64,000 nucleotides of DNA, taken from a virus. A model generated the notes under the pieces. That model had not been told where the DNA came from and did not search any database. It worked only from the letters and a program-made list of their open reading frames with translations. Below, piece by piece: positions 1-64,000 of this stretch; positions within the stretch are counted from its first letter, which is position 1; every line of letters begins with the position of its first letter. The DNA lies in the IMG/VR virus record IMGVR_UViG_3300046167_000032, positions 1 to 64,000 of that record; one strand, written 5' to 3'. The position numbers and the translations under genes are program-made.

Positions 1-209
1 TCTGGGTCTTTTACTGTAGTATATCTATAGAGTAATCCATTTATATCTACACCACCAATACTAGGTAAGATAGAATCCATAGACCAACCTAATGCACCTG
101 ATGCCGCATTACCTGTAGCTCCATACGTATATGGTTCAGAGTAGGAGTAAGAAGGCAAGAGTACTAAAGATAACACCCAAGCCAATCTTAGTTTCACTGT
201 TCTCATCAA
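1..209 (-). CDS. 5' part of secreted protein (allele of 53904-54776), truncated by window edge
   Basis: Nucleotide match to 54568-54776. Confidence 0.85.
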   Translation of the reverse strand, partial: MMRTVKLRLAWVLSLVLLPSYSYSEPYTYGATGNAASGALGWSMDSILPSIGGVDINGLLYRYTTVKDP

Positions 210-693
210 ACATCTTTCTGATTACATTATTTTGATCTCGTTCGATCTCATCTTTAACTGCTTCCATATCCCATGCTAGTCTAGCTTGATCACCAACTAA
301 TCCATCTTTAGGACATGGTGTACCTGCATTCATCATAGCATCGAACACTCTTTCGTCTTGACACATTACTGATACTGCGGCTACCTTCATGCCCATGTCA
401 TACATAGTCTTAGCATTCTTGAGCTTCTCACAGTTCATGTCACGTACTGTACGACCTGCTGAGATACCTAGTATCTGTGTCTGTACCGCCCCTGCTACAC
501 CTACAGTACATAAGTCAGAGTTACTTGCACTTATCTGTGGAGATATGGCTGATGGTGGTGGGCTATTGATTGTAGTATCCATAGACCCATTAGATGTTAT
601 AGTACTGTTTGTATCAGTATATATTGTGTCATCATCATTGGCATATACAGTACTGCCAATTAGTAGGGTAAGTAATATAAGTAAGAGTTTCAT
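136..693 (-). CDS. Secreted Cys-containing protein with C-terminal membrane anchor (copy A)
   Basis: Sec-type signal MKLLLILLTLLIGSTVYA, 4 Cys, hydrophobic C-terminus; allele at 54703-55257. Confidence 0.8.
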   Translation of the reverse strand: MKLLLILLTLLIGSTVYANDDDTIYTDTNSTITSNGSMDTTINSPPPSAISPQISASNSDLCTVGVAGAVQTQILGISAGRTVRDMNCEKLKNAKTMYDMGMKVAAVSVMCQDERVFDAMMNAGTPCPKDGLVGDQARLAWDMEAVKDEIERDQNNVIRKMFDENSETKIGLGVIFSTLAFLLLL

Positions 694-956
694 TTATTAT
701 CTTGTTCTGCCATTCTCTCTACTAGGTTACGAATAGCTTTAATGTTTTCATCAATACGACCTAGAGAGACAGCTTGCATTTGTACTGTTTTCTCTAGTGT
801 ATTTATACGAGTTTCTTGACGAACTAAATCACGAGCATTATTTTTGACGGAAGAGTCTAATGAAGACACATACCATACAAGTGATATAGTTTGTAGTACG
901 ATAGCTACGATTAACGTAACTGGTACTGACTTAGAAAGATGCCAACTCTCGGTCAT
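690..956 (-). CDS. Single-TM coiled-coil membrane protein (copy A)
   Basis: TM segment VPVTLIVAIVLQTISLVWYV followed by a heptad-rich tail; identical protein at 55254-55520. Confidence 0.8.
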   Translation of the reverse strand: MTESWHLSKSVPVTLIVAIVLQTISLVWYVSSLDSSVKNNARDLVRQETRINTLEKTVQMQAVSLGRIDENIKAIRNLVERMAEQDNK

Positions 957-976
957 GGTTTAATATAATCCCCTCA

Positions 977-3334
977 TTAAGATATTCTGACCCATATTCC
1001 ACCCGGATATCGACCACTGATATTTGTAGTCATACTTGACATAAACCGCCAAGTACCTGAAGGTGCGCTTTCGACACCATGCCATACACCACCATTTACA
1101 GAACGTTCATTACCGTCTCCGCCAGTGTTCCAACCTAAACCTGCAGGTCTTAAAGTAGAGCCAGCTTTTGTAGCACCGCCCGAAATAGTTCCGTTATTCT
1201 GCAAATGATATCCAAATATATAAGTACCAACAGCACCATAAGATGTACTACCGCCAACACCTGTTAGGTTAGAGCCATCGCCTGTGTATGACGTTGCGGC
1301 TACTGTGCCTGTTACTGTGACACCACTTGATGTTGTTTCAAGTTTCTTAGAACCATTATGGTATAAGTCACACGAGCCATTTCTCTTAAATGCAGCAATA
1401 ATTTCGGAAAAATCACCGTTTGCAATCGTTAACCCACTCCCACTCATGGGCATGTTAAGCCAACCAGAGGTTAATGCATGTTTTATATAAGAGTTACTAC
1501 CATCATGGTAAATCTCTAAATCGTCATGTGTTCCGCAAATTAACTTATCGTTATCTGTTAAATTTACTCCGCCATTAAAAGATGCACCAGCATTGAAATA
1601 AGCACGACCTGCATTTGACATATCAAGGGTAAGGGCTGTGATAGTTGAACCACCATCGTTACCCATAAAGACTATATCTTTATCTTGCTGTCCTGCAACA
1701 AGTCTAAAATCATTAGCTCCTGAATTCTGCAAGAAACCTATGTTAGTTCCACCATCTTTAAAATAAATACCTCCACCATCAGCATCAAGGGTAATGTTTC
1801 CTGCAACGTCTAGTGTTAGGTCGCCAGATGGACTAGCTATAGAGCCATCTAAGTAGAAGTCTTTAAAACGGCGGCTTGTACTCCCTAAATCAACAGTATT
1901 ATTTGATGTAGTGCCATAATTGTTAGTTGGTATGATATTGCCATATCCGAAAGACAAACCAACATGATTTGTAGTTGATGAATGTATTACAAGGTCATCA
2001 GATTTAGTCCCAATACTACCTACAGTTGCGCCGTCTTTGCGGAAGTCTACAATATCACCATCGTTTGTTTGTCTATTAAAAAAAGCAACTTGCCCACCGC
2101 TTCTTGCAACGGATAAGGTAGTAGGAGAAATCTGAATGCCCTGAACACTACTAGAAGATGCAACACCTGCAGTAGTAGTACCCACCAACACGTTGCCTGA
2201 TGAGTCTATGCGCATACGTTCTGTAGATCCACCTGTACCAAGAATGGTATGTGTACCCACTGCGCCTATAAAAGCACCTCCCGAAGAACCACTATCTTTT
2301 ATAACAATATATGCGTTTGCATCACCACTGCTTTGAAAAGTAGCTACTGTATCTACTGTACCTGAGTCCACAGTCAGCCCATCGCTGGTCACTGTGCCTG
2401 TTACATCAATGCCTAAATCTGTTGTCTCAAAGCGTTTACTGTCATTATAATTAAGCTGTACTTTACCGCCTTCAGTAAACATAGCATAAGTTGCGTTAAC
2501 TGCACTATTAACAAATCGCATATTAGATGCGCCGCCAATGTATAAATCACCATTGCCGTTTTCTATTATTTTACTATCGTTACCATCATGGTAAATCTGT
2601 AAATCAGACCCAGCACCAAACTTAGCTTTGACGTTATCATTATACAGTACATCGCCTGTCATTGTGCCACCAGCTAAAGGTAACTTAGTAGCCAATGCTG
2701 TTGTGAGTGTAGAGTTATAATTAGCATCATCATTGATAGCCGCCGCTAACTCATTCAAGTCATTGAGTGTACTAGGTGCGCCACCAATAAGTGTTGTAAT
2801 TTTATCTGTAACGTAAGCTGTTGTAGCTACTTTAGTACTATCATCAGACTCAGCTTGTGTAGTTGCTGTAGTAGTAGATGCTATAGCACCACTAAGTGTA
2901 CCGCTAAGTGAACCACTGATAGTACCTGTAGCTGTTATGTTACGGAAGCCTGTTATATCTTTGTTTGTATTGACTACGACAGCTTTAGATGCTGATACTG
3001 TACCTGCAGTAATACCATCAATACTCTCTAAGTCATTCTCATTAATATCAGCACTACCTATTACAAAGCTACCACCTGTTATAGCACCTGTAGTTGTTAT
3101 AGTAGATGAGCCATTGTCTATATTACCAAAGCCTGACGTTATGCTACCACTATTCAATGCACCTGTAGAGGTTATGTTAGTTGTAGTGATACCATCGACG
3201 TATGCTTTGATAGACTGCTGACTAGCTATACCAGTAGCAGAGTCACTAGCAAGATTATCCTCATCAAGGAAGCTCTTACCATCTAAGATGTTTATCTCTT
3301 GAGCACTATCTGCTAAGTCTCTTGCCTTACTCAT
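977..3334 (-). CDS. Tail fibre 2 (allele A)
   Basis: APSTLNDLNELAAAINDD and GGTMTG fibre motifs, ERMRIDSSG repeat, C-terminal GTWR..M...WVRIS tip domain. Confidence 0.88.
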   Translation of the reverse strand: MSKARDLADSAQEINILDGKSFLDEDNLASDSATGIASQQSIKAYVDGITTTNITSTGALNSGSITSGFGNIDNGSSTITTTGAITGGSFVIGSADINENDLESIDGITAGTVSASKAVVVNTNKDITGFRNITATGTISGSLSGTLSGAIASTTTATTQAESDDSTKVATTAYVTDKITTLIGGAPSTLNDLNELAAAINDDANYNSTLTTALATKLPLAGGTMTGDVLYNDNVKAKFGAGSDLQIYHDGNDSKIIENGNGDLYIGGASNMRFVNSAVNATYAMFTEGGKVQLNYNDSKRFETTDLGIDVTGTVTSDGLTVDSGTVDTVATFQSSGDANAYIVIKDSGSSGGAFIGAVGTHTILGTGGSTERMRIDSSGNVLVGTTTAGVASSSSVQGIQISPTTLSVARSGGQVAFFNRQTNDGDIVDFRKDGATVGSIGTKSDDLVIHSSTTNHVGLSFGYGNIIPTNNYGTTSNNTVDLGSTSRRFKDFYLDGSIASPSGDLTLDVAGNITLDADGGGIYFKDGGTNIGFLQNSGANDFRLVAGQQDKDIVFMGNDGGSTITALTLDMSNAGRAYFNAGASFNGGVNLTDNDKLICGTHDDLEIYHDGSNSYIKHALTSGWLNMPMSGSGLTIANGDFSEIIAAFKRNGSCDLYHNGSKKLETTSSGVTVTGTVAATSYTGDGSNLTGVGGSTSYGAVGTYIFGYHLQNNGTISGGATKAGSTLRPAGLGWNTGGDGNERSVNGGVWHGVESAPSGTWRFMSSMTTNISGRYPGGIWVRIS

Positions 3335-3345
3335 ATTTTATATCC

Positions 3346-3762
3346 TTATGTTGGCTTTGTAGGCCATGTTACTGTATTCGGAAAACCTGCTTGATCTGGT
3401 AGGTTTAGCAAGTCAGTTCGGTATTGTGTCCACTCTGCTTGTTTAACATCTGTAAGTTCAGCCCAACGTAGAGGGTTAGTTACTATAGGGTCTACTTCTT
3501 CTACTAACCTTTGGTCACGCTGACCTCTTAGGTTTGCCGCTAGTTCTGCATCTAGCTCTGCTTGAGTAGGTGCTACATAAGCCGCATAGTCTGAACCGAT
3601 AAGTTCAAGCAATACGCTGTTGTCTACAGTATTATCTGTATCATCAGGCATTAATGAATAAGGTATCCAATCAAACTCTGGATGGTTAATTTCTAGTTCA
3701 AATGCAGTATTCTCTGCGTTTAATGATTGTGCGTTACGCACTTCTGTTATTGTTATTGTCAT
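3346..3762 (-). CDS. Tail fibre assembly chaperone-like protein
   Basis: C-terminal W..YR..LL.LP.QAGFP..V.WPTKP motif; start MTITITE has an AAGGA RBS. Confidence 0.8.
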   Translation of the reverse strand: MTITITEVRNAQSLNAENTAFELEINHPEFDWIPYSLMPDDTDNTVDNSVLLELIGSDYAAYVAPTQAELDAELAANLRGQRDQRLVEEVDPIVTNPLRWAELTDVKQAEWTQYRTDLLNLPDQAGFPNTVTWPTKPT

Positions 3763-3773
3763 TTTTATTTCCT

Positions 3774-6700
3774 TTACGATATTCTGACCCAAAGTGTTGG
3801 TGCTCTTACACCAAACTGCGCACCTGTAGCCGTACCGCCCATGTTTCTCCATGTACCTGAAAGACCACAACTTGCTGCACCATTAAAATCTGTAGCTAAT
3901 GGTCGTTGGTGTGTAGAGCTATAGTAATCTGTTACAAGCGTATTACCTGCCGCAGTAGCCCCAGCCGCTATAGATGTGCTGTTACTATTAGACGTAGCAC
4001 CTACAGTATAAGTACCAACATCGCCACGGGTTGTACTACCTCCAACACCTGTTAGGTTAGAGCCATCGCCGTAATATGTTACAGCGTGTACTTCTTTAAA
4101 ACGACCTCCTGTATAACCAAGCTTAACAGCATTATCTCTTGTTGCTCCAACTTCTGTCGAAGGAAACACTAGGTCGTCAGTAGCAAAGAAACCTAAACCT
4201 GTATCTCCCTGCCCAACACCAAGTGAACCACTGGTAACACCAATACTACCTACATCTGCCCCGCCTTTGCGGAGTTGTATAATAGTGCCATCATTAGTAA
4301 GTCTATCAAAGAAAGCCGCCGCACCACTTGCTCGTCTTGCTTGCACAAAACCTGCTTGACCTATTGTAACAGCATTTTGTGAGCCTTGTAATGTAGAGCC
4401 AATTACAACATAGCCATTTGAGTCTATGCGCATACGTTCTGATGCTGAAGTGCTAAAATGCATATGGTCATCAGAGTGGTCGTAGGTAATAATACCTCTA
4501 TTTGGTGCATTTCCAGTTGTTCCATCAGCAAAATGTATTGAACCATTACTAGCAGTACCAGTTCTAATGGTCATACCAAAATCTCCACCACTATTACCAA
4601 TAACTAAATCATCAGCAGCAGTGTTAAAATCTCCCGGTGTATCTTGTGCTATACCAACTCGCCCTGACGAGTCGATGCGCATACGTTCTGTGTTGTTAGT
4701 GCCTAGTATTAAGTGGCTGTTTGACCTGTTAAACATCCCAACGCCAGTGCCTGAGTAAAGTTCCATCGTGTCTGCTGAGGTTGCGTCTAACCAGATACGT
4801 GCATCGGAAGTGTCTGCAACGTGCAAATCAGCAATAGCGTTAGGTGAACTCGTCCCAATACCAACATTACCTGATGCGTCTATGCGCATGGCTTCTGTGC
4901 CGTTAGGTCTAAACACAATAGGATTGTTGTCTGTGTGTAACAACAAGTCATTAGCTGAATAACTACCAGATATAGAAGCCCCATCACCAACGTAAACTTC
5001 TGTGTTATAACGGGTAAAACCACTGAGGTAGAGGTCTTTCCAACGTACATTTGATGCACCTAAATTTACATTTGCATCGTTAAAAGCACCAGAGTTTGTC
5101 GCTGGGAGTAGAGCATCGGTAATTTTAATACCTTTACCAGATGTGCCGTGAGAACCAATATAAGGGTATGAGCCATTAGCACCAATACTACCTACAGTTG
5201 TGTTGTCTTTTCGGAACTGTGCAATAGTGCCATCAGAAGTTGTTCTGTTAAGGGTTAAAGGTTGTGCAGACGCACGAGTTGATATTAAATCTCCGTTTGG
5301 ACGCATTTCTGCGCCTACAGTAGAAGCTCCTACAGCACTCGTCTTACCCACCAACAAGTTACCTGATGAGTCTATACGCATGGCTTCTGTGTTGTTTGTT
5401 CGTAAAATTAAGGGTTGGTTAGTTTTAGAACCTACAAATGTACCTGTGTTGTCTGCATACAAACGCCCATATGCTGTTGTTACATCTCCAAAATCAATAG
5501 TACCATTTGAACCACTATCCACAGTCAGCCCAGTAGTTGTAAGCGCACCCGTCATTGTACCACCAGCTAGTGGTAGTTTAGTAGCAATAGAGTTTGTTAT
5601 AGTAGTACTAAATGATGCATCATCGTTTAAAGCTGCGGCTAACTCATTAAGTGTATCAAGAGAACCCGGTGAGCTATCTACAAGGTTAGCAATAGCTGTG
5701 TCTGTATAAGCTTTGATAGACTGTTGTGTGGCTAGTGCTGTTGCACTGTTAGATGCCATGTTATCTTCATCAAGTATGTTTGTAATAGACACAGAGCCTG
5801 TACCAGATAAACTATCAAACTCAACTGATCCACCAACGTCTAAGTTACCTGTCATAGTACCGCCAGATAAGTTTAGTTTTTCTGTATCATTAGCTAATGG
5901 AATCCAGTTACCTGCATGTGCGAAGTAACCTTTACCTGTTGCATGAACATGAGCAAACATACCGTGATAAGTTGATGCACTTGGTAGGTCTGATAATTGA
6001 GAATATACGTTACCGAATAAAACTTTATTGCCGTTACCATCAATGTCACCTGTCATAGTGCCACCAGCTAGACCTAAGAACCTAGCATCTGCCGCAGTCT
6101 TACTGTAGTGATCTGCAAGTTGGAATGTACCATAACCTACGATGTCAATAATATCACCAGCAGTAGCACCTGCACTTAGTACTACAGTAGAACCACTTGT
6201 AGCTGTTACGTCTGTACCAACTAAAAGTTTTACACCATTAAGATATACATCTACATAGCCTACATCATATGTTGCAGAGAACGTAGTCTGTCCTGATGTA
6301 GCAGTATATGTGTTACGACCAGATGTACCATTAACTGATGAACCTGCCGCTTGCCAACCACCCGATCCACTACGAACAAACATAATGTTACTTGTAGTGT
6401 TAAAATACAATGCACCTGCTATTAAAGCGTCACCGTCATTGTCTACTGAAGGAGCAGATGATTTAGCACCTAAGTATCTGTCGTCAAAGTCATCATAAGA
6501 ATTAGCGGCATTAGTAGCACTGGTAGCCGCAGCTGTTGCTGAGTTAGCTGAGTTTGTAGCTGATGTTGCCGCATTGGTAGCTGAAGTAGCCGCTTGAGTA
6601 GCACTTGCCGCCGCCGCAGTATTAGAACCTGCGATACTATCAACATAAGTTTTTGTAGCCGCATCAGTATTAGCAGTAGGTGTACCTAATCCAGTAATCT

Positions 6701-8385
6701 TATTGCCACCCATAGCTATAGCAGATGCCATAGTACCACCTGATTTTAGTAAGGCAGTTGTGTCAACGTAGTTCTTAGTAGCACCATCTTGGTTAGCAGT
6801 AGGATCACCTAGTCCAGTTATCTTACTTGTACCCATAGCTATAGCACCAGACATAGTGCCGCCTGATAAGTTTAACTTAGTAGCATCTTGTGCATCTACA
6901 TAACCTTTACGAGATAGCTCATCATTTGTTGCAGGGTTAGCTGTAGATGTTACAGCATTAGTACCCATTACAATGTCACCAGTTAGTGTTCCACCTGCAA
7001 GAGGTAACTTAGTAGCTATAGAATTAGTAATAGTAGTTGAGAAGTTTGCATCGTCATTGATTGCCGCAGCTAACTCGTTAAGAGTGTTTAGTGCATCAGG
7101 AGATGAGTCAACTAAAGCAGATACCTCAGTGTCTACATATCCCTTAGTAGCGGCATCTGTTGAAGCACTTGGAGCACCTAAGCCTGTTACTTTACTACCG
7201 CCCATAGCAATAGCACCTGACATAGTTCCACCAGACAGGTTAAGCTTTAGTGCATCTGCAGTATCTACATAGTTCTTTGTAGCCGCATCTTGAGCACTGG
7301 TTGGATCAGTAACATTAGCAATAGTTGTACCTGTAACATCTAGTGTACCGTTTACAGTTACATTGTTAAATGTAGATAAACCTGACCCTGCAGTTACATT
7401 ACCTGTTACATTGCCTGTAAGATTACCAGTAACGTTACCTGTGATATTACCTGTTACGTTACCTGTAAGTGGGCCTACAAGACTTGAACCTGTAATTGTT
7501 GTACCTGTGATTGCGGCTGTAGAAGAAGCACCAATAATAGTACCATCAATATTACCACCGTTTATATCTACAGTAGCTAACGTAGCCTGACCAGATGTAG
7601 AGACTGTAGTAAAGCTACCAGCAACGGCTGTTGATGCACCTATAACTGTATTGTCTATGTTACCTGCATTAATGTCTACAGTAGTTAGTGTTGATGTTCC
7701 TGTAGCAGTTAGGTCTGTCACAGTAGCAGGTGAAGCTGATGAAGCACCAATAGTTGTACCATCAATAGCACCTGCATTAATGTCCACAGTAGCCAGAGTA
7801 GCAGTTCCTGTAGCACTCAGTGTAGTAAATGAGCCAGCACCTGCAGTTGTACCACCTATAGGTTACGTTATCTATAGCACCAGAGTTAATGTCTACAGAA
7901 GTAATAACACCTGTAGTAATATTAGCTGTGCTTAGAGTAGTTGTTCCAGTAACACCTAATGTACTTCCTATAGTAAACGTACCTGCAACTGCACCATTAA
8001 TATCTACATCTAGTGTATCTATGTGTGCTGTACCATCTAAGTATAAATCTTTAAACTCTAAACCAGATGTACCTAAGTCTATATCATTAGTTATTACAGG
8101 TATAATAGCCCCATCAGAGAAGCGTATTTGTTCTACTGCGGCTGAAGATACCTCTACAAAGACACCTACTTGATTAGTAGCAGTGTTTATGACAACTTTG
8201 TTTAGTGCGTCAACATCACCAATAAGAGGAATGTAACCACCTTCTCCTATTGATCCATCGTGTTTGTGTCCACTTGACACTGCAAATGCATCACGGAGTT
8301 TGTTGTACTCGGCGTTAATAGGTGCTGCACGAAGTGTAGCTGTTGGTATTATGTCTGCTGAAGACTGTCTTACGTAACCTGCCAA
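3774..8385 (-). CDS. Tail fibre 1 (allele A), split by one extra base at about 7861
   Basis: ORFs 7777-8412 and 3774-7787 join into the protein that is intact at 59035-63813. Copy A reads ACCTATAGGTTACG and copy B reads ACCTATAGTTACG. TTG start at 8385 follows AGGAG. Confidence 0.88.
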
Positions 8386-8389
8386 AGTA

Positions 8390-9931
8390 TTATCTCCTGT
8401 CGGCTGTCTCATACGTCAAGGCTACTGCCTGTATAGTATGACTTGCATTTGTATTATTCGTAACGTAACTTATCGAAACAGAGTTACCTGATCCAGATAT
8501 ATTTGTAAGTGTTTTAGGTGAGGGATTACCATCATATATACCACCTGCTCCATATATAGCTGTACCATAAATTGAAGCCGCACCCTCTGTAGTAAACTCA
8601 TAGTTAGTAGGGTTGCTTGTCCCTGTGTCATCGTAGTCATAAGAGACACCAACAAAAACTTCTGTATCACCCTCTGATTTTAAGTAAGTGTTTACTTTAT
8701 GTACTATCTTACGTACTTCTGGGTCTTCCATATAGTAATAGGGTGTTTGATATAAACTAAAGATAGAGTTACCACCAAAGCTATTACCTTTTTCTTGTCT
8801 ATGTACTCTACCAGAACCATCTCCATGTATTACATGTTCAAATTGTCCTATGTATCCACTAGCTACACAATTTGCTTCCATACCAGTAAGCTGACTATAC
8901 TCAAAAATACTCTGCTTATTCTGACTCTTACGTATACCACCTATTAAAGATAGAGAAGCATCGTTTTTAAAGAAGAATCTAAACTGTGACTTCTTCCTAA
9001 GTACTACAATAGCTATATCTTCTATTTGTTCTGATAGATAATAATTATCAAATATAGATTGTATCTCTTTAGATACAGTAGCAAGTTCAACATCACCAAT
9101 TTTATCAGTACCAGAAACAGGACGTATACCATCAGGTCCTAAGAAAAGTAAATCACCACCAAACTCTACCACAGAATCAGGTGCAAGGCAACCCATATTT
9201 GAAGTAACATTTTCTAATATAAAATTAGACGAATTATTACCTGTTAGTCTTTTAATATTATTAGAACCAAAAATATATAATTGATTACGAAACTTTTTAA
9301 CTGCTGTTATAGTATAGCCTACATTAATAACACCAGCACCATTAGCAGGGCTAAAATCAGAATAATTTAATGGAGCACTAAAGTATAGGTTGTATGGCTC
9401 AGAAGAATCCCCACACAAAAATAAATGAGATGCAAACTCTTCAGAATACTTAGGGTTGTTTGGAGCTTGTGCGTGTGTTATCTGTGTGTATGCAGTACCA
9501 TCATATGTTGCCGCAGGGTTGATACCATCTGTAAGTAGTATAACTTCTCCTGACCAGTTAAAACTAGTAAAACGAATCCTACTAACATTAGTCATGTCAG
9601 GATTACCAGCTTCTGGTATAGCTACCCAAGAACTATTAGAGTTCTGCCATCTATATAGATAGTCATGACCAGATGTAGGTTTTCTACAGGCAAATATACC
9701 ATCGTGTAAATTACCATTGACTGTAAGGCCAAGTATAGCACCTGTACCGGGAACAGTACCATAGTCGTTAGCATAACCACTGATACGACGATACCCACCC
9801 GAAAGGGCAGGTTCATAGTTAATCATTCTTATAGCACTACCCGATAAGTTAGTAGCTTGGGTTAGCGGGTCTATATTAGTGACCAACCCCCCAGCACAAA
9901 CTGATAAGTATGTACTTAGTCTATCTGCCAT
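8390..9931 (-). CDS. Tail tubular/nozzle protein B-like (podovirus tail)
   Basis: 513-aa beta-rich protein between adaptor and fibre genes. Confidence 0.65.
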   Translation of the reverse strand: MADRLSTYLSVCAGGLVTNIDPLTQATNLSGSAIRMINYEPALSGGYRRISGYANDYGTVPGTGAILGLTVNGNLHDGIFACRKPTSGHDYLYRWQNSNSSWVAIPEAGNPDMTNVSRIRFTSFNWSGEVILLTDGINPAATYDGTAYTQITHAQAPNNPKYSEEFASHLFLCGDSSEPYNLYFSAPLNYSDFSPANGAGVINVGYTITAVKKFRNQLYIFGSNNIKRLTGNNSSNFILENVTSNMGCLAPDSVVEFGGDLLFLGPDGIRPVSGTDKIGDVELATVSKEIQSIFDNYYLSEQIEDIAIVVLRKKSQFRFFFKNDASLSLIGGIRKSQNKQSIFEYSQLTGMEANCVASGYIGQFEHVIHGDGSGRVHRQEKGNSFGGNSIFSLYQTPYYYMEDPEVRKIVHKVNTYLKSEGDTEVFVGVSYDYDDTGTSNPTNYEFTTEGAASIYGTAIYGAGGIYDGNPSPKTLTNISGSGNSVSISYVTNNTNASHTIQAVALTYETADRR

Positions 9932-10642
9932 TTAAATAATATTCTTATATAAAGAGTTACCTGATCTATGTATTACAGTTGAACGTAAATAGTCTTTGCT
10001 ATCTACTAGTAATCTACGCATAGATTTAATGCCCGTTCTAAACTTAGCATCGTGTAACTGTGCTGATTGCTCATTAGACCTAAAGTGCATTAGGTACATC
10101 ATAGCACCGTCAAGTACTACATGTTTAAATCTATCGGGAATAATACACACATCAGTACTTAGCACTAGATCAGCAGGTACTTTCCAGTATCTGTATTCTA
10201 TAATGTAAGTATTATCTGGTACAGGTGAAACACCAAACTTATCTTCTTGTGTTTTATATACTACATCAGGTTTTTGATAACCATCTGTTCCAGCTACATC
10301 ATCAAGACTTCTTCTATCACTTATGTATGATTCATACGAAATGCTAGGCAGTTGTGTTGGATGTGCAGATTGTGCATTAGTTAAATAAAATGTTTCCCAA
10401 TCTGCTTTAGAATAGTCAGAAGGGAAGTCATAGGTCTTTGTGCCTACTGCAAGTGTTTGTTCGTAAGTTACTAATGTGAAAGGCCACTCTTGTGCCTCTT
10501 GTAGTATCTCACGTACTGAAGAATTAATAGAGTCTTTAGCTAGTGACTGTACATTTTTAGTTGTGGCAAAATCAGCCTCACCAATCTCAACCTCGTTAAG
10601 ACGACGAAGTAACTCATTCACTAGATTTATATACGAAGCCAT
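9932..10642 (-). CDS. Tail tubular protein A / head-tail adaptor
   Basis: N-terminal YINLVNELLRRLNE and later EWPF pattern; follows the capsid gene. Confidence 0.7.
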   Translation of the reverse strand: MASYINLVNELLRRLNEVEIGEADFATTKNVQSLAKDSINSSVREILQEAQEWPFTLVTYEQTLAVGTKTYDFPSDYSKADWETFYLTNAQSAHPTQLPSISYESYISDRRSLDDVAGTDGYQKPDVVYKTQEDKFGVSPVPDNTYIIEYRYWKVPADLVLSTDVCIIPDRFKHVVLDGAMMYLMHFRSNEQSAQLHDAKFRTGIKSMRRLLVDSKDYLRSTVIHRSGNSLYKNII

Positions 10643-10662
10643 ATTAATTCCTACTGTTACAG

Positions 10663-10690
10663 ATATAAGTGGGCTAGTTTCCCAGCCCAC
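10663..10690 (-). terminator. Probable weak intrinsic terminator after capsid gene
   Basis: GTGGGCT/AGCCCAC stem followed by TTATAT on the minus strand. Confidence 0.5.
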
Positions 10691-10705
10691 CTACAGTATT
10701 TTATA

Positions 10706-11776
10706 TTATGCTAAGTTGTATTTAGCAGTGACTAATGCTTCTGGACGAAGAATCTTGCGTCCATATAGATGCATGCCACGAACAATATCAGCAAATGAGT
10801 CTGGATCACGGTATGATTCAGTTTTGTTGATTTGTTCCGCAGTTGCAACCGCAGAGTCATGACCAGCACAGATAACACCGTAGTTAGTGTTCTGGTTAGC
10901 CGCACCTGTTGTAGATGCACCAGTACCTACTGATGGTAAGTTGTTTGAAACGTATACACGGAAACCGTGGAAGTTGTTCAAGACTAGACCATTCTTTAGG
11001 CCATCACCACCAAAGTCAGCATTTAATAGACGTGAATCTTCATCACGAAGCACTTCCATCATCACCGGGTCAATTACGATCCAACGACCTTGAGTGTCTA
11101 CGTTTTGAACGTCTAACAAACGGCTCATACGTGCCACCAACATAGCTGGTGAAACAGTAGCTGTAGGTAACGCAGTAGCTCCCGGCAGACGTGCTGCAAC
11201 TGGAATCGAGTGATCGCCAGCAGAAGTTGTTGTGATGTTACCAAATGAACCTTTGATAAGCTTGTTCGCTGCAAGTAGTTCGTCTGAACCAGCTGCTGAG
11301 TTAGCTTTAGTACCATTTACTACATTGTTTACCGCACCAGCATTTGCATGTAATGCAGACTGTTTGTAACCAGATAAGTAACCAAGAACATCTTGGTCAT
11401 ACTGATCAGCCAAACGATATGCCGCACGATCCGAAGCCAAGCTTTGGAAGTTTACATGTGAGTGCGCTTCTTCGATGTCATCAACTTTAAATGCAAAGTA
11501 GTTTGCTTTGTCGATTGTTAGTGAAAAATCGTTGTCTGAAAGGTCCTGTGTTGAGATAGTAGTACCACGTAGATACGCAGTTACTGAAATCTCAGGTTCT
11601 TTTATGATTTTTACTGAGTCGCCCATTTGAGCGATTTCTCCGAAATAGTCAGAGTTAGTGATAGCTTCACAGATAGCAGATTTGCGAAATGCAAGTTGCA
11701 CCTGTTTGCTGTAAATAACGGGCGAGAAGTTACCGTTTGGTAAGTTTGTGTAGCCCGAAGCCTTTCCAAATGCCAT
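10706..11776 (-). CDS. Major capsid protein
   Basis: 356 aa, P22/N4-coat-like motifs (FSPVIYSK, GDSVKI, DIVRGMHLYGRKILRPEAL), strong RBS, follows the scaffold gene. Confidence 0.9.
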   Translation of the reverse strand: MAFGKASGYTNLPNGNFSPVIYSKQVQLAFRKSAICEAITNSDYFGEIAQMGDSVKIIKEPEISVTAYLRGTTISTQDLSDNDFSLTIDKANYFAFKVDDIEEAHSHVNFQSLASDRAAYRLADQYDQDVLGYLSGYKQSALHANAGAVNNVVNGTKANSAAGSDELLAANKLIKGSFGNITTTSAGDHSIPVAARLPGATALPTATVSPAMLVARMSRLLDVQNVDTQGRWIVIDPVMMEVLRDEDSRLLNADFGGDGLKNGLVLNNFHGFRVYVSNNLPSVGTGASTTGAANQNTNYGVICAGHDSAVATAEQINKTESYRDPDSFADIVRGMHLYGRKILRPEALVTAKYNLA

Positions 11777-11799
11777 TTTAATTCTCCTTTAGCATTAGA

Positions 11800-11985
11800 T
11801 TACAGATGCAAACGACTATTCACTTATATAGAGGCTAAGTACTTGTAGGGTGCGTTACTATGAAAGTTGGCCTACCTTCAGTATAACGGGCCATAAGACA
11901 TTAGGTTGTCAAGAAGTATTTTGTTGTTTGCGTGGGTTTAGTCGTAGTGTGAGTAACCTGTGTCTTAGGGGTCACACTACTACAT
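11800..11985 (-). ncRNA. Candidate structured 5' leader RNA of capsid gene
   Basis: Several nested helices (see findings) between a promoter at about 12000 and the capsid RBS. Confidence 0.45.
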
Positions 11986-11993
11986 TGTACATA

Positions 11994-12023
11994 TAGTTAT
12001 ATCATAAATATATTATATGTCAA
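11994..12023 (-). promoter_or_regulatory. Promoter upstream of capsid leader
   Basis: TTGACA-N16-TATAACTA. Confidence 0.65.
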
Positions 12024-12028
12024 TAGCT

Positions 12029-12901
12029 TTATCGAGCATTGCCCGACATATCGTAAATAAACTTACCAGTACGAATGGCTTCCATAATAGCGTCAGAAGC
12101 TTTTTCATACTGTTGTGCTGTCATCTTATTCACTTGTGATTCTTTAAATACATTCTTAGAATCATCTGAATCAGGTGTAGCGTTACTACGACTGTTTACT
12201 GAACGTGCGGCATCTTTATTGTTGCTCGCAGGTTTCTTTGTTTGAATATTCATATCAGCTTTATACAAATCAATTGCACGTGCGGCTGATCGTGAGTCAC
12301 TAGCATTCTCATATAGAGCATCCTGTACCCACTTAGGTTGTTCATCTACCCAATTATGAAACGCATCATCATCTCTAATCTCACCAAAGTCAGGGTGTGC
12401 AGTCATTAACTCTACTTCAGCTTTCTTGCGTGCCGCATCAGCTTTCATTTCATCAATTTCTTTTACACGTTCTTCTAATCCAGCAGCTTGTTCTTTTGCT
12501 TTTTTGATTGCAATAGTTTCTACTATAGCCGCTACATCTGGGTATTGTTCTGCCCAAGCTTCAATGTCTCCATCAGACTTAGGTAGTTTAATTTCTTGTT
12601 TAGTTGAGTCTTCAAGTTGACGTTGTAACGTTTTAAACTTGTCATCCCAATCTTTTTCTTTGTCTTGCATATGTCGTCTAAGATCACCGTAGCGTTTCTT
12701 AAAACTTTTTTCTTCAGCATTAATAGGTTCAGCTTCAGCTACTTCCTCTGTAGCTTCTGTTGTTTCACCTTTTTGTTCAGCAATAAGTTGTTCGAGTTCT
12801 TCCTCTTCCATCTTACGCTTATCTTCATTAGAGTATTTACGATTTGCAAATGCAACTTTAGTTTCTGGCTTTACTTCTTCTGCCATTATTTTATCATTCA
12901 T
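12029..12901 (-). CDS. Capsid scaffolding protein
   Basis: Acidic coiled-coil with FKKRYGDLRRH motif, directly upstream of capsid gene. Confidence 0.8.
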   Translation of the reverse strand: MNDKIMAEEVKPETKVAFANRKYSNEDKRKMEEEELEQLIAEQKGETTEATEEVAEAEPINAEEKSFKKRYGDLRRHMQDKEKDWDDKFKTLQRQLEDSTKQEIKLPKSDGDIEAWAEQYPDVAAIVETIAIKKAKEQAAGLEERVKEIDEMKADAARKKAEVELMTAHPDFGEIRDDDAFHNWVDEQPKWVQDALYENASDSRSAARAIDLYKADMNIQTKKPASNNKDAARSVNSRSNATPDSDDSKNVFKESQVNKMTAQQYEKASDAIMEAIRTGKFIYDMSGNAR

Positions 12902-12979
12902 GTTTCAGTCTTTCATACTGGGGCCGCCGTAGCCTAGTGTTGGTAGGGGGATGGGTAGCCAGTTCAAATTTAGCAGAGG

Positions 12980-13189
12980 TTAAATAATTGGTGCTGCTAA
13001 TCCACGTCTTACAGGTGCTGTAGGTTGTTCTGTTTCTGGTGCACCTAAATCTAATAGTTCACTTCCTAGTATACTTATAATAGTTTGTCCTATAGGAGTT
13101 CTCATTAGTTCAATTATTTGTTGTTGATCTTCTTCTGCTAATGCATCAAACCTACTTGACACACTAAGTTTATATTCTTCAAAATCCAT
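12980..13189 (-). CDS. Hypothetical protein
   Basis: ORF in operon; start MDFEEYK abuts the upstream stop. Confidence 0.6.
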   Translation of the reverse strand: MDFEEYKLSVSSRFDALAEEDQQQIIELMRTPIGQTIISILGSELLDLGAPETEQPTAPVRRGLAAPII

Positions 13190-13190
13190 A

Positions 13191-16100
13191 TCATTTATTC
13201 CTAAACATTTTGTATGCACCTACTAAGTAACAGATTGGTTCTAATATAGCTCTATAGAAACGTCCTAACTTATCACGTTTTTTATTTTGCATCTCTGCTC
13301 TAAGGTCTGCAGTACGATGTCTCGCAATATTCTCTAGTGTTTTACGCACATACTTATAATCTTTTTGATATGCAAGTTCTACTAAAGGTAGGAATAATGT
13401 ATGGTATCCTACTTCATGTTCTTTTGTCAAGTTATTATTTGAGTATTTTAACCACACAGCCTGACGGTATGAACCAAAGCCATAAGACTCATTCATAGCA
13501 GTACATACTATTTTACTACTACTACTATTTCCTTTATTACCACTATCTTTATTGCTTTTTGTTTTTGTTACAGGTGCTGCTTTAGTTTCTTTCTTTGGGA
13601 ATGTACGAGTTAATACATTAGTTCCCGGTTGACTAGTCCATACTGCACCTGCCATATTAGGATCACCACCACTAGCATCTGTACCAATTTTAGCTTTAGC
13701 AGTTTTAGATAACTGATTCTTTTTAGCTGGTGTGACAGCAGTTTTCTTATTCGTACTTGCAATACTTGCTTCTTTGTCATTAAACTTACCAGCAGGTTTA
13801 TATTTATCAGCACCTTCAAATACTCTTTCGTAAACTGTAGATTTAACTACTGGTACATCATAATCATCATTTCTATAAACAACTCTATTTTCTGCATTGC
13901 GTAATGCAAACCCTTCTTTATCTGCATACACACCTTGTGATTTACCATCGGTAATAGCACCAACAGCATAACCATCTACTGCAGTACCACCCGTTGTTGC
14001 ATACCTTCTGTTTAAGTCAGCGGCTTGTGCTAAATTTGCGTCTGGTAAGTTTTGCCATGCTGTAGCTTGATTAGAATCACCAGCTTTATATGTTTGAGCA
14101 GGTGTAGATGTTTTAGAACCTAAACCACTTGGGCGCATCTTAGGTGTTGCTGATGTAATACTTAAAGGTATTTCTGAAGCATTAGTTCTAGCTGCACGAT
14201 CCGCATCTGTAGTATCTACTAATGAAAAATTAGTTCTAGCGGCTTTTTCATCCTCAGTGTTAATTTGTGGAAATGGGCTATATCCATCATCTGCTGTTAC
14301 TTGAGATGGGTCTGCGCCTCTTGGTGGTATAGGTGCTGTATAACCTTCACCATAGTTAGAAGCAGAACCACCACCAACAGTAGCTGTTGTCGGAAATACC
14401 TGAGAGTTTCTTTGTAAATCAGTAGGTGTATATGTACCTGCTCTGGGGTCTGAAGCAGTAAATGCAGGATTTGTAGCGTCTGTTGGGAAGTTATATACTT
14501 GATCTGGAAAAACATCAGGTTGTTGATCTGCTCTTGGTGGTAGCATATCGTTATTAAAAAATTTATTAGTGGCTTCTAAGTCTTGTGTGGGAGGTAATAA
14601 ACTATCTATATAATTATCTTTACGTGTTACACCCCTAGTTAAATTAAAAACATCTGTACCCATTATATTATCTGCAGTTGGTTTTTTACCAGCTAATTGA
14701 TTTTTAAGGGCTTCATTAACACTATTAGTTGGTAGTTGTGTAACTGGGAAAGTACTAGTTTCACTAGGGTCATTACTGGCATTTGTAAATGGTAAAGTAC
14801 TGGTTGCACTAGGATCACCGTATGCGTCAGTACGTATAGGTGGAGTTGGTCTATAACCATCATCTGCTGTTTGGGGTGGTGGTAAAAACCTATCTTTTTC
14901 ACTACTTGCTAGTGTGTAAGGATCAGGTGTAGATGTAACTATAGGAGCTTCTAATTGTTCTAAACCAGTTAACTCTGGTGTAATAATAGGCGTAGTAGTA
15001 CCTGTTGGTAGTTTAGCACCCACACCTGCTACAGATACTGTAGATGCACGTTTGGCTTGTTCTTCTGGTGACATATCTCTGTAAGTTGTAAGTGGAGTAC
15101 CTTGCAATGCTTTAACAGCACCTACTGGTGCAACATCAGCCATTGCTTCTCTAGCTAAGTCATAATCATCTGGAAGAACACCTCCAGTTGGTGCAAAGAC
15201 TGCATCTGATAAAGCTTGTCGTTGCTCTTCTGTGACATTGCCCCTTACTTTATTTGTAAGCATCTCTGTCATTTGTTGATCTGTAGTAGTTGCAGGTACA
15301 TCTTTCAATACGGATTCTACAGCATCTTGTACAGAAACAGTAAGTTCAGTAGCACCTGACGTTGGGTTTACTCTAAATATTGGAAGATCAGTACTTGTTT
15401 TCTTATCTACTTCAACACTAGTCTTTTTAGCAGCTTCAATCTCTTCTGGTGTTTTGCCTAATAAACCACCTATAAAATCTACTACACCACCAATTAATCC
15501 ACCAGAACCTTTTGCTAACAGACCAAGAACCTCTGTAAACTCACCCTTTAAATCCTTTCCAATAATACCAGAGGCTATTCGTTTATTAATAGTATCTTGT
15601 ATTTTTTTACTTTGATGTGACATAGCCATCATACCAAAAATACCTAAAGGTCCCATAAAACCCATTGCAACTTTTACAAGAGTACCCTTTGTACCCGTTT
15701 GATCTTGCGCAAGTTTTAACAACTCTTCATTACTAATATTATCATAATCAACAGGTTTAGGGGCTACTGCAACGTCAGTACGATCATCACTACCTCTTGA
15801 ACGTATTTCTTGCGTAGCGGCATTAGTATCTGCGACTATATCATCGGTTGGTGTAGTACCTGTACCTACAGAACCTTCACCTGTATACAAGAAGTACCCA
15901 TCTGGAATAGGGAATGTAGCTACACCACCTATGAATGGTATCATAATATTATTACCAGCTGCATTACGATATTCTTTGTATTCAATAGCAGCTTCACCCA
16001 TAAGTTTCTTGAAGTCTATTGTAGTACGTACAGGTTGTGTAATCTCTGGTGTGAGTCTACGAGTAGCTGTTGTAGTAGGTGCAACAGGTTGTCCACCAGT

Positions 16101-16529
16101 ATATACAGGTTCTTGTCCAGTACGTACAACATTTGTAGTACCAGTAGTTAAACCACCAACAGCCATGTTAAGTTCACCACCATCATCATCAGGTTCACCA
16201 CTAGCTACAATAATTAAATCATCCATACCAAAAGGTAAATCGTCTGGCATTGTAGCTTCATCACTATTACCCATTTGTCCCATAGCTTCCATTTTCTTTA
16301 GACCCATCTTAGCTTCTTGTCGTAAGTTCATAAGCTTCTCAAGCCCGTGGTATCTTGTAACCTCTTCAGATAGAATAAACTCACCTTTACTTACGTTAGC
16401 TTCAATATCATCACGAACACCTTCACGAGTTCCACCAATAGGAACTTCATTACCAGACTCTTCGTCAATCATACCGCCCTCATCTTTTAAGCCACCACGT
16501 GCGAATAGTTCCATTTGTTTTTCCATCAT
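13191..16529 (-). CDS. Large putative virion protein with Pro/Thr-rich middle
   Basis: 1112 aa between portal and scaffold; DDIEANVSKGEFIL motif; C-terminal KIVCTAM domain. Confidence 0.6.
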   Translation of the reverse strand: MMEKQMELFARGGLKDEGGMIDEESGNEVPIGGTREGVRDDIEANVSKGEFILSEEVTRYHGLEKLMNLRQEAKMGLKKMEAMGQMGNSDEATMPDDLPFGMDDLIIVASGEPDDDGGELNMAVGGLTTGTTNVVRTGQEPVYTGGQPVAPTTTATRRLTPEITQPVRTTIDFKKLMGEAAIEYKEYRNAAGNNIMIPFIGGVATFPIPDGYFLYTGEGSVGTGTTPTDDIVADTNAATQEIRSRGSDDRTDVAVAPKPVDYDNISNEELLKLAQDQTGTKGTLVKVAMGFMGPLGIFGMMAMSHQSKKIQDTINKRIASGIIGKDLKGEFTEVLGLLAKGSGGLIGGVVDFIGGLLGKTPEEIEAAKKTSVEVDKKTSTDLPIFRVNPTSGATELTVSVQDAVESVLKDVPATTTDQQMTEMLTNKVRGNVTEEQRQALSDAVFAPTGGVLPDDYDLAREAMADVAPVGAVKALQGTPLTTYRDMSPEEQAKRASTVSVAGVGAKLPTGTTTPIITPELTGLEQLEAPIVTSTPDPYTLASSEKDRFLPPPQTADDGYRPTPPIRTDAYGDPSATSTLPFTNASNDPSETSTFPVTQLPTNSVNEALKNQLAGKKPTADNIMGTDVFNLTRGVTRKDNYIDSLLPPTQDLEATNKFFNNDMLPPRADQQPDVFPDQVYNFPTDATNPAFTASDPRAGTYTPTDLQRNSQVFPTTATVGGGSASNYGEGYTAPIPPRGADPSQVTADDGYSPFPQINTEDEKAARTNFSLVDTTDADRAARTNASEIPLSITSATPKMRPSGLGSKTSTPAQTYKAGDSNQATAWQNLPDANLAQAADLNRRYATTGGTAVDGYAVGAITDGKSQGVYADKEGFALRNAENRVVYRNDDYDVPVVKSTVYERVFEGADKYKPAGKFNDKEASIASTNKKTAVTPAKKNQLSKTAKAKIGTDASGGDPNMAGAVWTSQPGTNVLTRTFPKKETKAAPVTKTKSNKDSGNKGNSSSSKIVCTAMNESYGFGSYRQAVWLKYSNNNLTKEHEVGYHTLFLPLVELAYQKDYKYVRKTLENIARHRTADLRAEMQNKKRDKLGRFYRAILEPICYLVGAYKMFRNK

Positions 16530-16540
16530 AGGATGTTTCC

Positions 16541-16759
16541 TTATTTGTGTTTTAATACTTCGTCACGTAATAATTTTATTCTACGTAATTGAAAGATCGC
16601 ACCTTGTGCTCGGTATATGATCTTATCATTGTCAGCTTGTTCCATAGTTCTGTGCTGTTGAGCTATTAGAGAATCTATATAACTATTGAACTGTTCCCAT
16701 TGCTGGTGGTTGCTGACCATTGCCTTGAGCTTGCTCAGGTGCTCCTTGTCCTTCTGCAT
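16541..16759 (-). CDS. Small protein downstream of portal
   Basis: IYRAQG motif typical of small genes following podovirus portals. Confidence 0.6.
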   Translation of the reverse strand: MQKDKEHLSKLKAMVSNHQQWEQFNSYIDSLIAQQHRTMEQADNDKIIYRAQGAIFQLRRIKLLRDEVLKHK

Positions 16760-18833
16760 TTCCGCTAAATCCTTGTTCTTGTGGTAGAGGTGCTTGTCCT
16801 GTACCTATGTTTCCACCACCTGCGCCTGTAGGGTCTGCTGGGTTAGCACCTGCTGGTGCACCTTGCTGATCTGTTGGCTGTTGTGGTTGTTGAAAACCTT
16901 TCATGAGTTCAGCTTGAATAGCTGCCTCGTCCATATTGTTAGTAACCTTATCTGGGTCTAACTCAAGAGACTTTGCAATCTCCCGTATAATATACTGAAA
17001 TTTTGCAAAAGGTGCAAGGGCTGGACTAGAAGAAATTTGCATAAACTGCATTAATCTTTGGCTACGTACTTCATTAGCCATCAAGCTTTCTGTACCACGA
17101 GCCTTAACCTCTAAATCACCTTTGATCTTAGGATCATAATCAAACTGCATATTGAATCTAAATAAGTTCTCACCTAGTGGACGCAATAGGTAGTCATCAA
17201 TATTCTTGATAACATTCTTAATGCCACCTTGTGCAGCACCCATTAACATACTAATACCAGAAGCGGTACGACCTACACCTGACACACCTGTCTGACCATG
17301 TGCGAAAGATGGAAATCCTGTAGACTCATCTGCAAGGACACGTGCCTTGTCAAAGAGTTGCAAGTTCTCCTGAGCAACATTAGGAAACTTAGTTCCAAAA
17401 ATGCTTTGTCCGGGTGCACCACCTTGGCGACGAAAGACTTTGCCGGGATACACGGACATATCCTGTCCCGGTACTAAGTTAGTTTCGTCTACCTCTATCA
17501 ACAAGTTTCCTGATAGTACAGCATTGTCTACAGCCATACGCATGAAACCATTCATTAGTGTTTGTGTATCATCCATGTTCTCAGCAATACCTACACCAAA
17601 GAAGCTGTAAGGATTGAGTTCGTATGGTACAGCCATGTAAGGGATACGTGCAGGTTTAAACGGATTCATAACCATGCGTAGTAGTTTACCATTACAAATC
17701 CATACATTAGCTTGTAACTCATCTACATTAGATAATTCATCTGGTATATCTACACCTTGCTCTATCAGCATTTCGACATCTACCATGCCCCAATACTCTA
17801 GTACTTCAAAGCGTTCAATACCATGCTCAGGTGCATAATCAGATAAATCATCTTCCCAATGTTCTTTACTATAGTTTTCACCTAGTGAGATAGCTTCATC
17901 AATTACAGATGAACGGAAGTGTGGTCTACGTTTAAGTGAACGTAACTGTGTCCTTGACATCTTATGACGTTCAATAACAAACTGTGCTTCATCCATATTA
18001 GTAGCATCAGGATCAGGATAAAAGTTCCATACTGATACGTGAGATACTTGTGGGATTGTTTTCATTACTGGTGAATACTCACCATCTTCATCCCAGTTAG
18101 GGTATTCTTTATCTACTGCGAATGGTCCTTTCATTACGCCAGTACCAAACAGTGCCATCTCAAATGCTGTACTACGTAAATGTTTACTAGCACTAGACTC
18201 TTCTAACTGATCATGTATTTTCTTTTGCATCATCTTAGCCGCTATCATAGCAGGGCTAAATGTAACAGATGTAGGAGTTTTACCTACACCCTCACGGACA
18301 TTATCAATCTCACCTAATTTATCTTTGAGTGGTCCAATACTATCAAGTAATGTTTTAGCAGTAGCACCTGCAGGTAAGTCTTTACCATCACCAGCAAAAC
18401 CATATGGGTTTACTTCTTCGTTTAGTTCTGACTCACGTAATTGCTCAGGTTCTTTAGGATCGAAGTGTACATCAGATACTACGCCTTCTGGTAGTTCGGT
18501 AGGATCAACTGTTAACGGAAACTTCTGCCCAGCAAATAGTACATCTACTATCTGACCATAAGCAGCAAGTGTCTTAGTTTTAGTTACTTTAATAAATACT
18601 CTTGACTTCTCAGCCTCAGTAAACTGTACATCAGGACTATATAAACCACGATAGTTACGATATGCTTGTAACCAACGTTGTTCATCTTGTTGTCTGTAGT
18701 CATCAGCACGATTGTACTTCTCCATAATAAATGGAATTATCTTTGCTGTATCTGCATCATCAACCGTAGAGTCATCAGTATCCTCTAGGATAATTGCATC
18801 ATCTTCGATAAAGCCTTCGTTTTCTTCTGCCAT
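16683..18833 (-). CDS. Portal protein
   Basis: 716 aa after terminase; P22-like portal motifs (RTASGISMLM), Gln-rich tail. Confidence 0.88.
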   Translation of the reverse strand: MAEENEGFIEDDAIILEDTDDSTVDDADTAKIIPFIMEKYNRADDYRQQDEQRWLQAYRNYRGLYSPDVQFTEAEKSRVFIKVTKTKTLAAYGQIVDVLFAGQKFPLTVDPTELPEGVVSDVHFDPKEPEQLRESELNEEVNPYGFAGDGKDLPAGATAKTLLDSIGPLKDKLGEIDNVREGVGKTPTSVTFSPAMIAAKMMQKKIHDQLEESSASKHLRSTAFEMALFGTGVMKGPFAVDKEYPNWDEDGEYSPVMKTIPQVSHVSVWNFYPDPDATNMDEAQFVIERHKMSRTQLRSLKRRPHFRSSVIDEAISLGENYSKEHWEDDLSDYAPEHGIERFEVLEYWGMVDVEMLIEQGVDIPDELSNVDELQANVWICNGKLLRMVMNPFKPARIPYMAVPYELNPYSFFGVGIAENMDDTQTLMNGFMRMAVDNAVLSGNLLIEVDETNLVPGQDMSVYPGKVFRRQGGAPGQSIFGTKFPNVAQENLQLFDKARVLADESTGFPSFAHGQTGVSGVGRTASGISMLMGAAQGGIKNVIKNIDDYLLRPLGENLFRFNMQFDYDPKIKGDLEVKARGTESLMANEVRSQRLMQFMQISSSPALAPFAKFQYIIREIAKSLELDPDKVTNNMDEAAIQAELMKGFQQPQQPTDQQGAPAGANPADPTGAGGGNIGTGQAPLPQEQGFSGNAEGQGAPEQAQGNGQQPPAMGTVQ

Positions 18834-18843
18834 TTATTTGTCC

Positions 18844-20424
18844 TTAATATCCAAACGTGGAATCTGCTACATTCATACCACCTGATGGTCGCCCATTTGG
18901 ATCATAATCAAATATGCTAAACCGTGGTCTTGACATGATACCATAACGTAATGCATCGTACAAGTGATCTTCTGAGGTAGTATCTATATCTTCTGGGTTT
19001 CTTTTGTCTATGGGTAACGCAGGTAATTGAGCTACCATGTTAGTACATGTATCAAAGAATACTAAGCGTGGTTCTTCGGTATATTCATCTACCTGTAACC
19101 TTCTATGTATCTCATTCTTACCTGCTACACGTGAACCTTTTGATCTATCTGATGGTCGCCATCTGCAACCTCTTTGAACCATTTGTTCTGCTAGGGAAGG
19201 TCCTGTATCACCACGCTTGTGCCATAGTGAGCTATCAAGTACTCCATACTTAATATTACCATCTCCAGCTTCTAAGTCAAGTACTTGATCAGCTAAATCT
19301 GCGGCTAATACTTTACTTACATATAACTCACGATATACTATTAGTTGTTCACTAGGTGATACCGCAAACCATACTACACCAGATTTACTACCATATCCAT
19401 AATCACACGCTCTAAACTTAACCCAGTTACTTGGTATATCGAATGGTTCAATTACGTGTTTAGTTCTATCGAACTCAGTAAACGCTGCACCTTCTTTGAT
19501 ATCCCAATCACCTTCTAGTAATTGTCTTCTTTGCTGTTCTGGTAGTGATAGAAGCATTGCTTCGTAATCACCTTGTTCAGCTAAGTATGGATTATCTGAT
19601 AATCTTGCAGGTATAAATTTACGTTTGAATAAAGCTTTACCAGCTTTCTCGTGACCTGCAGGGTATCTTAATACTTCAGTTGTTTCAATATCAGTAGCAT
19701 CAAATGATTTATTATGAGGTGCTGGATCAATAAACATCTTCTTAACCCAATGATGACCTCTACCACCGGGGTTAGTCGTAGCCCTCATGTATACAGGTAA
19801 ATCACTTGCAGTAGATCGTAAACGTGAGCGCATGTAGTTCCAAGCAAATGGTGTAGGCCACTGTGTAAGTTCGTCAAAGCCTATCCAACTAAATGCTAAA
19901 CCTTGGTATCTTAATACATCATCCTCTTTATCTAGGTATGACATCCACAGTCTTGCACCTGATGGTGCTGTCCATTGCATCTTACGTTCTGACCATTTGA
20001 TACCCGGCCATATTTTAGGATACATTTCTTGAGACTTAAATATAAGTTCTCTTAGTTCTTCTGTAGTATGTCTTAGTAGCAACCCTGAGAATGATGGGTG
20101 TCCCATGAAACGTAGTGGATCAGCTAACATAGCATATGATTTACCACCACCAGCACTGCCACCATATAGTACTTCACGTTCACCTGCGGCAAGGAAGTCA
20201 GTCTGTGGTCCAGCATTAGGTTTAAATATTACATTATGCTGTTCTTCAACTTTAGCTAAATCATGATCAACTAAAACTTTAGGCGGCTCTGGTTTCTTCT
20301 GTGTCTTCTTTTTCTTTTGCACCGAGTCTTGTGCGCTCGATTTCTTCCGCTTTGGCGATTGCCTTTTTCGCATAGTCTGCCCATCTGCGAAGGCTTCCAG
20401 CTTTGTTTTTTCTTTGTCGCTCAT
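18844..20424 (-). CDS. terL: Terminase large subunit
   Basis: Walker A YGGSAGGGKS, Walker B WIGFDE, TTNPGG coupling motif, nuclease DYG...DHLYDALRY. Confidence 0.95.
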   Translation of the reverse strand: MSDKEKTKLEAFADGQTMRKRQSPKRKKSSAQDSVQKKKKTQKKPEPPKVLVDHDLAKVEEQHNVIFKPNAGPQTDFLAAGEREVLYGGSAGGGKSYAMLADPLRFMGHPSFSGLLLRHTTEELRELIFKSQEMYPKIWPGIKWSERKMQWTAPSGARLWMSYLDKEDDVLRYQGLAFSWIGFDELTQWPTPFAWNYMRSRLRSTASDLPVYMRATTNPGGRGHHWVKKMFIDPAPHNKSFDATDIETTEVLRYPAGHEKAGKALFKRKFIPARLSDNPYLAEQGDYEAMLLSLPEQQRRQLLEGDWDIKEGAAFTEFDRTKHVIEPFDIPSNWVKFRACDYGYGSKSGVVWFAVSPSEQLIVYRELYVSKVLAADLADQVLDLEAGDGNIKYGVLDSSLWHKRGDTGPSLAEQMVQRGCRWRPSDRSKGSRVAGKNEIHRRLQVDEYTEEPRLVFFDTCTNMVAQLPALPIDKRNPEDIDTTSEDHLYDALRYGIMSRPRFSIFDYDPNGRPSGGMNVADSTFGY

Positions 20425-20707
20425 TATCTAACCGTTTCTTTAAACCTACATGAGAAATAGTTCTACCAGTATTTCTAGTCAACCAGTTAGCAACTTCTCG
20501 ATATGAATACTGTTTTAAGTATTTCTGTGCTTGCTCAAGCATATCAAGTTCTGCACTGATTGGCAAGAGTATTCCTTTATCTTTTGGGTCTAATTCATAA
20601 CCAAAGGGAATTGTTCTTGCTACACGTGGGATTGCTACCCATCTACTATTTTCTTTAAGGTCTGTCGGTTGCGGTAATTTCCATTTACCTAATGGTTTAG
20701 TCATCAT
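20279..20707 (-). CDS. Putative DNA-binding protein (recombinase-type PFGY...HTH)
   Basis: RTIPFGYEL and YSYREVANWL motifs. Confidence 0.55.
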   Translation of the reverse strand: MMTKPLGKWKLPQPTDLKENSRWVAIPRVARTIPFGYELDPKDKGILLPISAELDMLEQAQKYLKQYSYREVANWLTRNTGRTISHVGLKKRLDNERQRKNKAGSLRRWADYAKKAIAKAEEIERTRLGAKEKEDTEETRAA

Positions 20708-21071
20708 CTTCCTGTGCTTTTTTAGCTGGCATCAACATAACACCACCCTTAGCTTCTACTTGCATCTTCTCAGTTTTAACTAAGCCAGTACGATCAAGTA
20801 GTTCTTTTGCTGCAGTCATCTTATCACGTATACCTAACTCAGTAGGATCGTATAGTGCACCTACCATAGCCATAGCCGCTTTAGGTACATTACGTGCTAA
20901 GTAGCTGTGAGTAACATCAATGATTTCTTCTTTGAGACTATTCGTTATTTCTGTGTTAGAAGTATTAGCTGAATAACCTGCAATGATCTTAGCACTGGTA
21001 ATATCTCCACCAGCTTCATCCATAAGGACTGCTAAGAACTTCTTCTGTCTATCTGTTAACTCACGTGCCAT
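20697..21071 (-). CDS. Terminase small subunit-like protein
   Basis: LTDRQKKFL...AKIIAGYS N-terminus, AAKELLDR motif, upstream of terL. Confidence 0.65.
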   Translation of the reverse strand: MARELTDRQKKFLAVLMDEAGGDITSAKIIAGYSANTSNTEITNSLKEEIIDVTHSYLARNVPKAAMAMVGALYDPTELGIRDKMTAAKELLDRTGLVKTEKMQVEAKGGVMLMPAKKAQEDDD

Positions 21072-21075
21072 ATTA

Positions 21076-21588
21076 TTATTCCACCATGTGTAATGCTTGT
21101 TCAAGCGTTTCTTTGTTACGCCTAGACCAACCACGTCCAAATGTTTTGTACGTATCTAATCCTTCATAGAACCCTTGTCTTACTGTATATACATAATCAA
21201 TAATATACTTAGGGTCTTTCTCCATAACAAGTTGTAGTGTCTTAGGACCAATAGCACCATCTGCTGTAGCACCTACTGCACGTTGTATAGCTTTAGCAGG
21301 TCTACCACTACCACTATTAACAGCCCAATCGAATGCACACCAATCTACCCCCGATGGAAGTTGATCACCTTTGACTCTATCCCAATAGTTCTGTTTATAT
21401 ATTGGGGCTACATCTTCTGGTGTTAAATCACGCATCTCTTCTTCTGTAGACTCACGACCAATCCATTCGTCATATACACGTTTAGTTACACCAAGATTAG
21501 TCATGCCACCGGGATCACTAGGATGATTAACGTAACCACCCTCGTGTTCCAGTAGCATTTCTAAACATTCATTAAAATTACTCTTCAT
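21076..21588 (-). CDS. Endolysin, glycoside hydrolase family 108 with peptidoglycan-binding domain
   Basis: HEGGYVNHPSDPGGMTNLGVT, FDWAVNSG, DGAIGPKT, FGRGW. Confidence 0.93.
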   Translation of the reverse strand: MKSNFNECLEMLLEHEGGYVNHPSDPGGMTNLGVTKRVYDEWIGRESTEEEMRDLTPEDVAPIYKQNYWDRVKGDQLPSGVDWCAFDWAVNSGSGRPAKAIQRAVGATADGAIGPKTLQLVMEKDPKYIIDYVYTVRQGFYEGLDTYKTFGRGWSRRNKETLEQALHMVE

Positions 21589-21590
21589 TA

Positions 21591-21950
21591 TTATTTTTTC
21601 CCACCGAAGAACTTACTTACGCCACGCATACCAATGCTGGCACTAACGATTCCACCTAAAGAGTACTGATACCAATCAGGCATAACCTCTAACGCAGTAA
21701 AACCTGCTTGTACTATTTCATTACCCCAATCACCACAGAAGGCTAAAATCAAAGGAATGGAAAACAATAAAGTAATCCATTCATCTTTCCAGCTATTCTG
21801 TGTGGCTTTCATAGCCTCAATATCCCAGTCTATTTCACCTGTGGCTATCTTCATTTTTGTTTCAGCTTCTGCTTTCTTTACAGCAGTCTTGCCTTCTATA
21901 ACTGTACCAGCAAGATTAGCTACTTGACCTATTAAGTTTAGTCCTAACAT
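21591..21950 (-). CDS. Putative holin
   Basis: Two to three hydrophobic segments, SWKDEW motif, basic C-terminus, adjacent to endolysin. Confidence 0.65.
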   Translation of the reverse strand: MLGLNLIGQVANLAGTVIEGKTAVKKAEAETKMKIATGEIDWDIEAMKATQNSWKDEWITLLFSIPLILAFCGDWGNEIVQAGFTALEVMPDWYQYSLGGIVSASIGMRGVSKFFGGKK

Positions 21951-22279
21951 TATCCGTTGTTACCTTTCACTTCTTTCTTGCTCATGTTAGTTACTCCGAA
22001 GAATACACCAACTATACCAGCTACAGATAAGAAATATATAGAGGCCATAGAGCCAATGATGTCAGCGGCTTGATCAGCACCTACAATAGTACATAGCAAT
22101 ACTAGAAATGGATATGCAAGCATACCAACTAAGCAGAACCATGCCATACGTCTTTGTGCATCTCTCTGAGCATCTTCATCATCGAGTCTACGTCTACGAT
22201 CTTCTAACGCTAAAGCATCCCACTCAGTCTTGTCTATAGAGCCATTGTTGTCTACATCTACTTCTTCAAAGCTAGTCAT
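21950..22279 (-). CDS. Membrane protein with N-terminal EF-hand loop
   Basis: DVDNNGSIDKTE loop plus two TM helices. Confidence 0.65.
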   Translation of the reverse strand: MTSFEEVDVDNNGSIDKTEWDALALEDRRRRLDDEDAQRDAQRRMAWFCLVGMLAYPFLVLLCTIVGADQAADIIGSMASIYFLSVAGIVGVFFGVTNMSKKEVKGNNG

Positions 22280-22281
22280 TC

Positions 22282-22539
22282 TTAGACTTTCCTATACCTT
22301 TTAGAAGTTTTAGCAGCGCCTTTAGGCTGTTTAGAAAACTGTTTACCAGCTTTAGTATCTTTACGCTTTTTTGCAGTAGTAGCTGCGTACTGCGAACTAG
22401 ACATCGCTTTAAGAGCTGCAGCAGGTAAATAACGTTCCCCTGTAGCTTTACTACCTTGAGTCGAAGGTTTTCCACTTTTAGTCCCCCACTTTTGACGAGT
22501 CCATTTATTAAGACTCTTTTGTGATTTGGAAAGGGCCAT
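22282..22539 (-). CDS. Small basic protein
   Basis: Lys-rich; WTRQKWGTKSG...TGERYLP. Confidence 0.7.
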   Translation of the reverse strand: MALSKSQKSLNKWTRQKWGTKSGKPSTQGSKATGERYLPAAALKAMSSSQYAATTAKKRKDTKAGKQFSKQPKGAAKTSKRYRKV

Positions 22540-22724
22540 TATTTATAGCCCCCACCTGCAGCTTTATAGGCTTTAGCGAGCATCTGTGCTTTACGTGCGG
22601 ACCATTGATTGGCCTTGCCCCCCTTAGTTCCCCGTTTAATACGTTCAAACAAACGCTTCCGCATAGTAGGCTTAGTATAATTTCCTGCCTCATTTACCTT
22701 TGACTTTGCTTTCGATTTCGCCAC
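22539..22724 (-). CDS. Small basic protein
   Basis: NYTKP...QWSARKAQMLAKAYKAAGGGYK; translationally coupled to the next gene. Confidence 0.7.
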   Translation of the reverse strand: MAKSKAKSKVNEAGNYTKPTMRKRLFERIKRGTKGGKANQWSARKAQMLAKAYKAAGGGYK

Positions 22725-22833
22725 GAGTAATACCTATATCTCTCAAATCTTTATCAGACATATTATTTAGTAACCATAAGTCGGCACTTGCTTGTCTGCT
22801 ACGCTCTATGCGCTTGAATAATCTTTTAAACAT
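22690..22833 (-). CDS. DUF1127 (YjiS-like) small protein, 47 aa, not in ORF track
   Basis: MFKRLFKRIERSRQASADLWLLNNMSDKDLRDIGITRGEIESKVKGK; MSDxxLxDIGIxR signature; GGAGA RBS. Confidence 0.85.
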   Translation of the reverse strand: MFKRLFKRIERSRQASADLWLLNNMSDKDLRDIGITRGEIESKVKGK

Positions 22834-22895
22834 TTTAACTATCTCCGTTATGTTAGTAAGGCTTGTTTACCTTACAGAGATAGTTATACCATACT

Positions 22896-22926
22896 TAGTT
22901 ATATCATAATACAGATAATAATGCAA
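22896..22926 (-). promoter_or_regulatory. Promoter for DUF1127 gene
   Basis: TTGCAT-N17-TATAACTA, with a second TATAACTA 15 nt downstream. Confidence 0.5.
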
Positions 22927-22931
22927 CCCCG

Positions 22932-23303
22932 TTATGCATTCCTAGCAGGGTCATAGTATTCTTCTAGTGAAACCATTACATCAATTGTGTTAGTAGTCTC
23001 ACCATATGCTAATAGCTTATCACCAGCGTGCAGGTTAAAGTAACCACCATTAACTAAGTTATCTACAGAGTGACCTGCCATACTTAATCCATTAGCTATA
23101 TAATGATATGCATTATCTTCTTTGTGATAGAATTGTACGTATACCTTTTTAGTTGAGTTACTATTATTACTCAAGTGTAGATATCGTACTATAGCACTGA
23201 AGTTATTAGGGCATGTGTACAACACAGTAGCACTTGCATCTGCAGCAGTAGCGGATACAAGATAACCTTGTGTGTGAAACTTGGCGTTGTTTAAATTAGC
23301 CAT
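22932..23303 (-). CDS. Hypothetical beta-rich protein
   Basis: 123-aa ORF coupled to the upstream stop. Confidence 0.7.
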   Translation of the reverse strand: MANLNNAKFHTQGYLVSATAADASATVLYTCPNNFSAIVRYLHLSNNSNSTKKVYVQFYHKEDNAYHYIANGLSMAGHSVDNLVNGGYFNLHAGDKLLAYGETTNTIDVMVSLEEYYDPARNA

Positions 23304-23395
23304 TACTTACCTGCGTCTTGACACTTACCTGTGGCAGAACAGTTAGCTGGTGTAGTACAGCCCTTACATGTTTTAAATTTACCTGTAGAATACAT
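23303..23395 (-). CDS. 30-aa four-Cys microprotein, not in ORF track
   Basis: MYSTGKFKTCKGCTTPANCSATGKCQDAGK; AGGA RBS; stop overlaps the next start (TAATG). Confidence 0.65.
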   Translation of the reverse strand: MYSTGKFKTCKGCTTPANCSATGKCQDAGK

Positions 23396-23409
23396 TTATA
23401 TTTTTCCTA

Positions 23410-23703
23410 TTACCATTTAACTTTGTGTGACCAGTACTTAGCACTTAGCTTACTAGTCGGTTTACCTTGAGCATTATGTCTAGCATAGTAACTCTTCTTA
23501 CGAGCTTTATCTTTAGCTGATGTAGGATTCTTACCTGCACCACGTACACCCTGTTGTCCAAAGCGAATAAACTTATACGTGTCCCCTTCTTTAGCCATCA
23601 CACAGTGAGACTTCTTAGGGTGACTAGGTGTCCTCTTAGGCTTGTTTACACCCTTGAGTCCTTCCTCTTTCATTTTATTCTTGACTCGCTCAGGTATTGC
23701 CAT
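23410..23703 (-). CDS. Small basic phage protein
   Basis: IRFGQQG...RKKSYYARH...SAKYWSHKVKW. Confidence 0.75.
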   Translation of the reverse strand: MAIPERVKNKMKEEGLKGVNKPKRTPSHPKKSHCVMAKEGDTYKFIRFGQQGVRGAGKNPTSAKDKARKKSYYARHNAQGKPTSKLSAKYWSHKVKW

Positions 23704-23902
23704 CTGTCCAACCTTCTTTTTTCATTGCCCACTCTACGTGTTCTAAAGTAAACTTACGACCATAGTAGGCTTCCACTGCAGTTCTTACGTAGAATACATC
23801 ACTGTGAGGGATATGTAAGTTCTTTAAATTACCATCAAGTAAATGATCGTAGAATTGTTTAAGAACATCGTCTGTATATAGTTTTACTGATTTCTTTGCC
23901 AT
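23690..23902 (-). CDS. Hypothetical protein
   Basis: First ORF of the leftward operon. Confidence 0.6.
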   Translation of the reverse strand: MAKKSVKLYTDDVLKQFYDHLLDGNLKNLHIPHSDVFYVRTAVEAYYGRKFTLEHVEWAMKKEGWTDGNT

Positions 23903-23908
23903 TGTCAA
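23879..23908 (-). promoter_or_regulatory. Leftward promoter
   Basis: TTGACA-N16-TAAAACTA. Confidence 0.5.
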
Positions 23909-24716
23909 TAGTTAATTGCACAAAGTCCTCGCCTAAGAAGGCGATTTCTATGTACGTACATACCTCATTGCTATTGCTTATCACTGTACATGTATACTTA
24001 TATGTTTATATAGTTTAAGTATTATATAATTATAAGTATATATCATAGTACATGTATACTGTACGTGTATCACTTATAGTGACCCTACCCGGAATATACT
24101 ATATACATAGTTTTACACACTCTGTACCCCATGTCAACCCCTAATCGTACATTGGTAACAAACTGTGATGATATTGTAATATATTGTAACATATAGTGAT
24201 AGTATTTTGTGATCACAAATATACCCTGCACGTATACATAACACCATATCTGTATAGTGGTTAACACTCTCATATTTCTGATCTGTGTAATTGTACATAT
24301 CATACTAACGTACACCCCCCGTATGCCCCCTGCCCACCCTAGCTTGAGGTCGTTTGCGTGCGCCCACAGGCACATGTACACGCATGGTGAGAGCATAATG
24401 CATAGGCACATACACCACACACGAGGAATATTCCACAATAACAATCACTTATAGTGATATGACAACTGTTATACAATCAGTTGCCTTCACATATGGTGCA
24501 AGCATAGGCATGCTACGAGCAAGTGACGTGTGTTGCGCAGTTGATGCACATATACACCCACCCATAGGCATGACCTACACATCACGTGCATCACACGCTC
24601 GGCTGCCTACACGTATACGCATGCGCACTCGCACTGAGAGCTGATTCGTTTTGCCCTCCAAAAAGTGATTCGTTTTTACCCTAACAAGTCCCACATTGGA
24701 CTTAATTTGCTCCATA
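23909..24716. other. Non-coding divergence region; candidate genome-end, packaging or origin region
   Basis: No credible gene; alternating purine-pyrimidine tracts, short direct repeats and palindromes; lies between divergent transcription units. Confidence 0.5.
24108..24137 (-). promoter_or_regulatory. Leftward promoter
   Basis: TTGACA-N16-TAAAACTA. Confidence 0.6.
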
Positions 24717-24784
24717 TACTACTACGTAGTAAAATAGGTGTTGACACCATCGGATTTATCTGATCTAACTGATTGCATCGAAAC
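24717..24784 (+). promoter_or_regulatory. Early promoter element 1
   Basis: TACTACTACGTAGTAAAATAG-N3-TTGACA-N9-TTATCTGAT-N10-GCATCGnAAC; duplicated at 26707. Confidence 0.7.
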
Positions 24785-24818
24785 GGCGAACTTGCCAAAC
24801 TCAAAAAGGAAAAATCTT

Positions 24819-25430
24819 ATGACAAATACAAACACAGCTAACACCGACACAAACACAGCAGTACTTGCTACACTTGAGCTACAAGGTGCTGACATAGCTC
24901 GACAATGGAAAGCTATCACCAAAGGTGACAAAGCACGCTTCACTCAGCATACACAAGCCAATGGCTTCGACATGCAGTTAGGCAAGCTTATGGTTGCACT
25001 TTCAGAAGAGTGTGAAGGTCGTATCAAGTCAACTAGACTTGCTGATTGTGGCATCAACATAGTTGATAAGAGAAGACGTAGCGAAGCTAAATGGTTCGTT
25101 GAAAACGAAGTTGAATGCCGTGAGTTTATTGCTAAAAGCAAGAAAGGCTTCACATCACTTACAGCATTGCAAAGTGCAATGTCAAAAGCCAACAAGCAAG
25201 CATCATCTACTGATGATAAAGCGTCAACAGGTAAATCTAGCAAAGCTAGTGCAACACCAACTGAGGCTACTAGCGAAGCTAAACCTGCAACTAAAGAGAC
25301 AATCTTTAAAGAGTTGCTTGCCATATGTAAGGCTAGTGATGTGAACATCATGGACATTGCAGAGATGCTTATGCTTGAAGCAGAAATGCTTACACCAGAA
25401 GAATTAGCAGATGAAAAAAAGGTAGCATAA
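24819..25430 (+). CDS. First early gene, hypothetical protein
   Basis: AAAGGA RBS before MTNTNT; about 203 aa. Confidence 0.8.
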   Translation: MTNTNTANTDTNTAVLATLELQGADIARQWKAITKGDKARFTQHTQANGFDMQLGKLMVALSEECEGRIKSTRLADCGINIVDKRRRSEAKWFVENEVECREFIAKSKKGFTSLTALQSAMSKANKQASSTDDKASTGKSSKASATPTEATSEAKPATKETIFKELLAICKASDVNIMDIAEMLMLEAEMLTPEELADEKKVA

Positions 25431-25434
25431 TATA

Positions 25435-25497
25435 AGTTTACTTATAGGTTACATCTGGCTCTCTCTCCCTAGCTAGGTGTAACTTTATAAGTTAACT
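25435..25497 (+). other. Long RNA hairpin (processing site or terminator candidate)
   Basis: About 25-bp stem with G-U pairs on the + strand and a CTCTCTCCCT loop. Confidence 0.6.
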
Positions 25498-25535
25498 AGT
25501 CCAACGTTGGACTTACATATGAAAGGAAATGTCAA

Positions 25536-25670
25536 ATGGCATACAGAACATCAAGGCAACGTAAGCGTCAAGAACAGCTACGTGAAGCATTCAAGCACAC
25601 AGTCATGGGTGCAATGATGGGTTTTATTTTGGGTAGTGCTTTATTTCTACCATTTTTATTGAAAGGTTAA
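25536..25670 (+). CDS. 44-aa membrane peptide, not in ORF track
   Basis: MAYRTSRQRKRQEQLREAFKHTVMGAMMGFILGSALFLPFLLKG; GAAAGGA RBS. Confidence 0.7.
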   Translation: MAYRTSRQRKRQEQLREAFKHTVMGAMMGFILGSALFLPFLLKG

Positions 25671-25674
25671 TGTT

Positions 25675-25869
25675 ATGTTAATTGAACGTAAATCAATTTA
25701 TTCTGGCACTATAAGTGCAATGGATATTGATGTAACACCAACGCAGATTAATGCATGGTACTGGCAGGGTGAGCTTATCCAAAATGCTATGCCTAACATA
25801 TCTGCACAAGAACGTGAGTTCATTGCTACAGGTATCACACCCACAGAGTGGGACGAAATGTTTAACTAG
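25675..25869 (+). CDS. Hypothetical phage protein
   Basis: LIQNAMPNISAQEREFIATGITPTEWDEMF; RBS present. Confidence 0.75.
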   Translation: MLIERKSIYSGTISAMDIDVTPTQINAWYWQGELIQNAMPNISAQEREFIATGITPTEWDEMFN

Positions 25870-25905
25870 TCCAATGTTGGACTTATATCTTGAAAGGATA
25901 TTAAA

Positions 25906-26133
25906 ATGATTAAAGTAATCAATGCTGATAAGGCTGTAACAATTGCGTTTGAAAAAAGAACTAAGTATCTTAAAGACGTATTAGAACTTGCTATAAGTGA
26001 GGGCAGAAATGCTTTGAGTGTTTCATCACACAAAACTAATTCTGTAGATGTGGCACAATTGCGTGAGTATGGCTACGATGTTTGGGTAAATCCAGACAAT
26101 GGTGATGCAGTCATAAGTTGGGGTATTGTATAA
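25906..26133 (+). CDS. Hypothetical protein
   Basis: GAAAGGA RBS following a palindrome copy. Confidence 0.75.
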   Translation: MIKVINADKAVTIAFEKRTKYLKDVLELAISEGRNALSVSSHKTNSVDVAQLREYGYDVWVNPDNGDAVISWGIV

Positions 26134-26465
26134 TGGGTAATCGAGCGACACTTGAAGTAATAAATCAAGACTATTCTTGGCAAGAAACACCTTGCTACAT
26201 ATATGTACACTGGTCAGGTAGCCCTGAGACTGTGACTGAACTAGTAAAAGGTGCATCATCTAACATGCGTAAGTCTGATGTTAACTATGCTACTGCTAGA
26301 CTAATAGCTCACATATGTAACTATGTGGAGGGTGGTTTGTCTGTAGGTGTACAAAAGAACAAAGAAGATTGGGATAATGGACACTATGTCATAGATATGA
26401 GTAATGGTAATATCAAGAATGATGATACGCTTATAGCTGAAGGCATACAGTTTGGTAATTTTTAA
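26133..26465 (+). CDS. Hypothetical phage protein
   Basis: MGNRA...IYVHWSG; TAATG coupling. Confidence 0.75.
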   Translation: MGNRATLEVINQDYSWQETPCYIYVHWSGSPETVTELVKGASSNMRKSDVNYATARLIAHICNYVEGGLSVGVQKNKEDWDNGHYVIDMSNGNIKNDDTLIAEGIQFGNF

Positions 26466-26505
26466 CTTAGTCCAATGTTGGACTTAATATTATGAAAGGA
26501 TTTAT

Positions 26506-26703
26506 ATGAAATTTAAATTGCATACAAACACACATTACACCATGCCAAAGCCTAGTCGTGCAGATCGTATAGCTCGGCTGCGAGCACGTATTGAGTTACA
26601 GCGTAAGTGTGCTTCACCTGTTGTCGATGTAGTGTATGACAACAAAAATAATGTAGTAGAGTTTGTGAGTGACTCAGGTTGGAAAACCTACAGCAAATCA
26701 TAA
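26506..26703 (+). CDS. Hypothetical protein
   Basis: GAAAGGA RBS following a palindrome copy. Confidence 0.7.
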   Translation: MKFKLHTNTHYTMPKPSRADRIARLRARIELQRKCASPVVDVVYDNKNNVVEFVSDSGWKTYSKS

Positions 26704-26706
26704 TAC

Positions 26707-26774
26707 TACTACTACGTAGTAAAATAGTGCTTGACAACAGGTTGGTTATCTGATTTGTTGTTAAGCATCGGAAC
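26707..26774 (+). promoter_or_regulatory. Early promoter element 2
   Basis: Same architecture as 24717-24784; immediately followed by a palindrome copy. Confidence 0.7.
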
Positions 26775-26814
26775 TAGTCCAACGTTGGACTTCACATAAA
26801 AAGGATTACATACA

Positions 26815-26991
26815 ATGAAAAAGAATAACATGTTCAACACTCCTGATTCAGTTGATCAGATACCTGCATTGATAAAGAACGTAATAAAGTTTATTGAAGC
26901 ACCTAAAGGTAAAGGTGATACAGTTGAAGCAATAGTTTCAATCATGATGATAAATAATTTTATTGCAGATAACAATGGGGATACACAGTAA
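26815..26991 (+). CDS. 58-aa hypothetical protein, not in ORF track
   Basis: AAAGGA RBS; MKKNNMFNTP...; stop overlaps the next ATG. Confidence 0.65.
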   Translation: MKKNNMFNTPDSVDQIPALIKNVIKFIEAPKGKGDTVEAIVSIMMINNFIADNNGDTQ

Positions 26992-27611
26992 TGTATAGTC
27001 GTGATGTAAGAGAAATCAAATCGTTTGTCCGTTGGGGTGGTACAGATGCATTTGTAAACACTGGCCTGTTTGTATTGCTAACGATACAAGCAGGTTTATC
27101 CACAGTAAAAGGTAGCATGGAAAAAGTAAGCATAGATGGTGTGAAAGCTAATTGCTTATGGGGCAAGAAAGGTGAAGGTTACAAGTACCTTATCAAGCAT
27201 GGTGACTACTTACGTGGTGAGATGTACAAGATTGCAGATGCAAAAGGCTACAAAAGTGTTGAAGCTTGTGCTGATGTTGTTGAGTTATTTATGCAAGTAC
27301 CTAACTTGGGTATGGTCAAGGCATCTTTCCTTGCTCAATGCCTAGGTTTCAATGTAGCTTGTATTGATGGACACAATGTCAAGCGACTAGGTATCAATCC
27401 CAACGCTGTAAAGACACCACCAAAGGCTATGAAGCCAGAGACTGCACGTCGAAAGGTTGAAGAGTACATAGTACTTACTCAACGTGCTGGTTCAAAGTAT
27501 TGGTGGAACACATGGTGCGAGTATGTTGCAGGTAACAAAGCTAATCGTAAGCTTACTACAGGCAATGTCGTATCTAAATTTCATGTAGAATGTATAACAT
27601 ACGGGAGGTAA
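26991..27611 (+). CDS. Helix-hairpin-helix DNA glycosylase-fold protein
   Basis: VPNLGMVKASFLAQCLG (HhH with Lys) followed by ACIDGH (Asp-x-His). Confidence 0.6.
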   Translation: MYSRDVREIKSFVRWGGTDAFVNTGLFVLLTIQAGLSTVKGSMEKVSIDGVKANCLWGKKGEGYKYLIKHGDYLRGEMYKIADAKGYKSVEACADVVELFMQVPNLGMVKASFLAQCLGFNVACIDGHNVKRLGINPNAVKTPPKAMKPETARRKVEEYIVLTQRAGSKYWWNTWCEYVAGNKANRKLTTGNVVSKFHVECITYGR

Positions 27612-27618
27612 CATATGA

Positions 27619-27792
27619 ATGCAGTATACTATGAAGAACTTTATTAAGTTCACTAAGTCCAATGTTGGACTAACTACTAAGAAGAAGAAGCCTAAGCGTG
27701 ATGATTGGAAGCGTGAGCGTTCAACAGCACGTAAGATTAAAACTAATATGCAAAGAGGCATAACAGATTACAAACCAAAACGTATAGCATAA
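27619..27792 (+). CDS. 57-aa basic protein containing a palindrome copy, not in ORF track
   Basis: GGAGG RBS; MQYTMKNFIKFTKSNVGLTTKKKKPKRDDW... Confidence 0.6.
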   Translation: MQYTMKNFIKFTKSNVGLTTKKKKPKRDDWKRERSTARKIKTNMQRGITDYKPKRIA

Positions 27793-27806
27793 GGAGCTAA
27801 CATAAA

Positions 27807-28133
27807 ATGACTACTATTTCAAAACCACTAGTAAAGAACACTAACCCAGAACTATATGTGAAGCACACAGCACACATGTCAAGAGCAGGTATTCATACCT
27901 ACAACTATGCGTCTGTTGATGATTACATTCTACAGAACTGGAGAGTGTCTACTATAAAACAGATTGCATCTGACTTAAACGAATACCCTAATCGTATTGT
28001 ATATAGGGTACAAGTACTACAATCTGTAGGTTTAATAGGTAGCAAGTACACTACTAAGCGTGCTACATTGAAGACACAACAAAAGATGCTTGTCACTTGG
28101 TTGGCAGATATCAAACAACAATTGGAGGCGTAA
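27807..28133 (+). CDS. Putative HTH DNA-binding protein
   Basis: STIKQIASDLNEYPNRIVYRVQVLQSVGLI resembles a winged HTH; AAGGAG RBS. Confidence 0.55.
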   Translation: MTTISKPLVKNTNPELYVKHTAHMSRAGIHTYNYASVDDYILQNWRVSTIKQIASDLNEYPNRIVYRVQVLQSVGLIGSKYTTKRATLKTQQKMLVTWLADIKQQLEA

Positions 28134-28138
28134 TAACA

Positions 28139-28378
28139 ATGTCAAATAAAACACAAGCACAGTGGAAAGCTGAACGTATGGCTAGGTATAAGGTAAATAA
28201 AAAGTTATTGGCTAGTATGTCTAAGGAACAGCGTGAAGCTATCGAAGAAGCTCAAGAGGTTTTGCGTGACACGTATTCTATGGCTACAGAAGCGCATGAT
28301 CTATACATGTCAGACATAGGTAAGATTGAGTCAGCTTGGTATTCACTGAGGTTTGCATTCAAAACTGAGGAAGAGTAA
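28139..28378 (+). CDS. Hypothetical protein
   Basis: GGAGG RBS before MSNKTQ. Confidence 0.7.
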   Translation: MSNKTQAQWKAERMARYKVNKKLLASMSKEQREAIEEAQEVLRDTYSMATEAHDLYMSDIGKIESAWYSLRFAFKTEEE

Positions 28379-28381
28379 CGT

Positions 28382-28618
28382 ATGCCTGTTATGGCATATG
28401 AAGTCACGTTAGCCATTGACAGTGAGAATACTATCGTTAAGTTAGATGATACGTATCCTTCTGTAAGTGACTGGCGTACAGCTTCGGAGTTTGCTATTCA
28501 TATGATGATGCGTAGCAAACCTGATTCACGAGTTGAGTTTGTCGATTGTAGTGAGAGAGTACATGAGGTATACTCATCATGGGGATACATAAGTGAAACC
28601 CCACCATCAATTCAATAA
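28382..28618 (+). CDS. Hypothetical protein
   Basis: ORF whose stop overlaps a palindrome copy. Confidence 0.7.
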   Translation: MPVMAYEVTLAIDSENTIVKLDDTYPSVSDWRTASEFAIHMMMRSKPDSRVEFVDCSERVHEVYSSWGYISETPPSIQ

Positions 28619-28654
28619 GTCCAACGTTGGACTAACCATGAAAGGAAATATAAA

Positions 28655-28963
28655 ATGCATTGGGATACATACTTAGTTGATTTAGATATACCAAAAGAAT
28701 GGAAGTGTACAAGCCATCATCATGATGAACTACCAAGCTACCAAGTAAATGGTCTACACATATGGATGGGCAGCCATGATGCAAATGTGCGTGAGGCTGA
28801 TGCAAAAAACATTTGGGGTACAGATTGGGGTATGTTTACACGTTTCATAGTTCAATTGGCAAGCACCTACAATGGTGAGTCAGATGATCATGCATGGCTA
28901 TGTAGTACTGATAGCTTTGAAGAGCTACAACAATTTGTAAAGGAATATAACAATGAAGATTAG
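28655..28963 (+). CDS. Hypothetical protein
   Basis: GAAAGGA RBS following a palindrome copy. Confidence 0.75.
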   Translation: MHWDTYLVDLDIPKEWKCTSHHHDELPSYQVNGLHIWMGSHDANVREADAKNIWGTDWGMFTRFIVQLASTYNGESDDHAWLCSTDSFEELQQFVKEYNNED

Positions 28964-30058
28964 AACACAACTATCCTTATGTGATGGCTTATCAGGTGGT
29001 CAGATAGCAGGTGATAAGATAGGCTTACGTGCTGATACTTATATAGCTAGTGAGATAGACCCACATGCTATTAAAATTACACAGAAAAATTATCCTGAAC
29101 ACTGTACAAGTAGGTGATATGACTGAGTGGAGATCATGGGATATTGATTGGTCTAAAGTTGATCTAGTTACAGCAGGTTTCCCGTGTCAGGCATGGTCAG
29201 TTGCAGGTCAACAGAAGGGTGATCGTGATCCACGAGGTCAATTGTTTTGGGTAGTACTAGACATCATGCAACATGTGCTAGAGCACAACCCTAATGCTAA
29301 GTATCTAATGGAGAATGTTAGAATGTCGAATGCTTTTGAGGAGTACATCACGTATCACACTGAGCAAGCATTGCCTAATGTAAACAAGTACCTAATCAAC
29401 AGTGCGCTAGTGTCTGCACAGAATAGGAAACGTTTCTATTGGACTAACATCGAAGGTATTCAACAGCCAGAAGACAAAGGTATAGTATTGAAAGATATAC
29501 TCGAAGGATGGTTTGACTGACAGAACTAAGTCACATTGTCTTGATGCTAACTATTTCAAGGGTGGTAATCTCAAGTCATACTTCGAGAAGCATCGCAGAC
29601 AGTTGGTGTTTAGTCCTAGTGGTATGTGCCACGTAGGTGACGCTGATTTGAATGGCAATCAGTCTATCAAGCGTGTGTATGCAGCCGAAGGTAAAGCACC
29701 TACCTTGACTACTATGGGTGGTGGACACAGAGAACCTAAAGTATTGGTGAAGGGTGGACGTATGGTTGGGCGTAGACTAGATGCTAATGGTACTCGTAAA
29801 GACTATGACACATCTATACCAATCAAACAGATGATTGAAGTTAGAGAAGATGATAAAACTAATTGTCTAACTACAGTGACTAAGGACAGTATCTTGATTG
29901 AGGATATGTCTTGGCGTAAGCTAACACCATTAGAATGTGAACGCTTACAAACAATACCAGATGGGTACACTGAAGGTGTATCAAACACACAGCGTTACAA
30001 GATGCTCGGTAATGGGTGGACTGTAGACGTGATAGCACACATATTGAAAGGGTTATGA
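28953..30058 (+). CDS. C5 cytosine DNA methyltransferase, split by two single-base insertions (about 29098 and 29505)
   Basis: Motif I LSLCDGLSGG, SEID, GFPCQ (IV), ENV (VI), QNRKRFYW (VIII), RKLTPLECERLQT (IX), YKMLGNGW (X), spread over three frames. Confidence 0.9.
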
Positions 30059-30059
30059 T

Positions 30060-30233
30060 ATGACAATTAAAGAGCTAATACTGCAACTTGAACAAGCACT
30101 AGAGTCTCACTATTCAGATGAACTTGTGTGTATTTATGATCAAGATACAGGTGAGCGTATAGATATAGAAATTGTAGATGATACAATTGATGGTGAAGTA
30201 CAACTAAATGTAAAGGAGTTTTACAATGACTGA
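30060..30233 (+). CDS. 57-aa acidic protein, not in ORF track
   Basis: MTIKELILQLEQ... fills the gap in the operon. Confidence 0.65.
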   Translation: MTIKELILQLEQALESHYSDELVCIYDQDTGERIDIEIVDDTIDGEVQLNVKEFYND

Positions 30234-30411
30234 TGAAATACAAACATATAGTGTATCCAAAGCTTTAAGGGCTTATGCAGAAGGTTATGCAGTATACATA
30301 GCACACCCTCTTGATGAAGACCCAGATGATAGACTGTTTAGCGCAGATGAAATCATGAGAGCTGATGGACATTTATTTATAATAAAAGAAGTAGTGTTTG
30401 AGTACACATAA
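30226..30411 (+). CDS. Hypothetical protein
   Basis: AAGGAG RBS. Confidence 0.7.
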   Translation: MTDEIQTYSVSKALRAYAEGYAVYIAHPLDEDPDDRLFSADEIMRADGHLFIIKEVVFEYT

Positions 30412-30432
30412 ATATATTAAAAGGAGAAACAA

Positions 30433-30609
30433 ATGACACAATATAAACCATACTACAGAAGTAAACCTGTAACAGTACAAGCACGCAAAGAGAAACGTGA
30501 TGCAACTATAATGACTATAGCTGTAGTAATATTCACAGCATTTGCTATGTTAGGTATTGGCTTTGCCTTCTCAGTATTAGTTCGCTATGTAACTGGTTTG
30601 ATATTATGA
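30433..30609 (+). CDS. 58-aa membrane protein, not in ORF track
   Basis: AAGGAG RBS; basic N-terminus followed by a hydrophobic helix. Confidence 0.65.
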   Translation: MTQYKPYYRSKPVTVQARKEKRDATIMTIAVVIFTAFAMLGIGFAFSVLVRYVTGLIL

Positions 30610-30660
30610 AGCATTGACATTACTATACAAACATGGCACAGTTGCCACATACTTAAACAA

Positions 30661-31500
30661 ATGGAGAATAATATGACTTATATACCTGATCACCTAGACT
30701 TCAAAGTAGCATTTGAACCAACAAAAATGCACGATAAGAAGTACGTTATCAATGAAGATACAGGTGAATACCTTGGCATTGTGGGTAATACATTCCAGTG
30801 TGCAGCACATGGTGATTTCTTTCGTGGTGTAATGGACACTGCTACACAAGAGCTAGGTGCTGATGCATTAGATGGTGCAGTCAATCAGTTTAGAACAGCA
30901 CGTAATGGTGCATGGGCTATGCTTGACGTGACACTACCTAACATCAAGACTAAAATTACAACTGACAAAGCTGAGACTGAGATTGGTAACAGGATCATCA
31001 GCTTACATGGTATTGATGGATCATGTAGTAACCAAGTATTCTTTGGTGCTATAGATTTCTTCTGTACTAACGGCATGATTACAGGTGATCACGACAAGGT
31101 GCGTAAGAAGAACACATCTAACTTTACTATGGATAGTTTTATCTACGAACTAAATCGTGCTCGTACTGACTTCTTTGATCAAGCTAAGAGGATGCAAGTG
31201 TGGGCAGAGACTAGCCTCAAGTTCATCAATGTAAAAGATTTGATTGAGAGTATCATTAGTTCTAAGACTAAGGCTGAGAAGATGTTCAGCTTGTATAATG
31301 CTGAGGCTAGTGTGCGTGGACACAACAAGTTTGCACTGTATTCTGCCTTCACTAACTACGCTAGTTATGCTGATGAACGTAATGGTTTCAACCTACGTAA
31401 CACGGGACATGACACACAAGCTATCAACATGTGGTCACGTGAGCAAGAGGTATCCAAGTGGGTAAGCAGTAATCAGTTTCGTGTATTGGATGTTGCTTAA
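30661..31500 (+). CDS. DUF932-family protein
   Basis: HGIDGS...FFCTNG motif and N-terminal LGIVG..FQ. Confidence 0.75.
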   Translation: MENNMTYIPDHLDFKVAFEPTKMHDKKYVINEDTGEYLGIVGNTFQCAAHGDFFRGVMDTATQELGADALDGAVNQFRTARNGAWAMLDVTLPNIKTKITTDKAETEIGNRIISLHGIDGSCSNQVFFGAIDFFCTNGMITGDHDKVRKKNTSNFTMDSFIYELNRARTDFFDQAKRMQVWAETSLKFINVKDLIESIISSKTKAEKMFSLYNAEASVRGHNKFALYSAFTNYASYADERNGFNLRNTGHDTQAINMWSREQEVSKWVSSNQFRVLDVA

Positions 31501-32622
31501 TGCCTAAGCTACCTAGATATGTACAAGAGAGAGTATCACCTCACGGGGTGATCTCTTACAGATTTAATCCGCCGCAGAACTTAGTGGATGAGGGTGTGGT
31601 ATCACGTCAAGAGTATGGCACTGATCTCAAGGAAGTGCGTAGTATTGTGAAGGAGTTGAACGCAGACATTGACCATTGGCGTGAACAAAAAGCGACAGTG
31701 GTACAGATAAAGCCATCAAGTAAGGTGACAGATTTGATTAACTACTACTATCAATCTAATGATTTCAATATGTTACGAGACACAACTAAGGTGGATTACA
31801 GATACTTCCTAACCATACTCCATCAGACTATGGGTGGTAAGAAGTACGACAGTGTAACAACTAAGGTTGCCAAGCAAGCATATGAAGGAGTGGGTTAAGC
31901 GTGGTATTAGTTTCGCTAATCATGCTGCAACATGTGCAAGTAGGGTATACAACTACGCTATTGACATGGAACATGCCACACAAAATCCTTGGACTAGCAT
32001 CAAGCGTAAGGCATTGCCACAGCGTAAGGTTGTATGGTCACATGGTGATGTTGTCAGGTTTCTTGATTATTCGTACAGCGATTTTGACTACAGGAATGTG
32101 GGATTGATTGTGCACATGGCATATGAATGGTGTCAACGTCTAGGTGACATGCGTACACTGAAGTGGGAGAACATTGACTTGCGTACACAGCGACTAGAGT
32201 TAGAGCAGAGTAAGCGTAGGGCAGATGTATCACTACCAATATCAGATGATCTATGCCACATGCTGAATGAACAGCGTAATGACTTTGGCTTTCAAGATTA
32301 TGTAGCACCACACCCACGACCAATGGGCGGTAAGTACCAACCATATGCAATGGAACGTTTGTCTAAGGTAGGTAGACGTGTCATGAGATTAGCTAAGTTA
32401 CCAGAAGAGTTACGTCTAATGGACTTACGTAGAACAGGTGTGACACAGATGGTTGATGCAGGTGTACCAATTGGACAAGTGATGTCTGTTACTGGACACA
32501 ATCATGTGTCTTCTGTGCAACCATATATGAAACATACATATGATTCTGCAAATAATGCCTTGACACAGAGAAATGTAAGTGTACAATCGAGTGCAGCGAG
32601 TAACATAGAAAGTGATACATAA
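31500..32622 (+). CDS. int: Tyrosine integrase/recombinase, split by one extra base at about 31886
   Basis: CQRLGD (R), QSKR (K), MDLRRT (R), VTGH (H), QPY (Y); TATGAAGGAGTGG gives Y-E-E-W when one base is removed. Confidence 0.88.
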
Positions 32623-33386
32623 TGAATATACTTAGTATTATAAATGATTTGTCACTTACTAATGGTGAAACAAAGCGTATGACATGTCCTATGTGTAATA
32701 CTAAGAATACATTTACTGTCACAAACAATATGGGTTCTATTGTATGGAACTGTTACAAAGCTAGTTGTACAGCTAGTGGCGGTACTCGTACTACACTTAC
32801 TGCTGAGGACATACGTAAGTCATTAGGACGTGTTGCAGAAGAGACACATGCTATAAGTTTCTCAAAACCTGAGTGGTTTGTACGAGATTACGAAAGCATA
32901 TCAGGCTTCTGTGATACGTGGGGTCTTGATGCACAACATCTAGGTCTATTATATGATGTGAAGGAACATCGTGTGGTGTTCCCTGTTGTACACAATGGAG
33001 TTATGGTAGATGCTACAGGCAGATCACTTGGAAAACGTATACCTAAGTGGAAGAGATATGGTAAGAGTGACTTGCCATATGCATTTGGATGTGGTAAAAC
33101 TGCTGTAGTTGTTGAGGACTGCGTAAGTGCTGCCGTTGTAAGTGAGAGTGGTGTATATGTCGGGGTTGCAGTGTTGGGTACGTCATTATCTAATGGACAC
33201 AAGAGGTACTTGTCGCAGTTCTCATCAGCAATAGTTGCATTAGACCCCGATGCATTACCGAAGACACTGCAATTTGCAAAAGATTTACGTGGTTACATTG
33301 ATGATGTCAAAGTACTACGACTAGAAGACGACCTTAAATATAGACTGCCATCCGACATGGCTAACCTTTCAACACTAGGAGAATAA
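32622..33386 (+). CDS. DNA primase
   Basis: CPMC...CYKASC zinc finger, VVEDCVSA and LDPDA TOPRIM motifs. Confidence 0.9.
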   Translation: MNILSIINDLSLTNGETKRMTCPMCNTKNTFTVTNNMGSIVWNCYKASCTASGGTRTTLTAEDIRKSLGRVAEETHAISFSKPEWFVRDYESISGFCDTWGLDAQHLGLLYDVKEHRVVFPVVHNGVMVDATGRSLGKRIPKWKRYGKSDLPYAFGCGKTAVVVEDCVSAAVVSESGVYVGVAVLGTSLSNGHKRYLSQFSSAIVALDPDALPKTLQFAKDLRGYIDDVKVLRLEDDLKYRLPSDMANLSTLGE

Positions 33387-33391
33387 AACAT

Positions 33392-34615
33392 ATGGAACTA
33401 TCCCTCATACGTAGCTTGATGGACAAAGATTTCTATGATGATCACAAGGGCGCACGTTGCCCAGACAGATTGTTTAGTAAAGATGTTCGCAAGATCAAGC
33501 AAGCAATTGATGCAGCCATGAATACATACGAGCGTAGTATTACACCTGCTGAGATTGAGGCATTGTTTATGTCTAACAACCCAACGCTTACAACTGCACA
33601 GCGTCAAGCATACAGTGCATTGTTTCGTCAGGTAAACAAAGAACAACCAATGGGTAGTGATGTAGCACAAGAGGTGTTATCAAAACTATTCCAACAGGTA
33701 ATTGGTGAGGACATTGCTAACCTTGGCTTTGATTATGTCAATGGTAGTAAGTCTAGCTTAGAACCTTTACGTCAAATGCTTGAACAGTATGGTGACGACT
33801 TCACACCTAATCTAAAGGTTGAGTGGGAAGACATTGACCTTGATACTATCATTGCTATGACTGACCTTGAGTCACAGTGGACGTTCAACATACCCACACT
33901 CACACGTAAGGTGGAAGGTATCAATGCAGGTCACTTGATTGAAGTAGGTGCTAGACCTAATACTGGTAAGACTTCTTTCCATGCGTCACTTGTTGCAGGT
34001 CCTAATGGGTTTGCGTGGCAGGGTGCTAAGACAGTTGTGCTATGTAATGAGGAAGGATACCATCGTGTAGCACACAGATACATTACTGCTGCAACTGGTA
34101 TGGACAAGCATGAGATCGTTAAGAATAGAGCGCATGCTATGGCTACGTTTGCTAAGATACGACCTAACATCATGTTCAAAGATGCAACAGGACGTGATAT
34201 GAATTGGGTTGAGTCAGTATGTAAGTCATACAAACCTGATGTAGTTATACTAGACATGGGTGACAAGTTTGCACGCACTTCAGGTTTCTCACGTCCTGAT
34301 GAAGCACTCAAGGCCAACGCAATACAAGCTAGGCAGATAGCTAAACAACAGGACTGTGCAGTATTCTATATGTCTCAGCTATCAGCCGAGGCAGAAGGTA
34401 AGGTTGTACTCAACCAAGCTATGATGGAAGGCTCACGTACAGGTAAAGCAGCAGAAGCTGACTTGATGATTATGATTAGTAAGAACCCAACTGTAGAAGG
34501 ACAAGAAGAAGAAGACAATCAACGACACATCAATATAGTTAAGAACAAACTATCTGGATGGCATGGCATTGTACACACCGACCTTGAGTACAAGATTGCT
34601 AGGTACGTATGTTGA
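33392..34615 (+). CDS. DnaB-like replicative helicase
   Basis: GARPNTGKT Walker A, VILD, MSQLS, KNK motifs. Confidence 0.93.
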   Translation: MELSLIRSLMDKDFYDDHKGARCPDRLFSKDVRKIKQAIDAAMNTYERSITPAEIEALFMSNNPTLTTAQRQAYSALFRQVNKEQPMGSDVAQEVLSKLFQQVIGEDIANLGFDYVNGSKSSLEPLRQMLEQYGDDFTPNLKVEWEDIDLDTIIAMTDLESQWTFNIPTLTRKVEGINAGHLIEVGARPNTGKTSFHASLVAGPNGFAWQGAKTVVLCNEEGYHRVAHRYITAATGMDKHEIVKNRAHAMATFAKIRPNIMFKDATGRDMNWVESVCKSYKPDVVILDMGDKFARTSGFSRPDEALKANAIQARQIAKQQDCAVFYMSQLSAEAEGKVVLNQAMMEGSRTGKAAEADLMIMISKNPTVEGQEEEDNQRHINIVKNKLSGWHGIVHTDLEYKIARYVC

Positions 34616-34818
34616 TAACGTGGTTAGATGTATCATTACTGGGGTTGGTTGCAATACTTGCATTCAATCTCTGGGAACAGAATAGACAAAGAGCATTACT
34701 TGAGAATATACTACGTGATGTATATGATTTAGTAAACAAACATAACTCATTGGCAGATGCCTTCGTAGAATTGGCTAATGACTTTGACGAACAACAGGAG
34801 ATTAATAATAATGGCTAA
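34609..34818 (+). CDS. Small membrane protein
   Basis: N-terminal TM plus coiled coil. Confidence 0.6.
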   Translation: MLITWLDVSLLGLVAILAFNLWEQNRQRALLENILRDVYDLVNKHNSLADAFVELANDFDEQQEINNNG

Positions 34819-35080
34819 GTGGAAAGAGTTTGAAATAATGAAAGAGCATCATGTGTTTGATCCTGTTGAGCGACCTGCACATTACAATCAAGATGGTATT
34901 GAATGTATAGATTATATACGTCAGGTGTTAGGAATAGATGGGTTCATTGCATATTGTCATGGTAACATGATCAAGTATCAGCATCGGTATCGTTACAAAG
35001 GTAATGGTGTAGAGGACATGAAGAAAGCTGAGTGGTATGTAAAGAGAATGAATGAGGCATTAGGGGAGAAACATAAATGA
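34811..35080 (+). CDS. DUF3310 / T7 gp1.7-like nucleotide kinase
   Basis: DPVERPAHY...IECID...GNMIKY..RYRYKGNGVEDMKKAEWY. Confidence 0.85.
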   Translation: MAKWKEFEIMKEHHVFDPVERPAHYNQDGIECIDYIRQVLGIDGFIAYCHGNMIKYQHRYRYKGNGVEDMKKAEWYVKRMNEALGEKHK

Positions 35081-35607
35081 AATGTAATAGATGTGACGTA
35101 GTATTAACAGAAGAAAATCAACCACCTTCATGGAGAAAAACAAACAGATCATCCTGTAAAAACTGTTCGAAAGAAAATAATCAATCAAGTAATCCAGATA
35201 GAATGTTTATCAATGGTAAGTATATACCTAAGACGCATCCTTTACACAAGGCAGGTAACTACAAATCATTTGGTGATCTAGCCTTTGGTTCTCTTAACAA
35301 CTACAAACAAATAAAAGAAGGTTATGTGTATGCAATTAGTAACTCCGCATGGCCTGATTGGATCAAGATAGGTATGGCTATTGATGCAGAAGATAGACTG
35401 AGTAGCTACCAAACAAGCTCACCTATGCGTAACTACAGATTAGTACACTCTGTATACTGTAAAGATCGCAGTGAGTCTGAGCGTTCAGCACATATACTTG
35501 CAGCACGTAAGGCGAATACACCTTGGAGTAAACAAGACAATGGTGAGTGGTTTAATATAACTGAGTCAGAAGCTGTTGATATACTAAAGGAGATTGCAGT
35601 TGATTGA
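35077..35607 (+). CDS. T5orf172/GIY-YIG-like endonuclease with N-terminal Cys pairs
   Basis: GYVYAI...IKIG...RL..YQTSSP...E..AH...GEWF. Confidence 0.8.
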   Translation: MKCNRCDVVLTEENQPPSWRKTNRSSCKNCSKENNQSSNPDRMFINGKYIPKTHPLHKAGNYKSFGDLAFGSLNNYKQIKEGYVYAISNSAWPDWIKIGMAIDAEDRLSSYQTSSPMRNYRLVHSVYCKDRSESERSAHILAARKANTPWSKQDNGEWFNITESEAVDILKEIAVD

Positions 35608-36256
35608 AGCAACATACATAGATCATATGGGTAATGACTTGTCTGTAGTTAATGCAGCTCGTGTTAGCTTCGGTAAGAAACACACAAAGTTTATTGATGC
35701 GGATAGTAATTTGATACGCTATCTTGCGGAACACAAACACATGTCACCCTTTGGGCATTGCTTTGCATCCTTCCACATTAACGCACCAATCTTTGTGGCA
35801 CGTCAGTTAGTTAAACATAAGTTTCTACGTTGGAATGAGATTAGTAGAAGGTATGTAGATGAAGATGTTGATCTGTATTACCCACCTAATGACGTATGGC
35901 GTGGACGTAGTGAGGATAAAAAACAGGGATCAGATGGTGAAGTAGACCTAAAGTACCCTGCAATGAATGGGTTCTTGCTTGACGATTTAATAGAAGAAAA
36001 CGAATCGCAGCGATTATTATATAGAAACCTATTGAAAGCTGGAGTAGCTCCAGAGCAAGCACGTATGGTACTACCACAAAGTACAATGACTGAGTGGTAT
36101 TGGTCTGGTAGCTTAGATGCCTTTGCTGATATGTGTAACTTACGTTGCAAGAATGACACACAATATGAAACAAGAGTAGTTGCTAACAAGATTAGTAAAA
36201 AACTTCTTGACTTGTTTCCTGTTTCATGGGAAGCATTAAAGGAGAATGATAGATAG
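35594..36256 (+). CDS. thyX: FAD-dependent thymidylate synthase
   Basis: VVNAARVSF, HMSPF, ARQLVKH...NEISRRY, EQARMVLP. Confidence 0.95.
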   Translation: MQLIEATYIDHMGNDLSVVNAARVSFGKKHTKFIDADSNLIRYLAEHKHMSPFGHCFASFHINAPIFVARQLVKHKFLRWNEISRRYVDEDVDLYYPPNDVWRGRSEDKKQGSDGEVDLKYPAMNGFLLDDLIEENESQRLLYRNLLKAGVAPEQARMVLPQSTMTEWYWSGSLDAFADMCNLRCKNDTQYETRVVANKISKKLLDLFPVSWEALKENDR

Positions 36257-36268
36257 ATTGGAGTTGGT

Positions 36269-38314
36269 ATGATACTTACCTTAGATGTAGAGAACACAGT
36301 AGTAAAAAGAAATGGTAAGCTTCACCTTGACCCATTCGAGCCTGAGAACACACTTGTTATGGTGGGTATGCTAGATGATAACAATAACGAAACTATTATT
36401 ACATTCGATCATTCAGAGCAAACACCAACTGCAAATGGACGAGCTATTGTTCAAGATAAATTGGACAAGACTCGTCTGCTTGTAGCACACAATGCACCCC
36501 ATGATCTACTGTGGTTGTGGGAGTCAGGCTTTACATACGATGGTGATGTATTCGACACTATGCTTGGCGAGTACGTATTACAACGTGGTCAGAAGCAACC
36601 ACTATCCCTTGAGGCATGTGCAGAACGTTACATGCTAGAGACACAGAAGCAAGACTCATTGAAGGAGTGGCTCAAGGCAGGTAAGTCAGTACGTGACATG
36701 AATCACGCTGAGTTATCAGAGTACTTGTCTGCTGACCTTCATGCTACACAGCAATTGTATGATCGTTTGCGGATATCATACGAGGGATGCAGTACACTAG
36801 AACCAACCATCAAGCTGACTAATCAGTTAGCTGTACACCTAGCACGTATATACCAACGTGGTTTGAAGGTTGATATGAATGCACTAAACTCTGTTAGAGA
36901 AGAGTTCGAACAAGAACGTAATCAACTAACAGTTTCACTTGAGCAGCAGACTGCAGAGCTAATGGGTGACAGACCTATTAACCTCAACAGTCCAGAGCAA
37001 TTGTCTTGGGTTATATATAGTCGTAAGCCACATGATAAGAAGTTCTGGAAAGAATTGTTTGATGATCGTATGCCTGACGCAGAATACAAACGTAATGTAA
37101 ATGCGTACAGTAGTAAGTTATTCAAACAGAAAGCTAGTCAATGCCGTACATGTAATGGCACTGGCAAAACATGGAAACAAAAGAAGGATGGTACACCATA
37201 TGCTAAACCAAATAGATGCGTTAGTTGTGACGCTACAGGATATAGTTTTACTGATATTGATAGTAGGGTGGCTGGGCTAAAGTTCACACCACCTACTGCT
37301 AAGTGGATCAGTGCCAATGGTTTTGGTACAGGCAAGGACAATCTATTATTCCTTGAAGGTATTGCAAGATCAAGAGGTATGAAAGAAGCTGAGACATTCT
37401 TACGTAATGTACGTAGGTTGTCTGCAGTTGAGACTTACCTCAGCAGTTTTGTTGAGGGCATTGCTAACTTCGTCAAGCCTGATGGCCTACTGCATGTACG
37501 TTTATTACAGCATCGTACAGGTACAGGCAGACTATCAGGTGCTGACCCTAACATGCAGAACATGCCACGTGGTGGTACATTCCCTGTTAAGAAGGTGTTT
37601 GTGTCACGTTGGAAAGGTGGACAGATCATGGAAGCTGACTTCGCACAGCTTGAGTTCAGAGTTGCTGCATACTTATCACAAGATATGACTGCCATTGACG
37701 AGGTGACTACAGGCTTTGATGTGCATAGCTATACAGCTAAGGTTATCAGTGATGCAGGTCAACCTATGTCACGTCAAGAAGCCAAGGCACACACATTTGC
37801 TCCTCTATATGGGGCGAGTGGTTTCGGTAGATCACAAGCAGAAGCTGCGTACTACAAACAGTTCACTACTAAGTATGCAGGTATTGCTAAGTGGCATACT
37901 GCACTTGCCAAAGAAGCACTAAACACTGGCAAGATAACAACTCCATCAGGGCGTGAGTTTGCATTCCCTGATGTACAGCGTAGACGATTCGGGGGTGTGA
38001 CATATTTCACACAGATTAAAAATTATCCTGTACAATCGTTTGCTACAGCAGACATCGTACCTATCTCACTGATATACATAGATAAGTTATTGATGGCTAA
38101 CAAGTTACACAGTTGTGTTGTGAACACAGTCCACGATTCAATTGTAATTGACATACACCCAGATGAAGAGGAAATAGTATTGAAGATCATACAGGTAGCC
38201 AACGACAAGTTGATACCTATAGTAAATAAGAAGTGGTCACTGGACTTTAACATACCACTATTATTAGAAGCAAAAATTGGCCCTAACTGGCTTGACACAA
38301 AAGACGTAGTGTGA
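36269..38314 (+). CDS. polA: Family A DNA polymerase with DnaJ-type zinc-finger insertion
   Basis: Exonuclease LDVE/AHN, TGRLS, DFAQLEFR, RQEAKAHTFAPLYG, VHDS; insert CRTCNGTG...CVSCDATG. Confidence 0.97.
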   Translation: MILTLDVENTVVKRNGKLHLDPFEPENTLVMVGMLDDNNNETIITFDHSEQTPTANGRAIVQDKLDKTRLLVAHNAPHDLLWLWESGFTYDGDVFDTMLGEYVLQRGQKQPLSLEACAERYMLETQKQDSLKEWLKAGKSVRDMNHAELSEYLSADLHATQQLYDRLRISYEGCSTLEPTIKLTNQLAVHLARIYQRGLKVDMNALNSVREEFEQERNQLTVSLEQQTAELMGDRPINLNSPEQLSWVIYSRKPHDKKFWKELFDDRMPDAEYKRNVNAYSSKLFKQKASQCRTCNGTGKTWKQKKDGTPYAKPNRCVSCDATGYSFTDIDSRVAGLKFTPPTAKWISANGFGTGKDNLLFLEGIARSRGMKEAETFLRNVRRLSAVETYLSSFVEGIANFVKPDGLLHVRLLQHRTGTGRLSGADPNMQNMPRGGTFPVKKVFVSRWKGGQIMEADFAQLEFRVAAYLSQDMTAIDEVTTGFDVHSYTAKVISDAGQPMSRQEAKAHTFAPLYGASGFGRSQAEAAYYKQFTTKYAGIAKWHTALAKEALNTGKITTPSGREFAFPDVQRRRFGGVTYFTQIKNYPVQSFATADIVPISLIYIDKLLMANKLHSCVVNTVHDSIVIDIHPDEEEIVLKIIQVANDKLIPIVNKKWSLDFNIPLLLEAKIGPNWLDTKDVV

Positions 38315-38322
38315 TATAACTA
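38292..38322 (+). promoter_or_regulatory. Sigma70-type promoter
   Basis: TTGACA-N17-TATAACTA. Confidence 0.75.
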
Positions 38323-38359
38323 CCTTTCGTCTGATAAACATATATAGGAGATAAGACAT

Positions 38360-39253
38360 ATGAACACAGTAACAACAGTAGACACAAACAACTTTGCAGA
38401 GATGGCACAAGCTATGGGTATGGGTGCTGACTCACCTAAGACTAGCAAGTCAGCTAGTACATTGGCACGTCTACGCATTCATCACACACCCATCATGGGT
38501 CAGCAAGAGATTGCAGGTAAGATGAAGAACGTAGAAGTCATTGGCGGCGGTGCATATAAACTAGAGATACCAGATGGTCCTACGTACTACGCTGATCAAG
38601 TATCTATCCGACCATTCCTACAGCGATTCATGTATAAGAAGTTCGTCAAGGGTAGTGATAAGACACCTAACAAGTTCGTCAAGACTGTCATGGCTAATGA
38701 TCTTAACAGTGACATGAAGGACAACGATGGTGGCTTCAACTGTGGTAAACCTGCAGGGTTCATCAAGGATTGGGCATCACTACCTGACAGTATGAAAGAC
38801 TTAATCAAGTCAATCAAACGTGTGCGTGCATTGTTTGGTACAGTAGAGTTGGTTAATCCTACTGATGCTGATGGTAATCCTGTTGATGTAGATACTACTG
38901 CATTCATCTGGGAGATTGATAATCGTGATGCATTCAAAACATTAGGTGAACAGTTTGCCAAGTTATCTAAGATGCGTAGGCTACCACCACAGCATTACAT
39001 TACCTCTACTACTAAGGAAGTACCACTACCAAATGGTAGCAGTTTCTATGTACCAGAGACTGACATTGACTTGTCTAACACACTAGACATGGACAATGAG
39101 TCGCAAGCAGTCTTTGCTAACTTTGTTGCGTGGATTGAGAACTACAATACATACATTCTCAATGCATGGAATGAGAACATGCACAAGAATGAAGAGGTAG
39201 ACACAGATACTGTCGAAGCCTTTGTGGACATTGACGCAGAGGACTTCGTATAA
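38360..39253 (+). CDS. Putative ssDNA-binding protein
   Basis: Follows the polymerase, has its own promoter, acidic C-terminal tail ending in aromatic/hydrophobic residues. Confidence 0.55.
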   Translation: MNTVTTVDTNNFAEMAQAMGMGADSPKTSKSASTLARLRIHHTPIMGQQEIAGKMKNVEVIGGGAYKLEIPDGPTYYADQVSIRPFLQRFMYKKFVKGSDKTPNKFVKTVMANDLNSDMKDNDGGFNCGKPAGFIKDWASLPDSMKDLIKSIKRVRALFGTVELVNPTDADGNPVDVDTTAFIWEIDNRDAFKTLGEQFAKLSKMRRLPPQHYITSTTKEVPLPNGSSFYVPETDIDLSNTLDMDNESQAVFANFVAWIENYNTYILNAWNENMHKNEEVDTDTVEAFVDIDAEDFV

Positions 39254-40107
39254 TGAACCACCCTGCTGAACTGGCGATAAATCAGTATCTTGAAGATGCT
39301 ACATCTGGTAAATCTAGTATGTCTGAAGAGACTATACAACAGATTGGTAAGGATGTAATGGATTCAGTACGCCGCCAGTTCGGTGGGGGCAACAGTCGTG
39401 ATGAGTTTCGTTTACGTATGTCTAACATAGGTAAGCCTACTTGTCAGCTTTGGTTTGCTAAGAACAAGCCAGAGAAAGCGTTGCCCAAACCGACAACTTT
39501 CGTGATGAACATGTTACTTGGAGACATAGTCGAAGCTGCATTTAAAGGTATCATTACCGAAGCAGGTGTAGCCTATGAAGACGAAGATAACTTTGTTCAA
39601 CTTGAATTAAACGAAGATACAATACATGGGTCATACGATCTTATTATGGATGGTGCATTAGATGATGTTAAGTCAGCATCTGATTGGTCATATCGTAACA
39701 AGTTTGAATCGTATGATACACTCAGTAAGGGTGATTCATTTGGTTACATTGGTCAGCTTGCAGGTTATGCAAAGGCTACTGGTAAGAAAGCTGGTGGTTG
39801 GTGGGTAGTCAACAAGGCTAATGGTAACATCAAGTATGTACCTGCCGATGGACTTGACTTGGATACAGAGATAGCTAAGATACAAGACACTGTAGACACA
39901 GTTAATAAGAATGAGTTTAAAAGATGTTTCAATCCCGTACCAGAAACGTTTCGGGGTAAGCCATCAGGTAATACTATTCTAAATCCTAACTGTAAGTTCT
40001 GTGACTTTAGGTTTGAATGCTTTCCAGAACTACAAGAGTTACCATCTAAGGTATCACAAGCTAGAGTTAAACCAACAGTAAGTTATATTACTGTAAACGA
40101 GGGTTAA
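39253..40107 (+). CDS. PD-(D/E)XK (Cas4-like) exonuclease
   Basis: GSYD...DDVKS, QLAGY, C-terminal CKFCDFRFEC. Confidence 0.8.
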   Translation: MNHPAELAINQYLEDATSGKSSMSEETIQQIGKDVMDSVRRQFGGGNSRDEFRLRMSNIGKPTCQLWFAKNKPEKALPKPTTFVMNMLLGDIVEAAFKGIITEAGVAYEDEDNFVQLELNEDTIHGSYDLIMDGALDDVKSASDWSYRNKFESYDTLSKGDSFGYIGQLAGYAKATGKKAGGWWVVNKANGNIKYVPADGLDLDTEIAKIQDTVDTVNKNEFKRCFNPVPETFRGKPSGNTILNPNCKFCDFRFECFPELQELPSKVSQARVKPTVSYITVNEG

Positions 40108-40110
40108 ACC

Positions 40111-40563
40111 ATGAAGGCAAAGCAGTACGCTGCCGCAAGGAAGCATGGGTATAGGAGTGGGTTAGAGGTCAGGACAAGAGACTATCTAATTGAGCATGAG
40201 ATGCCATTCAAATATGAGGAGATCAAGATTGAATGGGAAGACCTTATGTACCGCACCTATACCCCTGACTTTGTATTGAAGAACGGCATTATAATTGAGA
40301 CAAAAGGAATGTTCAAAGCTGAAGATCGCCGTAAACATCTATTAATAAAGAAGCAACACCCTAAGTTAGACATACGATTTGTATTTACTAACAGTCGTTC
40401 TAAGATAAGTAAGGGTGCTAAAACTAGCTATGGACAATGGTGTGAGAAAAATGGTATACAGTATCATGATCGTATCATTCCATTGGAGTGGCTGAAAGAA
40501 AAAGGCAAAGACAAACATCCAGATTTAATTAACTGCCCATACAAAAAGATAAAGAGAGGATAG
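40111..40563 (+). CDS. T7 endonuclease I-like Holliday junction resolvase
   Basis: YRSGLE, YTPDF, IETKG, LDIRFVF, YGQWCEK. Confidence 0.93.
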   Translation: MKAKQYAAARKHGYRSGLEVRTRDYLIEHEMPFKYEEIKIEWEDLMYRTYTPDFVLKNGIIIETKGMFKAEDRRKHLLIKKQHPKLDIRFVFTNSRSKISKGAKTSYGQWCEKNGIQYHDRIIPLEWLKEKGKDKHPDLINCPYKKIKRG

Positions 40564-40570
40564 CGCAGAC

Positions 40571-40924
40571 ATGAATGAAGAGAATGTATTAATAGATTTC
40601 CATCCTAATGATTATATTATCAAGCTATCTCCATTTTTAGATGAGAAGGGTAACTGGACAGGAGAGTTGATGGTAGGCACTATATCTACAGAAGATAATG
40701 TGATGAATGATAATGATCACTACCAACTCACACATCTAACTCAGATGATTTGTGCCTCTATACCTGCTATGGAAGAGAGTGCAGAAGTTCGTGATCTACT
40801 AAGTGAGATAGTAGAGGAAGCTAAGAATGAAGGTATCTTAACAGAGTTACCAGAAGAGAAAACTAAAAAGAAACCAGATATAACCAGTGTAGATAAAAAT
40901 ATAATCAACGTTAAGTTTCATTAA
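40571..40924 (+). CDS. Hypothetical protein
   Basis: ORF with RBS in replication operon. Confidence 0.7.
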   Translation: MNEENVLIDFHPNDYIIKLSPFLDEKGNWTGELMVGTISTEDNVMNDNDHYQLTHLTQMICASIPAMEESAEVRDLLSEIVEEAKNEGILTELPEEKTKKKPDITSVDKNIINVKFH

Positions 40925-40937
40925 GGGGGACAATGAT

Positions 40938-41096
40938 ATGATAGTAAAAATATTTCTAACTCTTGATTTAGATGAAGATGAGTATCCTGTACCTGTAGAT
41001 GGAAAGATACACGATGAAGTAGAAGACGCATTAAAAGAGTTTATATATGATGTTGACGGGATGGAAATCCAATCAATCAAAACAATAGTGGAGTAG
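40938..41096 (+). CDS. 52-aa acidic protein, not in ORF track
   Basis: MIVKIFLTLDLDEDEYPVPVDG...; GGGGG RBS. Confidence 0.65.
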   Translation: MIVKIFLTLDLDEDEYPVPVDGKIHDEVEDALKEFIYDVDGMEIQSIKTIVE

Positions 41097-41097
41097 T

Positions 41098-43011
41098 ATG
41101 AATATGAATAACCATTTACCAACTGACTATCAATCTTTCATACACAAGTCACGTTATGCACGTTGGCTTGAGGAAGAAGGCCGTAGAGAAACGTGGTCAG
41201 AAACAGTAGGACGATACATGACGAACCTAGTGCAACCAGCATTAGGTGATAACCCTAAACAGATAGCAGAGATTGAACGGGCTATACTAGGACTAGAAGT
41301 GATGCCTTCTATGCGAGCATTAATGACTGCTGGTCCAGCTTTAGCTCGTGACAATACAGCAGGTTACAATTGCTCGTATCTAGCAGTAGACGATGTTAAA
41401 TCTTTTGATGAAGCTATGTTTATTCTGTTGTGTGGTACAGGTGTTGGGTTCTCAGTTGAACGTCAATCTGTGACTAAACTACCAGAAGTACCAGAGCATA
41501 TGTATGATAGTGAAACTACTATTGTAGTTAAAGATAGCAAAGAAGGTTGGGCTAAAGCATTACGTCAGATGATTGCACTACTATATAGTGGTGAGATACC
41601 AAGATGGGATGTGTCTAAGGTACGACCTGCAGGTGCAAAGCTAAAGACATTTGGTGGTAGAGCATCAGGTCCTATGCCTTTGATTGATCTGTTTAACTTT
41701 GTTATCAAGACATTTAAAGATGCCAAAGGACGTAAGCTATCGTCACTAGAGTGTCACGACATCATGTGTAAGATAGGTGAGGTAGTAGTCGTAGGTGGAG
41801 TACGCCGTAGTGCTATGATTTCATTGAGTAATTTATCAGATGATAGAATGCGACATGCTAAGTCAGGCTCATGGTGGGACAATGATCCTCAACGTGCATT
41901 GGCTAACAACTCTGTGTCATACACTGAGAAGCCTGATAGTTTATCTTTCATGCGTGAGTGGATGGCGTTAGTTGAGTCAGGCTCAGGTGAACGTGGTATC
42001 TTCAACAGACAAGCATCTAAGAAACAAGCGGCTAAGAATGGAAGACGTGACCCTAACTATGAGTTCGGAACTAACCCATGCAGCGAGATAATTTTGAGGA
42101 AGAATCAATTCTGTAATCTAACAGAGGTAGTTGTAAGAGCTACTGATAGTACAGAAGACTTAGAACGTAAGGTACGTATAGCTACAATACTAGGTACAAT
42201 ACAATCATCATTCACTAAGTTCCCATACTTACGTAAGTCATGGCAAACTAATACAGAAGAAGAAAGATTACTTGGTGTATCTATGACAGGTATCATGGAT
42301 AACCCATTGACTACAAAAGCTAACAAAGGATTGGAGAAAACTCTTGAACACCTCAAACAAATCGCCGTTGCTACTAATGCTAAGTGGGCTGAACGCCTTG
42401 ATATCCCTGTCAGTACTGCTATCAGCTGTGTTAAACCAAGCGGTACTGTCAGCCAACTGGTTGACTCTAGCAGTGGCATACACGCTCGTCACTCAGCCTA
42501 TTATATTCGCACTGTACGTGGAGACAACAAAGACCCGTTGACACAGTTCATGATTGATCAAGGTATACCTAACGAGCCAGATGTAATGAAGCCTGATCAG
42601 ACTACAGTGTTCAGCTTCCCTATGAAAGCTCCACAAGGTGCAACAGTTACTGCTGACATGACTGCTATAGAACAGCTAGAGATGTGGTTAGCCTATCAGA
42701 GATCATGGTGTGAACACAAACCATCTGTTACGATTAATGTAAAGAATAACGAGTGGTTTGAGGTAGGTGCATTTGTGTATAAACATTTTGATGAGATGTC
42801 AGGTGTATCATTCTTACCATTCAATGAACACACTTATCAGCAAGCACCTTACCAAGATGTAGAAGAGAAGACATACCTAGAGTTACTAGGGTCTATGCCT
42901 TCATCTATTGATTGGAGTGAACTATCTGAGTACGAACAGGAAGACAACACAGCAGGTAGCCAGACACTAGCATGTTCTGGAGATAGCTGTGAGATTGTTG
43001 ACTTAGTATAA
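41098..43011 (+). CDS. nrdJ: Class II (adenosylcobalamin-dependent) ribonucleotide reductase
   Basis: YNCS, GTNPCSEI, CNL, VKPSGT, C-terminal ACSGDSCE; no beta-subunit gene. Confidence 0.92.
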   Translation: MNMNNHLPTDYQSFIHKSRYARWLEEEGRRETWSETVGRYMTNLVQPALGDNPKQIAEIERAILGLEVMPSMRALMTAGPALARDNTAGYNCSYLAVDDVKSFDEAMFILLCGTGVGFSVERQSVTKLPEVPEHMYDSETTIVVKDSKEGWAKALRQMIALLYSGEIPRWDVSKVRPAGAKLKTFGGRASGPMPLIDLFNFVIKTFKDAKGRKLSSLECHDIMCKIGEVVVVGGVRRSAMISLSNLSDDRMRHAKSGSWWDNDPQRALANNSVSYTEKPDSLSFMREWMALVESGSGERGIFNRQASKKQAAKNGRRDPNYEFGTNPCSEIILRKNQFCNLTEVVVRATDSTEDLERKVRIATILGTIQSSFTKFPYLRKSWQTNTEEERLLGVSMTGIMDNPLTTKANKGLEKTLEHLKQIAVATNAKWAERLDIPVSTAISCVKPSGTVSQLVDSSSGIHARHSAYYIRTVRGDNKDPLTQFMIDQGIPNEPDVMKPDQTTVFSFPMKAPQGATVTADMTAIEQLEMWLAYQRSWCEHKPSVTINVKNNEWFEVGAFVYKHFDEMSGVSFLPFNEHTYQQAPYQDVEEKTYLELLGSMPSSIDWSELSEYEQEDNTAGSQTLACSGDSCEIVDLV

Positions 43012-43250
43012 TGTTTGTGGTAATATCCAGAGACAATTGTAGCTTTTGTAATATGTCAAAAGATTTAATATATCTTTACAATCAAAGTTACAGAGAGTAT
43101 AATGTGGAATCAGGCAGTTCAAAATGGATACTGTCTTTATTAAAAAAGGCAGGGTACAAAACTGTACCTCAAATATATGCTCCCGATGGCTCATACATCG
43201 GGGGTTATGAATCACTACTAACCTATATGAAGGAGAATCACAATGGCTAA
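43011..43250 (+). CDS. Glutaredoxin
   Basis: CSFC, TVPQI, IGGY. Confidence 0.92.
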   Translation: MFVVISRDNCSFCNMSKDLIYLYNQSYREYNVESGSSKWILSLLKKAGYKTVPQIYAPDGSYIGGYESLLTYMKENHNG

Positions 43251-43455
43251 AGTAACGATAGATGAGGTTGAATATGAATCAGATGATTTTACAGATACTC
43301 AGAAGAATCTTTTACAAGAGATCACAATCAATAACAATATCCAATCACAAAAGAACTACGAGATACACTGTCTCAAGTTCACTAATGAAACACTGGTGGC
43401 TAAACTAAAGGAAGAGTTAAACGCACCAGAAGCTGAAGAACCTAAGAAGGAATAA
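43243..43455 (+). CDS. Hypothetical protein
   Basis: AAGGAG RBS; VTIDEVEY N-terminus. Confidence 0.7.
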   Translation: MAKVTIDEVEYESDDFTDTQKNLLQEITINNNIQSQKNYEIHCLKFTNETLVAKLKEELNAPEAEEPKKE

Positions 43456-43470
43456 CATAGGATAATCCTT

Positions 43471-43728
43471 ATGATTAAACGTACAAGAGAATCACGTGGT
43501 CTGGGTAAGTATGACGCACCGCTAAAGCTACAACATCAAATGGGATACAGTAGTTTTAAACGTGGTAGTACTAAGAACCCATTCAGTGAAGATACTATGC
43601 AGTATCGTGAGTGGAATAGAGGGTATAGTAAAGCCTTCTATGATAATTTAAAACGGGTAACTACCGATGAACTTAGAACAAGAAGCCGAGCAATTTATGA
43701 AGGAGAAGTACAACATGGTAGAGTTTAA
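43471..43728 (+). CDS. Hypothetical protein, possible Rmf/CrpP-like fold
   Basis: GY...G...NPF......EW.RGY pattern. Confidence 0.45.
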   Translation: MIKRTRESRGLGKYDAPLKLQHQMGYSSFKRGSTKNPFSEDTMQYREWNRGYSKAFYDNLKRVTTDELRTRSRAIYEGEVQHGRV

Positions 43729-44044
43729 CGTGTACCAAACTACCGCATCTGATACTGCTATATATGACGATCAGTACAAAATCCTATACCCTGCTCTTGG
43801 TTTAGCAGGTGAAGCAGGTGAGATTGCAAATAAGGTGAAGAAACTAATACGTGACGGACCAGTTAACAGGCCACCAGATTGGCGTGAACAAATATCTGAT
43901 GAGCTAGGAGATGTTCTATGGTATTGTGCTGCACTAGCTACTGATCTTAATCTGACATTGGGTAAGGTTGCAGGTGATAACATAAACAAACTTGCTGCAC
44001 GTAAAGAAGCTGGCACTATAGGTGGTAGCGGAGACAAACGATAG
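43667..44044 (+). CDS. mazG: MazG-like nucleotide pyrophosphohydrolase
   Basis: LGLAGEAGE..NKVKK, DELGDVLWY, N..KL..R, GSGDKR. Confidence 0.92.
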   Translation: MNLEQEAEQFMKEKYNMVEFNVYQTTASDTAIYDDQYKILYPALGLAGEAGEIANKVKKLIRDGPVNRPPDWREQISDELGDVLWYCAALATDLNLTLGKVAGDNINKLAARKEAGTIGGSGDKR

Positions 44045-44046
44045 AC

Positions 44047-44080
44047 AAAAAAGAAGGGGCTTAATTGCCCCTTTTTCTTA
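44047..44080. terminator. Bidirectional intrinsic terminator
   Basis: A-tract, AAGGGGC-ttaatt-GCCCCTT, T-tract between convergent operons. Confidence 0.88.
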
Positions 44081-44100
44081 TTCATTGTTTTGATACACTC

Positions 44101-47100
44101 TTACATAGCTTTACCATATCCAATCAACTCTATTAAGTTGTCAATAGCTGTATCAACTTCTTCTTCAGTGCTACCTGATATACTAGGTTCATGATTATTA
44201 CTATCGAAGAACTCACTACTAGCAAATCTACGTTGAGCTTTAGTTAGTTTGGCATACTGTGATCGTAACATTGCTAACTCACTTGTGTCTTCAGACATAT
44301 CCATAGATACACTACTCTTTAAGTTATTTATTTCTTTCTGTAGCTTACCTCTTAACGTATTATTTATATATTGATCTTCTGTATATTTCTTTTTAAATGG
44401 ATCGTCACTTGGGCGTTTATTATATTCTTTACGTAAACCTACTTCTAATCCTTTAAAAATATCTACTATACTAGGTAAAAACTCTTGTAAAATTTTGTTT
44501 TCTGCCCTACGTGTACTAGACATACGTGATCTACTACCCAGTTCAAACTCTGTAAATCCTTTATCTGTTAAGTATTCTCCATACTCTTCATCCTTAGTAA
44601 ATTTTGTTATACCAAGTAACAAACTACTCATCAAACCTTTACGTTCTTTATCGGGAGAGAATACAAACTCTCTTTCAGTTTCATCAAACTCTTCGCTTGG
44701 TCTGAATATATTACTAACACCACGTTGCGCAAACCCACGTTTAATTTCACCTAATATAGAAGGAGCTTCATCAGTAGATTTATCTATATATGTAGAGGGT
44801 CTGTAACCAGTAACCCTCTGTGCTTCTACCACCTGAGTTATGGGTATAGCCCACGTAGTCAAGTAATCTGCTATCAACCTACCTGCTGCCTTTTGTAACT
44901 TTTCTTCGCCAACAAGATCACCACCATCAGAAAGTATATTTGAAATCTCATTTATAAAAACATTTGATGCGCCCGTTCTAGCCGAAGCACCTAAGAAAGT
45001 TTCGGATGCTTCTTTAGCATCAAACCAATCCATAAATGTACCTGTACCCGTATCTTCTTCTTTCCTACCCATAAGAGAACCAATTTTATTTGCTACCACA
45101 ACTCTAGGTATATATTTTTGAGCGTCAGGGTCTAATCTTTTAGCTGCTTCTGCCATCCATAAAAATTGTCTCATCGGATACTGTGCTGTAACATCTATAA
45201 CATTACCTTCTTCAGCATTAATCTCTTTATATTCGGCAGGTGCATCTTCTGATGTGCGGTACTGATAGGCGGCAGTAAAAGCCACAATACCACTAATATT
45301 ACGTGATATATTCTGTCTATCTTTAGCGTCTAACGGACCTTTCTTAGCACGAGTCACTCGTTGTATTGCTGGCATAAACGCACCACCAGAGTACTGTCCC
45401 ATTAATTCTATTGAGTTAAACATAAACCTTGGGAATGGTGTAGTGAATGCAGTTAAACCATTACGTGTTAAAAAGTTAGCTGTTTCTCTAAACAAAGGTA
45501 CGTCAGGCGCTTTTGCATATGTAACATCTAACGCTTTACGTGTACTATCTTCTATCAATTGAGCAAACTGAGGTGTACCTTTAGGTCTATACTTACTAGA
45601 GTTAGACATCAACTCATTCAAGTCACCTTTCTTTAAGACATCCATTAATTCTACACCATAGTCTCTTAACACTAGGCGTTCAAGCTCACCCATAAATACA
45701 CCACGGCGAATAACAAACTCCTGTATTCTGTTAGGTACATTTAACATATTGACTACGTCTTCACCTCTACTCAATACAAAATCTGTAACACCACCCTTGC
45801 CTCTACCTGTAGCAGTTTGATATTCATTTATATTATCAAATAAAGCTGTGAATTGATTACTAAACTCAGGTCTGTCTAGCAAATAGTCTGTTATTTCTTT
45901 AGCCTGTATTGGATTTGCGTACATTCTTTTTAGTGCTCGTGTACTACCCTTCCAATTACTAGGAGATACAAAAGTTTTAGCACCCGTAGCCATTGCCTTA
46001 GCACCTGCTAATACCTTACCACTACCTGTGGTATCAGCAAACTCTTGAGACATTTTGTAAAGTGTTGTATCAAAGACGTTCTCTAACGCTTCCATAGGAG
46101 TTCTTATCATAGCAGATTGAAAGTTACGTGCTGCAGTTTTTATCATAGAAACCATAGTACCACGGCGCATATTCTCTACTCTACGCCATGCCTTTACTAT
46201 TTCACTTTGCCCTTTTTCAATCATGCGCTCTTGTGCGTTTGCTATTTCATCTAAAGAACCTGCACGCCTTATTTGAGACAACTTGTTTAATATCTTACCA
46301 GCCTCAGAACCAGAACCTACAACTGTAAGAACATAATCATCAAAAGTTAATCCATATTTAGCCAAAGAGTCTGCTAAATCCTGACTCTCAACAAGTTTAT
46401 CATCTACAGTTAATCTAAATAAACTGTCAACAATACTCTCGCCTTTTTTAAACTCATTTGGATTTGCTTTTTTAAAGTCTGAAGCAACTGCTACAATAGC
46501 ATCAAATTTTTCTGGTATAAGTAGTGGGCTAACTAAGTCATCAACCTCATCTGCCATACCACTGTATGCCTGTGCCTCACTTACACCTGTCTCTCTGTAC
46601 AGGGCATCTTTTTCTCTTTGTTTACGTAGTCTTTCATTCTTAGATATATTATTGCCAGAAATACCAGAGTTTTCAATCTTTGCATATCTCTCAGCTATAG
46701 ATGTTTGTAGTTCAACTACATCTTTAGACACTTCTTTACCTGCTACACGAGCCAGATCACCATCTATTACTTTATTACCTTCTTTACCAGTAGATATAAC
46801 TTTACCTGTAGACTCTTCAAACTCTTTTATTAACTGCTGTGATAGAGCCTTATTATCTTCAGCCACTTTCTTGGCTGCAAGCCTCTTAGCTGCAATAGTT
46901 TCTGCATCAGCTTTAAGTATGCTAGTCATTTGTTCACTAACACCACCCTTGAGAAATTTTGTACCCTTACGTACTACTGTACCAGTACCTAATGCGGAGG
47001 CAACCATTTCAACTGTGTTTATACCTACATACTTAGCGGCCTCACCGTATTCACCACGATCATAGAACAATTTAGCTTGCCTAAAATTTTCTGGTACATC

Positions 47101-47760
47101 CATTAGACCCATAGCCGCACCAAGAAATGGTGTAAACTCTACGCCATTTATAATAGCATTAATGTCTGTAGCTTTCATGCCTTTGTCTAGCATAGCACTA
47201 GCCATACTTGAGCGTATAACATTAGGGCCATTAAGCATATTATTAACGTCACTAACAGCATCTTTAAAGTGTTGACCACGTGTCTCGGCTAATGTACTTG
47301 TAAGCTCTGTACCTTGTGGCTTAGGCATTGTCAGTGCTGTTTGTGTCCCATACTTCTCATCGTATGCTTTCGCATTTGCAAATCGTATATTGTAGTTATC
47401 TATCTGTGCTTGTGCGTCTTTCATAGCATCATCTTGATATGCCTGTGCATCACCTAAACCTTGATCAATTTGTGAGGCTAGACGTGGGTCAAGTTCTGAA
47501 ACCTCACCATCATCATTTAAAGTTTCCCTAACTACATTCTCAGTACCCACAACAGATGGTGCTTCAAGACCCCCTATAGTTGGCAGTTTACTTGCACTAG
47601 AAAATATACTTTCTTCATCTGTATCTATAGTAACAGCTTCTTCTTCTTCTTCTGGTATTTCCACATTTAGTAGTTCTTCATTTTCTTCTGAAGAAGTTTC
47701 TGCATCACCAATAGTAGGAAGTTCATTTATATTAGAAAATATACTTGTTTCTTCTTCCAT
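44101..47760 (-). CDS. Large putative internal virion (ejection) protein
   Basis: 1219 aa, helical, last gene of the late cluster. Confidence 0.6.
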   Translation of the reverse strand: MEEETSIFSNINELPTIGDAETSSEENEELLNVEIPEEEEEAVTIDTDEESIFSSASKLPTIGGLEAPSVVGTENVVRETLNDDGEVSELDPRLASQIDQGLGDAQAYQDDAMKDAQAQIDNYNIRFANAKAYDEKYGTQTALTMPKPQGTELTSTLAETRGQHFKDAVSDVNNMLNGPNVIRSSMASAMLDKGMKATDINAIINGVEFTPFLGAAMGLMDVPENFRQAKLFYDRGEYGEAAKYVGINTVEMVASALGTGTVVRKGTKFLKGGVSEQMTSILKADAETIAAKRLAAKKVAEDNKALSQQLIKEFEESTGKVISTGKEGNKVIDGDLARVAGKEVSKDVVELQTSIAERYAKIENSGISGNNISKNERLRKQREKDALYRETGVSEAQAYSGMADEVDDLVSPLLIPEKFDAIVAVASDFKKANPNEFKKGESIVDSLFRLTVDDKLVESQDLADSLAKYGLTFDDYVLTVVGSGSEAGKILNKLSQIRRAGSLDEIANAQERMIEKGQSEIVKAWRRVENMRRGTMVSMIKTAARNFQSAMIRTPMEALENVFDTTLYKMSQEFADTTGSGKVLAGAKAMATGAKTFVSPSNWKGSTRALKRMYANPIQAKEITDYLLDRPEFSNQFTALFDNINEYQTATGRGKGGVTDFVLSRGEDVVNMLNVPNRIQEFVIRRGVFMGELERLVLRDYGVELMDVLKKGDLNELMSNSSKYRPKGTPQFAQLIEDSTRKALDVTYAKAPDVPLFRETANFLTRNGLTAFTTPFPRFMFNSIELMGQYSGGAFMPAIQRVTRAKKGPLDAKDRQNISRNISGIVAFTAAYQYRTSEDAPAEYKEINAEEGNVIDVTAQYPMRQFLWMAEAAKRLDPDAQKYIPRVVVANKIGSLMGRKEEDTGTGTFMDWFDAKEASETFLGASARTGASNVFINEISNILSDGGDLVGEEKLQKAAGRLIADYLTTWAIPITQVVEAQRVTGYRPSTYIDKSTDEAPSILGEIKRGFAQRGVSNIFRPSEEFDETEREFVFSPDKERKGLMSSLLLGITKFTKDEEYGEYLTDKGFTEFELGSRSRMSSTRRAENKILQEFLPSIVDIFKGLEVGLRKEYNKRPSDDPFKKKYTEDQYINNTLRGKLQKEINNLKSSVSMDMSEDTSELAMLRSQYAKLTKAQRRFASSEFFDSNNHEPSISGSTEEEVDTAIDNLIELIGYGKAM

Positions 47761-47764
47761 TTAA

Positions 47765-48880
47765 TTACTCCGCATTAAAAAATTTAGCATCTACATTAGC
47801 CGCATTTAGATAACTTGGTATGCCTAAATCTTTGTATGTACTACCAACGTATGTACCTATTAAGTAACCGCCTTCGGGATTAGCAACTGCATAAACAGAA
47901 CCTATAGGCAATGCACCACTAGCTGCGGCTTCTTTCATAAGAGTTTCACTCTCAAACATTTTATACGTGTCTTCATCTTTTGATAATATTTTACTCTGTG
48001 CGTAATTGTCTAAAGTAACCTTAGCATTTTTTGCTATAGCTTTAATTTCACCATATAGAGATTCTTCTTTTGCAACAACATCGTTTTGATTTTGTAGCAT
48101 AATTGCTGTATCTAACTCTGCCATACCTAGCTTATTAGTACCTTTATACTTGCCTACTAATTGTCCCATAGAACCCACAGATAAATCTAAAGTATTTCGT
48201 GCTATAGTACGTTGATTCTTTATTAACTCTAATCTTTGAGAAGGGCTATAAAACTCTTTTATACCATCTACATCATCTGGCTTACGCTTGGCATCCTCTA
48301 ACTTAGAAGCCTGTGCAAAAAACTGTCTTTCTTTTTCATCTACAATAGCAATTTTATCGGGATCATCACCTGCATCAATACGTTCTTGTAATAGTGCTAC
48401 CTGAAAGGCTGCTATAGTTTTAAACTCTTTCGTTGGTTTTATTGGTGTAAATCTACTAGCAAAACTATCAATACCCATTCCTTCTGGAACATCTGCTGTT
48501 TTAGATATTTCACCAATACTTGTTGTATTTGCTGTGTCTATACTAGCAATATCATTATTAGGCATAGTATACATAGAGGAAGCAGACATACCTTTTTCAT
48601 CATAAAACTTTCCTTTACTTACAGCATGTGCAACAGCAATTTTACCCCTTGGTACTATGTCTTCTATTTGCTCAGGTGTAAAATACAAAGATAAACTTTC
48701 TACTAAGTTATCTGCTATCTCTTGTTCTTCATCACGTTTGGCTTGTTTAGCTAACCTCTGACGTGTTGCAATCATAGCTTCATCGTCTGCTAACTTGTTT
48801 ATACGATCTCGTTTATCATCTAAATCTTCAGTAAGTTTTTTAGCAAAACCAGCACCAAATGCTTGTAAGTTAAATGCCAT
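47765..48880 (-). CDS. Putative internal virion protein
   Basis: N-terminal AFGAGFAK amphipathic segment; gene position. Confidence 0.5.
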   Translation of the reverse strand: MAFNLQAFGAGFAKKLTEDLDDKRDRINKLADDEAMIATRQRLAKQAKRDEEQEIADNLVESLSLYFTPEQIEDIVPRGKIAVAHAVSKGKFYDEKGMSASSMYTMPNNDIASIDTANTTSIGEISKTADVPEGMGIDSFASRFTPIKPTKEFKTIAAFQVALLQERIDAGDDPDKIAIVDEKERQFFAQASKLEDAKRKPDDVDGIKEFYSPSQRLELIKNQRTIARNTLDLSVGSMGQLVGKYKGTNKLGMAELDTAIMLQNQNDVVAKEESLYGEIKAIAKNAKVTLDNYAQSKILSKDEDTYKMFESETLMKEAAASGALPIGSVYAVANPEGGYLIGTYVGSTYKDLGIPSYLNAANVDAKFFNAE

Positions 48881-49404
48881 TATACTCTCCTTGCCATAAG
48901 ACCACTAGGCTGTGGCTCTTCATCAACTGTATCTTCCATAGGCATATCAGATTTTTCATCAACTTTAATATTGTCTATTGCTTTAGGTAATCTTTCACGC
49001 ATCTTTTTCATGGCTATTGCAATCTTAGACTCACTAATTTTATCTTCGTCAACAGCTTTTTCAGTACCTAATGTATATTCAATACCAGCTTCATCACCTA
49101 TAAATGCAAGCATCTCAATGATTACAGGCATAGCTAATATACCTACGTCTATTGTATGTAACCCCTGCATCACCGCCGTTGATTGCATTGAGTCTGCCAT
49201 AGTTGTTAGTGGTATACCCAGTTCCATACTGTCGAGTAGTGCATCGTAAACATCGTCAGATGTAAGTCTTGGTATATAAAACTCAAGTGCTTCTTCTACT
49301 GTGTTATACTTTGGTGGGTTCTGCCAAGGTCTACCGCCAACTTCAGCAGTCATGCCTTGTCCGGGAATAGGATAGTTAAAAGAGGGAGAAGGTTTATCGA
49401 CCAT
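48880..49404 (-). CDS. Hypothetical virion-associated protein
   Basis: PIPGQGMT...PWQNPP; ends GLMARR. Confidence 0.6.
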   Translation of the reverse strand: MVDKPSPSFNYPIPGQGMTAEVGGRPWQNPPKYNTVEEALEFYIPRLTSDDVYDALLDSMELGIPLTTMADSMQSTAVMQGLHTIDVGILAMPVIIEMLAFIGDEAGIEYTLGTEKAVDEDKISESKIAIAMKKMRERLPKAIDNIKVDEKSDMPMEDTVDEEPQPSGLMARRV

Positions 49405-49609
49405 TGGTAAGTTGCTTTCTCTTTTTACGGATAGAGGTTACATAGTCTCGCACTCTATCAATTGGTTCATTTAATTTTTCTTTAGGTTCAGCTTCACGTT
49501 TACGAGATAGAAGACCCATACCCATAGAAGATTTCTTAGGCATATCTTCAAGTTCTGCATCTGTAATGTTTAAGTTTGAATATGCTGTAACTGCTGGGTT
49601 AATATTCAT
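49394..49609 (-). CDS. Hypothetical protein
   Basis: ORF with AAGGA RBS in operon. Confidence 0.6.
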   Translation of the reverse strand: MNINPAVTAYSNLNITDAELEDMPKKSSMGMGLLSRKREAEPKEKLNEPIDRVRDYVTSIRKKRKQLTNGR

Positions 49610-49621
49610 TATTGTATTCCT

Positions 49622-52048
49622 TTATCCTAAGATTGCACCTATACCCTTACCAAGTAAGGTATCGCCACCGATAGGTGATGTAAACATTGTAGCTACTAAA
49701 CCACCCCATGCAGATGCAGAGTTATAGTCAGCTTGTAGTGCCGCAATATCTGCTTTAGCATCTATCTGTAGTTTAATTGAAGCTAGATCAACAATACGTT
49801 GTCTTTCATTTTCAGCACTATTCCATGCCCACTCCATACTATCAGAGTAGTATGACCACAAATCATTGTATGCAGTATTAGATATGTCAAGTACATTCTG
49901 TGCATTGATTTCATTAGCACGATTGATTGCTACAGTATCTGCAGTAGCAACTTGTCTACGCCACTGTGCATTATTCTGATCAATAACTAATCTATTTTGT
50001 GCATTGAACTGATCACGTTGATTCATCATCTCTGCCGCAAATCTATTCTGTGCGTTCATCTCACCTGCATTAAACTGGTTCTGTGCATTAGTTTGTGCAG
50101 TATTAAACTGTGATGTTTGTGCGGCTAAGTTAGCAAAGAACTGATCGGTTTGATTTTGACTTGATGCATTAAACTGTGCCGCCGCATTAGTTGCCGCTTG
50201 ATCTGTAAACAAAGACTGTACTTGTTGTTGTGATTTAAACAACTCAGTTTGTTGTATGTTACTCAAGTTAGTTAAGTCCATTTGCATAAATGCTTGTGCA
50301 TTCATTACAGCCGCTTGTTGTCGATTACTTAGGTTAGCCATATCTAAGTTAGACAATGCCGCTGCTTCTGCCATTACCATAGCTTGTCTATTAGACAGGT
50401 TAGCTATATTAACAGTGTTAGCATTACGACTATTCTCCAAAGCAACCTGTTGTTCAGCAGTGAAGTTCATATTAGCTACGTCACTAATCTTACTGGCATT
50501 CATAACACGTGATTGGAATGCCTGATCAAACTCTTGACCCATGAATGTTGCACGTTGCTGTGCCGCAAGCATAGCACGTTGTTGTCTGTTTGACAAGTTC
50601 TGTGTTTCAAAGGATGCTTGTGTCTGTGCATCAGCCATTGCGATAGGTAATGCTGACTCCATAGCGGCCTGTACAATGGCTTGACCTGCCATACTACTAG
50701 CACCTAAGCCACGTGCCGCCATAGTCGCTGTAGCAGTCCTCATAGCCCCTGCAGCCCATGCTGGTGTAGCTCCACCCTCAAAGTTTGTCATTAATGTGTC
50801 AAGTTGCCCTGCCACAGTAGCTTTCTGAGATGGTGATGCAGTAGCCGCTTGCACTTCTTCTGTAAATTTAGCTGCAGTTTCAGCATTTGCTACACCACTT
50901 ATAAGTTCACCATTTTCAATCTTACGCTGTACTGGGTTCTCCATTAATATGGATGTACCTTGTGCCGCATCTAACTCACTTACACTAGTTGCAGTTGCAG
51001 TCTTAGCATCTACAATAGCTTGTGGATTAACTGTACCTGTAGCCGCTTGTGTTTGTGCCAGTGCTTTTGCTACTTCATCTGCCGATGTAGCCGCAGTCAT
51101 AGTAGCCGCATCTGTAGGTGCAACAGCACCAGCTTGTGCAACAGTAGCTGTAGTTACAGGAGTAGATATATTACCTTCAACCTGCCCACTACGAGGATCA
51201 ATTATCTGATCACTAGTTATCTGCGTACCTACAGGTTGTACTGTAGCACCATAGGCTAGTGATGGATCAATAGCTCTATTAGCAATTAACTCAGATACAG
51301 ATTGACCTTCATATGCACCTGTCTGTGGTACACCACCGACTGAAGTACTTGTACTTTGAGTACTGTTTGCGTTTATATTTGGCGTAGTATCACTGGGGCC
51401 GGGACCTCTTGCAATAGCATCTGCAATAGCCTTAGCTTCAGCAGGTGATTTTACATCACGTTGTGCCTGTCTACTGACAGCCTGATCATATGTGTAGTTA
51501 TATGTCTGTGGGCTTGTATTAATTGTACCCATATTACCTTGCGCATCTATAGGACCTGTACGTGGGTCTAAAGTTCCTGATTGTTTAGCTAAATAAGCTT
51601 CATATGCTTTATCTTGCGCCTTACCAATACTACCAGAACCCATCTGACCAAAGTAAGGGCTATAGTACATATCTTGAGTACCCATAGTATTACTATTTTT
51701 AAAGTCTGTGTACTCTTGTGAATTGAAAAAGTCTTGGTTTATTTCTGGTAATCGAGGGCGGTTTAATATACCATCAGTCTTTGAACCTTCACCTGCAAAC
51801 ATGTTAGGTCTAATATTCATTTGAGAACCAGTAGCTGATGTAGTCACACCACCAACAGCATAGCTAGGTTTCTTTACCATACCACCCTTAGCCATTTCCA
51901 TAGCTTTGTTTTGATACATATTCATCTTACTCATTTTATCAGGGTTCTGATTTAAGTAATCATTAAAGCCACTCATATCACCTTGATAACCTAAGTTACC
52001 TGCAATGCGTTGCATAGCCTGTGGTTTAAATCCTTTGAACTGCATCAT
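49622..52048 (-). CDS. Putative internal virion protein, Ala/Gln/Asn-rich
   Basis: NLSNRQQ and QFNA repeats; Gly-rich hydrophobic C-terminus. Confidence 0.6.
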   Translation of the reverse strand: MMQFKGFKPQAMQRIAGNLGYQGDMSGFNDYLNQNPDKMSKMNMYQNKAMEMAKGGMVKKPSYAVGGVTTSATGSQMNIRPNMFAGEGSKTDGILNRPRLPEINQDFFNSQEYTDFKNSNTMGTQDMYYSPYFGQMGSGSIGKAQDKAYEAYLAKQSGTLDPRTGPIDAQGNMGTINTSPQTYNYTYDQAVSRQAQRDVKSPAEAKAIADAIARGPGPSDTTPNINANSTQSTSTSVGGVPQTGAYEGQSVSELIANRAIDPSLAYGATVQPVGTQITSDQIIDPRSGQVEGNISTPVTTATVAQAGAVAPTDAATMTAATSADEVAKALAQTQAATGTVNPQAIVDAKTATATSVSELDAAQGTSILMENPVQRKIENGELISGVANAETAAKFTEEVQAATASPSQKATVAGQLDTLMTNFEGGATPAWAAGAMRTATATMAARGLGASSMAGQAIVQAAMESALPIAMADAQTQASFETQNLSNRQQRAMLAAQQRATFMGQEFDQAFQSRVMNASKISDVANMNFTAEQQVALENSRNANTVNIANLSNRQAMVMAEAAALSNLDMANLSNRQQAAVMNAQAFMQMDLTNLSNIQQTELFKSQQQVQSLFTDQAATNAAAQFNASSQNQTDQFFANLAAQTSQFNTAQTNAQNQFNAGEMNAQNRFAAEMMNQRDQFNAQNRLVIDQNNAQWRRQVATADTVAINRANEINAQNVLDISNTAYNDLWSYYSDSMEWAWNSAENERQRIVDLASIKLQIDAKADIAALQADYNSASAWGGLVATMFTSPIGGDTLLGKGIGAILG

Positions 52049-52080
52049 TCTTCTATCTTCCTTATGTTGTCATGTGACAA

Positions 52081-52109
52081 ATTATACTCTATCTTAATAT
52101 CTGTGTCAA
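52081..52109 (-). promoter_or_regulatory. Perfect sigma70 consensus promoter
   Basis: TTGACA-N17-TATAAT. Confidence 0.85.
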
Positions 52110-52117
52110 GCATTAAC

Positions 52118-52618
52118 TTAATCTGCTAGTGGATTATCTAGTGCACGTTGTAATTTAGTTACTAGTCTATCTTCTAGTTCTTTCATTTCTGAAGACTGTG
52201 ATGCCCTTACACGTTCTCGTTGATTCTCAAACCTTATTTCAGCATCATCTATCATAGTACGTACCTTGTCTTCATTGTCACGTACCATATCCTCAATACG
52301 ATCTGTCTGTTGTTCTATTCTTAACAGATCATCTTTCAGACCATTCTTAATATCTCTAGTGTACTCTACACTCTCTTCAACCTTCTCAGATATACCAGAC
52401 ACTTTAGCATCCATTACATCCATTTGTTGTTGATATGCACCTAAGTCTAACCCTGCAACTTCTTCTATCTTTTGGTATAGAGTGAAGCCACCATACAGAC
52501 CACCAACTACTGTAGACAAGAAAGCTATTATAGCTAGTACTGAACTTGCTGTTAGTTTTACACCACCAGCTTTTACTTCTTTATCTGCTAGGCTTTCAAC
52601 GTTTGTTAAATCTACCAT
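52118..52618 (-). CDS. Membrane-anchored coiled-coil protein
   Basis: TM VLAIIAFLSTVVGGLYGGF followed by a long coiled coil ending DNPLAD. Confidence 0.75.
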   Translation of the reverse strand: MVDLTNVESLADKEVKAGGVKLTASSVLAIIAFLSTVVGGLYGGFTLYQKIEEVAGLDLGAYQQQMDVMDAKVSGISEKVEESVEYTRDIKNGLKDDLLRIEQQTDRIEDMVRDNEDKVRTMIDDAEIRFENQRERVRASQSSEMKELEDRLVTKLQRALDNPLAD

Positions 52619-53034
52619 TAGTTCTCAAAGTCCATACCACCTGTCTGTTGCAGGTTCTTTAATGCTTCTAGCTCATTACGTAGTTGTTGTATCTCTAGTC
52701 TACGTTGAGCTAACTCTACCTGATACAAGTCGTCACAATTAATACGAGACTTAGGTTTATCAAGAGGTATAACAACACGAGCATATAATCCTACATCTTT
52801 ACTTTGGTGTGCAAAACTTGATGGACTAAATGTACCACCTACATTGTTGACTACACCTGTAACACCAAACTCTAAGTTTACACCACCACCTACAGCATTA
52901 CTACAGTCTAAGTTACCTGCCCTAAATCTATCTGACTGATAGTTCATTGGTGGGTTAGGTAGTGTTAGAGCTAGGTTGTTACTCTCAGCTACTGCTGAAC
53001 TAGCTACGACACATAATGCCAATGCTAATCTCAT
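52618..53034 (-). CDS. Secreted protein with C-terminal coiled coil
   Basis: Signal MRLALALCVVASSAVA, Cys pair, amphipathic beta-strands VNLEFGV / VGLYARVVIPL. Confidence 0.75.
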   Translation of the reverse strand: MRLALALCVVASSAVAESNNLALTLPNPPMNYQSDRFRAGNLDCSNAVGGGVNLEFGVTGVVNNVGGTFSPSSFAHQSKDVGLYARVVIPLDKPKSRINCDDLYQVELAQRRLEIQQLRNELEALKNLQQTGGMDFEN

Positions 53035-53417
53035 GCAGGTTCACCATCAATACGAGAGCATATCCTAGAGACAACCAAAGTTCTTGAGTCTGTCTTTTTT
53101 CTTACCTTTGATGTAGTACAAATATATGTAGCTTCATCTAAATCTAACTCACGTATATACACAATAAAATCTTTACGTTCTTTATAACCTACTTTAATGA
53201 TCCTATACTTAGATGAGAATGGTAGGTTTGTAAAGTTTAAATCAAATAAATCTATCTGATAATATTCTACATCTTCTCGTGAGTTAAACAAAGACATCTC
53301 TGCTTTAACTACACCTGCAACATACGTAGGTTTTAACATTGGGTAGGCTGGTGTCATTTCATGTGCAGAAACAACAGTAGCCCAACCCATAAACGCTATG
53401 ATTAGTTTATTTAGCAA
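53031..53417 (-). CDS. Secreted Ig-like protein (periplasmic pilus-chaperone-like)
   Basis: TTG start, signal ...WATVVSA, HEMTP...SLFNSR pattern, Cys pair. Confidence 0.5.
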   Translation of the reverse strand: MLNKLIIAFMGWATVVSAHEMTPAYPMLKPTYVAGVVKAEMSLFNSREDVEYYQIDLFDLNFTNLPFSSKYRIIKVGYKERKDFIVYIRELDLDEATYICTTSKVRKKTDSRTLVVSRICSRIDGEPA

Positions 53418-53895
53418 TACAAGTAGCCTGTACAACTGCAGTGTACGTACCTCCCGGCAAAGGTTTAGCTGAACCGTAGACTGCACTTGATGCAGTAGAG
53501 AACCATGTTGAACCTGCAAGAGTTAGGTTAAAGATAGTGGTACTATCTACTACAACTTTTGCATCATTATAAGCTGACATTCCTGACACAGAAGTTTTAG
53601 TTACACTTGTACTTCCTGTCCATGCAAGTGTATCTGTAAGGTTGGGTGAAGAGCTAAAGGATGTAGGGTGAGTTATGTTTGCAGTGTATGAGTCTGCAAT
53701 AGATACATCAAACCTAATTACAGGTAGTACACCACCATCTGAAGGTGTTGTGCTTAACTTACTGGCAATAGGGTTGCCGTATACACCAGCTTTATCTGCT
53801 TGAATAACACACTTGGCGGCTACGCTTCCTGTAATATCTACAGTAGCAAATGCTGGTAATGCACAAAGTGATAGTAGTGCTGTTAAATATTTCAT
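53407..53895 (-). CDS. Secreted fimbrial-subunit-like protein
   Basis: Signal MKYLTALLSLCALPAFA; VDITGSVAAKC N-terminus; PGGTYTAVVQAT C-terminus. Confidence 0.55.
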   Translation of the reverse strand: MKYLTALLSLCALPAFATVDITGSVAAKCVIQADKAGVYGNPIASKLSTTPSDGGVLPVIRFDVSIADSYTANITHPTSFSSSPNLTDTLAWTGSTSVTKTSVSGMSAYNDAKVVVDSTTIFNLTLAGSTWFSTASSAVYGSAKPLPGGTYTAVVQATCIAK

Positions 53896-53903
53896 TGTAT
53901 TCC

Positions 53904-54776
53904 TCATTTGTTATACTGCATGTCTACCATTTTTTCATGTAGTACTTGTTGGGCTAAATTGTTTCGTAAGGCTTTCTTATTGTCGGGTATAGTTCCATCT
54001 TTTAATCCAGCCGCATCGTTTAGTGTACCGCCGTTTATCTTTGCATTATAATACATATTGATATTAGTTTGTTTGTTTAGGGCTAATATTATATCGCTTT
54101 GATTCTGTGCCTTGAATAGTGTAAGAGCATTAGCAGAGGCAGTTAATCCCATCTCTATGCGTGTCTCCTCTTCTTCCTCTTCTTCATCTAGTATAAGTTT
54201 ACCATCTTCGTCATACTGAAACTCTTCAGCTTCTAGTGTATCTACAACTGCATCATCTTCTAGTGCATCATAGACTATAACCTCTGGTAATACTGGCATA
54301 GGCTTTACATAACCTACACAAGATGGGTCAGACTGTGGATCATAGCATTTGTCTAACCTGTAGTTGTATATTACAACAGCATCTTTAACAGTTCCTTCAC
54401 CCTCAACTTCAACAAACCCAGTACCCCATTTAGATGCTGGTATATTTGAAAGAGGGAAAGACTTAACAATAGTATTTCCGGGTACGCCAGACCAGTCATC
54501 AGTCTCTCTAAATGTATAACCATCTCCACTTGCGTTGTGATTACCTACATGTACCTTCATGTCAGCATCTGGGTCTTTTACTGTAGTGTACCTATATAGT
54601 AATCCATTTATATCTACACCACCGATACTAGGTAAGATAGAGTCCATAGCCCAACTTAATGCATTAGATGCCGCATTACCTGTAGCTCCATACGTATATG
54701 GTTCAGAGTAGGAGTAAGAAGGCAAGAGTACTAAAGATAACACCCAAGCCAATCTTAGTTTCACTGTTCTCATCAA
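53904..54776 (-). CDS. Secreted protein with acidic linker
   Basis: Signal-like N-terminus, CYDPQSDPSC, poly-Glu tract. Confidence 0.75.
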   Translation of the reverse strand: MMRTVKLRLAWVLSLVLLPSYSYSEPYTYGATGNAASNALSWAMDSILPSIGGVDINGLLYRYTTVKDPDADMKVHVGNHNASGDGYTFRETDDWSGVPGNTIVKSFPLSNIPASKWGTGFVEVEGEGTVKDAVVIYNYRLDKCYDPQSDPSCVGYVKPMPVLPEVIVYDALEDDAVVDTLEAEEFQYDEDGKLILDEEEEEEETRIEMGLTASANALTLFKAQNQSDIILALNKQTNINMYYNAKINGGTLNDAAGLKDGTIPDNKKALRNNLAQQVLHEKMVDMQYNK

Positions 54777-55257
54777 ACATCTTTCTGATTACATCGTTTT
54801 GATCTCGTTCGATCTCATCTTTAACTGCTTCCATATCCCATGCTAGTCTAGCTTGATCACCAACTAATCCATCTTTAGGGCATGGTGTACCTGCATTCAT
54901 CATAGCATCAAACACTCTTTCGTCTTGACACATTACTGATACTGCGGCTACCTTCATGCCCATGTCATACATAGTCTTAGCATTCTTGAGCTTCTCACAG
55001 TTCATGTCACGTACTGTACGACCTGCTGAGATACCTAGTATCTGTGTCTGTACTGCCCCTGCTACACCTACAGTACATAAGTCAGAGTTACTTGCACTTA
55101 TCTGTGGAGATATAGCCGATGGTGGTGGGCTATTGATTGTAGTATCCATAGAACCATTTGAAGTTATAGTACTATTAGTGTCAGTCTTTATAACATCATC
55201 ATCGGCATGTGCAATACTACCGATTAGTAGGGTAAATAGTATAAGTAAGAGTTTCAT
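54703..55257 (-). CDS. Secreted Cys-containing protein with C-terminal anchor (copy B)
   Basis: Allele of 136-693. Confidence 0.8.
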   Translation of the reverse strand: MKLLLILFTLLIGSIAHADDDVIKTDTNSTITSNGSMDTTINSPPPSAISPQISASNSDLCTVGVAGAVQTQILGISAGRTVRDMNCEKLKNAKTMYDMGMKVAAVSVMCQDERVFDAMMNAGTPCPKDGLVGDQARLAWDMEAVKDEIERDQNDVIRKMFDENSETKIGLGVIFSTLAFLLLL

Positions 55258-55520
55258 TTATTATCTTGTTCTGCCATTCTCTCTACTAGGTTACGAATAG
55301 CTTTAATGTTTTCATCAATACGTCCTAGAGAGACAGCTTGCATTTGTACTGTCTTCTCTAGTGTATTTATACGAGTTTCTTGGCGAACTAAATCACGAGC
55401 ATTATTTTTGACGGAAGAGTCTAATGAAGACACATACCATACAAGTGATATAGTTTGTAGTACGATAGCTACGATTAACGTAACTGGTACTGACTTAGAA
55501 AGATGCCAACTCTCAGTCAT
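55254..55520 (-). CDS. Single-TM coiled-coil protein (copy B)
   Basis: Same protein as 690-956, synonymous SNPs only. Confidence 0.8.
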   Translation of the reverse strand: MTESWHLSKSVPVTLIVAIVLQTISLVWYVSSLDSSVKNNARDLVRQETRINTLEKTVQMQAVSLGRIDENIKAIRNLVERMAEQDNK

Positions 55521-55533
55521 GGTTTAGTATTCC

Positions 55534-55761
55534 TTATTCTGGTTTAGTAGGCCATGTTATATTATTTGGGAAGCCATCTTGATCTGTAACGTCCAAAAGA
55601 GCTTGGCGATAATTTTTCCATGCAGTCTTCTGTTCATCAGATTTTGCTTCCCATTCAATAAATCTGCTAGGCATTGGGTCAACTTCAGTTTCTAAAAGTT
55701 GATCTCTTATTAACCTAACGGCGCTTTCCATTTGCTCTACTGAGTGTTCTTCACTAGACAT
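55534..55761 (-). CDS. Tail fibre assembly chaperone-like protein
   Basis: WKNYRQALLDVTDQDGFPNNITWPTKP. Confidence 0.8.
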   Translation of the reverse strand: MSSEEHSVEQMESAVRLIRDQLLETEVDPMPSRFIEWEAKSDEQKTAWKNYRQALLDVTDQDGFPNNITWPTKPE

Positions 55762-55780
55762 TTTTAATACCTTTTTTTAA

Positions 55781-57718
55781 TTAAAGTGGGATTATAGCTA
55801 ATTGCATTGAGGAATCATACCATTGAAGATAGCCTTGGTTTTGAGTTTCATGTTCCCCAGCCGTAACTCTAATTTTCTGACCTGAAGAAAGATATGCACT
55901 ACTCCAACTGCCAAACGGATTACTGATACTGCCTGTACTTGAGCTAGGAGAACCGCCATAAAACGGATTTGTGCTATTAACGACATTACCATTAACATAT
56001 ACTCTATATGAGTAGCCATAATAACCACCTGTTGAAGTATAATACCTATATTTTAGTAGGGCACTTATCGCAAATACAAGACAATCAGAAGTTGCAGTAT
56101 ATTCCAGCAAATACTGACCAGCATTGTATTTTTCTAAAGCACCCTTGTCGTCATTATATGCCGCATTATTACCAGAAGTTATTGTAACAACGCTCGCTCC
56201 ACCAGCAGGGTCTGTCCATTGAGCAGTACCAGCAGATGCGTATGTAAGCAGTTGGTTTGCAGAACCGCCACTAGGGATGTGATTGTTACCATTACCTGTT
56301 GGGTGTGTGTAGTTATTAGCACTTGTTGCTATGCCATCAAGCTTAGAACCATCTGATGCTACATCACGTCCGTCTACTGTACCTGATACAGCTATATTGC
56401 CTGTTACGTCAACTCCGCTTGATGTTGTTTCAATTTTCTTTGAATTGTCGTAACGTAGATTTACAGCACCATCCTTACTAGCACCTATATAAACTTCACC
56501 TGATGAACTACCAATCTCAACATAATTATCATCTTGTATATACATATTACCAGTAGTATTAGTAACAAATGTATGTGAACCATTGTGATAAATCTGTAGG
56601 TCATCAGCATTACCAAATCTAGCTTTCTCATTATCTCCAAAGCTAATTGAGTGACCATTGACATCTAAAGCTCCACCTAGTTGTGGTGTAGTGTCACTCA
56701 CAATGTCTGTGCTTAGATTATCAAATGATGTTTTAAACGCTGCTATGTCTACACCATCTACTGTACCTGATACTGCAACGTTGCCTGTTACTGATATGCC
56801 TGTTGATGTTGTGGCTAGTTTAAGGTTGTTGTCGTAGTAAAGTTTTACTGCGCCATCTTTTATAAACTCAGACATTTTTCCGTTTGCGCCGCTACCATCA
56901 CTTACTAACTGTATCATTGAACCGTTAGTATCTATAGATAGTATGCCATCCCCCACATCTTCTATGTATGAGTTATTACCGTCATGGTATATTCTAAAAT
57001 CAGACCCAGCACCGAATATGGCTTTGTCGTTGTCACCGAATGACAAGTCACCTGTCATTGTGCCACCAGCTTTTGGTAACTTGGTAGCCAATGCTGTTGT
57101 GAGTGTAGAATTATAGTTAGCATCATCATTGATAGCCGCAGCTAACTCATTCAAATCATTGAGTGTGCTTGGTGCGCCACCTATAAGTGTTGTAATCTTA
57201 TCTGTAACGTAAGCTGTTGTAGCTACCTTAGTACTATCATCAGACTCAGCTTGTGTTGTTGCTGTAGTAGTAGATGATAGAGAACCGCTAAGTGTACCAC
57301 TGATAGTACCTGTAGCTGTTATGTTACGGAAACCTGTTATATCTTTGTTTGTATTGACTACGACAGCTTTAGATGCTGATACTGTACCTGCAGTAATACC
57401 ATCAATGCTCTCTAAGTCATTCTCATTAATATCAGCACTACCTATTACAAAGCTACCGCCTGAGATAGCACCTGTAGTTGTTATAGTAGATGAGCCGTTG
57501 TCTATATTACCAAAGCCTGACGTTATGCTACCACTATTCAATGAACCTGTAGAGGTGATGTTAGTTGTAGTGATACCATCGACGTATGCTTTGATAGACT
57601 GCTGACTAGCAATACCAGTAGCAGAGTCACTAGCAAGATTATCCTCATCAAGGAAGCTCTTACCATCTAAGATGTTTATCTCTTGAGCACTATCTGCTAA
57701 GTCTCTTGCCTTACTCAT
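55781..57718 (-). CDS. Tail fibre 2 (allele B)
   Basis: First ~220 aa nearly identical to 977-3334; different C-terminal part. Confidence 0.88.
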   Translation of the reverse strand: MSKARDLADSAQEINILDGKSFLDEDNLASDSATGIASQQSIKAYVDGITTTNITSTGSLNSGSITSGFGNIDNGSSTITTTGAISGGSFVIGSADINENDLESIDGITAGTVSASKAVVVNTNKDITGFRNITATGTISGTLSGSLSSTTTATTQAESDDSTKVATTAYVTDKITTLIGGAPSTLNDLNELAAAINDDANYNSTLTTALATKLPKAGGTMTGDLSFGDNDKAIFGAGSDFRIYHDGNNSYIEDVGDGILSIDTNGSMIQLVSDGSGANGKMSEFIKDGAVKLYYDNNLKLATTSTGISVTGNVAVSGTVDGVDIAAFKTSFDNLSTDIVSDTTPQLGGALDVNGHSISFGDNEKARFGNADDLQIYHNGSHTFVTNTTGNMYIQDDNYVEIGSSSGEVYIGASKDGAVNLRYDNSKKIETTSSGVDVTGNIAVSGTVDGRDVASDGSKLDGIATSANNYTHPTGNGNNHIPSGGSANQLLTYASAGTAQWTDPAGGASVVTITSGNNAAYNDDKGALEKYNAGQYLLEYTATSDCLVFAISALLKYRYYTSTGGYYGYSYRVYVNGNVVNSTNPFYGGSPSSSTGSISNPFGSWSSAYLSSGQKIRVTAGEHETQNQGYLQWYDSSMQLAIIPL

Positions 57719-57737
57719 GTTTGATCTCCTATGTAAA

Positions 57738-58046
57738 TCATTCTTCTACTAACATCCAAGATGTAATATCTTCATTCCAAATATATTTGTTTTCTATATC
57801 AGGTATTTCTACTGGTGCATTCCATTGACAAGTAGTTTCGTTTAATACCCATGAAGGGTATGGTTTTGGGTGTATAAAAGCGTCTCTAGTGCTATCGTAA
57901 GTACCACCTACACTAGCATAATTTTTTCTTATGTTGCTATTGTATGAGGTTTGTACCCACGTACCTTCAAGCTCACTAATATAATCTTCATCAGCAACAA
58001 TTACCTCTACAACTGTGCCTTCTATAATCTTTGCGTAATGTGCCAT
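57738..58046 (-). CDS. Small partner of glycine-rich fibre-tip protein
   Basis: MAHYAKI...WVQTSYN..IRKNYA..G.TYD..RDAFI.PKPYPSW.L.E.TC.W.AP. Confidence 0.7.
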   Translation of the reverse strand: MAHYAKIIEGTVVEVIVADEDYISELEGTWVQTSYNSNIRKNYASVGGTYDSTRDAFIHPKPYPSWVLNETTCQWNAPVEIPDIENKYIWNEDITSWMLVEE

Positions 58047-58059
58047 ATTTTATTTACCT

Positions 58060-59031
58060 TTAAGAGATAGCGTATCTAACAATAACAATTCCAGAACCGC
58101 CACCGCCACCATATCTAGTGCCATCGTAACCAAGAGATCGGCCACCACCGCCACCTCCACCTGTGTTAGCAGAAGCTGAAGGGGCATAGGGTTGGCTTCC
58201 ACTAGCACCATTTGCACCGCCACCAGACCCACCAGAACCACCTGAGTAATCCCAAGCACCACCACCTCCGCCACCAGCGTAGTAAGTTCCATTTAGCCAC
58301 TGAGAACCATTACCTCCAGCAGTACCATTAGAGCTACCATAACCTGTTTGATTAGTCCCAGATTGACTTGCGCCTCCACCGCCAGCACCAGCAGAATAAT
58401 AGCTGTTAGTTCTATTACCTCCACTATTACCTTGACCTGAAGTTCCTGAACCACCTGATTTATTATCTGGCCCACCTGATGCTCCACCACCAGAACCCCC
58501 AGAGTTACCATTATAGCCTTCACCACCACCGCCACCGCCGCCAGTTGAGGTCAAACCAAAGCCAGAACTGTTAGAACCATTGCTACCTGATGATAAATAA
58601 CCACCGCCGTTACCGCCAGCACCTATAGTAATACTATATCCTTGAGCAGAAGAGTTAGCAGAACCTGTCCTGTACCCTCCAGCACCACCACCGCCGCCGT
58701 GGGCTGTACCACCGCCTCCACCACCAGCTACTACAAGATACTGTAAAGTGTTTGAACCTGCGGCATTTCCAATAGAGCTGACAGTAAATGTACCTGACGA
58801 AGTAAAGACATGATATTTATAACCACCAGAAGTAGATGTTGTACCACCAGAGGCTGAAATATACTGTGCATTAGCCTTACCATGACCTTGAGACATAGCA
58901 ATTTGACCATCAGCATCATCAAATAGAGTTCTTACAGCACTGTCATTCATGGTGATTTGTGCTGTACCACTTAGGCCAAGCTCTACATTTACGTCATTTA
59001 AAGATATCTGTCCGCTAGATGGTAACGTCAT
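58060..59031 (-). CDS. Glycine-rich putative adhesin / fibre-tip protein
   Basis: MTLPSSGQISLNDVNVELG attachment-type N-terminus, many polyglycine runs, GGGGSGIVIVRY end. Confidence 0.75.
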   Translation of the reverse strand: MTLPSSGQISLNDVNVELGLSGTAQITMNDSAVRTLFDDADGQIAMSQGHGKANAQYISASGGTTSTSGGYKYHVFTSSGTFTVSSIGNAAGSNTLQYLVVAGGGGGGTAHGGGGGAGGYRTGSANSSAQGYSITIGAGGNGGGYLSSGSNGSNSSGFGLTSTGGGGGGGEGYNGNSGGSGGGASGGPDNKSGGSGTSGQGNSGGNRTNSYYSAGAGGGGASQSGTNQTGYGSSNGTAGGNGSQWLNGTYYAGGGGGGAWDYSGGSGGSGGGANGASGSQPYAPSASANTGGGGGGGRSLGYDGTRYGGGGGSGIVIVRYAIS

Positions 59032-59034
59032 GTG

Positions 59035-62000
59035 TTATCTCGCCTTTAGTTCTTCGATTTCAGCTTTAAGTTCTTTGATTGCTTCAATCATTAATCCATG
59101 AAGTTGATCATACTGCACTGTCTTGTATTCAGTCTCATCATCTTCACCCATCTTGAGAGGTAATGTACTTTCAGTAATTGCACTTGGCATTACCTTCTCG
59201 ACTTCTTGGGCGATAACACCAGCAGACTTTTTGCCATCGGCTAGGTATTCAAATGTGTAACCATTTAGCTGTGATACTTTATCTAAGGCATTGTCTATCT
59301 TCACGATGTCTTTCTTTAGACGCTCATCAGAGACTGTTGTAGAATAAGCAACAACGTTACCTTCAACGTGTAGGTCGCCATCATTCTCAAGGCGCATGTC
59401 TTCTGCACCATCTAAATACCACTTGTGAGTTGTCGTTCCAACAAGGTAGTAATCGTTAGTGTCACGACCCATGTAGAAAATCTCACCACGACAGTCGCCG
59501 CCGTTGATTGTGCCTGTTACTGTGACACCGCTTGATGTTGTTTCAAATTTCTTGGAGTTGTTGTGGTATAGCTCTACTGCTCCATTCGGTATAGCTTTAA
59601 TCATATTTTCGGATGCAGTTTTAATCTGGATTGGGTGGTCATTTACAGCAACAATCTGATTGAAGCCGCCAGCATCATGGTAAATCTTTAAATCATGTGA
59701 GTTACCAACTCTTAATTCTTTGTTATCTGCTAATTCAATGTGAGAACCAAATGTAGCAATCCCACCTTCAGACATATCAAGTGTGAGGGCTGTAATACCA
59801 GAACCGCCATCATTGCCTTTAAATACAATGTCTCCGTCTTGTTCCCCAGACCTTAACACAAAATTACTAGAAGCCTTTTCAACTACTCCGTAAATAGTTC
59901 CAGCGTCTTGAAAATAAACTGTACCACTATTATCAGCATCAAGTTTTATAACTCCTGCAACATCTAAGGTTAGGTCGCCGTTATCTGCAAAAATCCTACC
60001 GTTTGTTCCATCGCTGTTTATGGATAAATCTGCCCCTGCTCCCATCTTGACATAAGCGCCATCAGGAAAAGTTGCATCGTGATTAAAGATTGCTGTACCA
60101 GCATCAGACATATCAAGACGAAGGGCTTCTCTCTCTACGCCACCATCATTACCTCTAAAAATAATGTCTTTGTCTTCGATTATAGATTTAAAAACTGCAT
60201 CTTCACCATTCCTTCTAATACTTGCAAAGTGTAATCCACCATCCTTAAAAATGATATCAGCACCATCCGCATCAAGAATAATCTCCCCTGCGGAATCTAG
60301 TGTTAGGTCGCCAGATGGACTAGCTATAGAGCCATCTAAGTAGAAGTCTTTAAAACGGCGGCTTGTACTCCCTAGATCAACAGTATTATTTGATGTAGTA
60401 CCATAATTGTTAGTTGGTATGACACTGCCAGATGCGAAAGACAAACCAACATGATTTGTAGTTGATGAATATATTACAAGGTCATCAGATTTAGTCCCAA
60501 TATTACCTACAGTTGTGCTGTCTTTGCGGAAGTTGAGTATGTCGCCATCAGAGTTTAGCCTTCCAAAATATCCTGATGTCTGACCATCAGCCACAGCGGC
60601 TATTGCATCAAGGTCTGACCTAAGTTTTATACCTTGACTTACTGTTGCTTGGCTAGTAGTACCCACCAACAAGTTGCCTGATGAGTCTATACGCATTGTC
60701 TCCCCCGACCCACCAACATTTGTAAAAACAAGAGGTGCGGCAGAAGATGATGAGGTAGCAGTTCCACTTTGAATATAATTTACGCCGCCTGTGCTAACAA
60801 GCCGCATGGCAGAGTTACTGCTGGAAATATACTGCTCACCAGCGGTTGAGTTATAAACGTGCAAACCCCCACTAGGCGAACTCGTCCCAATACCAACTCG
60901 GCCTGACGAATCTAATGTCATAGCAGTGCTTGATGCATTATCATCAATACCTGTAGATTCAAAACCTGCAATAGTACCAGTCATAGTACCACCAGCTAGT
61001 GGTAGTTTAGTAGCAATAGAGTTTGTTATAGTAGTACTAAATGATGCATCATCGTTTAAAGCTGCGGCTAACTCATTAAGTGTATTAAGAGAACCCGGTG
61101 AGCTATCTACAAGGTTAGCAATAGCTGTGTCTGTATAAGCTTTGATAGACTGTTGTGTGGCTAGTGCTGTTGCACTGTTAGATGCCATATTATCTTCATC
61201 AAGTATGTTTGTAATAGACACAGAGCCTGTACCAGATAAACTATCAAACTCAACCGATCCACCAACGTCTAAGTTACCTGTCATAGTACCGCCAGATAAG
61301 TTTAGTTTTTCTGTATCATTAGCTAATGGAATCCAGTTACCTGCATGTGCGAAGTAACCTTTACCTGTTGCATGAACGTGAGCAAACATACCGTGATAAG
61401 TTGATGCACTTGGTAAGTCTGATAATTGAGAATATACGTTACCGAATAGAACTTTATTGCCGTTACCATCAATGTCACCTGTCATAGTGCCACCAGCTAG
61501 ACCTAAGAACCTAGCATCAGATGCTGTCTTACTATAGTGATCTGCAAGTTGGAATGTACCGTAACCTACGATGTCAATAATATCACCAGCAGTAGCACCT
61601 GCACTTAGTACTACAGTAGAACCGCTTGTAGCTGTTACGTCTGTACCGACTAAAAGTTTTACACCATTAAGATATACATCTACGTAGCCTACATCATATG
61701 TTGCAGAGAATGTAGTCTGTCCTGATGTAGCAGTATATGTGTTACGACCAGATGTACCATTAACTGATGAACCTGCCGCTTGCCAACCACCTGATCCACT
61801 ACGAACAAACATAATGTTACTTGTAGTGTTAAAATACAATGCACCTGCTATTAAAGCGTCACCATCATTGTCTACTGAAGGAGCAGATGATTTAGCACCT
61901 AAGTATCTGTCGTCAAAGTCATCATAAGAATTAGCGGCATTAGTAGCACTGGTAGCCGCAGCTGTTGCTGAGTTAGCTGAGTTTGTAGCTGATGTTGCCG

Positions 62001-63813
62001 CTTGAGTAGCTGAAGTAGCCGCTTGAGTAGCACTTGCCGCCGCCGCTGTATTAGAACCTGCGATACTATCAACATACAGTTTTGTTGCCGCATCAGTATT
62101 AACAGTAGGTGTACCTAATCCAGTAATCTTATTGCCACCCATAGCTATAGCAGATGCCATAGTACCACCTGATTTTAGTAAGGCAGTTGTGTCAACGTAG
62201 TTCTTAGTAGCACCATCTTGATTAGCAGTAGGATCACCTAGTCCAGTTATCTTACTTGTACCCATAGCTATAGCACCAGACATAGTGCCACCTGATAAGT
62301 TTAACTTAGTAGCATCTTGTGCATCTACATAACCTTTACGAGATAGCTCATCATTTGTTGCAGGGTTAGCTGTAGATGTTACAGCGTTAGTACCCATTAC
62401 AATGTCACCTGTTAGTGTTCCACCAGCTAGAGGTAACTTAGTAGCTATAGAATTAGTAATAGTAGTTGAGAAGTTTGCATCGTCATTGATTGCCGCAGCT
62501 AACTCGTTAAGAGTATTTAGGGCATCAGGAGATGAGTCAACTAAAGCAGACACCTCAGTGTCTACATATCCCTTAGTAGCGGCATCTGTTGAAGCACTTG
62601 GAGCACCTAAGCCTGTTACTTTACTACCGCCCATAGCAATAGCACCTGACATAGTTCCACCAGACAAGTTAAGCTTTAGTGCATCTGCAGTATCTACATA
62701 GTTCTTTGTAGCCGCATCTTGAGCACTGGTTGGATCAGTAACATTAGCAATAGTTGTACCTGTAACATCTAGTGTACCGTTTACAGTTACATTGTTAAAT
62801 GTAGATAAACCTGACCCTGCAGTTACATTACCCGTCACATTGCCTGTAAGATTACCAGTAACGTTACCTGTGATATTGCCTATTACGTTACCTGTAAGTG
62901 GGCCTACAAGACTTGAACCTGTAATTGTTGTACCTGTGATTGCGGCTGTAGAAGAAGCACCAATAATAGTACCATCAATATTACCACCGTTTATATCTAC
63001 AGTAGCTAACGTAGCCTGACCAGATGTAGAGACTGTAGTAAAGCTACCAGCAACGGCTGTTGATGCACCTATAACTGTATTGTCTATATTACCTGCATTA
63101 ATGTCTACAGTAGTTAATGTTGATGTTCCTGTAGCTGTTAGGTCTGTCACAGTAGCAGGTGAAGCTGATGAAGCACCAATAGTTGTACCATCAATAGAAC
63201 CTGCATTAATATCTACAGTAGCAAGAGTAGAAGTACCTGTAGCACTTAGTGTAGTAAATGAACCAGCACCAGCAGTTGTACCACCTATAGTTACGTTATC
63301 TATAGCACCAGAGTTTATGTCTACAGAAGTAATAACACCTGTAGTTATATTAGCTGTGCTTAGGGTAGTTGTTCCAGTAACACCTAATGTACTTCCTATA
63401 GTAAACGTACCTGCAACTGCACCATTAATATCTACATCTAGTGTATCTATGTGTGCTGTACCATCTAAGTATAAATCTTTAAACTCTAAACCAGATGTAC
63501 CTAAGTCTATATCATTAGTTATTACAGGTATAATAGCCCCATCAGAGAAGCGTATTTGTTCTACTGCGGCTGAAGATACCTCTACAAAGACACCTACTTG
63601 ATTAGTAGCAGTGTTTATGACGACTTTGTTTAGTGCGTCAACATCACCGATAAGAGGAATGTAACCACCTTCTCCTGTTGAGCCATCGTGCTTGTGTCCA
63701 CTTGATACAGCGAATGCATCACGGAGTTTGTTATACTCGGCGTTAATAGGCGCTGCACGAACTGTAGCTGTTGGTATTATGTCTGCTGAAGACTGTCTTA
63801 CGTAACCTGCCAA
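59035..63813 (-). CDS. Tail fibre 1 (allele B) with C-terminal peptidase S74 intramolecular chaperone
   Basis: SDERLKKDI...GVIAQEVEKVMP...IEAIKEL; N-terminal ~945 aa shared with allele A. Confidence 0.92.
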   Translation of the reverse strand: MAGYVRQSSADIIPTATVRAAPINAEYNKLRDAFAVSSGHKHDGSTGEGGYIPLIGDVDALNKVVINTATNQVGVFVEVSSAAVEQIRFSDGAIIPVITNDIDLGTSGLEFKDLYLDGTAHIDTLDVDINGAVAGTFTIGSTLGVTGTTTLSTANITTGVITSVDINSGAIDNVTIGGTTAGAGSFTTLSATGTSTLATVDINAGSIDGTTIGASSASPATVTDLTATGTSTLTTVDINAGNIDNTVIGASTAVAGSFTTVSTSGQATLATVDINGGNIDGTIIGASSTAAITGTTITGSSLVGPLTGNVIGNITGNVTGNLTGNVTGNVTAGSGLSTFNNVTVNGTLDVTGTTIANVTDPTSAQDAATKNYVDTADALKLNLSGGTMSGAIAMGGSKVTGLGAPSASTDAATKGYVDTEVSALVDSSPDALNTLNELAAAINDDANFSTTITNSIATKLPLAGGTLTGDIVMGTNAVTSTANPATNDELSRKGYVDAQDATKLNLSGGTMSGAIAMGTSKITGLGDPTANQDGATKNYVDTTALLKSGGTMASAIAMGGNKITGLGTPTVNTDAATKLYVDSIAGSNTAAAASATQAATSATQAATSATNSANSATAAATSATNAANSYDDFDDRYLGAKSSAPSVDNDGDALIAGALYFNTTSNIMFVRSGSGGWQAAGSSVNGTSGRNTYTATSGQTTFSATYDVGYVDVYLNGVKLLVGTDVTATSGSTVVLSAGATAGDIIDIVGYGTFQLADHYSKTASDARFLGLAGGTMTGDIDGNGNKVLFGNVYSQLSDLPSASTYHGMFAHVHATGKGYFAHAGNWIPLANDTEKLNLSGGTMTGNLDVGGSVEFDSLSGTGSVSITNILDEDNMASNSATALATQQSIKAYTDTAIANLVDSSPGSLNTLNELAAALNDDASFSTTITNSIATKLPLAGGTMTGTIAGFESTGIDDNASSTAMTLDSSGRVGIGTSSPSGGLHVYNSTAGEQYISSSNSAMRLVSTGGVNYIQSGTATSSSSAAPLVFTNVGGSGETMRIDSSGNLLVGTTSQATVSQGIKLRSDLDAIAAVADGQTSGYFGRLNSDGDILNFRKDSTTVGNIGTKSDDLVIYSSTTNHVGLSFASGSVIPTNNYGTTSNNTVDLGSTSRRFKDFYLDGSIASPSGDLTLDSAGEIILDADGADIIFKDGGLHFASIRRNGEDAVFKSIIEDKDIIFRGNDGGVEREALRLDMSDAGTAIFNHDATFPDGAYVKMGAGADLSINSDGTNGRIFADNGDLTLDVAGVIKLDADNSGTVYFQDAGTIYGVVEKASSNFVLRSGEQDGDIVFKGNDGGSGITALTLDMSEGGIATFGSHIELADNKELRVGNSHDLKIYHDAGGFNQIVAVNDHPIQIKTASENMIKAIPNGAVELYHNNSKKFETTSSGVTVTGTINGGDCRGEIFYMGRDTNDYYLVGTTTHKWYLDGAEDMRLENDGDLHVEGNVVAYSTTVSDERLKKDIVKIDNALDKVSQLNGYTFEYLADGKKSAGVIAQEVEKVMPSAITESTLPLKMGEDDETEYKTVQYDQLHGLMIEAIKELKAEIEELKAR

Positions 63814-63817
63814 AGTA

Positions 63818-64000
63818 TTATCTCCTGTCGGCTGTCTCATACGTCAAGGCTACTGCCTGTATAGTATGACTTGCATTTGTATTATTCGTAACATAACTTA
63901 TTGAAACAGAGTTACCTGATCCAGATATATTTGTAAGTGTTTTAGGTGAGGGATTACCATCATATATACCACCTGCTCCATATATAGCTGTACCATAAAT
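63818..64000 (-). CDS. 3' end of tail tubular protein B (copy B), truncated by window edge
   Basis: Matches 8390-8572 with two SNPs. Confidence 0.9.
   Translation of the reverse strand: MYGTAIYGAGGIYDGNPSPKTLTNISGSGNSVSISYVTNNTNASHTIQAVALTYETADRR

Follow-up and report, generated by a model that had tools for sequence, protein, structure and literature searches.

A virus record of 80.4 kb probably over-runs the genome circle of an HMO-2011-type marine podovirus and passes from one strain to another

The virus record analysed here is a single contig of 80,374 bp, whose first 64 kb form the stretch of DNA under study (the window, 64,000 nucleotides). From its sequence, the 80.4-kb record is probably an in silico over-run of a circular map, with the join between strains made by software. 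The starting material would have been a population of one marine podovirus of the HMO-2011 type, made up of several strains and having a circular map of about 54.6–55.2 kb, and in tiling its reads or contigs an assembler may have gone round this map about 1.47 times. The second lap would have taken a different strain (its conserved blocks 4–5% diverged, its fibre cassettes swapped), and because of this divergence the overlap would have gone unrecognised and extension would have gone on. The only biology in the record is then the variation between strains, the join being most likely a product of software.

A direct repeat with a period of one genome

Across the whole record, positions 1–25159 recur as 54568–80374 in direct orientation (self-BLAST, MAFFT alignment), with a period of 54,567–55,215 bp. 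The 2 arms, of 25,159 and 25,807 bp, amount to about 31% of the contig, and the record spans about 1.47 units (147%) of a genome circle of about 54.6–55.2 kb. The initial annotation had recognised the same locus at 1–8572 and 54568–64000, and this holds, the repeat being larger than first noted. BLAST of the window ends aligns 1–966 with 54568–55530 (95.5% identity), 2580–3351 with 56976–57734 (91.5%), and 5547–8572 with 60976–64000 (97.6%), with unrelated sequence substituted between the copies at 978–2580 and 3330–5547.

In the first copy of the repeated arc (copy A, 1–25159), the minus strand encodes the late virion functions, with genes for fibres, tail, capsid, a 1112-aa protein, portal, terminase, and lysis, as delimited by self-BLAST, MAFFT, and synteny with phage CRP-345. 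The same arc recurs as copy B, which occupies 54568–64000 in the window and continues past it to the last position of the record, 80374 (self-BLAST, MAFFT). Between them lies a single-copy arc (25160–54567). Its plus strand has early and replication genes at 24.7–44 kb; the minus-strand genes, at 44.1–54.6 kb, are of the internal or ejection type. The region from 8.6 to 54.5 kb is collinear with CRP-345 and with a single-unit relative described below.

No host genes flank or separate the units anywhere in the 80-kb record. The earlier observation that no host DNA lies between the copies is thus borne out, the 8.6–54.5 kb region being free of host genes and tRNA, and the check for host genes beyond the window that it called for, run to the record end at 80,374, found none. 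ARAGORN, which searches for whole tRNA genes, detected none. A search for adapter or vector scars returned a single 13-mer inside the DNA polymerase gene, which we take as chance.

Identity of the phage

Gene content and order place the phage among the HMO-2011-type marine podoviruses, as a relative of CRP-345 and CRP-1. The DNA polymerase, portal, capsid, and small and large terminase genes that are hallmarks of this type are present (Pfam), and 66 CRP-345 frames match in the same order. With the Roseobacter RCA phages CRP-345 and CRP-1 and the SAR116 phage HMO-2011, the record shares gene order in both transcription arms, a family A DNA polymerase that may contain a DnaJ-like insert (CXXCXGXG), a primase, a DnaB-type helicase, a B12-type ribonucleotide reductase, an integrase upstream of the replication genes, the portal, and the terminase. 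The DNA polymerase of HMO-2011-type phages contains a partial DnaJ (CXXCXGXG) domain between its exonuclease and polymerase domains (PMC6918029), and in the record PF00684 matches polymerase residues 287–327 between these 2 domains with E = 0.001, under Pfam's cut-off. Nucleotide identity to HMO-2011-type phages is 72–78% over conserved genes. The record has fibre cassettes of its own and a C5 methyltransferase gene for which our comparisons gave no match in CRP-345. The phage is a species-level lineage distinct from the HMO-2011-type isolates compared.

Genomes of the cultured relatives measure 53.8–56.2 kb, and the repeat period equals one such genome. The single-unit relative, IMG/VR record IMGVR_UViG_3300049737_000029, is 54,899 bp long and 98–99% identical, and its portal protein is 100% identical to that of the record. 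Identity to this relative is 97–98% for the single-copy arc and likewise 97–98% for copy B, versus 94–95% for copy A, a hint that the single-copy arc may go with copy B.

Divergence between the copies

Conserved blocks of copy A and copy B are 95–96% identical. Among 15 shared ORFs, 387 differences are synonymous and 92 non-synonymous (pN/pS 0.07), and the portal (16683–18833, minus strand) and large terminase (18844–20424, minus strand) proteins, assigned by Pfam and ORF comparison, are unchanged between the copies despite 44 synonymous differences. Indels between the copies include an in-frame 12-bp indel at 2900, one of 24 bp at 24201, and one of 199 bp at 21596. The initial annotation had described mostly synonymous SNPs, whole gene replacements, and small in-frame indels; the first 2 stand as described, while several indels of 1 bp are not in frame. 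The divergence between the copies is genuine evolutionary divergence between strains.

Three fibre or internal-protein cassettes, all on the minus strand, have been exchanged. The first (978–2580) is the distal part of the fibre gene at 977–3334, and its copy B partner at 55531–56975 is about 50% identical to it, which amounts to unalignable. The second (3330–5547) comprises the distal part of a large fibre gene and small ORFs, with its partner at 57714–60975, and the third (13203–15723) lies within the gene for the 1112-aa protein (13191–16529), with its partner at 68632–70810, beyond the window. This strain variation is real, and contigs from other samples show it too: B-type alleles of the first cassette occur in contigs L100 and L108, and the third cassette is A-type in contig L003 and B-type in the single-unit relative. 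Other samples combine the cassettes differently, and since alleles are shuffled among samples in this way, the strains do recombine. The suggestion that the record itself captures the substrate on which host-range cassettes are exchanged finds no support, real as the cassette variation is.

Tandem SNP alleles mark a mixed-strain consensus

The record carries 6 private single-base insertions, each absent from all of the 14–35 relatives available per site. Five came from scanning every stretch for which 2 or more relatives were available, where each private 1-bp indel proved to be an insertion, and the sixth, at 7862, was confirmed separately. Five of the 6 (7862, 24300, 29098, 29505, and 31885) fall on common biallelic SNPs and place both alleles side by side. 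A random insertion would mimic such allele doubling with a probability of 0.083, so that 4 doublings out of 6 have a binomial p of about 6e-4, and 5 out of 6 about 2e-5, the latter worked by hand.

The genes interrupted are the methyltransferase (twice), the integrase, and the copy A fibre gene. In the fibre gene, the extra base at 7861..7862 (minus strand) splits the frame into 7777–8412 and 3774–7787, while its copy B counterpart is intact as a single 1601-aa ORF (59035–63840); relatives read TATGG (20) or TATAG (11) at this site, and the record reads TATAGG. The extra base at 24299..24300 lies in copy A, in the region from which the early and late modules diverge, where the population alleles are CATGC, CATGT, and CATAT and the record has CATATC, a form as long as which is found in none of 30 relatives. 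The C-5 cytosine DNA methyltransferase gene (28953–30058, plus strand, PF00145) is one frame of 367–371 aa in relatives and is cut into 3 frames here by extra bases at positions 29098 and 29505, both of which fall on a G/A SNP whose 2 alleles are retained; PF00145 matches consecutive parts of its profile in 29065–29520 and 29513–30058. The tyrosine integrase gene (31500–32622, plus strand, PF00589) is broken at 31885, where relatives read GAGGAG (15) or GAAGAG (20) and the record GAAGGAG, an insertion that none of the 35 carries.

The presence of both alleles of common SNPs in tandem at 5 sites marks the record as a mixed-haplotype consensus. Judged by this signature, it is a consensus called on mixed-strain reads and not a single molecule, which answers the question, raised in the initial annotation, of whether it represents one long read. 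Because the record holds sequence absent from every related strain, an alignment-based consensus is likely, whether from long-read assembly or from overlap merging of contigs. A single blended overlap zone at 24.3–32 kb, as would be left by 2 merged contigs, was considered and is weakened by the doubling at 7862. The substitutions are under strong purifying selection while the insertions break conserved genes, which argues for consensus error and not gene decay, and the frame break in the integrase is probably such an error.

Origin of the join

Several properties of the record are those of contigs described in the CheckV paper, in which duplications span 20% or more of the length and which are ascribed there to assemblers concatenating genome copies (PMC8116208). 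The duplicated share here lies above that value, and the direct repeat, the one-genome period, the lack of host DNA, and the status of a stand-alone virus record are common to both. Unlike those contigs, the laps of this record are different strains, 4–5% diverged in conserved blocks, with swapped cassettes and allele-doubling errors. Within the same phage group, the single-unit relative self-closes through a 203-bp overlap with one mismatch, and the MAG contig NZIV01000047.1 (62.8 kb) overlaps itself over 5.7 kb at 99.6%. These 2 imperfect self-overlaps, of a kind met at contig ends of circular or permuted phage genomes, show that wrap-round with non-identical ends recurs in assemblies of this group, the overlap in the present record being, by comparison, 25 kb long and far more diverged. 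Short-read metagenome contigs of the locus are mostly fragments of 1–5 kb, as expected for a microdiverse population, and a metagenome scan for same-population contigs that would phase the arcs returned only such fragments.

A de Bruijn bubble model, in which copy A, a collapsed single-copy arc, and copy B are strung together, is excluded by the lack of k-sized identical ends, as mismatches between the copies begin at base 21 and stop 12 bases short of the end. A simple de Bruijn unitig artefact is likewise excluded: the copies match exactly over 52 stretches of 100 bp or more, up to 513 bp in length, and a unitig assembler would pass through such stretches only once. As to where the strains meet, a join at 23.9–24.7 kb had been proposed; both copies are collinear with relatives there and no scar is visible, so the proposal is not supported. 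Comparison with relatives cannot place the switch from sequence alone, since alleles are shuffled among samples and, at 27–32.4 kb, alleles that differ from the single-unit relative interleave without clean tracts.

The join could instead be physical. Replication via concatemers is to be expected in podoviruses of this type, and head-to-tail replication or recombination intermediates of co-infecting strains might have joined strain A to strain B, or a chimera might have formed in vitro by amplification or ligation, to be caught by long-read sequencing. Collinearity with the unit map throughout, without a scar, agrees with such an origin, as do the recombination implied by shuffled alleles and contig ends that look arbitrary, like read ends. 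Several observations make it unlikely nonetheless: the record blends at least 2 haplotypes at 5 sites between 7.9 and 31.9 kb, a raw 80-kb read would hold far more indels than the 6 found, no adapter was detected, and 147% of a unit would be no packaged genome, judging from genomes of 54–56 kb. Polishing a long single read with mixed-population reads could also yield allele doubling, and it is a slim prospect that a real long molecule lies beneath such polishing, namely a replicative concatemer from co-infection with the virion arm of strain A joined head-to-tail to a strain B genome. If true, it would be a direct snapshot of a fibre-cassette exchange intermediate in an abundant marine phage group.

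A tandem double lysogen, with 2 related prophages at one att site and the contig broken inside both, is very improbable. The tyrosine integrase gene is compatible with lysogeny, and the geometry fits if attP lies beyond 25.8 kb, the integrase being at 31.5 kb. CRP-3, a more distant member of the group, integrates into a tRNA-Met gene (PMC6918029); for CRP-1, the closest isolate examined, integration has not been demonstrated. Against lysogeny, the record stands by itself as a virus record, its 80 kb contain not a single host base, and it lacks a tRNA gene (ARAGORN). A search of 185,579 species genomes with the integrase and portal sequences themselves yielded no integrase relatives, and the portal relatives all lay on MAG contigs, from several phyla unrelated to each other. 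A real 80-kb genome with a diverged 25-kb internal duplication of the virion module is extremely improbable, its one point in favour being that the deposited sequence reads so: every relative has a full genome exactly one period long, the duplication would add a second portal, terminase, and capsid set, and capsids of this group would presumably hold 54–56 kb. The initial annotation had offered a mixed concatemer or recombinant, a tandem double lysogen, and an assembly or ligation chimera as readings of the record; its head-to-tail join of 2 strains without host DNA stands, and the evidence favours the assembly chimera.

Implications

The record is chiefly a caution: it should be taken neither for a genome of 80 kb nor for a tandem prophage or an intermediate of recombination, and its split methyltransferase, integrase, and copy A fibre genes should not be taken for pseudogenes. 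Adjacent SNP alleles that break well-conserved genes are a simple marker of mixed-strain consensus, readable from sequence and applicable to other records. For the phage itself, the 2 laps represent 2 naturally co-occurring haplotypes, which have identical portal and terminase proteins and have exchanged fibre and internal-protein cassettes.

Genome repeat and divergence of its copies

The virus record IMGVR_UViG_3300046167_000032, a single contig of 80,374 bp whose initial 64 kb form the window, is an HMO-2011-type marine podovirus. Megablast found 72% to 78% identity to the Roseobacter RCA phages CRP-345 (54.7 kb) and CRP-1 (54.0 kb) over the replication genes, portal, and terminase, and the two-arm gene order is the same as in CRP-345, gene for gene. 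Pfam searches identified a family A DNA polymerase, a DnaB-type helicase, a B12-type ribonucleotide reductase, an SU10-type portal, a large terminase, a tyrosine integrase, and, in the early arm, a C5 DNA methyltransferase (28953–30058), for which the comparisons made yielded no matching CRP-345 reading frame.

The initial annotation, made from sequence alone, had described both window ends as one locus, and BLAST bears this out in three blocks separated by unalignable sequence: 1–966 with 54568–55530 (95.5% identity), 2580–3351 with 56976–57734 (91.5%), and 5547–8572 with 60976–64000 (97.6%). In the full record the repeat is far longer, pairing 1–25159 (copy A) with 54568–80374 (copy B), and its period is exactly one genome, 54,567 bp on copy A or 55,215 bp on copy B. 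The two copies differ in mosaic fashion: they are 97% to 100% identical across the portal, terminase, and lysis genes (16.6–23.9 kb), 82% to 97% identical across the tail and capsid genes (9–13 kb), and unalignable at 978–2580, 3330–5547, and 13.2–15.7 kb. In the 15 ORFs common to both copies, 387 differences are synonymous and 92 non-synonymous (pN/pS 0.07), in agreement with the mostly synonymous changes noted earlier; neither the portal nor the large terminase protein differs at all. The divergence is therefore evolutionary and not read noise.

Copy A also has 24 bp (24201–24224) that are missing from copy B. They contain the palindrome TTTGTGATCACAAA, which is placed in the interval separating the early arm from the divergent late arm and may be an operator-like site of one strain only.

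Doubled alleles and broken genes

The record was aligned to all related contigs of at least 90% identity, and indels were retained if their length was not a multiple of three, their flanks were clean, and most relatives supported them. Five survived, each a 1-bp insertion in the record, and a sixth was confirmed once more relatives were added. At 7862, in the copy A fibre gene, relatives read TATGG (20) or TATAG (11) and the record TATAGG; at 24300, between the early and late modules of copy A, relatives read CATGC, CATGT, or CATAT (30 in all) and the record CATATC. Within the methyltransferase, CCTGAC (5) or CCTAAC (9) is replaced by CCTGAAC at 29098, and GAGGAT (12) or GAAGAT (6) by GAAGGAT at 29505; in the integrase, GAGGAG (15) or GAAGAG (20) is replaced by GAAGGAG at 31885. 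At 80093, in copy B, 23/23 relatives read GAGCTAC and the record GAGACTAC. In five of these six cases the record juxtaposes the two alleles of a SNP common in the population, a form found in none of the relatives. Random insertion would double an allele with a probability of 0.083 per site; the chance of doubling is about 6e-4 for four of six sites and about 2e-5 for five of six (same binomial, by hand).

All relatives have intact versions of the genes that these private insertions disrupt. The methyltransferase, a single frame of 367–371 aa in the related contigs L086, L089, and L083, falls into three frames, two of which match consecutive parts of the PF00145 profile (Pfam), and the integrase frame is split at 31885. 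The large fibre gene is a single long frame in 31 related contigs and one 1601-aa frame in copy B (59035–63840); its appearance as two genes in copy A (7777–8412 and 3774–7787) is due solely to the base inserted at 7862. Gene decay is not the explanation, since the frameshifts fall at SNP positions and the genes are otherwise under strong purifying selection. We infer instead, from how alignment-based consensus works, that they are the output of a consensus caller presented with two haplotypes. Assembly from a k-mer graph of accurate reads could not yield a word absent from every read.

Whether the record is one long read or a consensus, a point raised by the initial annotation, is answered by the doubled alleles at five sites: it is a mixed-population consensus, with blending at sites between 7.9 and 31.9 kb, and therefore cannot stand as one molecule joining strain A to strain B. 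From the earlier proposal of two strains head to tail, the repeat and the strain differences are retained, and a linking molecule becomes unlikely. The three-piece methyltransferase (28953–30058) is a consensus artefact and gives no grounds for a pseudogene annotation, and the fibre gene structure should be taken from copy B. A patch of about 200 bp within the methyltransferase (29540–29740) is 82% to 84% identical to all close relatives, with flanks at 95% to 100%, and may be a private allele or locally blended consensus. Alleles that differ from the single-unit relative G001 are interleaved across 27–32.4 kb, which may likewise reflect blending or a natural haplotype.

Origin of the join

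Most likely the join arose during assembly, as an over-run from one of two co-occurring strains into the other, and does not belong to any real molecule. In the simplest account, an assembler tiling round the circular map would meet its own start on the second lap and follow a different strain there, one too diverged for the overlap to be recognised, so that extension would continue for another 25 kb. The CheckV paper reports duplications spanning at least 20% of the contig in thousands of cases, and explains them by assemblers having concatenated copies of a genome (PMC8116208). Similar imperfect wrap-rounds occur within the same phage group. The ends of G001 (IMGVR_UViG_3300049737_000029; 54,899 bp, IMG/VR) overlap by 203 bp (1–203, 54697–54899) with one mismatch, and it therefore represents a single turn of a circular map that closes imperfectly; those of NZIV01000047.1, a 62.8-kb phage contig in a MAG, overlap by 5.7 kb at 99.6%. 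G001 is classed as linear although its ends overlap; probably it is complete, at about 54.7 kb, and was overlooked by exact-repeat detection. NZIV01000047.1 and NZIV01000030.1 (55.4 kb), both HMO-2011-type and 99.7% to 99.8% identical, come from the same Neomarinimicrobiota MAG.

A unitig-type short-read assembler is ruled out because the record ends away from k-mer bubble edges and the two laps have identical stretches in common, the longest 513 bp; either a long-read consensus or the merging of overlapping contigs would be compatible with the record. The initial annotation had proposed 23.9–24.7 kb as a plausible site of the join; over that region copy A, copy B, and relatives are all collinear, and there is no scar.

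A physical mixed concatemer, formed in vivo or in vitro, is improbable, as the sequence is demonstrably not single-molecule, 147% of a unit is too long for a packaged genome, and far more than six indels would be expected in a raw 80-kb read. Still less credence attaches to a tandem double lysogen, which has nothing positive in its favour. The record contains no host genes, tRNA genes, or adapters, in line with the earlier statement that no host DNA lies between the copies; no integrase relative was found among 185,579 species genomes; portal relatives are confined to MAG contigs from several unrelated phyla; and integration has been shown only for CRP-3, a more distant group member (PMC6918029). 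That the genome truly spans 80 kb and is internally duplicated is very improbable, given a repeat period of one full genome. Besides the Neomarinimicrobiota MAG, those with portal relatives are labelled Flavobacteriales, Bacteroidetes, Gammaproteobacteria, Pelagibacter, and others, which looks like phage contigs having been mis-binned.

Allele exchange among related phages

G001 is 98% to 99% identical to copy B and 97% to 98% identical to the single-copy arc; against copy A, wherever the two copies diverge, it is 94% to 95% identical. The early arm has a sharp recombination boundary at its start: in its first gene (24738–25430), the 5′ segment 24817–25067 is only 66% identical to G001, versus 98% to 100% for the record from 25.3 kb onwards. 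About 199 bp at 21596, between lysis-region ORFs, are present in copy B (76687–76885), G001, and the related contig L003 and absent from copy A and L084, making this insertion polymorphic in the population.

A-type and B-type alleles occur in other combinations in contigs from other samples. L003 combines the A-type cassette at 13.2–15 kb with the insertion that copy B has at 21.6 kb; the alleles of G001 are B-type at 15.7–16.6 and 21.6 kb and A-type at 23.9 kb; and L108 carries a B-type fibre cassette on a backbone slightly nearer copy A (98.2%) than copy B (97.5%). Because these contigs mix the two allele types, both haplotypes are natural and the population recombines; the strain-level cassette variation is real.

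Follow-up and report, generated by a model that had tools for sequence, protein, structure and literature searches.

The tail fibres of the two phage strains described here probably have their ends exchanged as cassettes, joined to a constant part at the linker KLPxAGGT(M/L)TG, among other linkers. The contig (IMG/VR record IMGVR_UViG_3300046167_000032) is 80,374 nt long, and its first 64 kb make up the window, i.e. the whole stretch of DNA analysed; along the contig, about 1.47 copies of an abundant marine phage follow each other head to tail with a repeat period of about 54.6 kb, as deduced from the comparison of the contig with itself. The same blastn comparison reveals two strains that are 95-98% identical and, to judge from its sequence, the contig is a join of two co-occurring HMO-2011-type podovirus strains, the closest cultured relative being Roseobacter phage CRP-1. 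The coat protein is 85% identical to that of CRP-1 and 76% identical to that of HMO-2011, the genome size and organisation are those of HMO-2011 and the CRP phages, and genes for Pol A, a DnaB-like helicase, RNR and an integrase are present. Very narrow host ranges were reported for the CRP phages (PMC6918029). CRP-1 possesses a fibre-1 homologue with two motif copies, and no motif-bearing fibre-2 homologue was found in this phage. Between the otherwise 95-98% identical strain copies, hereafter A and B, three blocks are replaced, the third of which (13202-15724) is devoid of the GGTMTG motif.

The two copies were compared by blastn (1-10000 against 50001-64000, besides the whole contig against itself). 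Three conserved blocks were recovered, namely 5547-8572 versus 60976-64000 (97.7% identity), 2580-3351 versus 56976-57734 (92.0%), and 1-966 versus 54568-55530 (95.5%), with short or weak matches only between them. Both fibre genes are about 92-98% identical as far as the KLPxAGGTMTG codons; from there on, as far as the ATG of the conserved gene that follows, the copies are unrelated in fibre 1 and only weakly related in fibre 2. At the base level, the replacement is abrupt in fibre 1, where the 97.7% identity is lost inside the motif itself, whose last two synonymous third positions differ already, and no similarity is detectable beyond; in fibre 2, identity falls directly after the motif, and roughly 70-75% similarity persists over the following 75 nt or so (KFGAGSDLQIYHDG). 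At the other edge, the sequences are alike again from 17 nt or less before the start of fibre 2 (ATG at 3334/57718), and from about 10 nt before that of an 88-aa holin-like ORF (ATG at 956/55520). The preliminary description had located the end of near-identity at the AGGTMTG codons of both fibres and its return where the following conserved gene starts; the alignments bear out both statements, the coordinates being right to a few bases. Under uniform placement, the chance of both boundaries falling within a few residues of a motif, which occurs once in a protein of 645 aa and six times in one of 1601 aa, would be about 1% x 3%.

Each strain carries two fibre genes combining a constant, virion-proximal part with a replaceable distal part, all of the following features lying on the minus strand. 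In copy A, the main ORF of fibre 1 (3774-7787; 1337 aa, ending in ...WVRIS and matching many PHROG tail-fibre families) is constant over aa 1-747 and belongs to the cassette over aa 748-1337, the N-terminal 211 aa (7777-8412) forming an ORF of their own, as copy A has one nucleotide near 7862 that copy B lacks. The copy B fibre 1 (59035-63840; 1601 aa) is constant over aa 1-955, and its cassette portion (aa 956-1601) ends with a Peptidase_S74 intramolecular chaperone. The junction is situated at the last of six motif copies in both genes (GGTMTG codons at 5547-5564 in A and 60976-60993 in B), and the five upstream copies do not border cassettes. Cassette 1 of copy A (3352-5546) comprises the distal part of fibre 1 and a gene for a tail-fibre assembly chaperone of the Phage_tail_APC family (3346-3762; likely ATG at 3762, 138 aa). 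Cassette 1 of copy B (57735-60975) comprises the distal part with its S74 domain, a Gly_rich_2 protein of 323 aa (58060-59031), which is a candidate gp38-like adhesin, and a small ORF of unknown function (57738-58046; 102 aa, phrog_7759). The first 55 aa of the Gly_rich_2 protein are 80% identical to a GP38-family ORF of another locus, L088, the remainder being unrelated.

Fibre 2 measures 785 aa in copy A (977-3334; constant aa 1-227, cassette aa 228-785, again ending in ...WVRIS) and 645 aa in copy B (55781-57718; constant aa 1-223, cassette aa 224-645), and its sole motif copy marks the junction (GGTMTG codons at 2654-2671 and 57050-57067, respectively). Cassette 2 of copy A (967-2653) consists of the distal part without a chaperone gene of its own, and that of copy B (55531-57049) also includes a Phage_tail_APC chaperone gene (55534-55761; 75 aa). 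Genes of this family, all above the Pfam cut-off, are found in five further loci (L006, L007, L009, L087 and L088) in addition to the two loci of the window. The distal part brings its folding helper along, which is either a chaperone of the Phage_tail_APC family or an S74 chaperone domain built into the fibre, the latter with a separate Gly-rich ORF behind it. As for the earlier proposal that chaperone and adhesin genes travel inside the cassettes, this is the case for the chaperones, and the adhesin role, like that in host range, is suggested by Pfam and PHROG matches.

That the distal parts diverged in place, through diversifying selection or a diversity-generating retroelement, instead of being replaced, would be in line with the homologous unit of about 95 aa with which all seven fibre-2 cassettes open, still alignable despite low identity. 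However, it takes only a few bases for an identity of about 97% to become undetectable, the cassettes are unlike in length, gene number and domain content (S74 versus a chaperone-dependent tip), and the same cassette pieces recur at 91-97.5% nucleotide identity in other genes and phages. A retroelement in particular fits poorly with non-homologous cassettes of different gene content, and no template/variable repeat pair was seen. In-place divergence is regarded as extremely improbable.

The exchange of cassettes is further supported by larger sets of alleles, in which pairwise breaks were placed by anchored alignment. The constant parts are 88-100% identical among 23 fibre-1 alleles and 94-100% among 37 fibre-2 alleles, and distal parts and lengths differ in nearly all of them. 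In fibre 1, 193 of the 253 pairs (76%) formed by the 23 protein alleles break between -3 and +2 aa from the motif end, pairs that are not independent events since many of them share one historical junction; the M/L residue of the motif co-varies perfectly with the cassette type in these alleles. In fibre 2, the likewise non-independent pairs from the 37 alleles break at the motif in 30% of cases; in another 58% the break comes 10-26 residues further on, usually following a second motif, IYHDG, which brings 88% of pairs to one or the other position. At the DNA level, all 10 pairwise blocks of five fibre-1 alleles end between -10 and +26 nt from the motif end, and those of seven fibre-2 alleles end 0 to +92 nt past it. 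Over 276 loci, 227 distinct HSP 3' ends were counted, of which 26 coincide with motifs, these representing 1.4% of positions. Moreover, of 25 other ORFs in which a cassette start reads FESTGIDD and whose upstream sequences are varied, 21 have in front of it the motif or a variant differing by one residue. The clustering of breakpoints that had been put forward as a check on a larger collection is therefore what these alleles display, at or near the motif and not uniformly along the genes. The same cannot be said of the idea that the motif acts as a universal socket, given that most fibre-2 pairs break 10-26 residues downstream of it and that other junctions are used as well.

In view of the origin of these data, one may ask whether cassettes or junctions are chimeras created by assemblers at repeated k-mers. 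The contig itself strings two strains together, artificially or as a mixture, repeats that bear the motif are where assembly graphs naturally branch, and the linkage of cassettes within one virion is only presumed on metagenomic contigs. Nevertheless, the same constant-to-cassette junctions appear in dozens of independent JGI, ENA, Logan and TARA assemblies, every fibre ORF is open across the junction, and chimerism may scramble the pairing of cassettes with genomes but cannot create a divergence point. Such an artefact is thus very unlikely to account for the observations.

What kind of element the motif represents can be approached through its codons. Over 105 distinct motif instances, codon usage is close to the background of the same genes and the DNA varies at silent sites; as the uniformity of the motif codons does not exceed that of the background, the conservation is one of the protein and not of a DNA site. 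No DNA homology beyond the requirements of the peptide was detected in the codon usage of these instances, and nothing in it indicates that the DNA itself promotes exchange. From a structural point of view, the segment before the motif matches the solved fibre chains 9d93 gp4 and 6v8i gp68. An AF2 model, which describes a monomer of a trimeric fibre with a mean pLDDT of 59.5 and was consulted for nothing but secondary structure and confidence, is helical ahead of the motif, has a low-confidence linker at the motif itself, and continues with a beta unit of pLDDT 78-86. A Foldseek search with this monomer gave no match below an E value of 0.49, as expected for a query that is one chain of an interdigitated trimer. 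In Pfam and NCBIfam, no family was found for the motif or the fibre bodies, nor for the motif segments even at E values up to 10, and a full-text literature search for GGTMTG and its variants returned no relevant paper.

The motif is not the only place where fibre units are joined: ALTTTGLTV, GNVGIGTSSP, TTSxGxxVTG and ATKxYVD serve as junctions too, and the GNVGIGT peptide is also present in cassettes, one pair of alleles breaking just after it. Furthermore, the motif is entirely missing from P0042 and the other members of a sister group, which are fibre-2 homologues of about 65% identity; this group is consequently of no use as a replicate and argues against universality. With GGTMTG as one of several linkers, along with IYHDG, TTSxGxxVTG and GNVGIGT, the fibres appear to be reshuffled structural unit by structural unit.

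A more serious alternative is that the motif is a passive boundary, random illegitimate joins being retained by selection at the border between anchor and tip; the motif DNA would not be involved, and the motif would occur at both borders because the pre-junction modules of the two fibres have a shared ancestry. Indeed, a conserved anchor beside a variable tip would be sufficient to yield one fixed boundary by selection alone. The background-like codon usage and the interdomain position of the motif in the AF2 model agree with this, as does the paralogy between the pre-motif module of fibre 1 (about 80 aa) and the N-terminus of fibre 2, which share 51-57% amino acid identity. Against it, several independent comparisons place the crossover inside the motif, within its 18 nt. 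In addition, a 44-residue in-frame deletion has its endpoints in two motif copies and spans exactly one to the other, the nucleotide junction lying inside GGTGGAAC followed by TATG. Lastly, three loci of a different, independent phage lineage (L090, L091 and L094), which have another upstream backbone in common, diverge at the motif, and one of them, L090, contains at 3074-3348 a structural unit 97.5% identical in nucleotides to positions 56805-57079 (minus strand) of copy B fibre 2, in spite of the different fibre backbone. This unit begins 12 nt before the motif and runs through ...KLATTS to end at the second conserved motif, TTS, although L090 comes from the same sample as L087, for which reason the patch could in principle be an assembly chimera. 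Taken together, the crossovers within the motif, the motif-to-motif deletion and the L090 patch are better accounted for by homology-guided joins than by selected random ones, and the passive boundary is judged rather unlikely, while keeping appreciable weight.

Sharing also occurs between the two fibres, as a sub-module of copy A fibre 2 (1748-2046) is 91% identical to a segment of copy B fibre 1 (60235-60533), both on the minus strand and neither abutting GGTMTG. Whole cassettes common to the fibre-1 and fibre-2 junctions at high identity were sought and not found, the sharing being restricted to internal sub-modules of up to 78% amino acid identity.

In Mu and P1, the fibre gene has a crossover site where its constant and variable portions meet, and the window contains a Phage_integrase-family ORF (31867-32622), so that site-specific switching could be envisaged, by invertible segments of the Gin/Cin/Min type, by shufflons or by a tyrosine integrase acting on the motif DNA. 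This integrase is nevertheless encoded some 25 kb away, on the other strand and among early genes (Pol A, helicase, RNR). No inverted repeat of at least 20 nt is present in 1-9000, each genome copy has a single cassette per fibre with no alternative in opposite orientation, the motif DNA is variable at silent sites, and the junction zone is about 35 codons wide instead of a single point. We give almost no credence to such a mechanism.

Returning to the exchange of fibre ends at linkers, whole cassettes would pass between close relatives through ordinary homologous recombination, for which the long flanks, being conserved, would serve; the population contains at least about 20 distinct distal cassettes per fibre. 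The left edge of non-homology falls within a stretch of about 35 codons with KLPxAGGT(M/L)TG at its centre; this peptide is conserved at the protein level in many unrelated fibres and would link an alpha-helical coiled-coil segment to the first beta-rich unit of the distal fibre. In-frame joins at this linker would yield foldable trimers, and its short identity (about 10-30 nt) could seed rarer cross-backbone transfers as well as unequal crossovers between motif copies. More tentatively, it is possible that GGT(M/L)TG, IYHDG, TTSxGxxVTG and GNVGIGT make up a set of standard connectors across unrelated marine phage families, at which recombination would be preferentially seeded and not merely tolerated, the units circulating as a common pool. 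If so, natural module exchange could be predicted from these motifs, which engineering could also use as plug-in points.

Since one near-clonal genome backbone carries this many alternative distal ends on each of its two fibres, host prediction from the conserved fibre part or from the genome backbone will fail. Such cassette diversity also explains the mis-assembly or fragmentation of these genomes at fibre genes, and junctions resolved to a few codons provide a concrete rule for where fibre modules can swap.

Module exchange at conserved linkers is long established in coliphages, and the present locus is a clear new example of motif-bounded tail-fibre module exchange. In T-even phages, the distal fibre and adhesin genes are reportedly shuffled through conserved motifs, namely the His boxes of gp37 and the glycine-rich motifs of gp38. 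As in those phages, short conserved peptide motifs flank the variable segments, natural mosaic breakpoints coincide with them, adhesin specificity modules would be swapped, and chaperone or adhesin genes co-travel. Unlike in T-even phages, the motif is KLPxAGGT(M/L)TG, the fibre fold is another one, the phage is a podovirus of marine bacteria, and two paralogous fibres share the same junction motif, as known from sequences alone. The fibre genes of P2, Mu, P1, lambda and p15B are likewise said to be divided into constant and variable portions, with a constant N-terminal part, exchangeable C-terminal parts, an assembly chaperone downstream, and pieces common to unrelated phages, as observed here; those systems often include an invertase and inverted repeats, whereas no such repeats are present in 1-9000 and exchange would take place between genomes of the population. 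The cyanophage P-SCSP1u fibre gp28 (PDB 8i4m) contains two consecutive repeats that match the first post-motif unit (DNxKAxFGxGxDLxIYHDG ... TTSxGVxVTG; E value 9e-5). The relation is limited to this repeat unit, the solved repeats being preceded by strands of the G-x-T-V-T-G type and not by GGTMTG, and no exchange is described for gp28, unlike for the fibres of the present phages. Finally, in marine Alteromonas phages, the fibre and its cognate chaperone move together between distantly related phages (PMC10579305); the text of that study does not contain the words 'motif' or 'breakpoint', whereas dozens of alleles locate the junction here to a few codons.

The window covers the first 64,000 bases of an IMG/VR virus record of 80,374 nt. 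Self-comparison of the whole record showed that positions 1-25159 and 54568-80374 represent one genome region at 95-98% identity; the genome, about 54.6 kb long, is thus present about 1.47 times, head to tail. Since SNPs all along the sequence and three replaced blocks distinguish the left copy (copy A) from the right copy (copy B), the copies correspond to two strains joined in one contig, either as a mixed concatemer or through the assembly path, and not to a true terminal repeat, whose copies would be identical. The label of HMO-2011-type phage used in the preliminary description is supported by the coat protein, which is 76% identical to that of Puniceispirillum phage HMO-2011 and 85% to that of Roseobacter phage CRP-1, and by a gene set including Pol A, a DnaB-like helicase, RNR and a tyrosine integrase. 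The integrase, a 251-aa tyrosine recombinase of the Phage_integrase family, lies at 31867-32622 amid early genes, which suggests a temperate potential of this phage type.

In the fibre region, every gene lies on the minus strand. Copy B has fibre 1 as a single ORF of 1601 aa (59035-63840), and in copy A it is split into 3774-7787 and a separate piece, 7777-8412, by a 1-nt insertion near 7862 (GTAACCTATAGG at 7855-7870 versus GTAA-CTATAGG at 63285-63295); this insertion may be a true frameshift or a mistake of sequencing or assembly. Fibre 2 counts 785 aa in copy A (977-3334) and 645 aa in copy B (55781-57718). Fibre 1 contains six GGTM[TS]G-type motifs and fibre 2 a single one, and the near-identity of the two copies stops at the last of the six (5547-5564 in A, 60976-60993 in B) and at the sole fibre-2 motif (2654-2671 and 57050-57067). 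More precisely, the fibre-1 identity run halts within the motif at GGTGGTAC, beyond which nothing can be aligned, and in fibre 2 about 75 nt of weaker similarity (KFGAGSDLQIYHDG) follow the motif. Similarity returns at most 17 nt upstream of the fibre-2 ATG (3334/57718) for cassette 1, and about 10 nt upstream of the ATG (956/55520) of an 88-aa holin-like ORF for cassette 2. The junction coordinates first proposed were correct within a few bases. This 88-aa ORF (690-956), which delimits cassette 2 on the right, matches a holin family weakly (phrog_1296, E 8e-5). Between the two cassettes, the constant part of fibre 2 (2580-3351 versus 56976-57734) is 92.0% identical, below its flanks (95.5% and 97.7%). 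Besides, the N-terminal motif of fibre 2 (ILDEDNMASNSATALATQQSIKAY, at 57580-57690) recurs inside the copy B fibre 1, at residues 876-905 (61130-61215) just upstream of the junction, and is present too in PDB 9efk orf22; fibre 2 and the last constant segment of fibre 1 look like paralogues.

The cassettes, all on the minus strand, carry more than fibre tips. Cassette 1 of copy A comprises a distal fibre end (...WVRIS) and a Phage_tail_APC chaperone gene (3346-3762), and that of copy B a distal end with a Peptidase_S74 intramolecular chaperone, a 323-aa Gly_rich_2 ORF (58060-59031) and a 102-aa ORF. Cassette 2 holds a 75-aa Phage_tail_APC chaperone (55534-55761) in copy B and no chaperone gene in copy A, each genome copy thereby having exactly one Phage_tail_APC gene, behind different fibres. 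As both fibre tips of copy A belong to one family (...GDGSNLTGVGGST...WVRIS) and are 42% identical, its single chaperone may serve both fibres. The relatives repeat two layouts, namely a tip with an APC chaperone, or S74 with an ORF of 320-370 aa. At the N-terminus, 55 aa of the Gly-rich ORF match a GP38-family ORF of a fetched locus (L088, 3959-4951) at 80% identity, the remainder being unrelated, which makes a role as a putative adhesin plausible; both ORFs combine a constant head with a variable body, as the fibres do.

The claim that breakpoints cluster at the motif was examined in IMG/VR DNA loci, protein-database alleles and 276 fetched loci. For fibre 1, the conserved blocks of five IMG/VR DNA alleles stop -10 to +26 nt from the motif end in all 10 pairs, and among 23 protein alleles with constant parts 88-100% identical, breaks fall at -3 to +2 residues in 193 of 253 pairs, at +4 to +20 in 56 and later in 4, the same cassette being found in only one pair. 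GGTLTG always precedes cassettes starting with NLDVGG, NLNVGG, GLNVSS or NLSLGD, and GGTMTG those starting with ALTTTG, TIAGFE, DISFGD or NISHAS; this perfect match between the M/L residue and the cassette type indicates that crossover often takes place inside the motif. For fibre 2, the blocks of seven IMG/VR DNA alleles stop 0 to +92 nt past the motif. Among 37 protein alleles with N-termini 94-100% identical, breaks at -10 to +2 concern 200 of 666 pairs, and most (385) lie at +10 to +26, with a mode at +21 to +25 immediately past ...DLQIYHDG, the other 81 being elsewhere. The fibre-2 junction is therefore a zone with two preferred points rather than one. In an all-against-all blastn of the 276 loci, the 3' ends of high-identity blocks, 227 distinct ones in all, were near the motif (-20 to +25 nt of its start) in 26 cases, against 1.4% of positions, and the 5' ends in only 2 of 218. 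Two sites in close relatives dominate these block counts, as they do the pair counts, which reflect non-independent events.

Motif junctions are also found in other backbones. In a separate phage lineage (loci L090, L091 and L094) with another upstream sequence (...GTTADAALPK[AS]GG...), divergence likewise begins at the motif, and L090:3074-3348 is 97.5% identical to the copy B fibre-2 cassette, this patch starting 12 nt before the motif and ending at ...KL[AD]TTS, that is, exactly one structural unit between two conserved linkers. The copy B fibre-1 cassette start (TIAGFESTGIDD) recurs in 25 other ORFs, 21 of which have it directly behind the motif or a one-residue variant, at motif positions ranging from residue 42 to 965. 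In addition, some fibre-1 alleles lack a 44-aa constant-part unit that runs from one motif copy to another (KLPLA/GGTLTG...KLNLS/GGTMSG giving KLPLAGGTMSG), the DNA junction lying inside GGTGGAAC/TATG. The fibre-1 constant part varies in repeat number (62275-62424; protein alleles P0127, P0135, P0136 and P0142), and two 44-aa units are missing in some alleles, with endpoints at the repeated ATK[NG]/YVDT and at two GGT(L/M)(T/S)G copies.

Several observations limit the idea of GGTMTG as a universal socket. Junctions also lie after IYHDG, after ALTTTGLTV (allele WA versus L086) and after GNVGIGTSSP (P0124 versus P0133), as well as at TTSxGxxVTG and ATK[NG]/YVDT; the closest relative of the copy A fibre-1 cassette start (L180) stands behind TTSTGIDVTG, not GGTMTG; the motif is absent from a sister group of fibre-2 homologues; and a 299-nt module common to fibre 2 of copy A and fibre 1 of copy B (91%) lies 141 and 88 residues beyond the motif. 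Whole cassettes common to the fibre-1 and fibre-2 sockets were sought and none was found. The motif codons follow background codon usage, so nothing points to a site conserved as DNA, and the fibre region contains no inverted repeats. The third replaced block (13202-15724 versus contig 68631-70811, L005:4631-6811), without any GGTMTG motif, lies inside a 1112-aa minus-strand ORF (13191-16529); the two copies of this ORF share 65% identity over the N-terminal ~370 aa, have an unrelated middle and are 50% identical again in a patch close to the C-terminus.

At the structural level, the segment preceding the motif (LVDSxPxxLDTLNELAAAL...) matches the solved fibre chains 9d93 gp4 and 6v8i gp68, and the unit following it matches two consecutive repeats of the cyanophage P-SCSP1u fibre 8i4m. 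An AF2 model of the monomer (mean pLDDT 59.5) runs from helices through a linker, predicted with low confidence at the motif, to a seven-strand unit (pLDDT 78-86); a fold search with this model gave no match. Taken together, the matches and the predicted layout make the motif most likely an interdomain linker. The observed cassette anatomy and breakpoint pattern are best explained by a model where cassettes would pass between close relatives via homologous recombination in long flanks, the non-homology edge falling at a linker conserved at the protein level, where in-frame joins would be tolerated in folding. The short identity of the linker would also seed rarer cross-backbone transfers and unequal crossovers, and such exchanges may affect host range.

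Motif-bounded shuffling occurs in T-even gp37/gp38, and P2, Mu and P1 have constant/variable tail fibres; the present fibres would work like both. A full-text literature search for the GGTMTG motif and its variants found no relevant paper, and the CRP phage paper says only that tail-fibre genes vary (PMC6918029). Motif-bounded fibre exchange is already known elsewhere, and the present case is a well documented one. The HMO-2011-type cassettes also resemble the fibre-plus-chaperone sharing of marine Alteromonas phages (PMC10579305).

Follow-up and report, generated by a model that had tools for sequence, protein, structure and literature searches.

Why do short, almost identical stretches of DNA recur between the variable blocks of this phage's tail-fibre genes, and are they the points at which fibre parts are exchanged? 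The window analysed is the 64,000-nucleotide stretch covering positions 1 to 64,000 of IMG/VR record IMGVR_UViG_3300046167_000032. The full 80-kb record represents ~1.47 turns of a 54.5-kb genome and joins two haplotypes: positions 54568-80374 cover the same region as 1-25159 but from the second haplotype, with a nucleotide match of 95-98% except in the fibre distal halves. Because of this join, the motif copies at 56-61 kb, which the initial annotation had listed alongside the others, are alleles of the second haplotype and not additional genes. Relatives are represented by contigs of 54.6-54.9 kb. Judged by its 54.5-kb period and shared structural genes, the source is an HMO-2011-type marine podovirus; the 513-aa tail gene adjoining the fibres has 54-56% amino-acid identity to CRP-1, -2, -9 and -13, and 37% to HMO-2011.

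The fibre genes and the associated assembly gene are as follows.

977-3334, minus strand: tail-fibre gene A, haplotype 1 (A1), 785 aa (ORF and translation, tail-fibre PHROGs, motif map)
3346-3870, minus strand: tail-fibre assembly (chaperone) gene (phrog_4628 tail fiber assembly, E 3e-24)
3774-7787, minus strand: tail-fibre gene B, haplotype 1 (B1), main ORF, 1337 aa (ORF, tail-fibre PHROGs, motif map)
7777-8412, minus strand: N-terminal 211 aa of fibre B, haplotype 1 (1-nt offset change between repeat families D4 and D5; alignment)
55781-57718, minus strand: tail-fibre gene A, haplotype 2 (A2), 645 aa (ORF, tail-fibre PHROGs, motif map)
59035-63840, minus strand: tail-fibre gene B, haplotype 2 (B2), 1601 aa (ORF, Peptidase_S74, motif map)

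Many tail-fibre PHROG matches, the Peptidase_S74 domain at the B2 tip and the location beside tail genes identify these products as receptor-binding fibres; a Pfam search of the fibre genes gave no match other than Peptidase_S74. Compared with haplotype 2, fibre B of haplotype 1 has one additional C near 7862, which splits it, and in relatives the gene is a single continuous ORF of 1516-1586 aa. A1 runs from a conserved N-terminal shaft through a type I module, a type II domain, a type III module and a further type I module to a GDGSNLT...WVRIS tip; A2 has the same shaft, two type I modules and an unrelated tip. In its distal half, B1 has four ERMRIDS-type and two VGSIG units and closes with a WVRIS tip. 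B2 shares the B1 shaft, after which come one type II unit, two type III units and one type I unit, and its tip is a Peptidase_S74 chaperone. Both fibres of haplotype 1 thus end in WVRIS-type tips. The assembly gene is present in haplotype 1 only, with other ORFs at that place in haplotype 2.

The repeated motifs, referred to below as islands, are located at these positions.

2201-2224 (A1), 4419-4441, 4668-4691, 4875-4897, 5367-5389 and 60682-60704, minus strand: ERMRIDS island
2009-2024 (A1), 4239-4254, 5181-5196 and 60496-60511, minus strand: VGSIG island
1254-1282, second copy 4042-4070, minus strand: GDGSNLTGVG island, an exact 29-mer at the start of the WVRIS-type tip
1304-1341, alleles 59509-59546 and 56398-56435, minus strand: ETTSSGVTVTG island, end of the type I module
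2585-2620, allele 56981-57016, second copy 1498-1515, minus strand: FGAGSDLQIYHD island, start of the type I module
4846-4865, allele-like copy 60878-60897, minus strand: VGIGTS island, after ERMRIDS copy 2 of B1
5547-5564 (B1), 2654-2671 (A1), 57050-57067 (A2) and 60976-60993 (B2), minus strand: GGTMTG motif
5025-5039, minus strand: RWKDLYLSG motif, a block boundary missing from the initial list of repeats

Every repeat coordinate initially reported proved exact, far beyond chance, with no motif match in 100 shuffled controls. The ERMRIDS 22-mer is exact at 2202 and 4420, with 1 mismatch at 4669 and 4 mismatches each at 4876 and 5368. The VGSIG 15-mer is exact at 2010, 4240 and 5182 (1 mismatch at 60497), the VGIGTS 20-mer at 4846 and 60878, and the GAGSD 17-mer, which lies inside the FGAGSDLQIYHD island, at 2601 and 56997; the ETTSSGVTVTG 38-mers at 1304 and 59509 differ by 1 mismatch. 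Every copy lies in frame on the minus strand, and no reverse-strand copy was found for any motif. An independent map of 16-mers shared with 81 other loci recovered the same islands, 16-39 nt long and common to 6-25 loci, and added LDADGG (1774-1816), IYHDG (1500-1515) and AVGTY (1220-1238).

Alignment of the intervening blocks changes their description. They had been taken as unrelated, and instead align as diverged copies of three beta-rich module families (32-52% amino-acid identity between copies within the window) strung along the distal half, with interchangeable tips closing the fibre. Type I spans FGAGSDLQIYHDG to ETTSSGVTVTG, type II begins with ERMRIDSSGN, continues through FRKDGxTVGSIG and finishes with RFKDLYLSG, and type III extends from LDADGG to LTLDMS. 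Module alignments and 16-mer islands alike display an alternation of short conserved motifs with variable segments. The "linkers" are thus the invariant peptide cores of the fibre modules. Across 20 aligned type II sequences the invariant residues are distributed along the domain, and AlphaFold modelling, at moderate confidence (pLDDT 67), places the motifs in beta strands, so that what had been called inter-module linkers are predicted to be beta-strand cores of one domain.

The initial observation that wobble positions are conserved is borne out by codon-identity statistics. Codon usage predicts a codon identity of 0.42-0.44 where residues are shared; the observed values are 0.52 at variable columns, 0.57 at isolated invariant residues and 0.76 in runs of at least 3 invariant residues, these pairwise values being non-independent because the copies are related by descent. 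The column-level codon excess over 176 loci was 0.19 vs 0.05 (Mann-Whitney p=0.002). Motif codon identity therefore exceeds the level given by amino-acid constraint plus codon bias, and those two factors do not fully explain it. The preferred codon is set by position and not by amino acid (GAC in MRID, GAT in GDGS and YHD). The excess is limited to the local gene pool: in cultured pelagiphage and roseophages, MRIDSSG is written AGT TCT or AGC AGC, not TCA TCA. It is almost nil at GGTMTG (0.53 vs 0.44).

Direct evidence of exchange comes from two mapped crossovers, both resolved to 8-9 nt. In A1, a three-way mosaic of H1A, H2B and L021B switches inside VGSIG at 2009-2016 (informative sites 80:7 vs 6:103, permutation p<=2e-4). 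A strict search for abutting donor switches returned a single case in a distal half; the second crossover, obtained from a targeted three-way alignment of H1B, L094 and L095, lies in B1 inside ERMRIDS copy 1 at 5382-5390 (98:4 vs 0:98, permutation p<=5e-4). At both, unbroken identity between today's relatives of the parents extends over just 8-12 nt. Furthermore, independent contigs carry the type II sub-block clusters a, b and c in incompatible combinations, flanking both VGSIG and ERMRIDS.

Block ends point to the same sites. In 23 close relatives, blocks at least 88% identical have 123 unique ends, 65 of which fall no more than 12 nt from one of eleven motifs defined by amino-acid sequence, vs 14% expected (p 7e-25), an enrichment that is somewhat inflated, as BLAST ends are pulled toward conserved motifs within ~20-30 nt. 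With the initial list of motifs alone, the count is 14/37 vs 17% (p 0.002). The FGAGSDLQIYHD island has 18 unique block ends at the motif, VGIGTS has ends at 4846 and 4866, several 96-99% identical blocks start or stop at RWKDLYLSG, and a high-identity block ends at GDGSNLTGVG, an island common to 19 loci. Blocks of 93-99% identity found in different metagenomes together tile the B1 distal half, and they end at ERMRIDS, VGSIG, RWKDLY, VGIGTS and GDGSNLT. At a larger scale, GGTMTG is the point where the likeness of the two fibre B haplotypes stops. The largest exchanges, whole-cassette swaps beyond GGTMTG, need only ordinary recombination in long conserved flanks. Among 68 complete fibre genes, 41 distal architectures were counted, in keeping with the combinatorial module order proposed at the outset; joints at conserved islands are likewise supported by the crossovers, the block-end enrichment and the sub-block reassortment.

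The account that we consider probable is motif-guided homologous recombination among the fibre modules of related phages at conserved islands. It retains the motif-located exchange of the initial interpretation and drops the unrelated blocks and the inter-module linkers. The islands (16-39 nt) are the only near-identical stretches between otherwise diverged module variants, and divergence-tolerant homologous recombination, between co-infecting relatives and between paralogous fibre genes, would resolve inside them because only they remain nearly identical. The outcome would be reassorted domain sub-blocks, whole modules, and tips that move along with their chaperones. Repeated exchange would also maintain uniform silent positions in the islands within the gene pool, and the identity of the islands may be a cause or a result of recombination.

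The same pattern could also arise from constraint and descent only, with an essential peptide and shared ancestry, no role in recombination, and breakpoints produced by alignment extension. The amino-acid constraint is real, since fibres of cyanophage, pelagiphage and roseophage carry these peptides too; the MRIDS codon excess nearly disappears once distant phages are included, and BLAST ends are attracted to motifs. However, isolated invariant residues are near-random in their codons and runs are not, the two in-motif crossovers have 80-103 informative sites to each side of them, and incompatible sub-block combinations flank the motifs, making this reading unlikely. Translational selection, in which conserved residues favour the most accurately read codon and the DNA itself has no role, would fit the frequent C-ending codons (GAC, AAC, TAC, GGC) at several motif positions. 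The same amino acid nevertheless has different fixed codons by position (GAC vs GAT, GGC vs GGT), CAT and TTT are preferred at other positions, and isolated invariant residues have no excess; a codon-optimality effect is rejected because the preferred codon depends on position and not on the amino acid, and we give this reading almost no credence.

All sequences compared are metagenome assemblies, and the present record itself joins two haplotypes, so mosaic alleles could be assembler chimeras created by strain switching at shared k-mers. Islands of 16-39 nt are possible switch points for a small-k graph, and the A1 VGSIG junction had no match in other viral or metagenome contigs. On the other hand, identity between the blocks and their partners is 91-98% and never reaches 100%, and those partners belong to other samples; for the A1 mosaic, the partner on the right is carried by this very record but matches at only 91%. 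Several alleles recur across 3-5 independent metagenomes and independent contigs span most B1 junctions, which makes an artefact highly improbable.

A further possibility is that the islands are dedicated recombination signals, DNA selected for evolvability and targeted by a specific phage recombination function. The above-expectation silent-site identity in runs, the position-dependent codons, some of which are fixed against genome preference (GAC 35/36, CGT 24/24), and the encoded exonuclease and resolvase agree with it. Against it, glycine wobble positions within the same motifs are free to vary, other phage lineages use different codons for the same peptide, the excess declines with phylogenetic distance, and GGTMTG, the commonest junction, has nearly none. 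In addition, the repeats are all direct, and the search turned up no site-specific recombinase that had sites to match. Selection on the DNA is not required, because homogenisation by recombination accounts for the pattern, and we regard dedicated signals as very unlikely. The broader proposal, that island nucleotide sequence is under selection beyond the peptide for enabling fibre reassortment, is unlikely. If true, an abundant ocean phage group would have a built-in combinatorial generator of host range, one that shuffles parts smaller than a domain (three sub-blocks in each ~165-residue domain) and also operates between the two fibre genes.

Two candidate enzymes for the preferred route, homologous recombination at the islands, are encoded in the window.

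39253-40107, plus strand: Cas4-domain (PD-(D/E)XK) exonuclease, candidate recombination nuclease (phrog_1990, E 9e-37)
40111-40563, plus strand: T7-type endonuclease I, Holliday-junction resolvase (PF05367, E 5e-52)

These correspond to the exonuclease and resolvase invoked at first; the SSB invoked with them was not identified, nor was an annealase or a recombinase of the Rad52-like, RecT or Erf kind. The phage's own exonuclease and resolvase presumably participate in the exchange, which probably takes place during co-infection and would alter host range.

Programmed diversification systems were excluded, as first suggested. A diversity-generating retroelement is ruled out by the lack of any reverse transcriptase (PF00078) match in the 80-kb record, with control genomes matching. 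An invertase or shufflon switch is ruled out as well: the record has no serine invertase (PF00239) match, and the fibre genes have no inverted sites or reverse-strand motif copies. Inversion is impossible because all repeats are direct. A tyrosine integrase-family gene lies at 31867-32622. These systems reach the same end as here, a varied receptor-binding fibre tip; unlike them, the present variation lies between genomes in a population, with no programmed switch within a genome.

The closest parallel in mechanism is the T-even gp37/gp38 system, in which recombination at conserved motifs in distal fibre and adhesin genes is described (Tetart et al. 1996, 1998, as cited in Trojet et al. 2011, PMC3157838). 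Both involve host-recognition fibre genes with conserved motifs between variable segments and no dedicated diversity enzyme, and here too natural junctions lie in or beside the motifs. The likeness is one of mechanism, not sequence family: the motifs are ERMRIDSSGN, VGSIG, IYHDG, ETTSSG and GDGSNLT, whereas T-even phages have His boxes and glycine-rich motifs. The present phage also differs in being an HMO-2011-type podovirus of marine bacteria, in exchanging within a ~165-residue domain and also between its paralogous fibre genes A and B, and in that its exchanges are known from sequence alone. Modular phage evolution is an older concept (Botstein 1980, as cited in PMC3157838), and phage mosaics arise from homology-driven, divergence-tolerant recombination (De Paepe et al. 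2014, PMC3945230). The latter resemble the present case in tolerance of divergence and in homology traces at fragment borders; that system concerns whole genes and gene borders in temperate coliphages with Rad52-like recombinases, whereas the joints here are in frame within a gene. The Roseobacter RCA phages CRP-1, -2, -9 and -13, together with HMO-2011-type phages (PMC6918029, PMC8528129), share the ~54-55 kb genome size, and CRP-1 has fibres with the same ERMRIDSSGN and GGTMTG motifs. The fibre distal halves share only the motifs and 38-50% identical modules with these relatives, and motif codons differ.

No new principle is involved, the mechanism being known from T-even phages since the 1990s; the present analysis extends it to an abundant group of ocean phages. 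Close relatives with 95-98% identical shafts have dozens of distal architectures because fibres are exchanged at joints. As patchworks with a small, predictable set of joints, these fibres offer a grammar for reading fibre diversity in viromes, and the islands are natural splice points for fibre swaps in cultured relatives. HMO-2011-type phages, along with their roseophage relatives, are reported to belong to the abundant marine phage groups (PMC6918029), and their host range shapes the mortality of major bacterial lineages.

The source record is 80,374 bp long, and the window is its first 64 kb. Positions 1-25159 and 54568-80374 share 95-98% nucleotide identity outside three regions, the distal half of each of two large genes and one further stretch, and the contigs of close relatives measure 54.6-54.9 kb. 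By this comparison, the record makes ~1.47 turns round a ~54.5-kb genome, joining two haplotypes. A divergence of 2-8% between the two passes, together with their unlike fibre ends, rules out a terminal repeat of one molecule as the source of both; the wrapped record probably arose when the assembly passed from one to the other of two co-occurring strains. The initial annotation had assigned all fibre copies to one genome, an assumption that does not survive this structure: the phage itself carries two fibre genes rather than four, and any "second copy" past 54.5 kb in the record is an allele. The alleles of the two tail-fibre genes (A and B) in haplotypes 1 and 2 are as follows.

977-3334, minus strand: tail-fibre gene A, haplotype 1 (A1)
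3774-7787, minus strand, with a split-off N-terminal piece at 7777-8412: tail-fibre gene B, haplotype 1 (B1)
55781-57718, minus strand: tail-fibre gene A, haplotype 2 (A2)
59035-63840, minus strand: tail-fibre gene B, haplotype 2 (B2)

PHROG matches of the fibres are overwhelmingly to tail-fibre families, and the C-terminal end of B2 is a Peptidase_S74 chaperone. The adjoining tail gene shares 54-56% identity with Roseobacter RCA phages CRP-1, -2, -9 and -13, and 37% with Puniceispirillum phage HMO-2011; the terminase, portal and capsid genes lie on the same strand as the tail genes, at higher coordinates.

Several further differences separate the haplotypes. Fibre B is intact in haplotype 2 and in relatives (1516-1586 aa in the relatives), whereas one extra C near 7862 breaks B1 into ORFs of 211 and 1337 aa; this reflects a recent frameshift or a mistake in assembly. 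In haplotype 1 a gene for tail-fibre assembly is present (3346-3870), and the two fibres have tips of the GDGSNLT...WVRIS type. Haplotype 2 lacks both the gene and these tips, and at 57738-59031 holds a 323-aa glycine-rich ORF (phrog_2295) and a 102-aa ORF (phrog_7759), following a fibre that carries an S74 chaperone of its own; tip and chaperone apparently move as a unit. The conserved N-terminal shaft of fibre B contains 108-nt in-frame tandem repeats (7522-7793 and 62951-63330), with one copy fewer in haplotype 1, so fibre length varies by repeat number besides module swaps. The third divergent region (13202-15724) falls within an 1112-aa ORF (13191-16529) between the portal and capsid genes; it had no match in a PHROG comparison and may be another variable virion protein.

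The distal fibre halves had been described as unrelated blocks separated by short linkers conserved at the DNA level. Every listed coordinate and mismatch count was correct, the repeats were absent from shuffled sequence, and all copies of these islands are direct and in frame. An independent map of exact 16-mers common to haplotype 1 and 81 other loci, made without that list, recovered the same islands (16-39 nt each) and a few extra. Modules were compared by motif-anchored alignments in place of whole-fibre blastp; that search, run between the four fibres without composition statistics, was dropped because its alignments were long, low in identity and uninformative. These alignments define three repeated module families.

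Type I module: from FGAGSDLQIYHDG to ETTSSGVTVTG
Type II module: from ERMRIDSSGN through FRKDGxTVGSIG to RFKDLYLSG
Type III module: from LDADGG to LTLDMS

The GAGSD and ETTSSG islands are thus opposite ends of one type I module, and ERMRIDS and VGSIG both belong to a single type II domain of ~165 residues. Across twenty copies of this domain, invariant and near-invariant residues are spread over its full length. The blocks between islands are therefore diverged homologues, and the description was sound overall except for "unrelated" and for the single genome. An AlphaFold model of the type II domain (pLDDT 67, moderate confidence) places ERMRI and FRKDGxTVGSIG in beta strands, and Foldseek with this model gave no credible match. 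A PDB sequence search found no solved structure covering these modules, returning only the fibre of cyanophage P-SCSP1u, in which the deposited sequence matches and the distal part of the structure is unresolved (PMC10575957). Cyanophage, pelagiphage and roseophage fibres also contain the island peptides; a full-text literature search with the motif peptides found no paper.

Silent-site identity was analyzed with column classes set by amino-acid conservation alone, since a comparison using the initial annotation's own linkers (0.81 vs 0.52) is biased by how these were picked; ungapped flank comparisons are diluted fast by indels and serve as a rough baseline. Codon identity at shared residues, from pairwise counts that are not phylogenetically independent, was 0.76 in runs of at least three invariant residues, 0.57 at isolated invariant residues and 0.52 in variable columns, against 0.42-0.44 expected from phage codon usage. 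A column-level test over 176 loci gave a mean codon excess of 0.19 in runs vs 0.05 at isolated residues (p = 0.002). Amino-acid constraint and codon bias together do not account for such identity in the runs. Nor does selection for optimal codons, because the favoured codon varies by position rather than by amino acid. In a single close gene pool some codons are almost invariant even though the genome prefers others: for ERMRIDS, the first Arg is CGT in 24 of 24 cases and the Asp is GAC in 35 of 36. Isolated conserved glycines have codon identity at or under expectation, and GGTMTG, the motif where the two haplotypes of fibre B stop being alike, shows almost no codon excess. A universal DNA signal was likewise rejected: pelagiphage HTVC142P and roseophages CRP-1 and CRP-227 write MRIDSSG with AGT TCT or AGC AGC, vs TCA TCA here, and the MRIDS codon excess almost vanishes when distant phages are added. 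By these codon patterns, the DNA identity of the islands is a property of a recombining gene pool.

Among 23 close relatives, fibre A shafts are 95-98% identical and distal architectures differ widely; over all loci, 68 complete fibre genes display 41 distal architectures, and a type I module may be followed by type I, II or III or by one of several tips (distal ends). In the same 23 relatives, blocks with at least 88% identity have 123 unique ends, of which 65 lie no more than 12 nt from one of eleven motifs chosen on amino-acid sequence (expected 14%), although BLAST block ends are pulled towards conserved stretches within 20-30 nt; most other ends fall on extensions of these motifs. The initial annotation's motif list captured 14 of 37 block ends within 15 nt (expected 17%). 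A motif-anchored one-sided pair analysis, biased by construction, was set aside as evidence. Contigs of different metagenomes supply 93-99% identical blocks that together tile B1's distal half, with tile ends at the four ERMRIDS copies, VGSIG, RWKDLYLSG, VGIGTS and GDGSNLT.

Two three-way mosaics place exchange junctions within the islands, as had been proposed. A1 resembles fibre B of one relative (L021) on the left (80:7 informative sites) and B2 on the right (6:103), switching between 2016 and 2009, within the VGSIG codons. B1 resembles a second relative (L094) on the left (98:4) and a third (L095) on the right (0:98); the change-over is at the ERMRIDS codons, between 5390 and 5382. The B1 motif at 5367-5390 (EAMRIDS: GAA GCC ATG CGT ATA) has four bases, inside a 12-nt stretch, at which it differs from both relatives; the true parents may have differed from these two, or changes may have clustered at the joint. 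When the three sub-blocks of the type II domain were clustered at 88% nucleotide identity, incompatible combinations appeared either side of both ERMRIDS and VGSIG, in independent contigs. When abutting donor switches were searched for automatically under strict criteria, the distal halves yielded one true case, the other candidates being several artefacts of a frameshifted relative, and pattern scans of viral and metagenome contigs gave no match to the A1 VGSIG junction. All sequences are assemblies. Several features argue against chimeric mosaics: shared blocks match their partners at 91-98% rather than 100%, those partners belong to other samples, some alleles are found again in three to five metagenomes, and independent contigs span most B1 junctions.

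The pattern is best read as divergence-tolerant homologous recombination, which would resolve in the only near-identical stretches, the islands; the exchanges would then homogenise these islands. The largest swaps, in both fibre genes, replace all sequence beyond KLPxAGGTMTG; for these, ordinary recombination within downstream genes and the long conserved shaft is enough. As anticipated for shuffling without a DGR or invertase, searches of the record found neither a reverse transcriptase nor a serine invertase. The suggested exonuclease and resolvase have counterparts in a Cas4-like exonuclease adjoining a T7-type endonuclease I; the suggested SSB does not, as neither an annealase nor an SSB was identified among the record's genes. 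A 297-aa ORF (38360-39253) directly upstream of the exonuclease had no match in Pfam and PHROG comparisons, and in the ESM Atlas clusters nearest to it only a minority of members have DUF5895 or Pam3_Gp34; from its location it could be an annealase or SSB. A tyrosine integrase-family gene, short at 251 aa, sits at 31867-32622 within the replication module of the HMO-2011-type phage. Which enzymes act, and any change of host range, we infer. The proposed combinatorial shuffling was largely right, and its mechanism is a known one, found here in a new phage group.

Follow-up and report, generated by a model that had tools for sequence, protein, structure and literature searches.

What reads a short palindrome that recurs between, and even within, the early genes of a phage, and does it do so on DNA or on RNA? 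The window in which this question arises, a 64,000-nucleotide stretch of an IMG/VR record, belongs to an HMO-2011-type marine podophage, a phage type that is abundant in the sea. The source record spans 80,374 bp, or ~1.45 genome lengths, and joins two strains; the actual genome is ~55 kb and carries seven copies of the palindrome. An eighth copy, at 79901 of the full 80,374-bp record, duplicates copy 1 in a strain-variant form: positions 1-25159 of the record match positions 54568-80374 at ~95% identity. None of the literature searched describes a palindrome array with a reader of the type encoded by g1, the first early gene.

Seven palindromes among the early genes

An exhaustive scan of the 64-kb window recovers AGTCC-N6-GGACT exactly seven times, always among early genes and never outside the array, just where the preliminary description had placed the copies. 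Shuffling gives chance expectations of 0.04 (N6 form) and 0.8 (3-mismatch form), and no shuffle reaches the observed count. Copy 1 (24687..24702; AGTCCCACATTGGACT, with one mismatch in an arm) lies 14 nt upstream of a promoter-like repeat (24717..24764, + strand), which consists of the palindrome TACTACGTAGTA followed by TTGACA and stands upstream of g1 (24819..25430, + strand; 203 aa). A second copy of this element (26707..26754, + strand; 79% identical to the first; repeat family D4) lies 21 nt ahead of copy 5 (26776..26791), which, with TTGACA taken as the -35 element, would occupy about +9 to +24. Since a -10 element is not evident in repeat 1, we regard its promoter function as putative, and likewise that of repeat 2; the -10 elements of both are poor, and the promoter positions are drawn from the repeats. 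On this placement, copy 1 would lie outside the g1 transcript.

The remaining copies are tied to gene junctions, with one exception. Directly 3' of the g1 stop, a long hairpin (25435..25497, + strand) abuts copy 2 (25498..25513); the fold of 25428-25516, palindrome hairpin included, has -34.6 kcal/mol (z = -6.55, equaled by no shuffle), and the long hairpin is possibly a terminator or insulator. Copy 3 (25868..25883) overlaps the TAG stop of g3 (25867-25869), copy 4 (26469..26484) follows the g5 stop (26463-26465) by 3 nt, and copy 7 (28618..28633) overlaps the TAA stop of g12 (28616-28618), which bears out the earlier remark that an upstream stop codon overlaps or nearly abuts the palindrome in three cases. 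Copies 2, 3, 4, 5 and 7 are followed by the RBS and start codon of g2, g4, g6, g7 and g13, respectively; this layout of palindrome, AAAGGA and ATG in five of the seven copies had been correctly described, save that the gap to AAAGGA measures 7-10 nt rather than 6-9 nt. Copy 6 (27656..27671) is housed within g9 (27619..27792, + strand; 57 aa, Lys/Arg-rich), where it is read in frame as S-N-V-G; homologues of g9 occur in 14 loci, including those of CRP-1 and CRP-345, and conserve the in-frame site. In sum, one copy follows a promoter-like element, four sit between stop codon and RBS, one is in a gene and one is upstream; hence, the copies that had been assigned to the vicinity of two promoters and to a coding frame are indeed found there.

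Covariation of the palindrome with the g1 protein

To place the array in an evolutionary context, we used 80 IMG/VR loci fetched by homology to g1. At least 3 sites (3-8 copies per locus) are present in 74 of these, and the remaining 6 end within 614 nt after g1; conservation of the array in related phages, which had been put forward as a check, is thus seen in 74/74 g1 loci that reach past the gene. Relative to the g1 start, the sites lie within -500 to +4500, i.e., in the same 5-kb early block, and are laid out alike in the 74 loci. In culture, g1 and the array occur together in phages CRP-1, CRP-345 and HMO-2011, and neither is found in CRP-2, CRP-207, CRP-3 and HTVC033P. A copy equivalent to copy 1 is present in nearly all relatives and usually matches the site class of its genome. 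Further, g1's own message holds one palindrome in most relatives, and copies are kept in frame within the otherwise variable linker of the g1 protein. Degeneracy of the arms is rare, with ~5 genuine single-mismatch variants against 135 perfect non-redundant sites.

Another check proposed at the outset, namely whether the palindrome sequence co-varies with a particular protein, singles out g1: covariation shows its product to be the sequence-specific reader of the palindrome, an assignment made from sequence comparison. Proteins with Thr115 go with an A-T at pair 5/10 (GTCCA..TGGAC) in 33 of 33 unique cases, those with Ser115 and Lys119 go with a G-C (GTCCG..CGGAC) in 12 of 12, and the combination of Ser115 and Arg119 goes with hybrid GTCCG..TGGAC (G..T) sites in two separate lineages. 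This match of residue and base pair covers every copy within a genome. On a g1 tree built without the specificity columns, the site class switches 10 times, with all copies of a genome switching along with g1; independent pairs are concordant in 10/10 cases, and in 5/5 on well-supported branches. The sites were altered in place, their homologous flanks being kept. A second patch of the protein tracks base pairs 1-2, with PDQRR or DSQRR taking the place of DKRRR in phages that have CCCCA or CCCA arms instead of GTCCA. In HMO-2011, divergence has affected the N-terminal domain of g1 but not its C-terminal domain, and 5/5 sites read GTCCG-ACAG-CGGAC. Of the two binders suggested earlier, 24819-25430 is therefore supported by covariation, whereas 27807-28133, found in only 12 loci of the earlier set, is not needed.

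These observations bear directly on the notion that no phage protein reads the palindromes as such, and that they are RNA hairpins serving as stabilizers, host RNase sites or weak terminators, or else DNA-hairpin promoters for an unrecognized phage RNA polymerase. Their intercistronic position, their stable fold and the one copy flagged as terminator-like would suit the hairpin version. However, such hairpins would be expected to drift freely, whereas the arms stay fixed between phages that share only 66-79% identity in their DNA polymerases and all copies in a genome change class with g1; moreover, a U-tract is absent after most copies. As for hairpin promoters, the large virion proteins showed no RNA polymerase domain. 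We give these possibilities a close to negligible likelihood.

Duplex DNA or RNA as the target

The structural model of g1 predicts an N-terminal domain made entirely of helices and a small helical C-terminal domain, joined by a low-complexity linker. Pfam yields no family at E up to 1 for g1 and 18 homologues, including no ParB N-terminal (CTP-binding) domain in any of them and no HTH_3/Cro-type domain in g1, and Foldseek with g1 likewise returns no match. Fold comparison ranks the DNA-binding domains of KorB, SopB and VirB first, all with weak scores (Z 3.0-5.4): VIA-align pairs g1 with KorB 1r71_A (Z 5.4, rmsd 3.2, 87 aligned), KorB 8qa8_A (Z 4.2), SopB (Z 3.3) and VirB (Z 3.0), values that lie below the trusted level for helical matches. 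The g1 region ahead of the KorB-matched domain is helical and spans ~45 residues. In the KorB-operator structure, specificity reportedly lies with residues that are not part of the classical helix-turn-helix (Thr211 and Arg240); extrapolation from the aligned ranges, as distinct from a residue-level alignment, would place g1 Thr115 close to KorB residue 211. Hence, g1 is a candidate DNA-binding protein.

Like g1 and its sites, KorB and OB of the IncP plasmid RK2 (1r71, 8qa8; PMC11790492) combine multi-copy palindromes, here of 14-16 bp, with a protein in which a flexible linker connects a binding domain to a C-terminal dimerization domain, the latter probable in g1. This raises the possibility that g1 loads at the palindromes in KorB/ParB fashion and spreads or bridges, thereby silencing at a distance or organizing or segregating the genome. 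A multi-copy 16-bp palindrome with an ACGT centre and the ParB-family identity of the best, if weak, fold matches are in keeping with it, as is the global repression that KorB achieves from scattered palindromic OB sites (PMC11790492). Unlike KorB, g1 is without a ParB-type N-terminal CTPase domain, has no ParA-like partner among the annotated genes, and displays no detected sequence similarity to it, the weak fold match ranging over Z 4.0-5.4; the sites, too, are limited to 5 kb and placed precisely at gene junctions. We consider this reading highly unlikely. The related proposal of a parS-like centromere is not supported as such, given the missing ParB N-terminal domain and Pfam match and the confinement of the sites to the early block, and retains the weak KorB/SopB/VirB fold likeness as its sole link.

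The site itself is a two-fold symmetric 14-16-mer with 6-bp arms and a 4-bp centre. Its symmetry reaches positions 6/9 and -1/+1; the central dinucleotide varies and is the only asymmetric part of the palindrome proper. A further reading takes g1 to be a new kind of RNA-hairpin-binding protein, which would recognize a 6-bp stem with an AYRU loop in early messages. From a position 2-10 nt ahead of each SD, it would repress or time translation, protect or process the polycistronic RNA, or modify the polymerase in the manner of N/nut. The predicted hairpin (~-7 kcal/mol) leaves the SD free, and an RBS and start codon lie within ~45 nt downstream of 123/265 non-redundant sites. On the sense strand, the site centre is ATGT (AUGU in RNA) 144 times as against 29 for ACAT, compared with 1505 and 1667 (0.9:1) in the surrounding sense sequence. 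In addition, loop-closing A-U, G-U and G-C pairs would parallel Thr, Ser+Arg and Ser+Lys in g1; the G is always on the 5' arm in locus L220 and the mixed clade; the right flank T(T)AAC, or UAAC after the stem in RNA, has no mirror image on the left; and an Arg-rich helix, DKRRRSEA, is among the specificity determinants. Hybrid sites favor G..T over A..C by ~10 to 3, but these events are non-independent and the difference is not significant once the spread between copies is allowed for. The ATGT bias and the G..T excess suggest an element read on one strand.

Against this, the stem is near-invariant and the loop centre variable, the opposite of most recognition of hairpins by proteins. Lambda N/boxB, T4 RegA and the Csy4/repeat hairpin recognize loops or single-stranded sequence and have stems that drift. 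These systems resemble the present one, as seen in the RNA reading, in pairing a small protein from a phage or mobile element, with an Arg-rich helix, with a hairpin or site repeated in many early messages near translation starts; they differ in that a fixed stem, a variable loop centre and a copy placed outside the transcripts are found only here. The upstream copy, placed outside the transcript by virtue of the duplicated promoter-like element, is nevertheless conserved and usually class-matched. Deamination of a loop cytosine that lies exposed on the non-template strand could account for the orientation bias, and stoperators are DNA sites that can also be oriented with transcription (PMC9283540). 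Finally, the outer pair -1/+1 has A..C as often as G..T. Symmetry, the upstream copy, the in-frame copies, the predicted architecture of g1 and its weak fold matches thus point to duplex DNA as the target. The argument initially made for a DNA-binding site over a simple RNA hairpin holds up, and a hairpin bound by the same protein is the less likely alternative. Were the RNA reading true, the first phage protein would control translation, processing or polymerase processivity across the early program, and the recognition code would have taken the classic wobble path several times.

A candidate repressor with proposed operators and roadblocks

By analogy and from the sequence features above, we judge it somewhat better than an even prospect that g1 is a dimeric DNA-binding repressor and that its sites act as operators and roadblocks akin to stoperators; the operator array is the best supported of the functions that had been suggested for the palindromes. 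We advance the following mechanism. A g1 dimer would engage double-stranded DNA with one N-terminal helical domain per (A)GTCCA half-site, and the small C-terminal domains would hold the dimer together across the flexible linker. Copy 5, just past promoter-like repeat 2, would be an operator, whereas copies wedged between stop codons and RBSs, or lying within genes, would obstruct host RNA polymerase during elongation as roadblocks. Rising g1 levels would thereby turn down the whole early block. We propose that g1 itself is regulated differently because its own promoter has a site upstream and not downstream.

The stoperators of cluster A mycobacteriophages are asymmetric 13-mers spread genome-wide in a temperate phage, and are bound by a monomeric repressor (L5 gp71, TipsytheTRex) with two DNA-binding domains, an HTH and a Stoperator domain (PMC9283540, PMC6550527). 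There, the bound repressor stops host RNA polymerase both at initiation and during elongation. Both systems have one phage protein and many copies of a short site at promoters and stop/start gaps, depend on host RNA polymerase, and feature repressor and site specificities that diverge among related phages. The orientation of stoperators relative to transcription may have a counterpart here, in the central dinucleotide only and with upstream copies little biased. In contrast to stoperators, the present sites are 14-16-bp palindromes within a 5-kb early block, and the reader is the first early gene, with one binding domain and a probable dimerization domain. No sequence similarity of g1 to gp71-type repressors was found: an 18-sequence g1 profile had zero matches at E up to 10 among all PDB chain sequences, a library that should include the repressor structure of PMC9283540. 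A search of 185,579 species-representative genomes found no g1 homologue and, hence, no prophage support for a role in lysogenic immunity. Lambdoid Cro/CI operators (e.g., the 14-bp ones of phage 434) share a palindrome of dimer size whose outer positions are conserved and whose centre varies; as with Cro, the reader is the first gene of the early operon, and the site classes resemble immunity groups. They differ in that g1 has no Cro/CI-type HTH by Pfam and in that the present array comprises five to eight sites, mostly between genes and off promoters, where the lambdoid phages have a tripartite operator spanning divergent promoters.

Since the 35-47-nt unit of stop, palindrome and RBS recurs, it would double as a joint for early-gene gain and loss. 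In comparisons with close relatives, the indels of g3, g4-g5, g7 and g13, and insertions in two other loci (L063 and L075), begin or end at palindrome+RBS units, in line with the earlier idea of cassette boundaries. This invites the reading that the palindromes are primarily recombination sites, integron- or PeSL-like, possibly for the tyrosine recombinase. The PeSLs (promoter-early stem-loops) of T4-type phages combine a strong sigma-70-like promoter with a terminator hairpin and have no dedicated reader protein. They, too, are short regulatory repeats interspersed among non-essential early genes, where they serve as joints for modular shuffling (PMC2839356); here, however, a promoter-like element adjoins just two of the seven copies, and the palindrome evolves in step with a protein. 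Breakpoints are as frequent in the repeated RBS or flank as in the palindrome proper. The suggested tie to the tyrosine recombinase does not stand, because integrase homologues are also present in CRP-207, CRP-2 and CRP-3, all of which are without palindromes. With a 4-bp centre and 6-bp arms, the site falls short of a typical tyrosine-recombinase core, integron attC and such cores having a 6-8-bp overlap and 7-13-bp arms; the in-gene copies and the copy upstream of g1 border no cassette; and the g1 covariation calls for a reader other than the integrase. A primary role in recombination is thus exceedingly improbable, and gene gain and loss at these units is probably a by-product of recombination between the 35-47-nt repeats. 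If the repressor reading is true, the phage's own first early protein would switch its early gene block off.

The palindrome array and its distribution

A pattern scan of the whole window recovers seven AGTCC-N6-GGACT sites of 16 bp, at 24687, 25498, 25868, 26469, 26776, 27656 and 28618, and none outside these positions, against 0.04 predicted from shuffled sequence; this upholds the preliminary description, which had reported the same seven palindromes and no others. All copies lie within 4 kb at the start of a rightward gene block. The layout given there, a palindrome followed by an AAAGGA ribosome-binding site, is correct overall, save that the gap between the two measures 7-10 nt and not 6-9 nt. 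Intergenic gaps holding a palindrome span 37-105 nt, whereas genes without an intervening palindrome abut or overlap; hence, translationally coupled groups of genes are set apart by the palindromes. In the full record (80,374 bp) an eighth copy is present at 79901. Self-comparison of the record matches 1-25159 to 54568-80374 at about 95% identity, with gene replacements: it comprises ~1.45 genome lengths and is a head-to-tail join of two strains, not a terminal repeat. As its two ends represent one locus in two strains, the eighth copy corresponds to copy 1 of the other strain, and the true genome is ~55 kb with seven copies.

The DNA polymerase (36269-38314) shares 79% identity with its counterpart in Roseobacter phage CRP-345, 76% with that in CRP-1 and 66% with that in Puniceispirillum phage HMO-2011. 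Likewise, the gene order (early ORFans, DUF932 protein, integrase, primase, helicase, thymidylate synthase, polymerase and ribonucleotide reductase) and the location of the structural genes on the opposite strand are of the HMO-2011 type. Such phages are among the most abundant marine phage groups; an integrase is encoded by many members, and integration is known for one of them, CRP-3 (PMC9038755). The main comparative paper on the group makes no mention of promoters or early genes (PMC9038755), and we found no description of the palindrome in the literature. In the window, the tyrosine integrase (31500-32622) is present as two overlapping ORFs (31500-31898 and 31867-32622), as against a single 374-aa gene in CRP-345, and the C5 DNA methyltransferase (28953-30058) as three (28953-29117, 29065-29520 and 29513-30058), the latter reflecting either frameshifts or assembly errors.

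A megablast search of the region against GenBank phages returned no match; relatives were obtained instead via DNA polymerase similarity and exact-pattern scans. The latter recovered 92 stretches from IMG/VR, of which about 40 hold 3-7 copies in an array. CRP-345 and CRP-1 have the same palindrome as the window, and HMO-2011 has five copies of GTCCG-ACAG-CGGAC; no repeated palindrome is present in CRP-207, CRP-2, HTVC033P or CRP-3, where the early genes are tightly packed. The copies recur in stereotyped places: (i) one that precedes the first early gene (hereinafter g1) by a few hundred bases; (ii) in most clades, one in-frame copy in the variable linker of g1, always read S-N-V-G; (iii) copies just after promoter-like repeats; (iv) copies between a stop codon and a ribosome-binding site; (v) one copy inside the gene for a small basic protein. 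In the window this last gene is g9 (27619-27792), coding for a 57-aa Lys/Arg-rich protein, and its in-frame palindrome is kept in several clades. The arms show about five genuine single-mismatch variants as against 135 perfect non-redundant sites. With so little degeneracy, a hairpin maintained purely for its structure is ruled out and a sequence-specific reader is required.

The product of the first early gene as the reader

The preliminary description had put forward the products of 24819-25430 (g1) and 27807-28133 (g10) as candidate binders. The latter, for which a protein atlas offers a weak lead to a MarR/FaeA-like winged helix (score 0.89), is rejected on account of its too restricted distribution, as is the integrase, which is not linked to the palindromes. 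In contrast, g1, a 203-aa protein with no Pfam or PHROG match, is present in all array-bearing relatives and missing from the array-less ones. So that the palindrome itself played no part in the selection, 80 loci were collected through their homology to g1; three or more sites are present in 74 of them, and in the other six the sequence runs out no more than 614 nt beyond g1. The DUF932 protein (30661-31500), whose gene immediately precedes the integrase, is distributed as g1 and the array are, being found in CRP-1, CRP-345, HMO-2011 and 32 loci and absent from the early regions of array-less relatives.

The sites fall into distinct classes: every copy is GTCCA..TGGAC in class A and GTCCG..CGGAC in class G; GTCCG..TGGAC sites stand beside GTCCA..TGGAC copies in a hybrid class, seen in a mixed clade and, independently, in locus L220; and a fourth class has CCCCA..TGGGG or CCCA..TGGG (L183, L184 and L175). 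Column 115 of the g1 alignment splits classes A and G perfectly, with Thr115 in 33/33 unique proteins versus Ser115 in 12/12; Lys119 is likewise found in 12/12 proteins of the G-C class, and both hybrid lineages combine Ser115 with Arg119. Residues 115 and 119 share one face of the helix GFTSL-T-ALQ-x-AM. In a g1 tree from which the specificity columns were left out, there are 10 changes of site class, at least five of them forced by well-supported branches; residue 115 switches along with the class in 10/10 independent pairs, including 5/5 on supported branches. Further, sister phages (e.g., L119 and L121) have homologous flanks at four positions, with each site switched in place. A second determinant lies at the start of a helix, where DKRRR (residues 83-87) is replaced by PDQRR or DSQRR exactly when arm base pairs 1-2 change. 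In gp74, the HMO-2011 homologue of g1, the N-terminal domain has diverged; the C-terminal domain, judged by eye from both translations, is close to that of L055. Given this covariation between residues and base pairs, together with the co-occurrence of g1 with the array, we consider recognition of the palindrome by g1 demonstrated with high probability. In the class G loci (L106, L117, L124, L144, L150, L171, L181 and others) the centre of the site is nearly always ATGT and almost never ACGT, implying that GACGTC is avoided; class A genomes retain many ACGT centres.

DNA operator or RNA hairpin

In the g1 model, the N-terminal domain consists of helices only (pLDDT 91, 50 sequences) and is joined by a disordered linker to a small C-terminal domain, likewise helical. 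The best structural matches of g1, weak but recurrent, are the DNA-binding domains of KorB (Z 5.4 and 4.2), SopB and VirB. Foldseek with both g1 models and a g1 profile against PDB sequences gave no match; Pfam and PHROGs detect nearly nothing in the early proteins, and the protein atlas provides, as a lead only, DUF3102 for g1.

The architecture of the model and the matches to KorB, SopB and VirB count towards DNA as the target, as do several features of the sites. Their two-fold symmetry is wider than a stem needs (A/T at both 6/9 and -1/+1) and their central dinucleotide is variable, as is commonly seen where a dimer binds an operator of 14-16 bp. If transcription starts as the duplicated promoter-like element suggests, the upstream copy is not transcribed, yet it is conserved and usually of the genome's class, and the in-frame copies are kept in a g1 linker that otherwise varies freely. 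Alternatively, g1 might read a strand-specific base-paired form of the palindrome, most simply an RNA hairpin. Such a hairpin (~-7 kcal/mol) would leave the Shine-Dalgarno sequence free; the 3' flank T(T)AAC is not mirrored on the other side; and the sense-strand centre is ATGT in 144 instances versus ACAT in 29, as against 1505 versus 1667 in the surrounding sense strand. Hybrid sites, too, are G..T about 10 times versus A..C three times, a count not relied on as the events are not independent. However, deamination of an exposed loop cytosine on the non-template strand may explain the orientation bias, one variant may have spread among copies through the recombination that shuffles cassettes, and DNA stoperators are likewise oriented with transcription (PMC9283540). 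As the strand asymmetry can thus be explained without RNA, we lean towards the g1 sites being DNA operators or roadblocks and regard recognition of RNA as rather unlikely.

Host RNase III sites were rejected, the stem being only 6 bp, and so was a hairpin-promoter, the large virion proteins checked harboring no hidden RNA polymerase. An Rfam search of 23500-29500 in E-value mode gave one chance-level match only. In some clades, the right arm reads TTGGAC and 17 nt after it comes TATATG, as part of a further palindrome, ATATACAAAGTATAT; the arrangement is seen at the upstream copy as well as after g1 (L119:4715, L119:5726, L121:5715 and L140:4708). Judged by these motifs, the site in that clade (L119, L121 and L140) may overlap a -35 element, a further point in favor of DNA.

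Proposed early control and sites of gene exchange

To our knowledge, HMO-2011-type phages have no RNA polymerase of their own, and the timing of their gene expression has not been the subject of a publication. A duplicated promoter-like element is present at 24717-24764, upstream of g1, and at 26707-26754; a sigma-70/terminator consensus scan missed it and found promoter-like sites no commoner than in shuffles. Both repeats are headed by a 12-bp palindrome, TACTACGTAGTA (24720-24731 and 26710-26721), to which another regulator may bind; the corresponding position in HMO-2011 is taken by a different palindrome, TACTTTAGTGAAAGTA. The g1 stop is immediately followed by a very strong hairpin (25435-25497; stem >20 bp including G-U pairs, followed by UUUAUAAG), which together with the adjoining palindrome reaches -34.6 kcal/mol (z = -6.55). 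It may be a terminator isolating g1 expression; the HMO-2011-like clade lacks it, with only about 23 nt from the g1 stop to the next site. The 700-bp non-coding region between the divergent late and early blocks (24000-24700) is rich in short repeats (CACTTATAGTGA twice, GATTCGTTTT twice and ATAGGCA motifs) and might function as an origin or for control.

We advance the following plausible mechanism. The host polymerase would initiate at the promoter-like elements, and g1 would be made first, from the unit ending in the strong hairpin. Its dimers might then bind the site that spans ~+9 to +24 relative to the second promoter-like element, as well as those between and inside the early genes, blocking initiation and elongation and thereby turning down the early block. 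At g1's own promoter the site is upstream rather than downstream; the copy inside the g1 gene of most relatives would provide negative feedback. Because no g1 homologue was detected in 185,579 representative bacterial and archaeal genomes, we favor a role in lytic-cycle timing over one in prophage immunity, though, with an integrase present, the latter may also apply.

The palindromes had also been proposed as cassette boundaries, with the tyrosine recombinase noted about 3 kb downstream. Comparison with close relatives bears out the boundaries: g3, g4-g5, g7 and g13 are each missing from one relative, L063 and L075 have extra genes inserted, and the breakpoints of these indels fall at a palindrome or in the adjoining ribosome-binding site/start repeat. 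The recombinase is not linked to the palindromes. The shuffling is best seen as a consequence of the 35-47-nt repeat between genes, the breakpoints matching the type of modular shuffling seen with PeSL in T4-type phages (PMC2839356). The repeat units account for the places at which early "host-takeover" genes are swapped.

Among known systems, the operator/stoperator array of cluster A mycobacteriophages comes closest; the present one differs in its symmetric site, its protein architecture and family, its restriction to the early block and its reader being the first early gene. In structure and architecture the nearest analogue is KorB with its OB sites, though g1 lacks the ParB N-terminal domain. 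The HMO-2011-type group gains a concrete regulator, its sites and a recognition rule linking one residue to one base pair, for which nature provides about ten switches. The resulting specificity classes (GTCCA, GTCCG, hybrid and CCCCA) resemble immunity or incompatibility groups, and where marine phages occur together they may influence co-infection and recombination.
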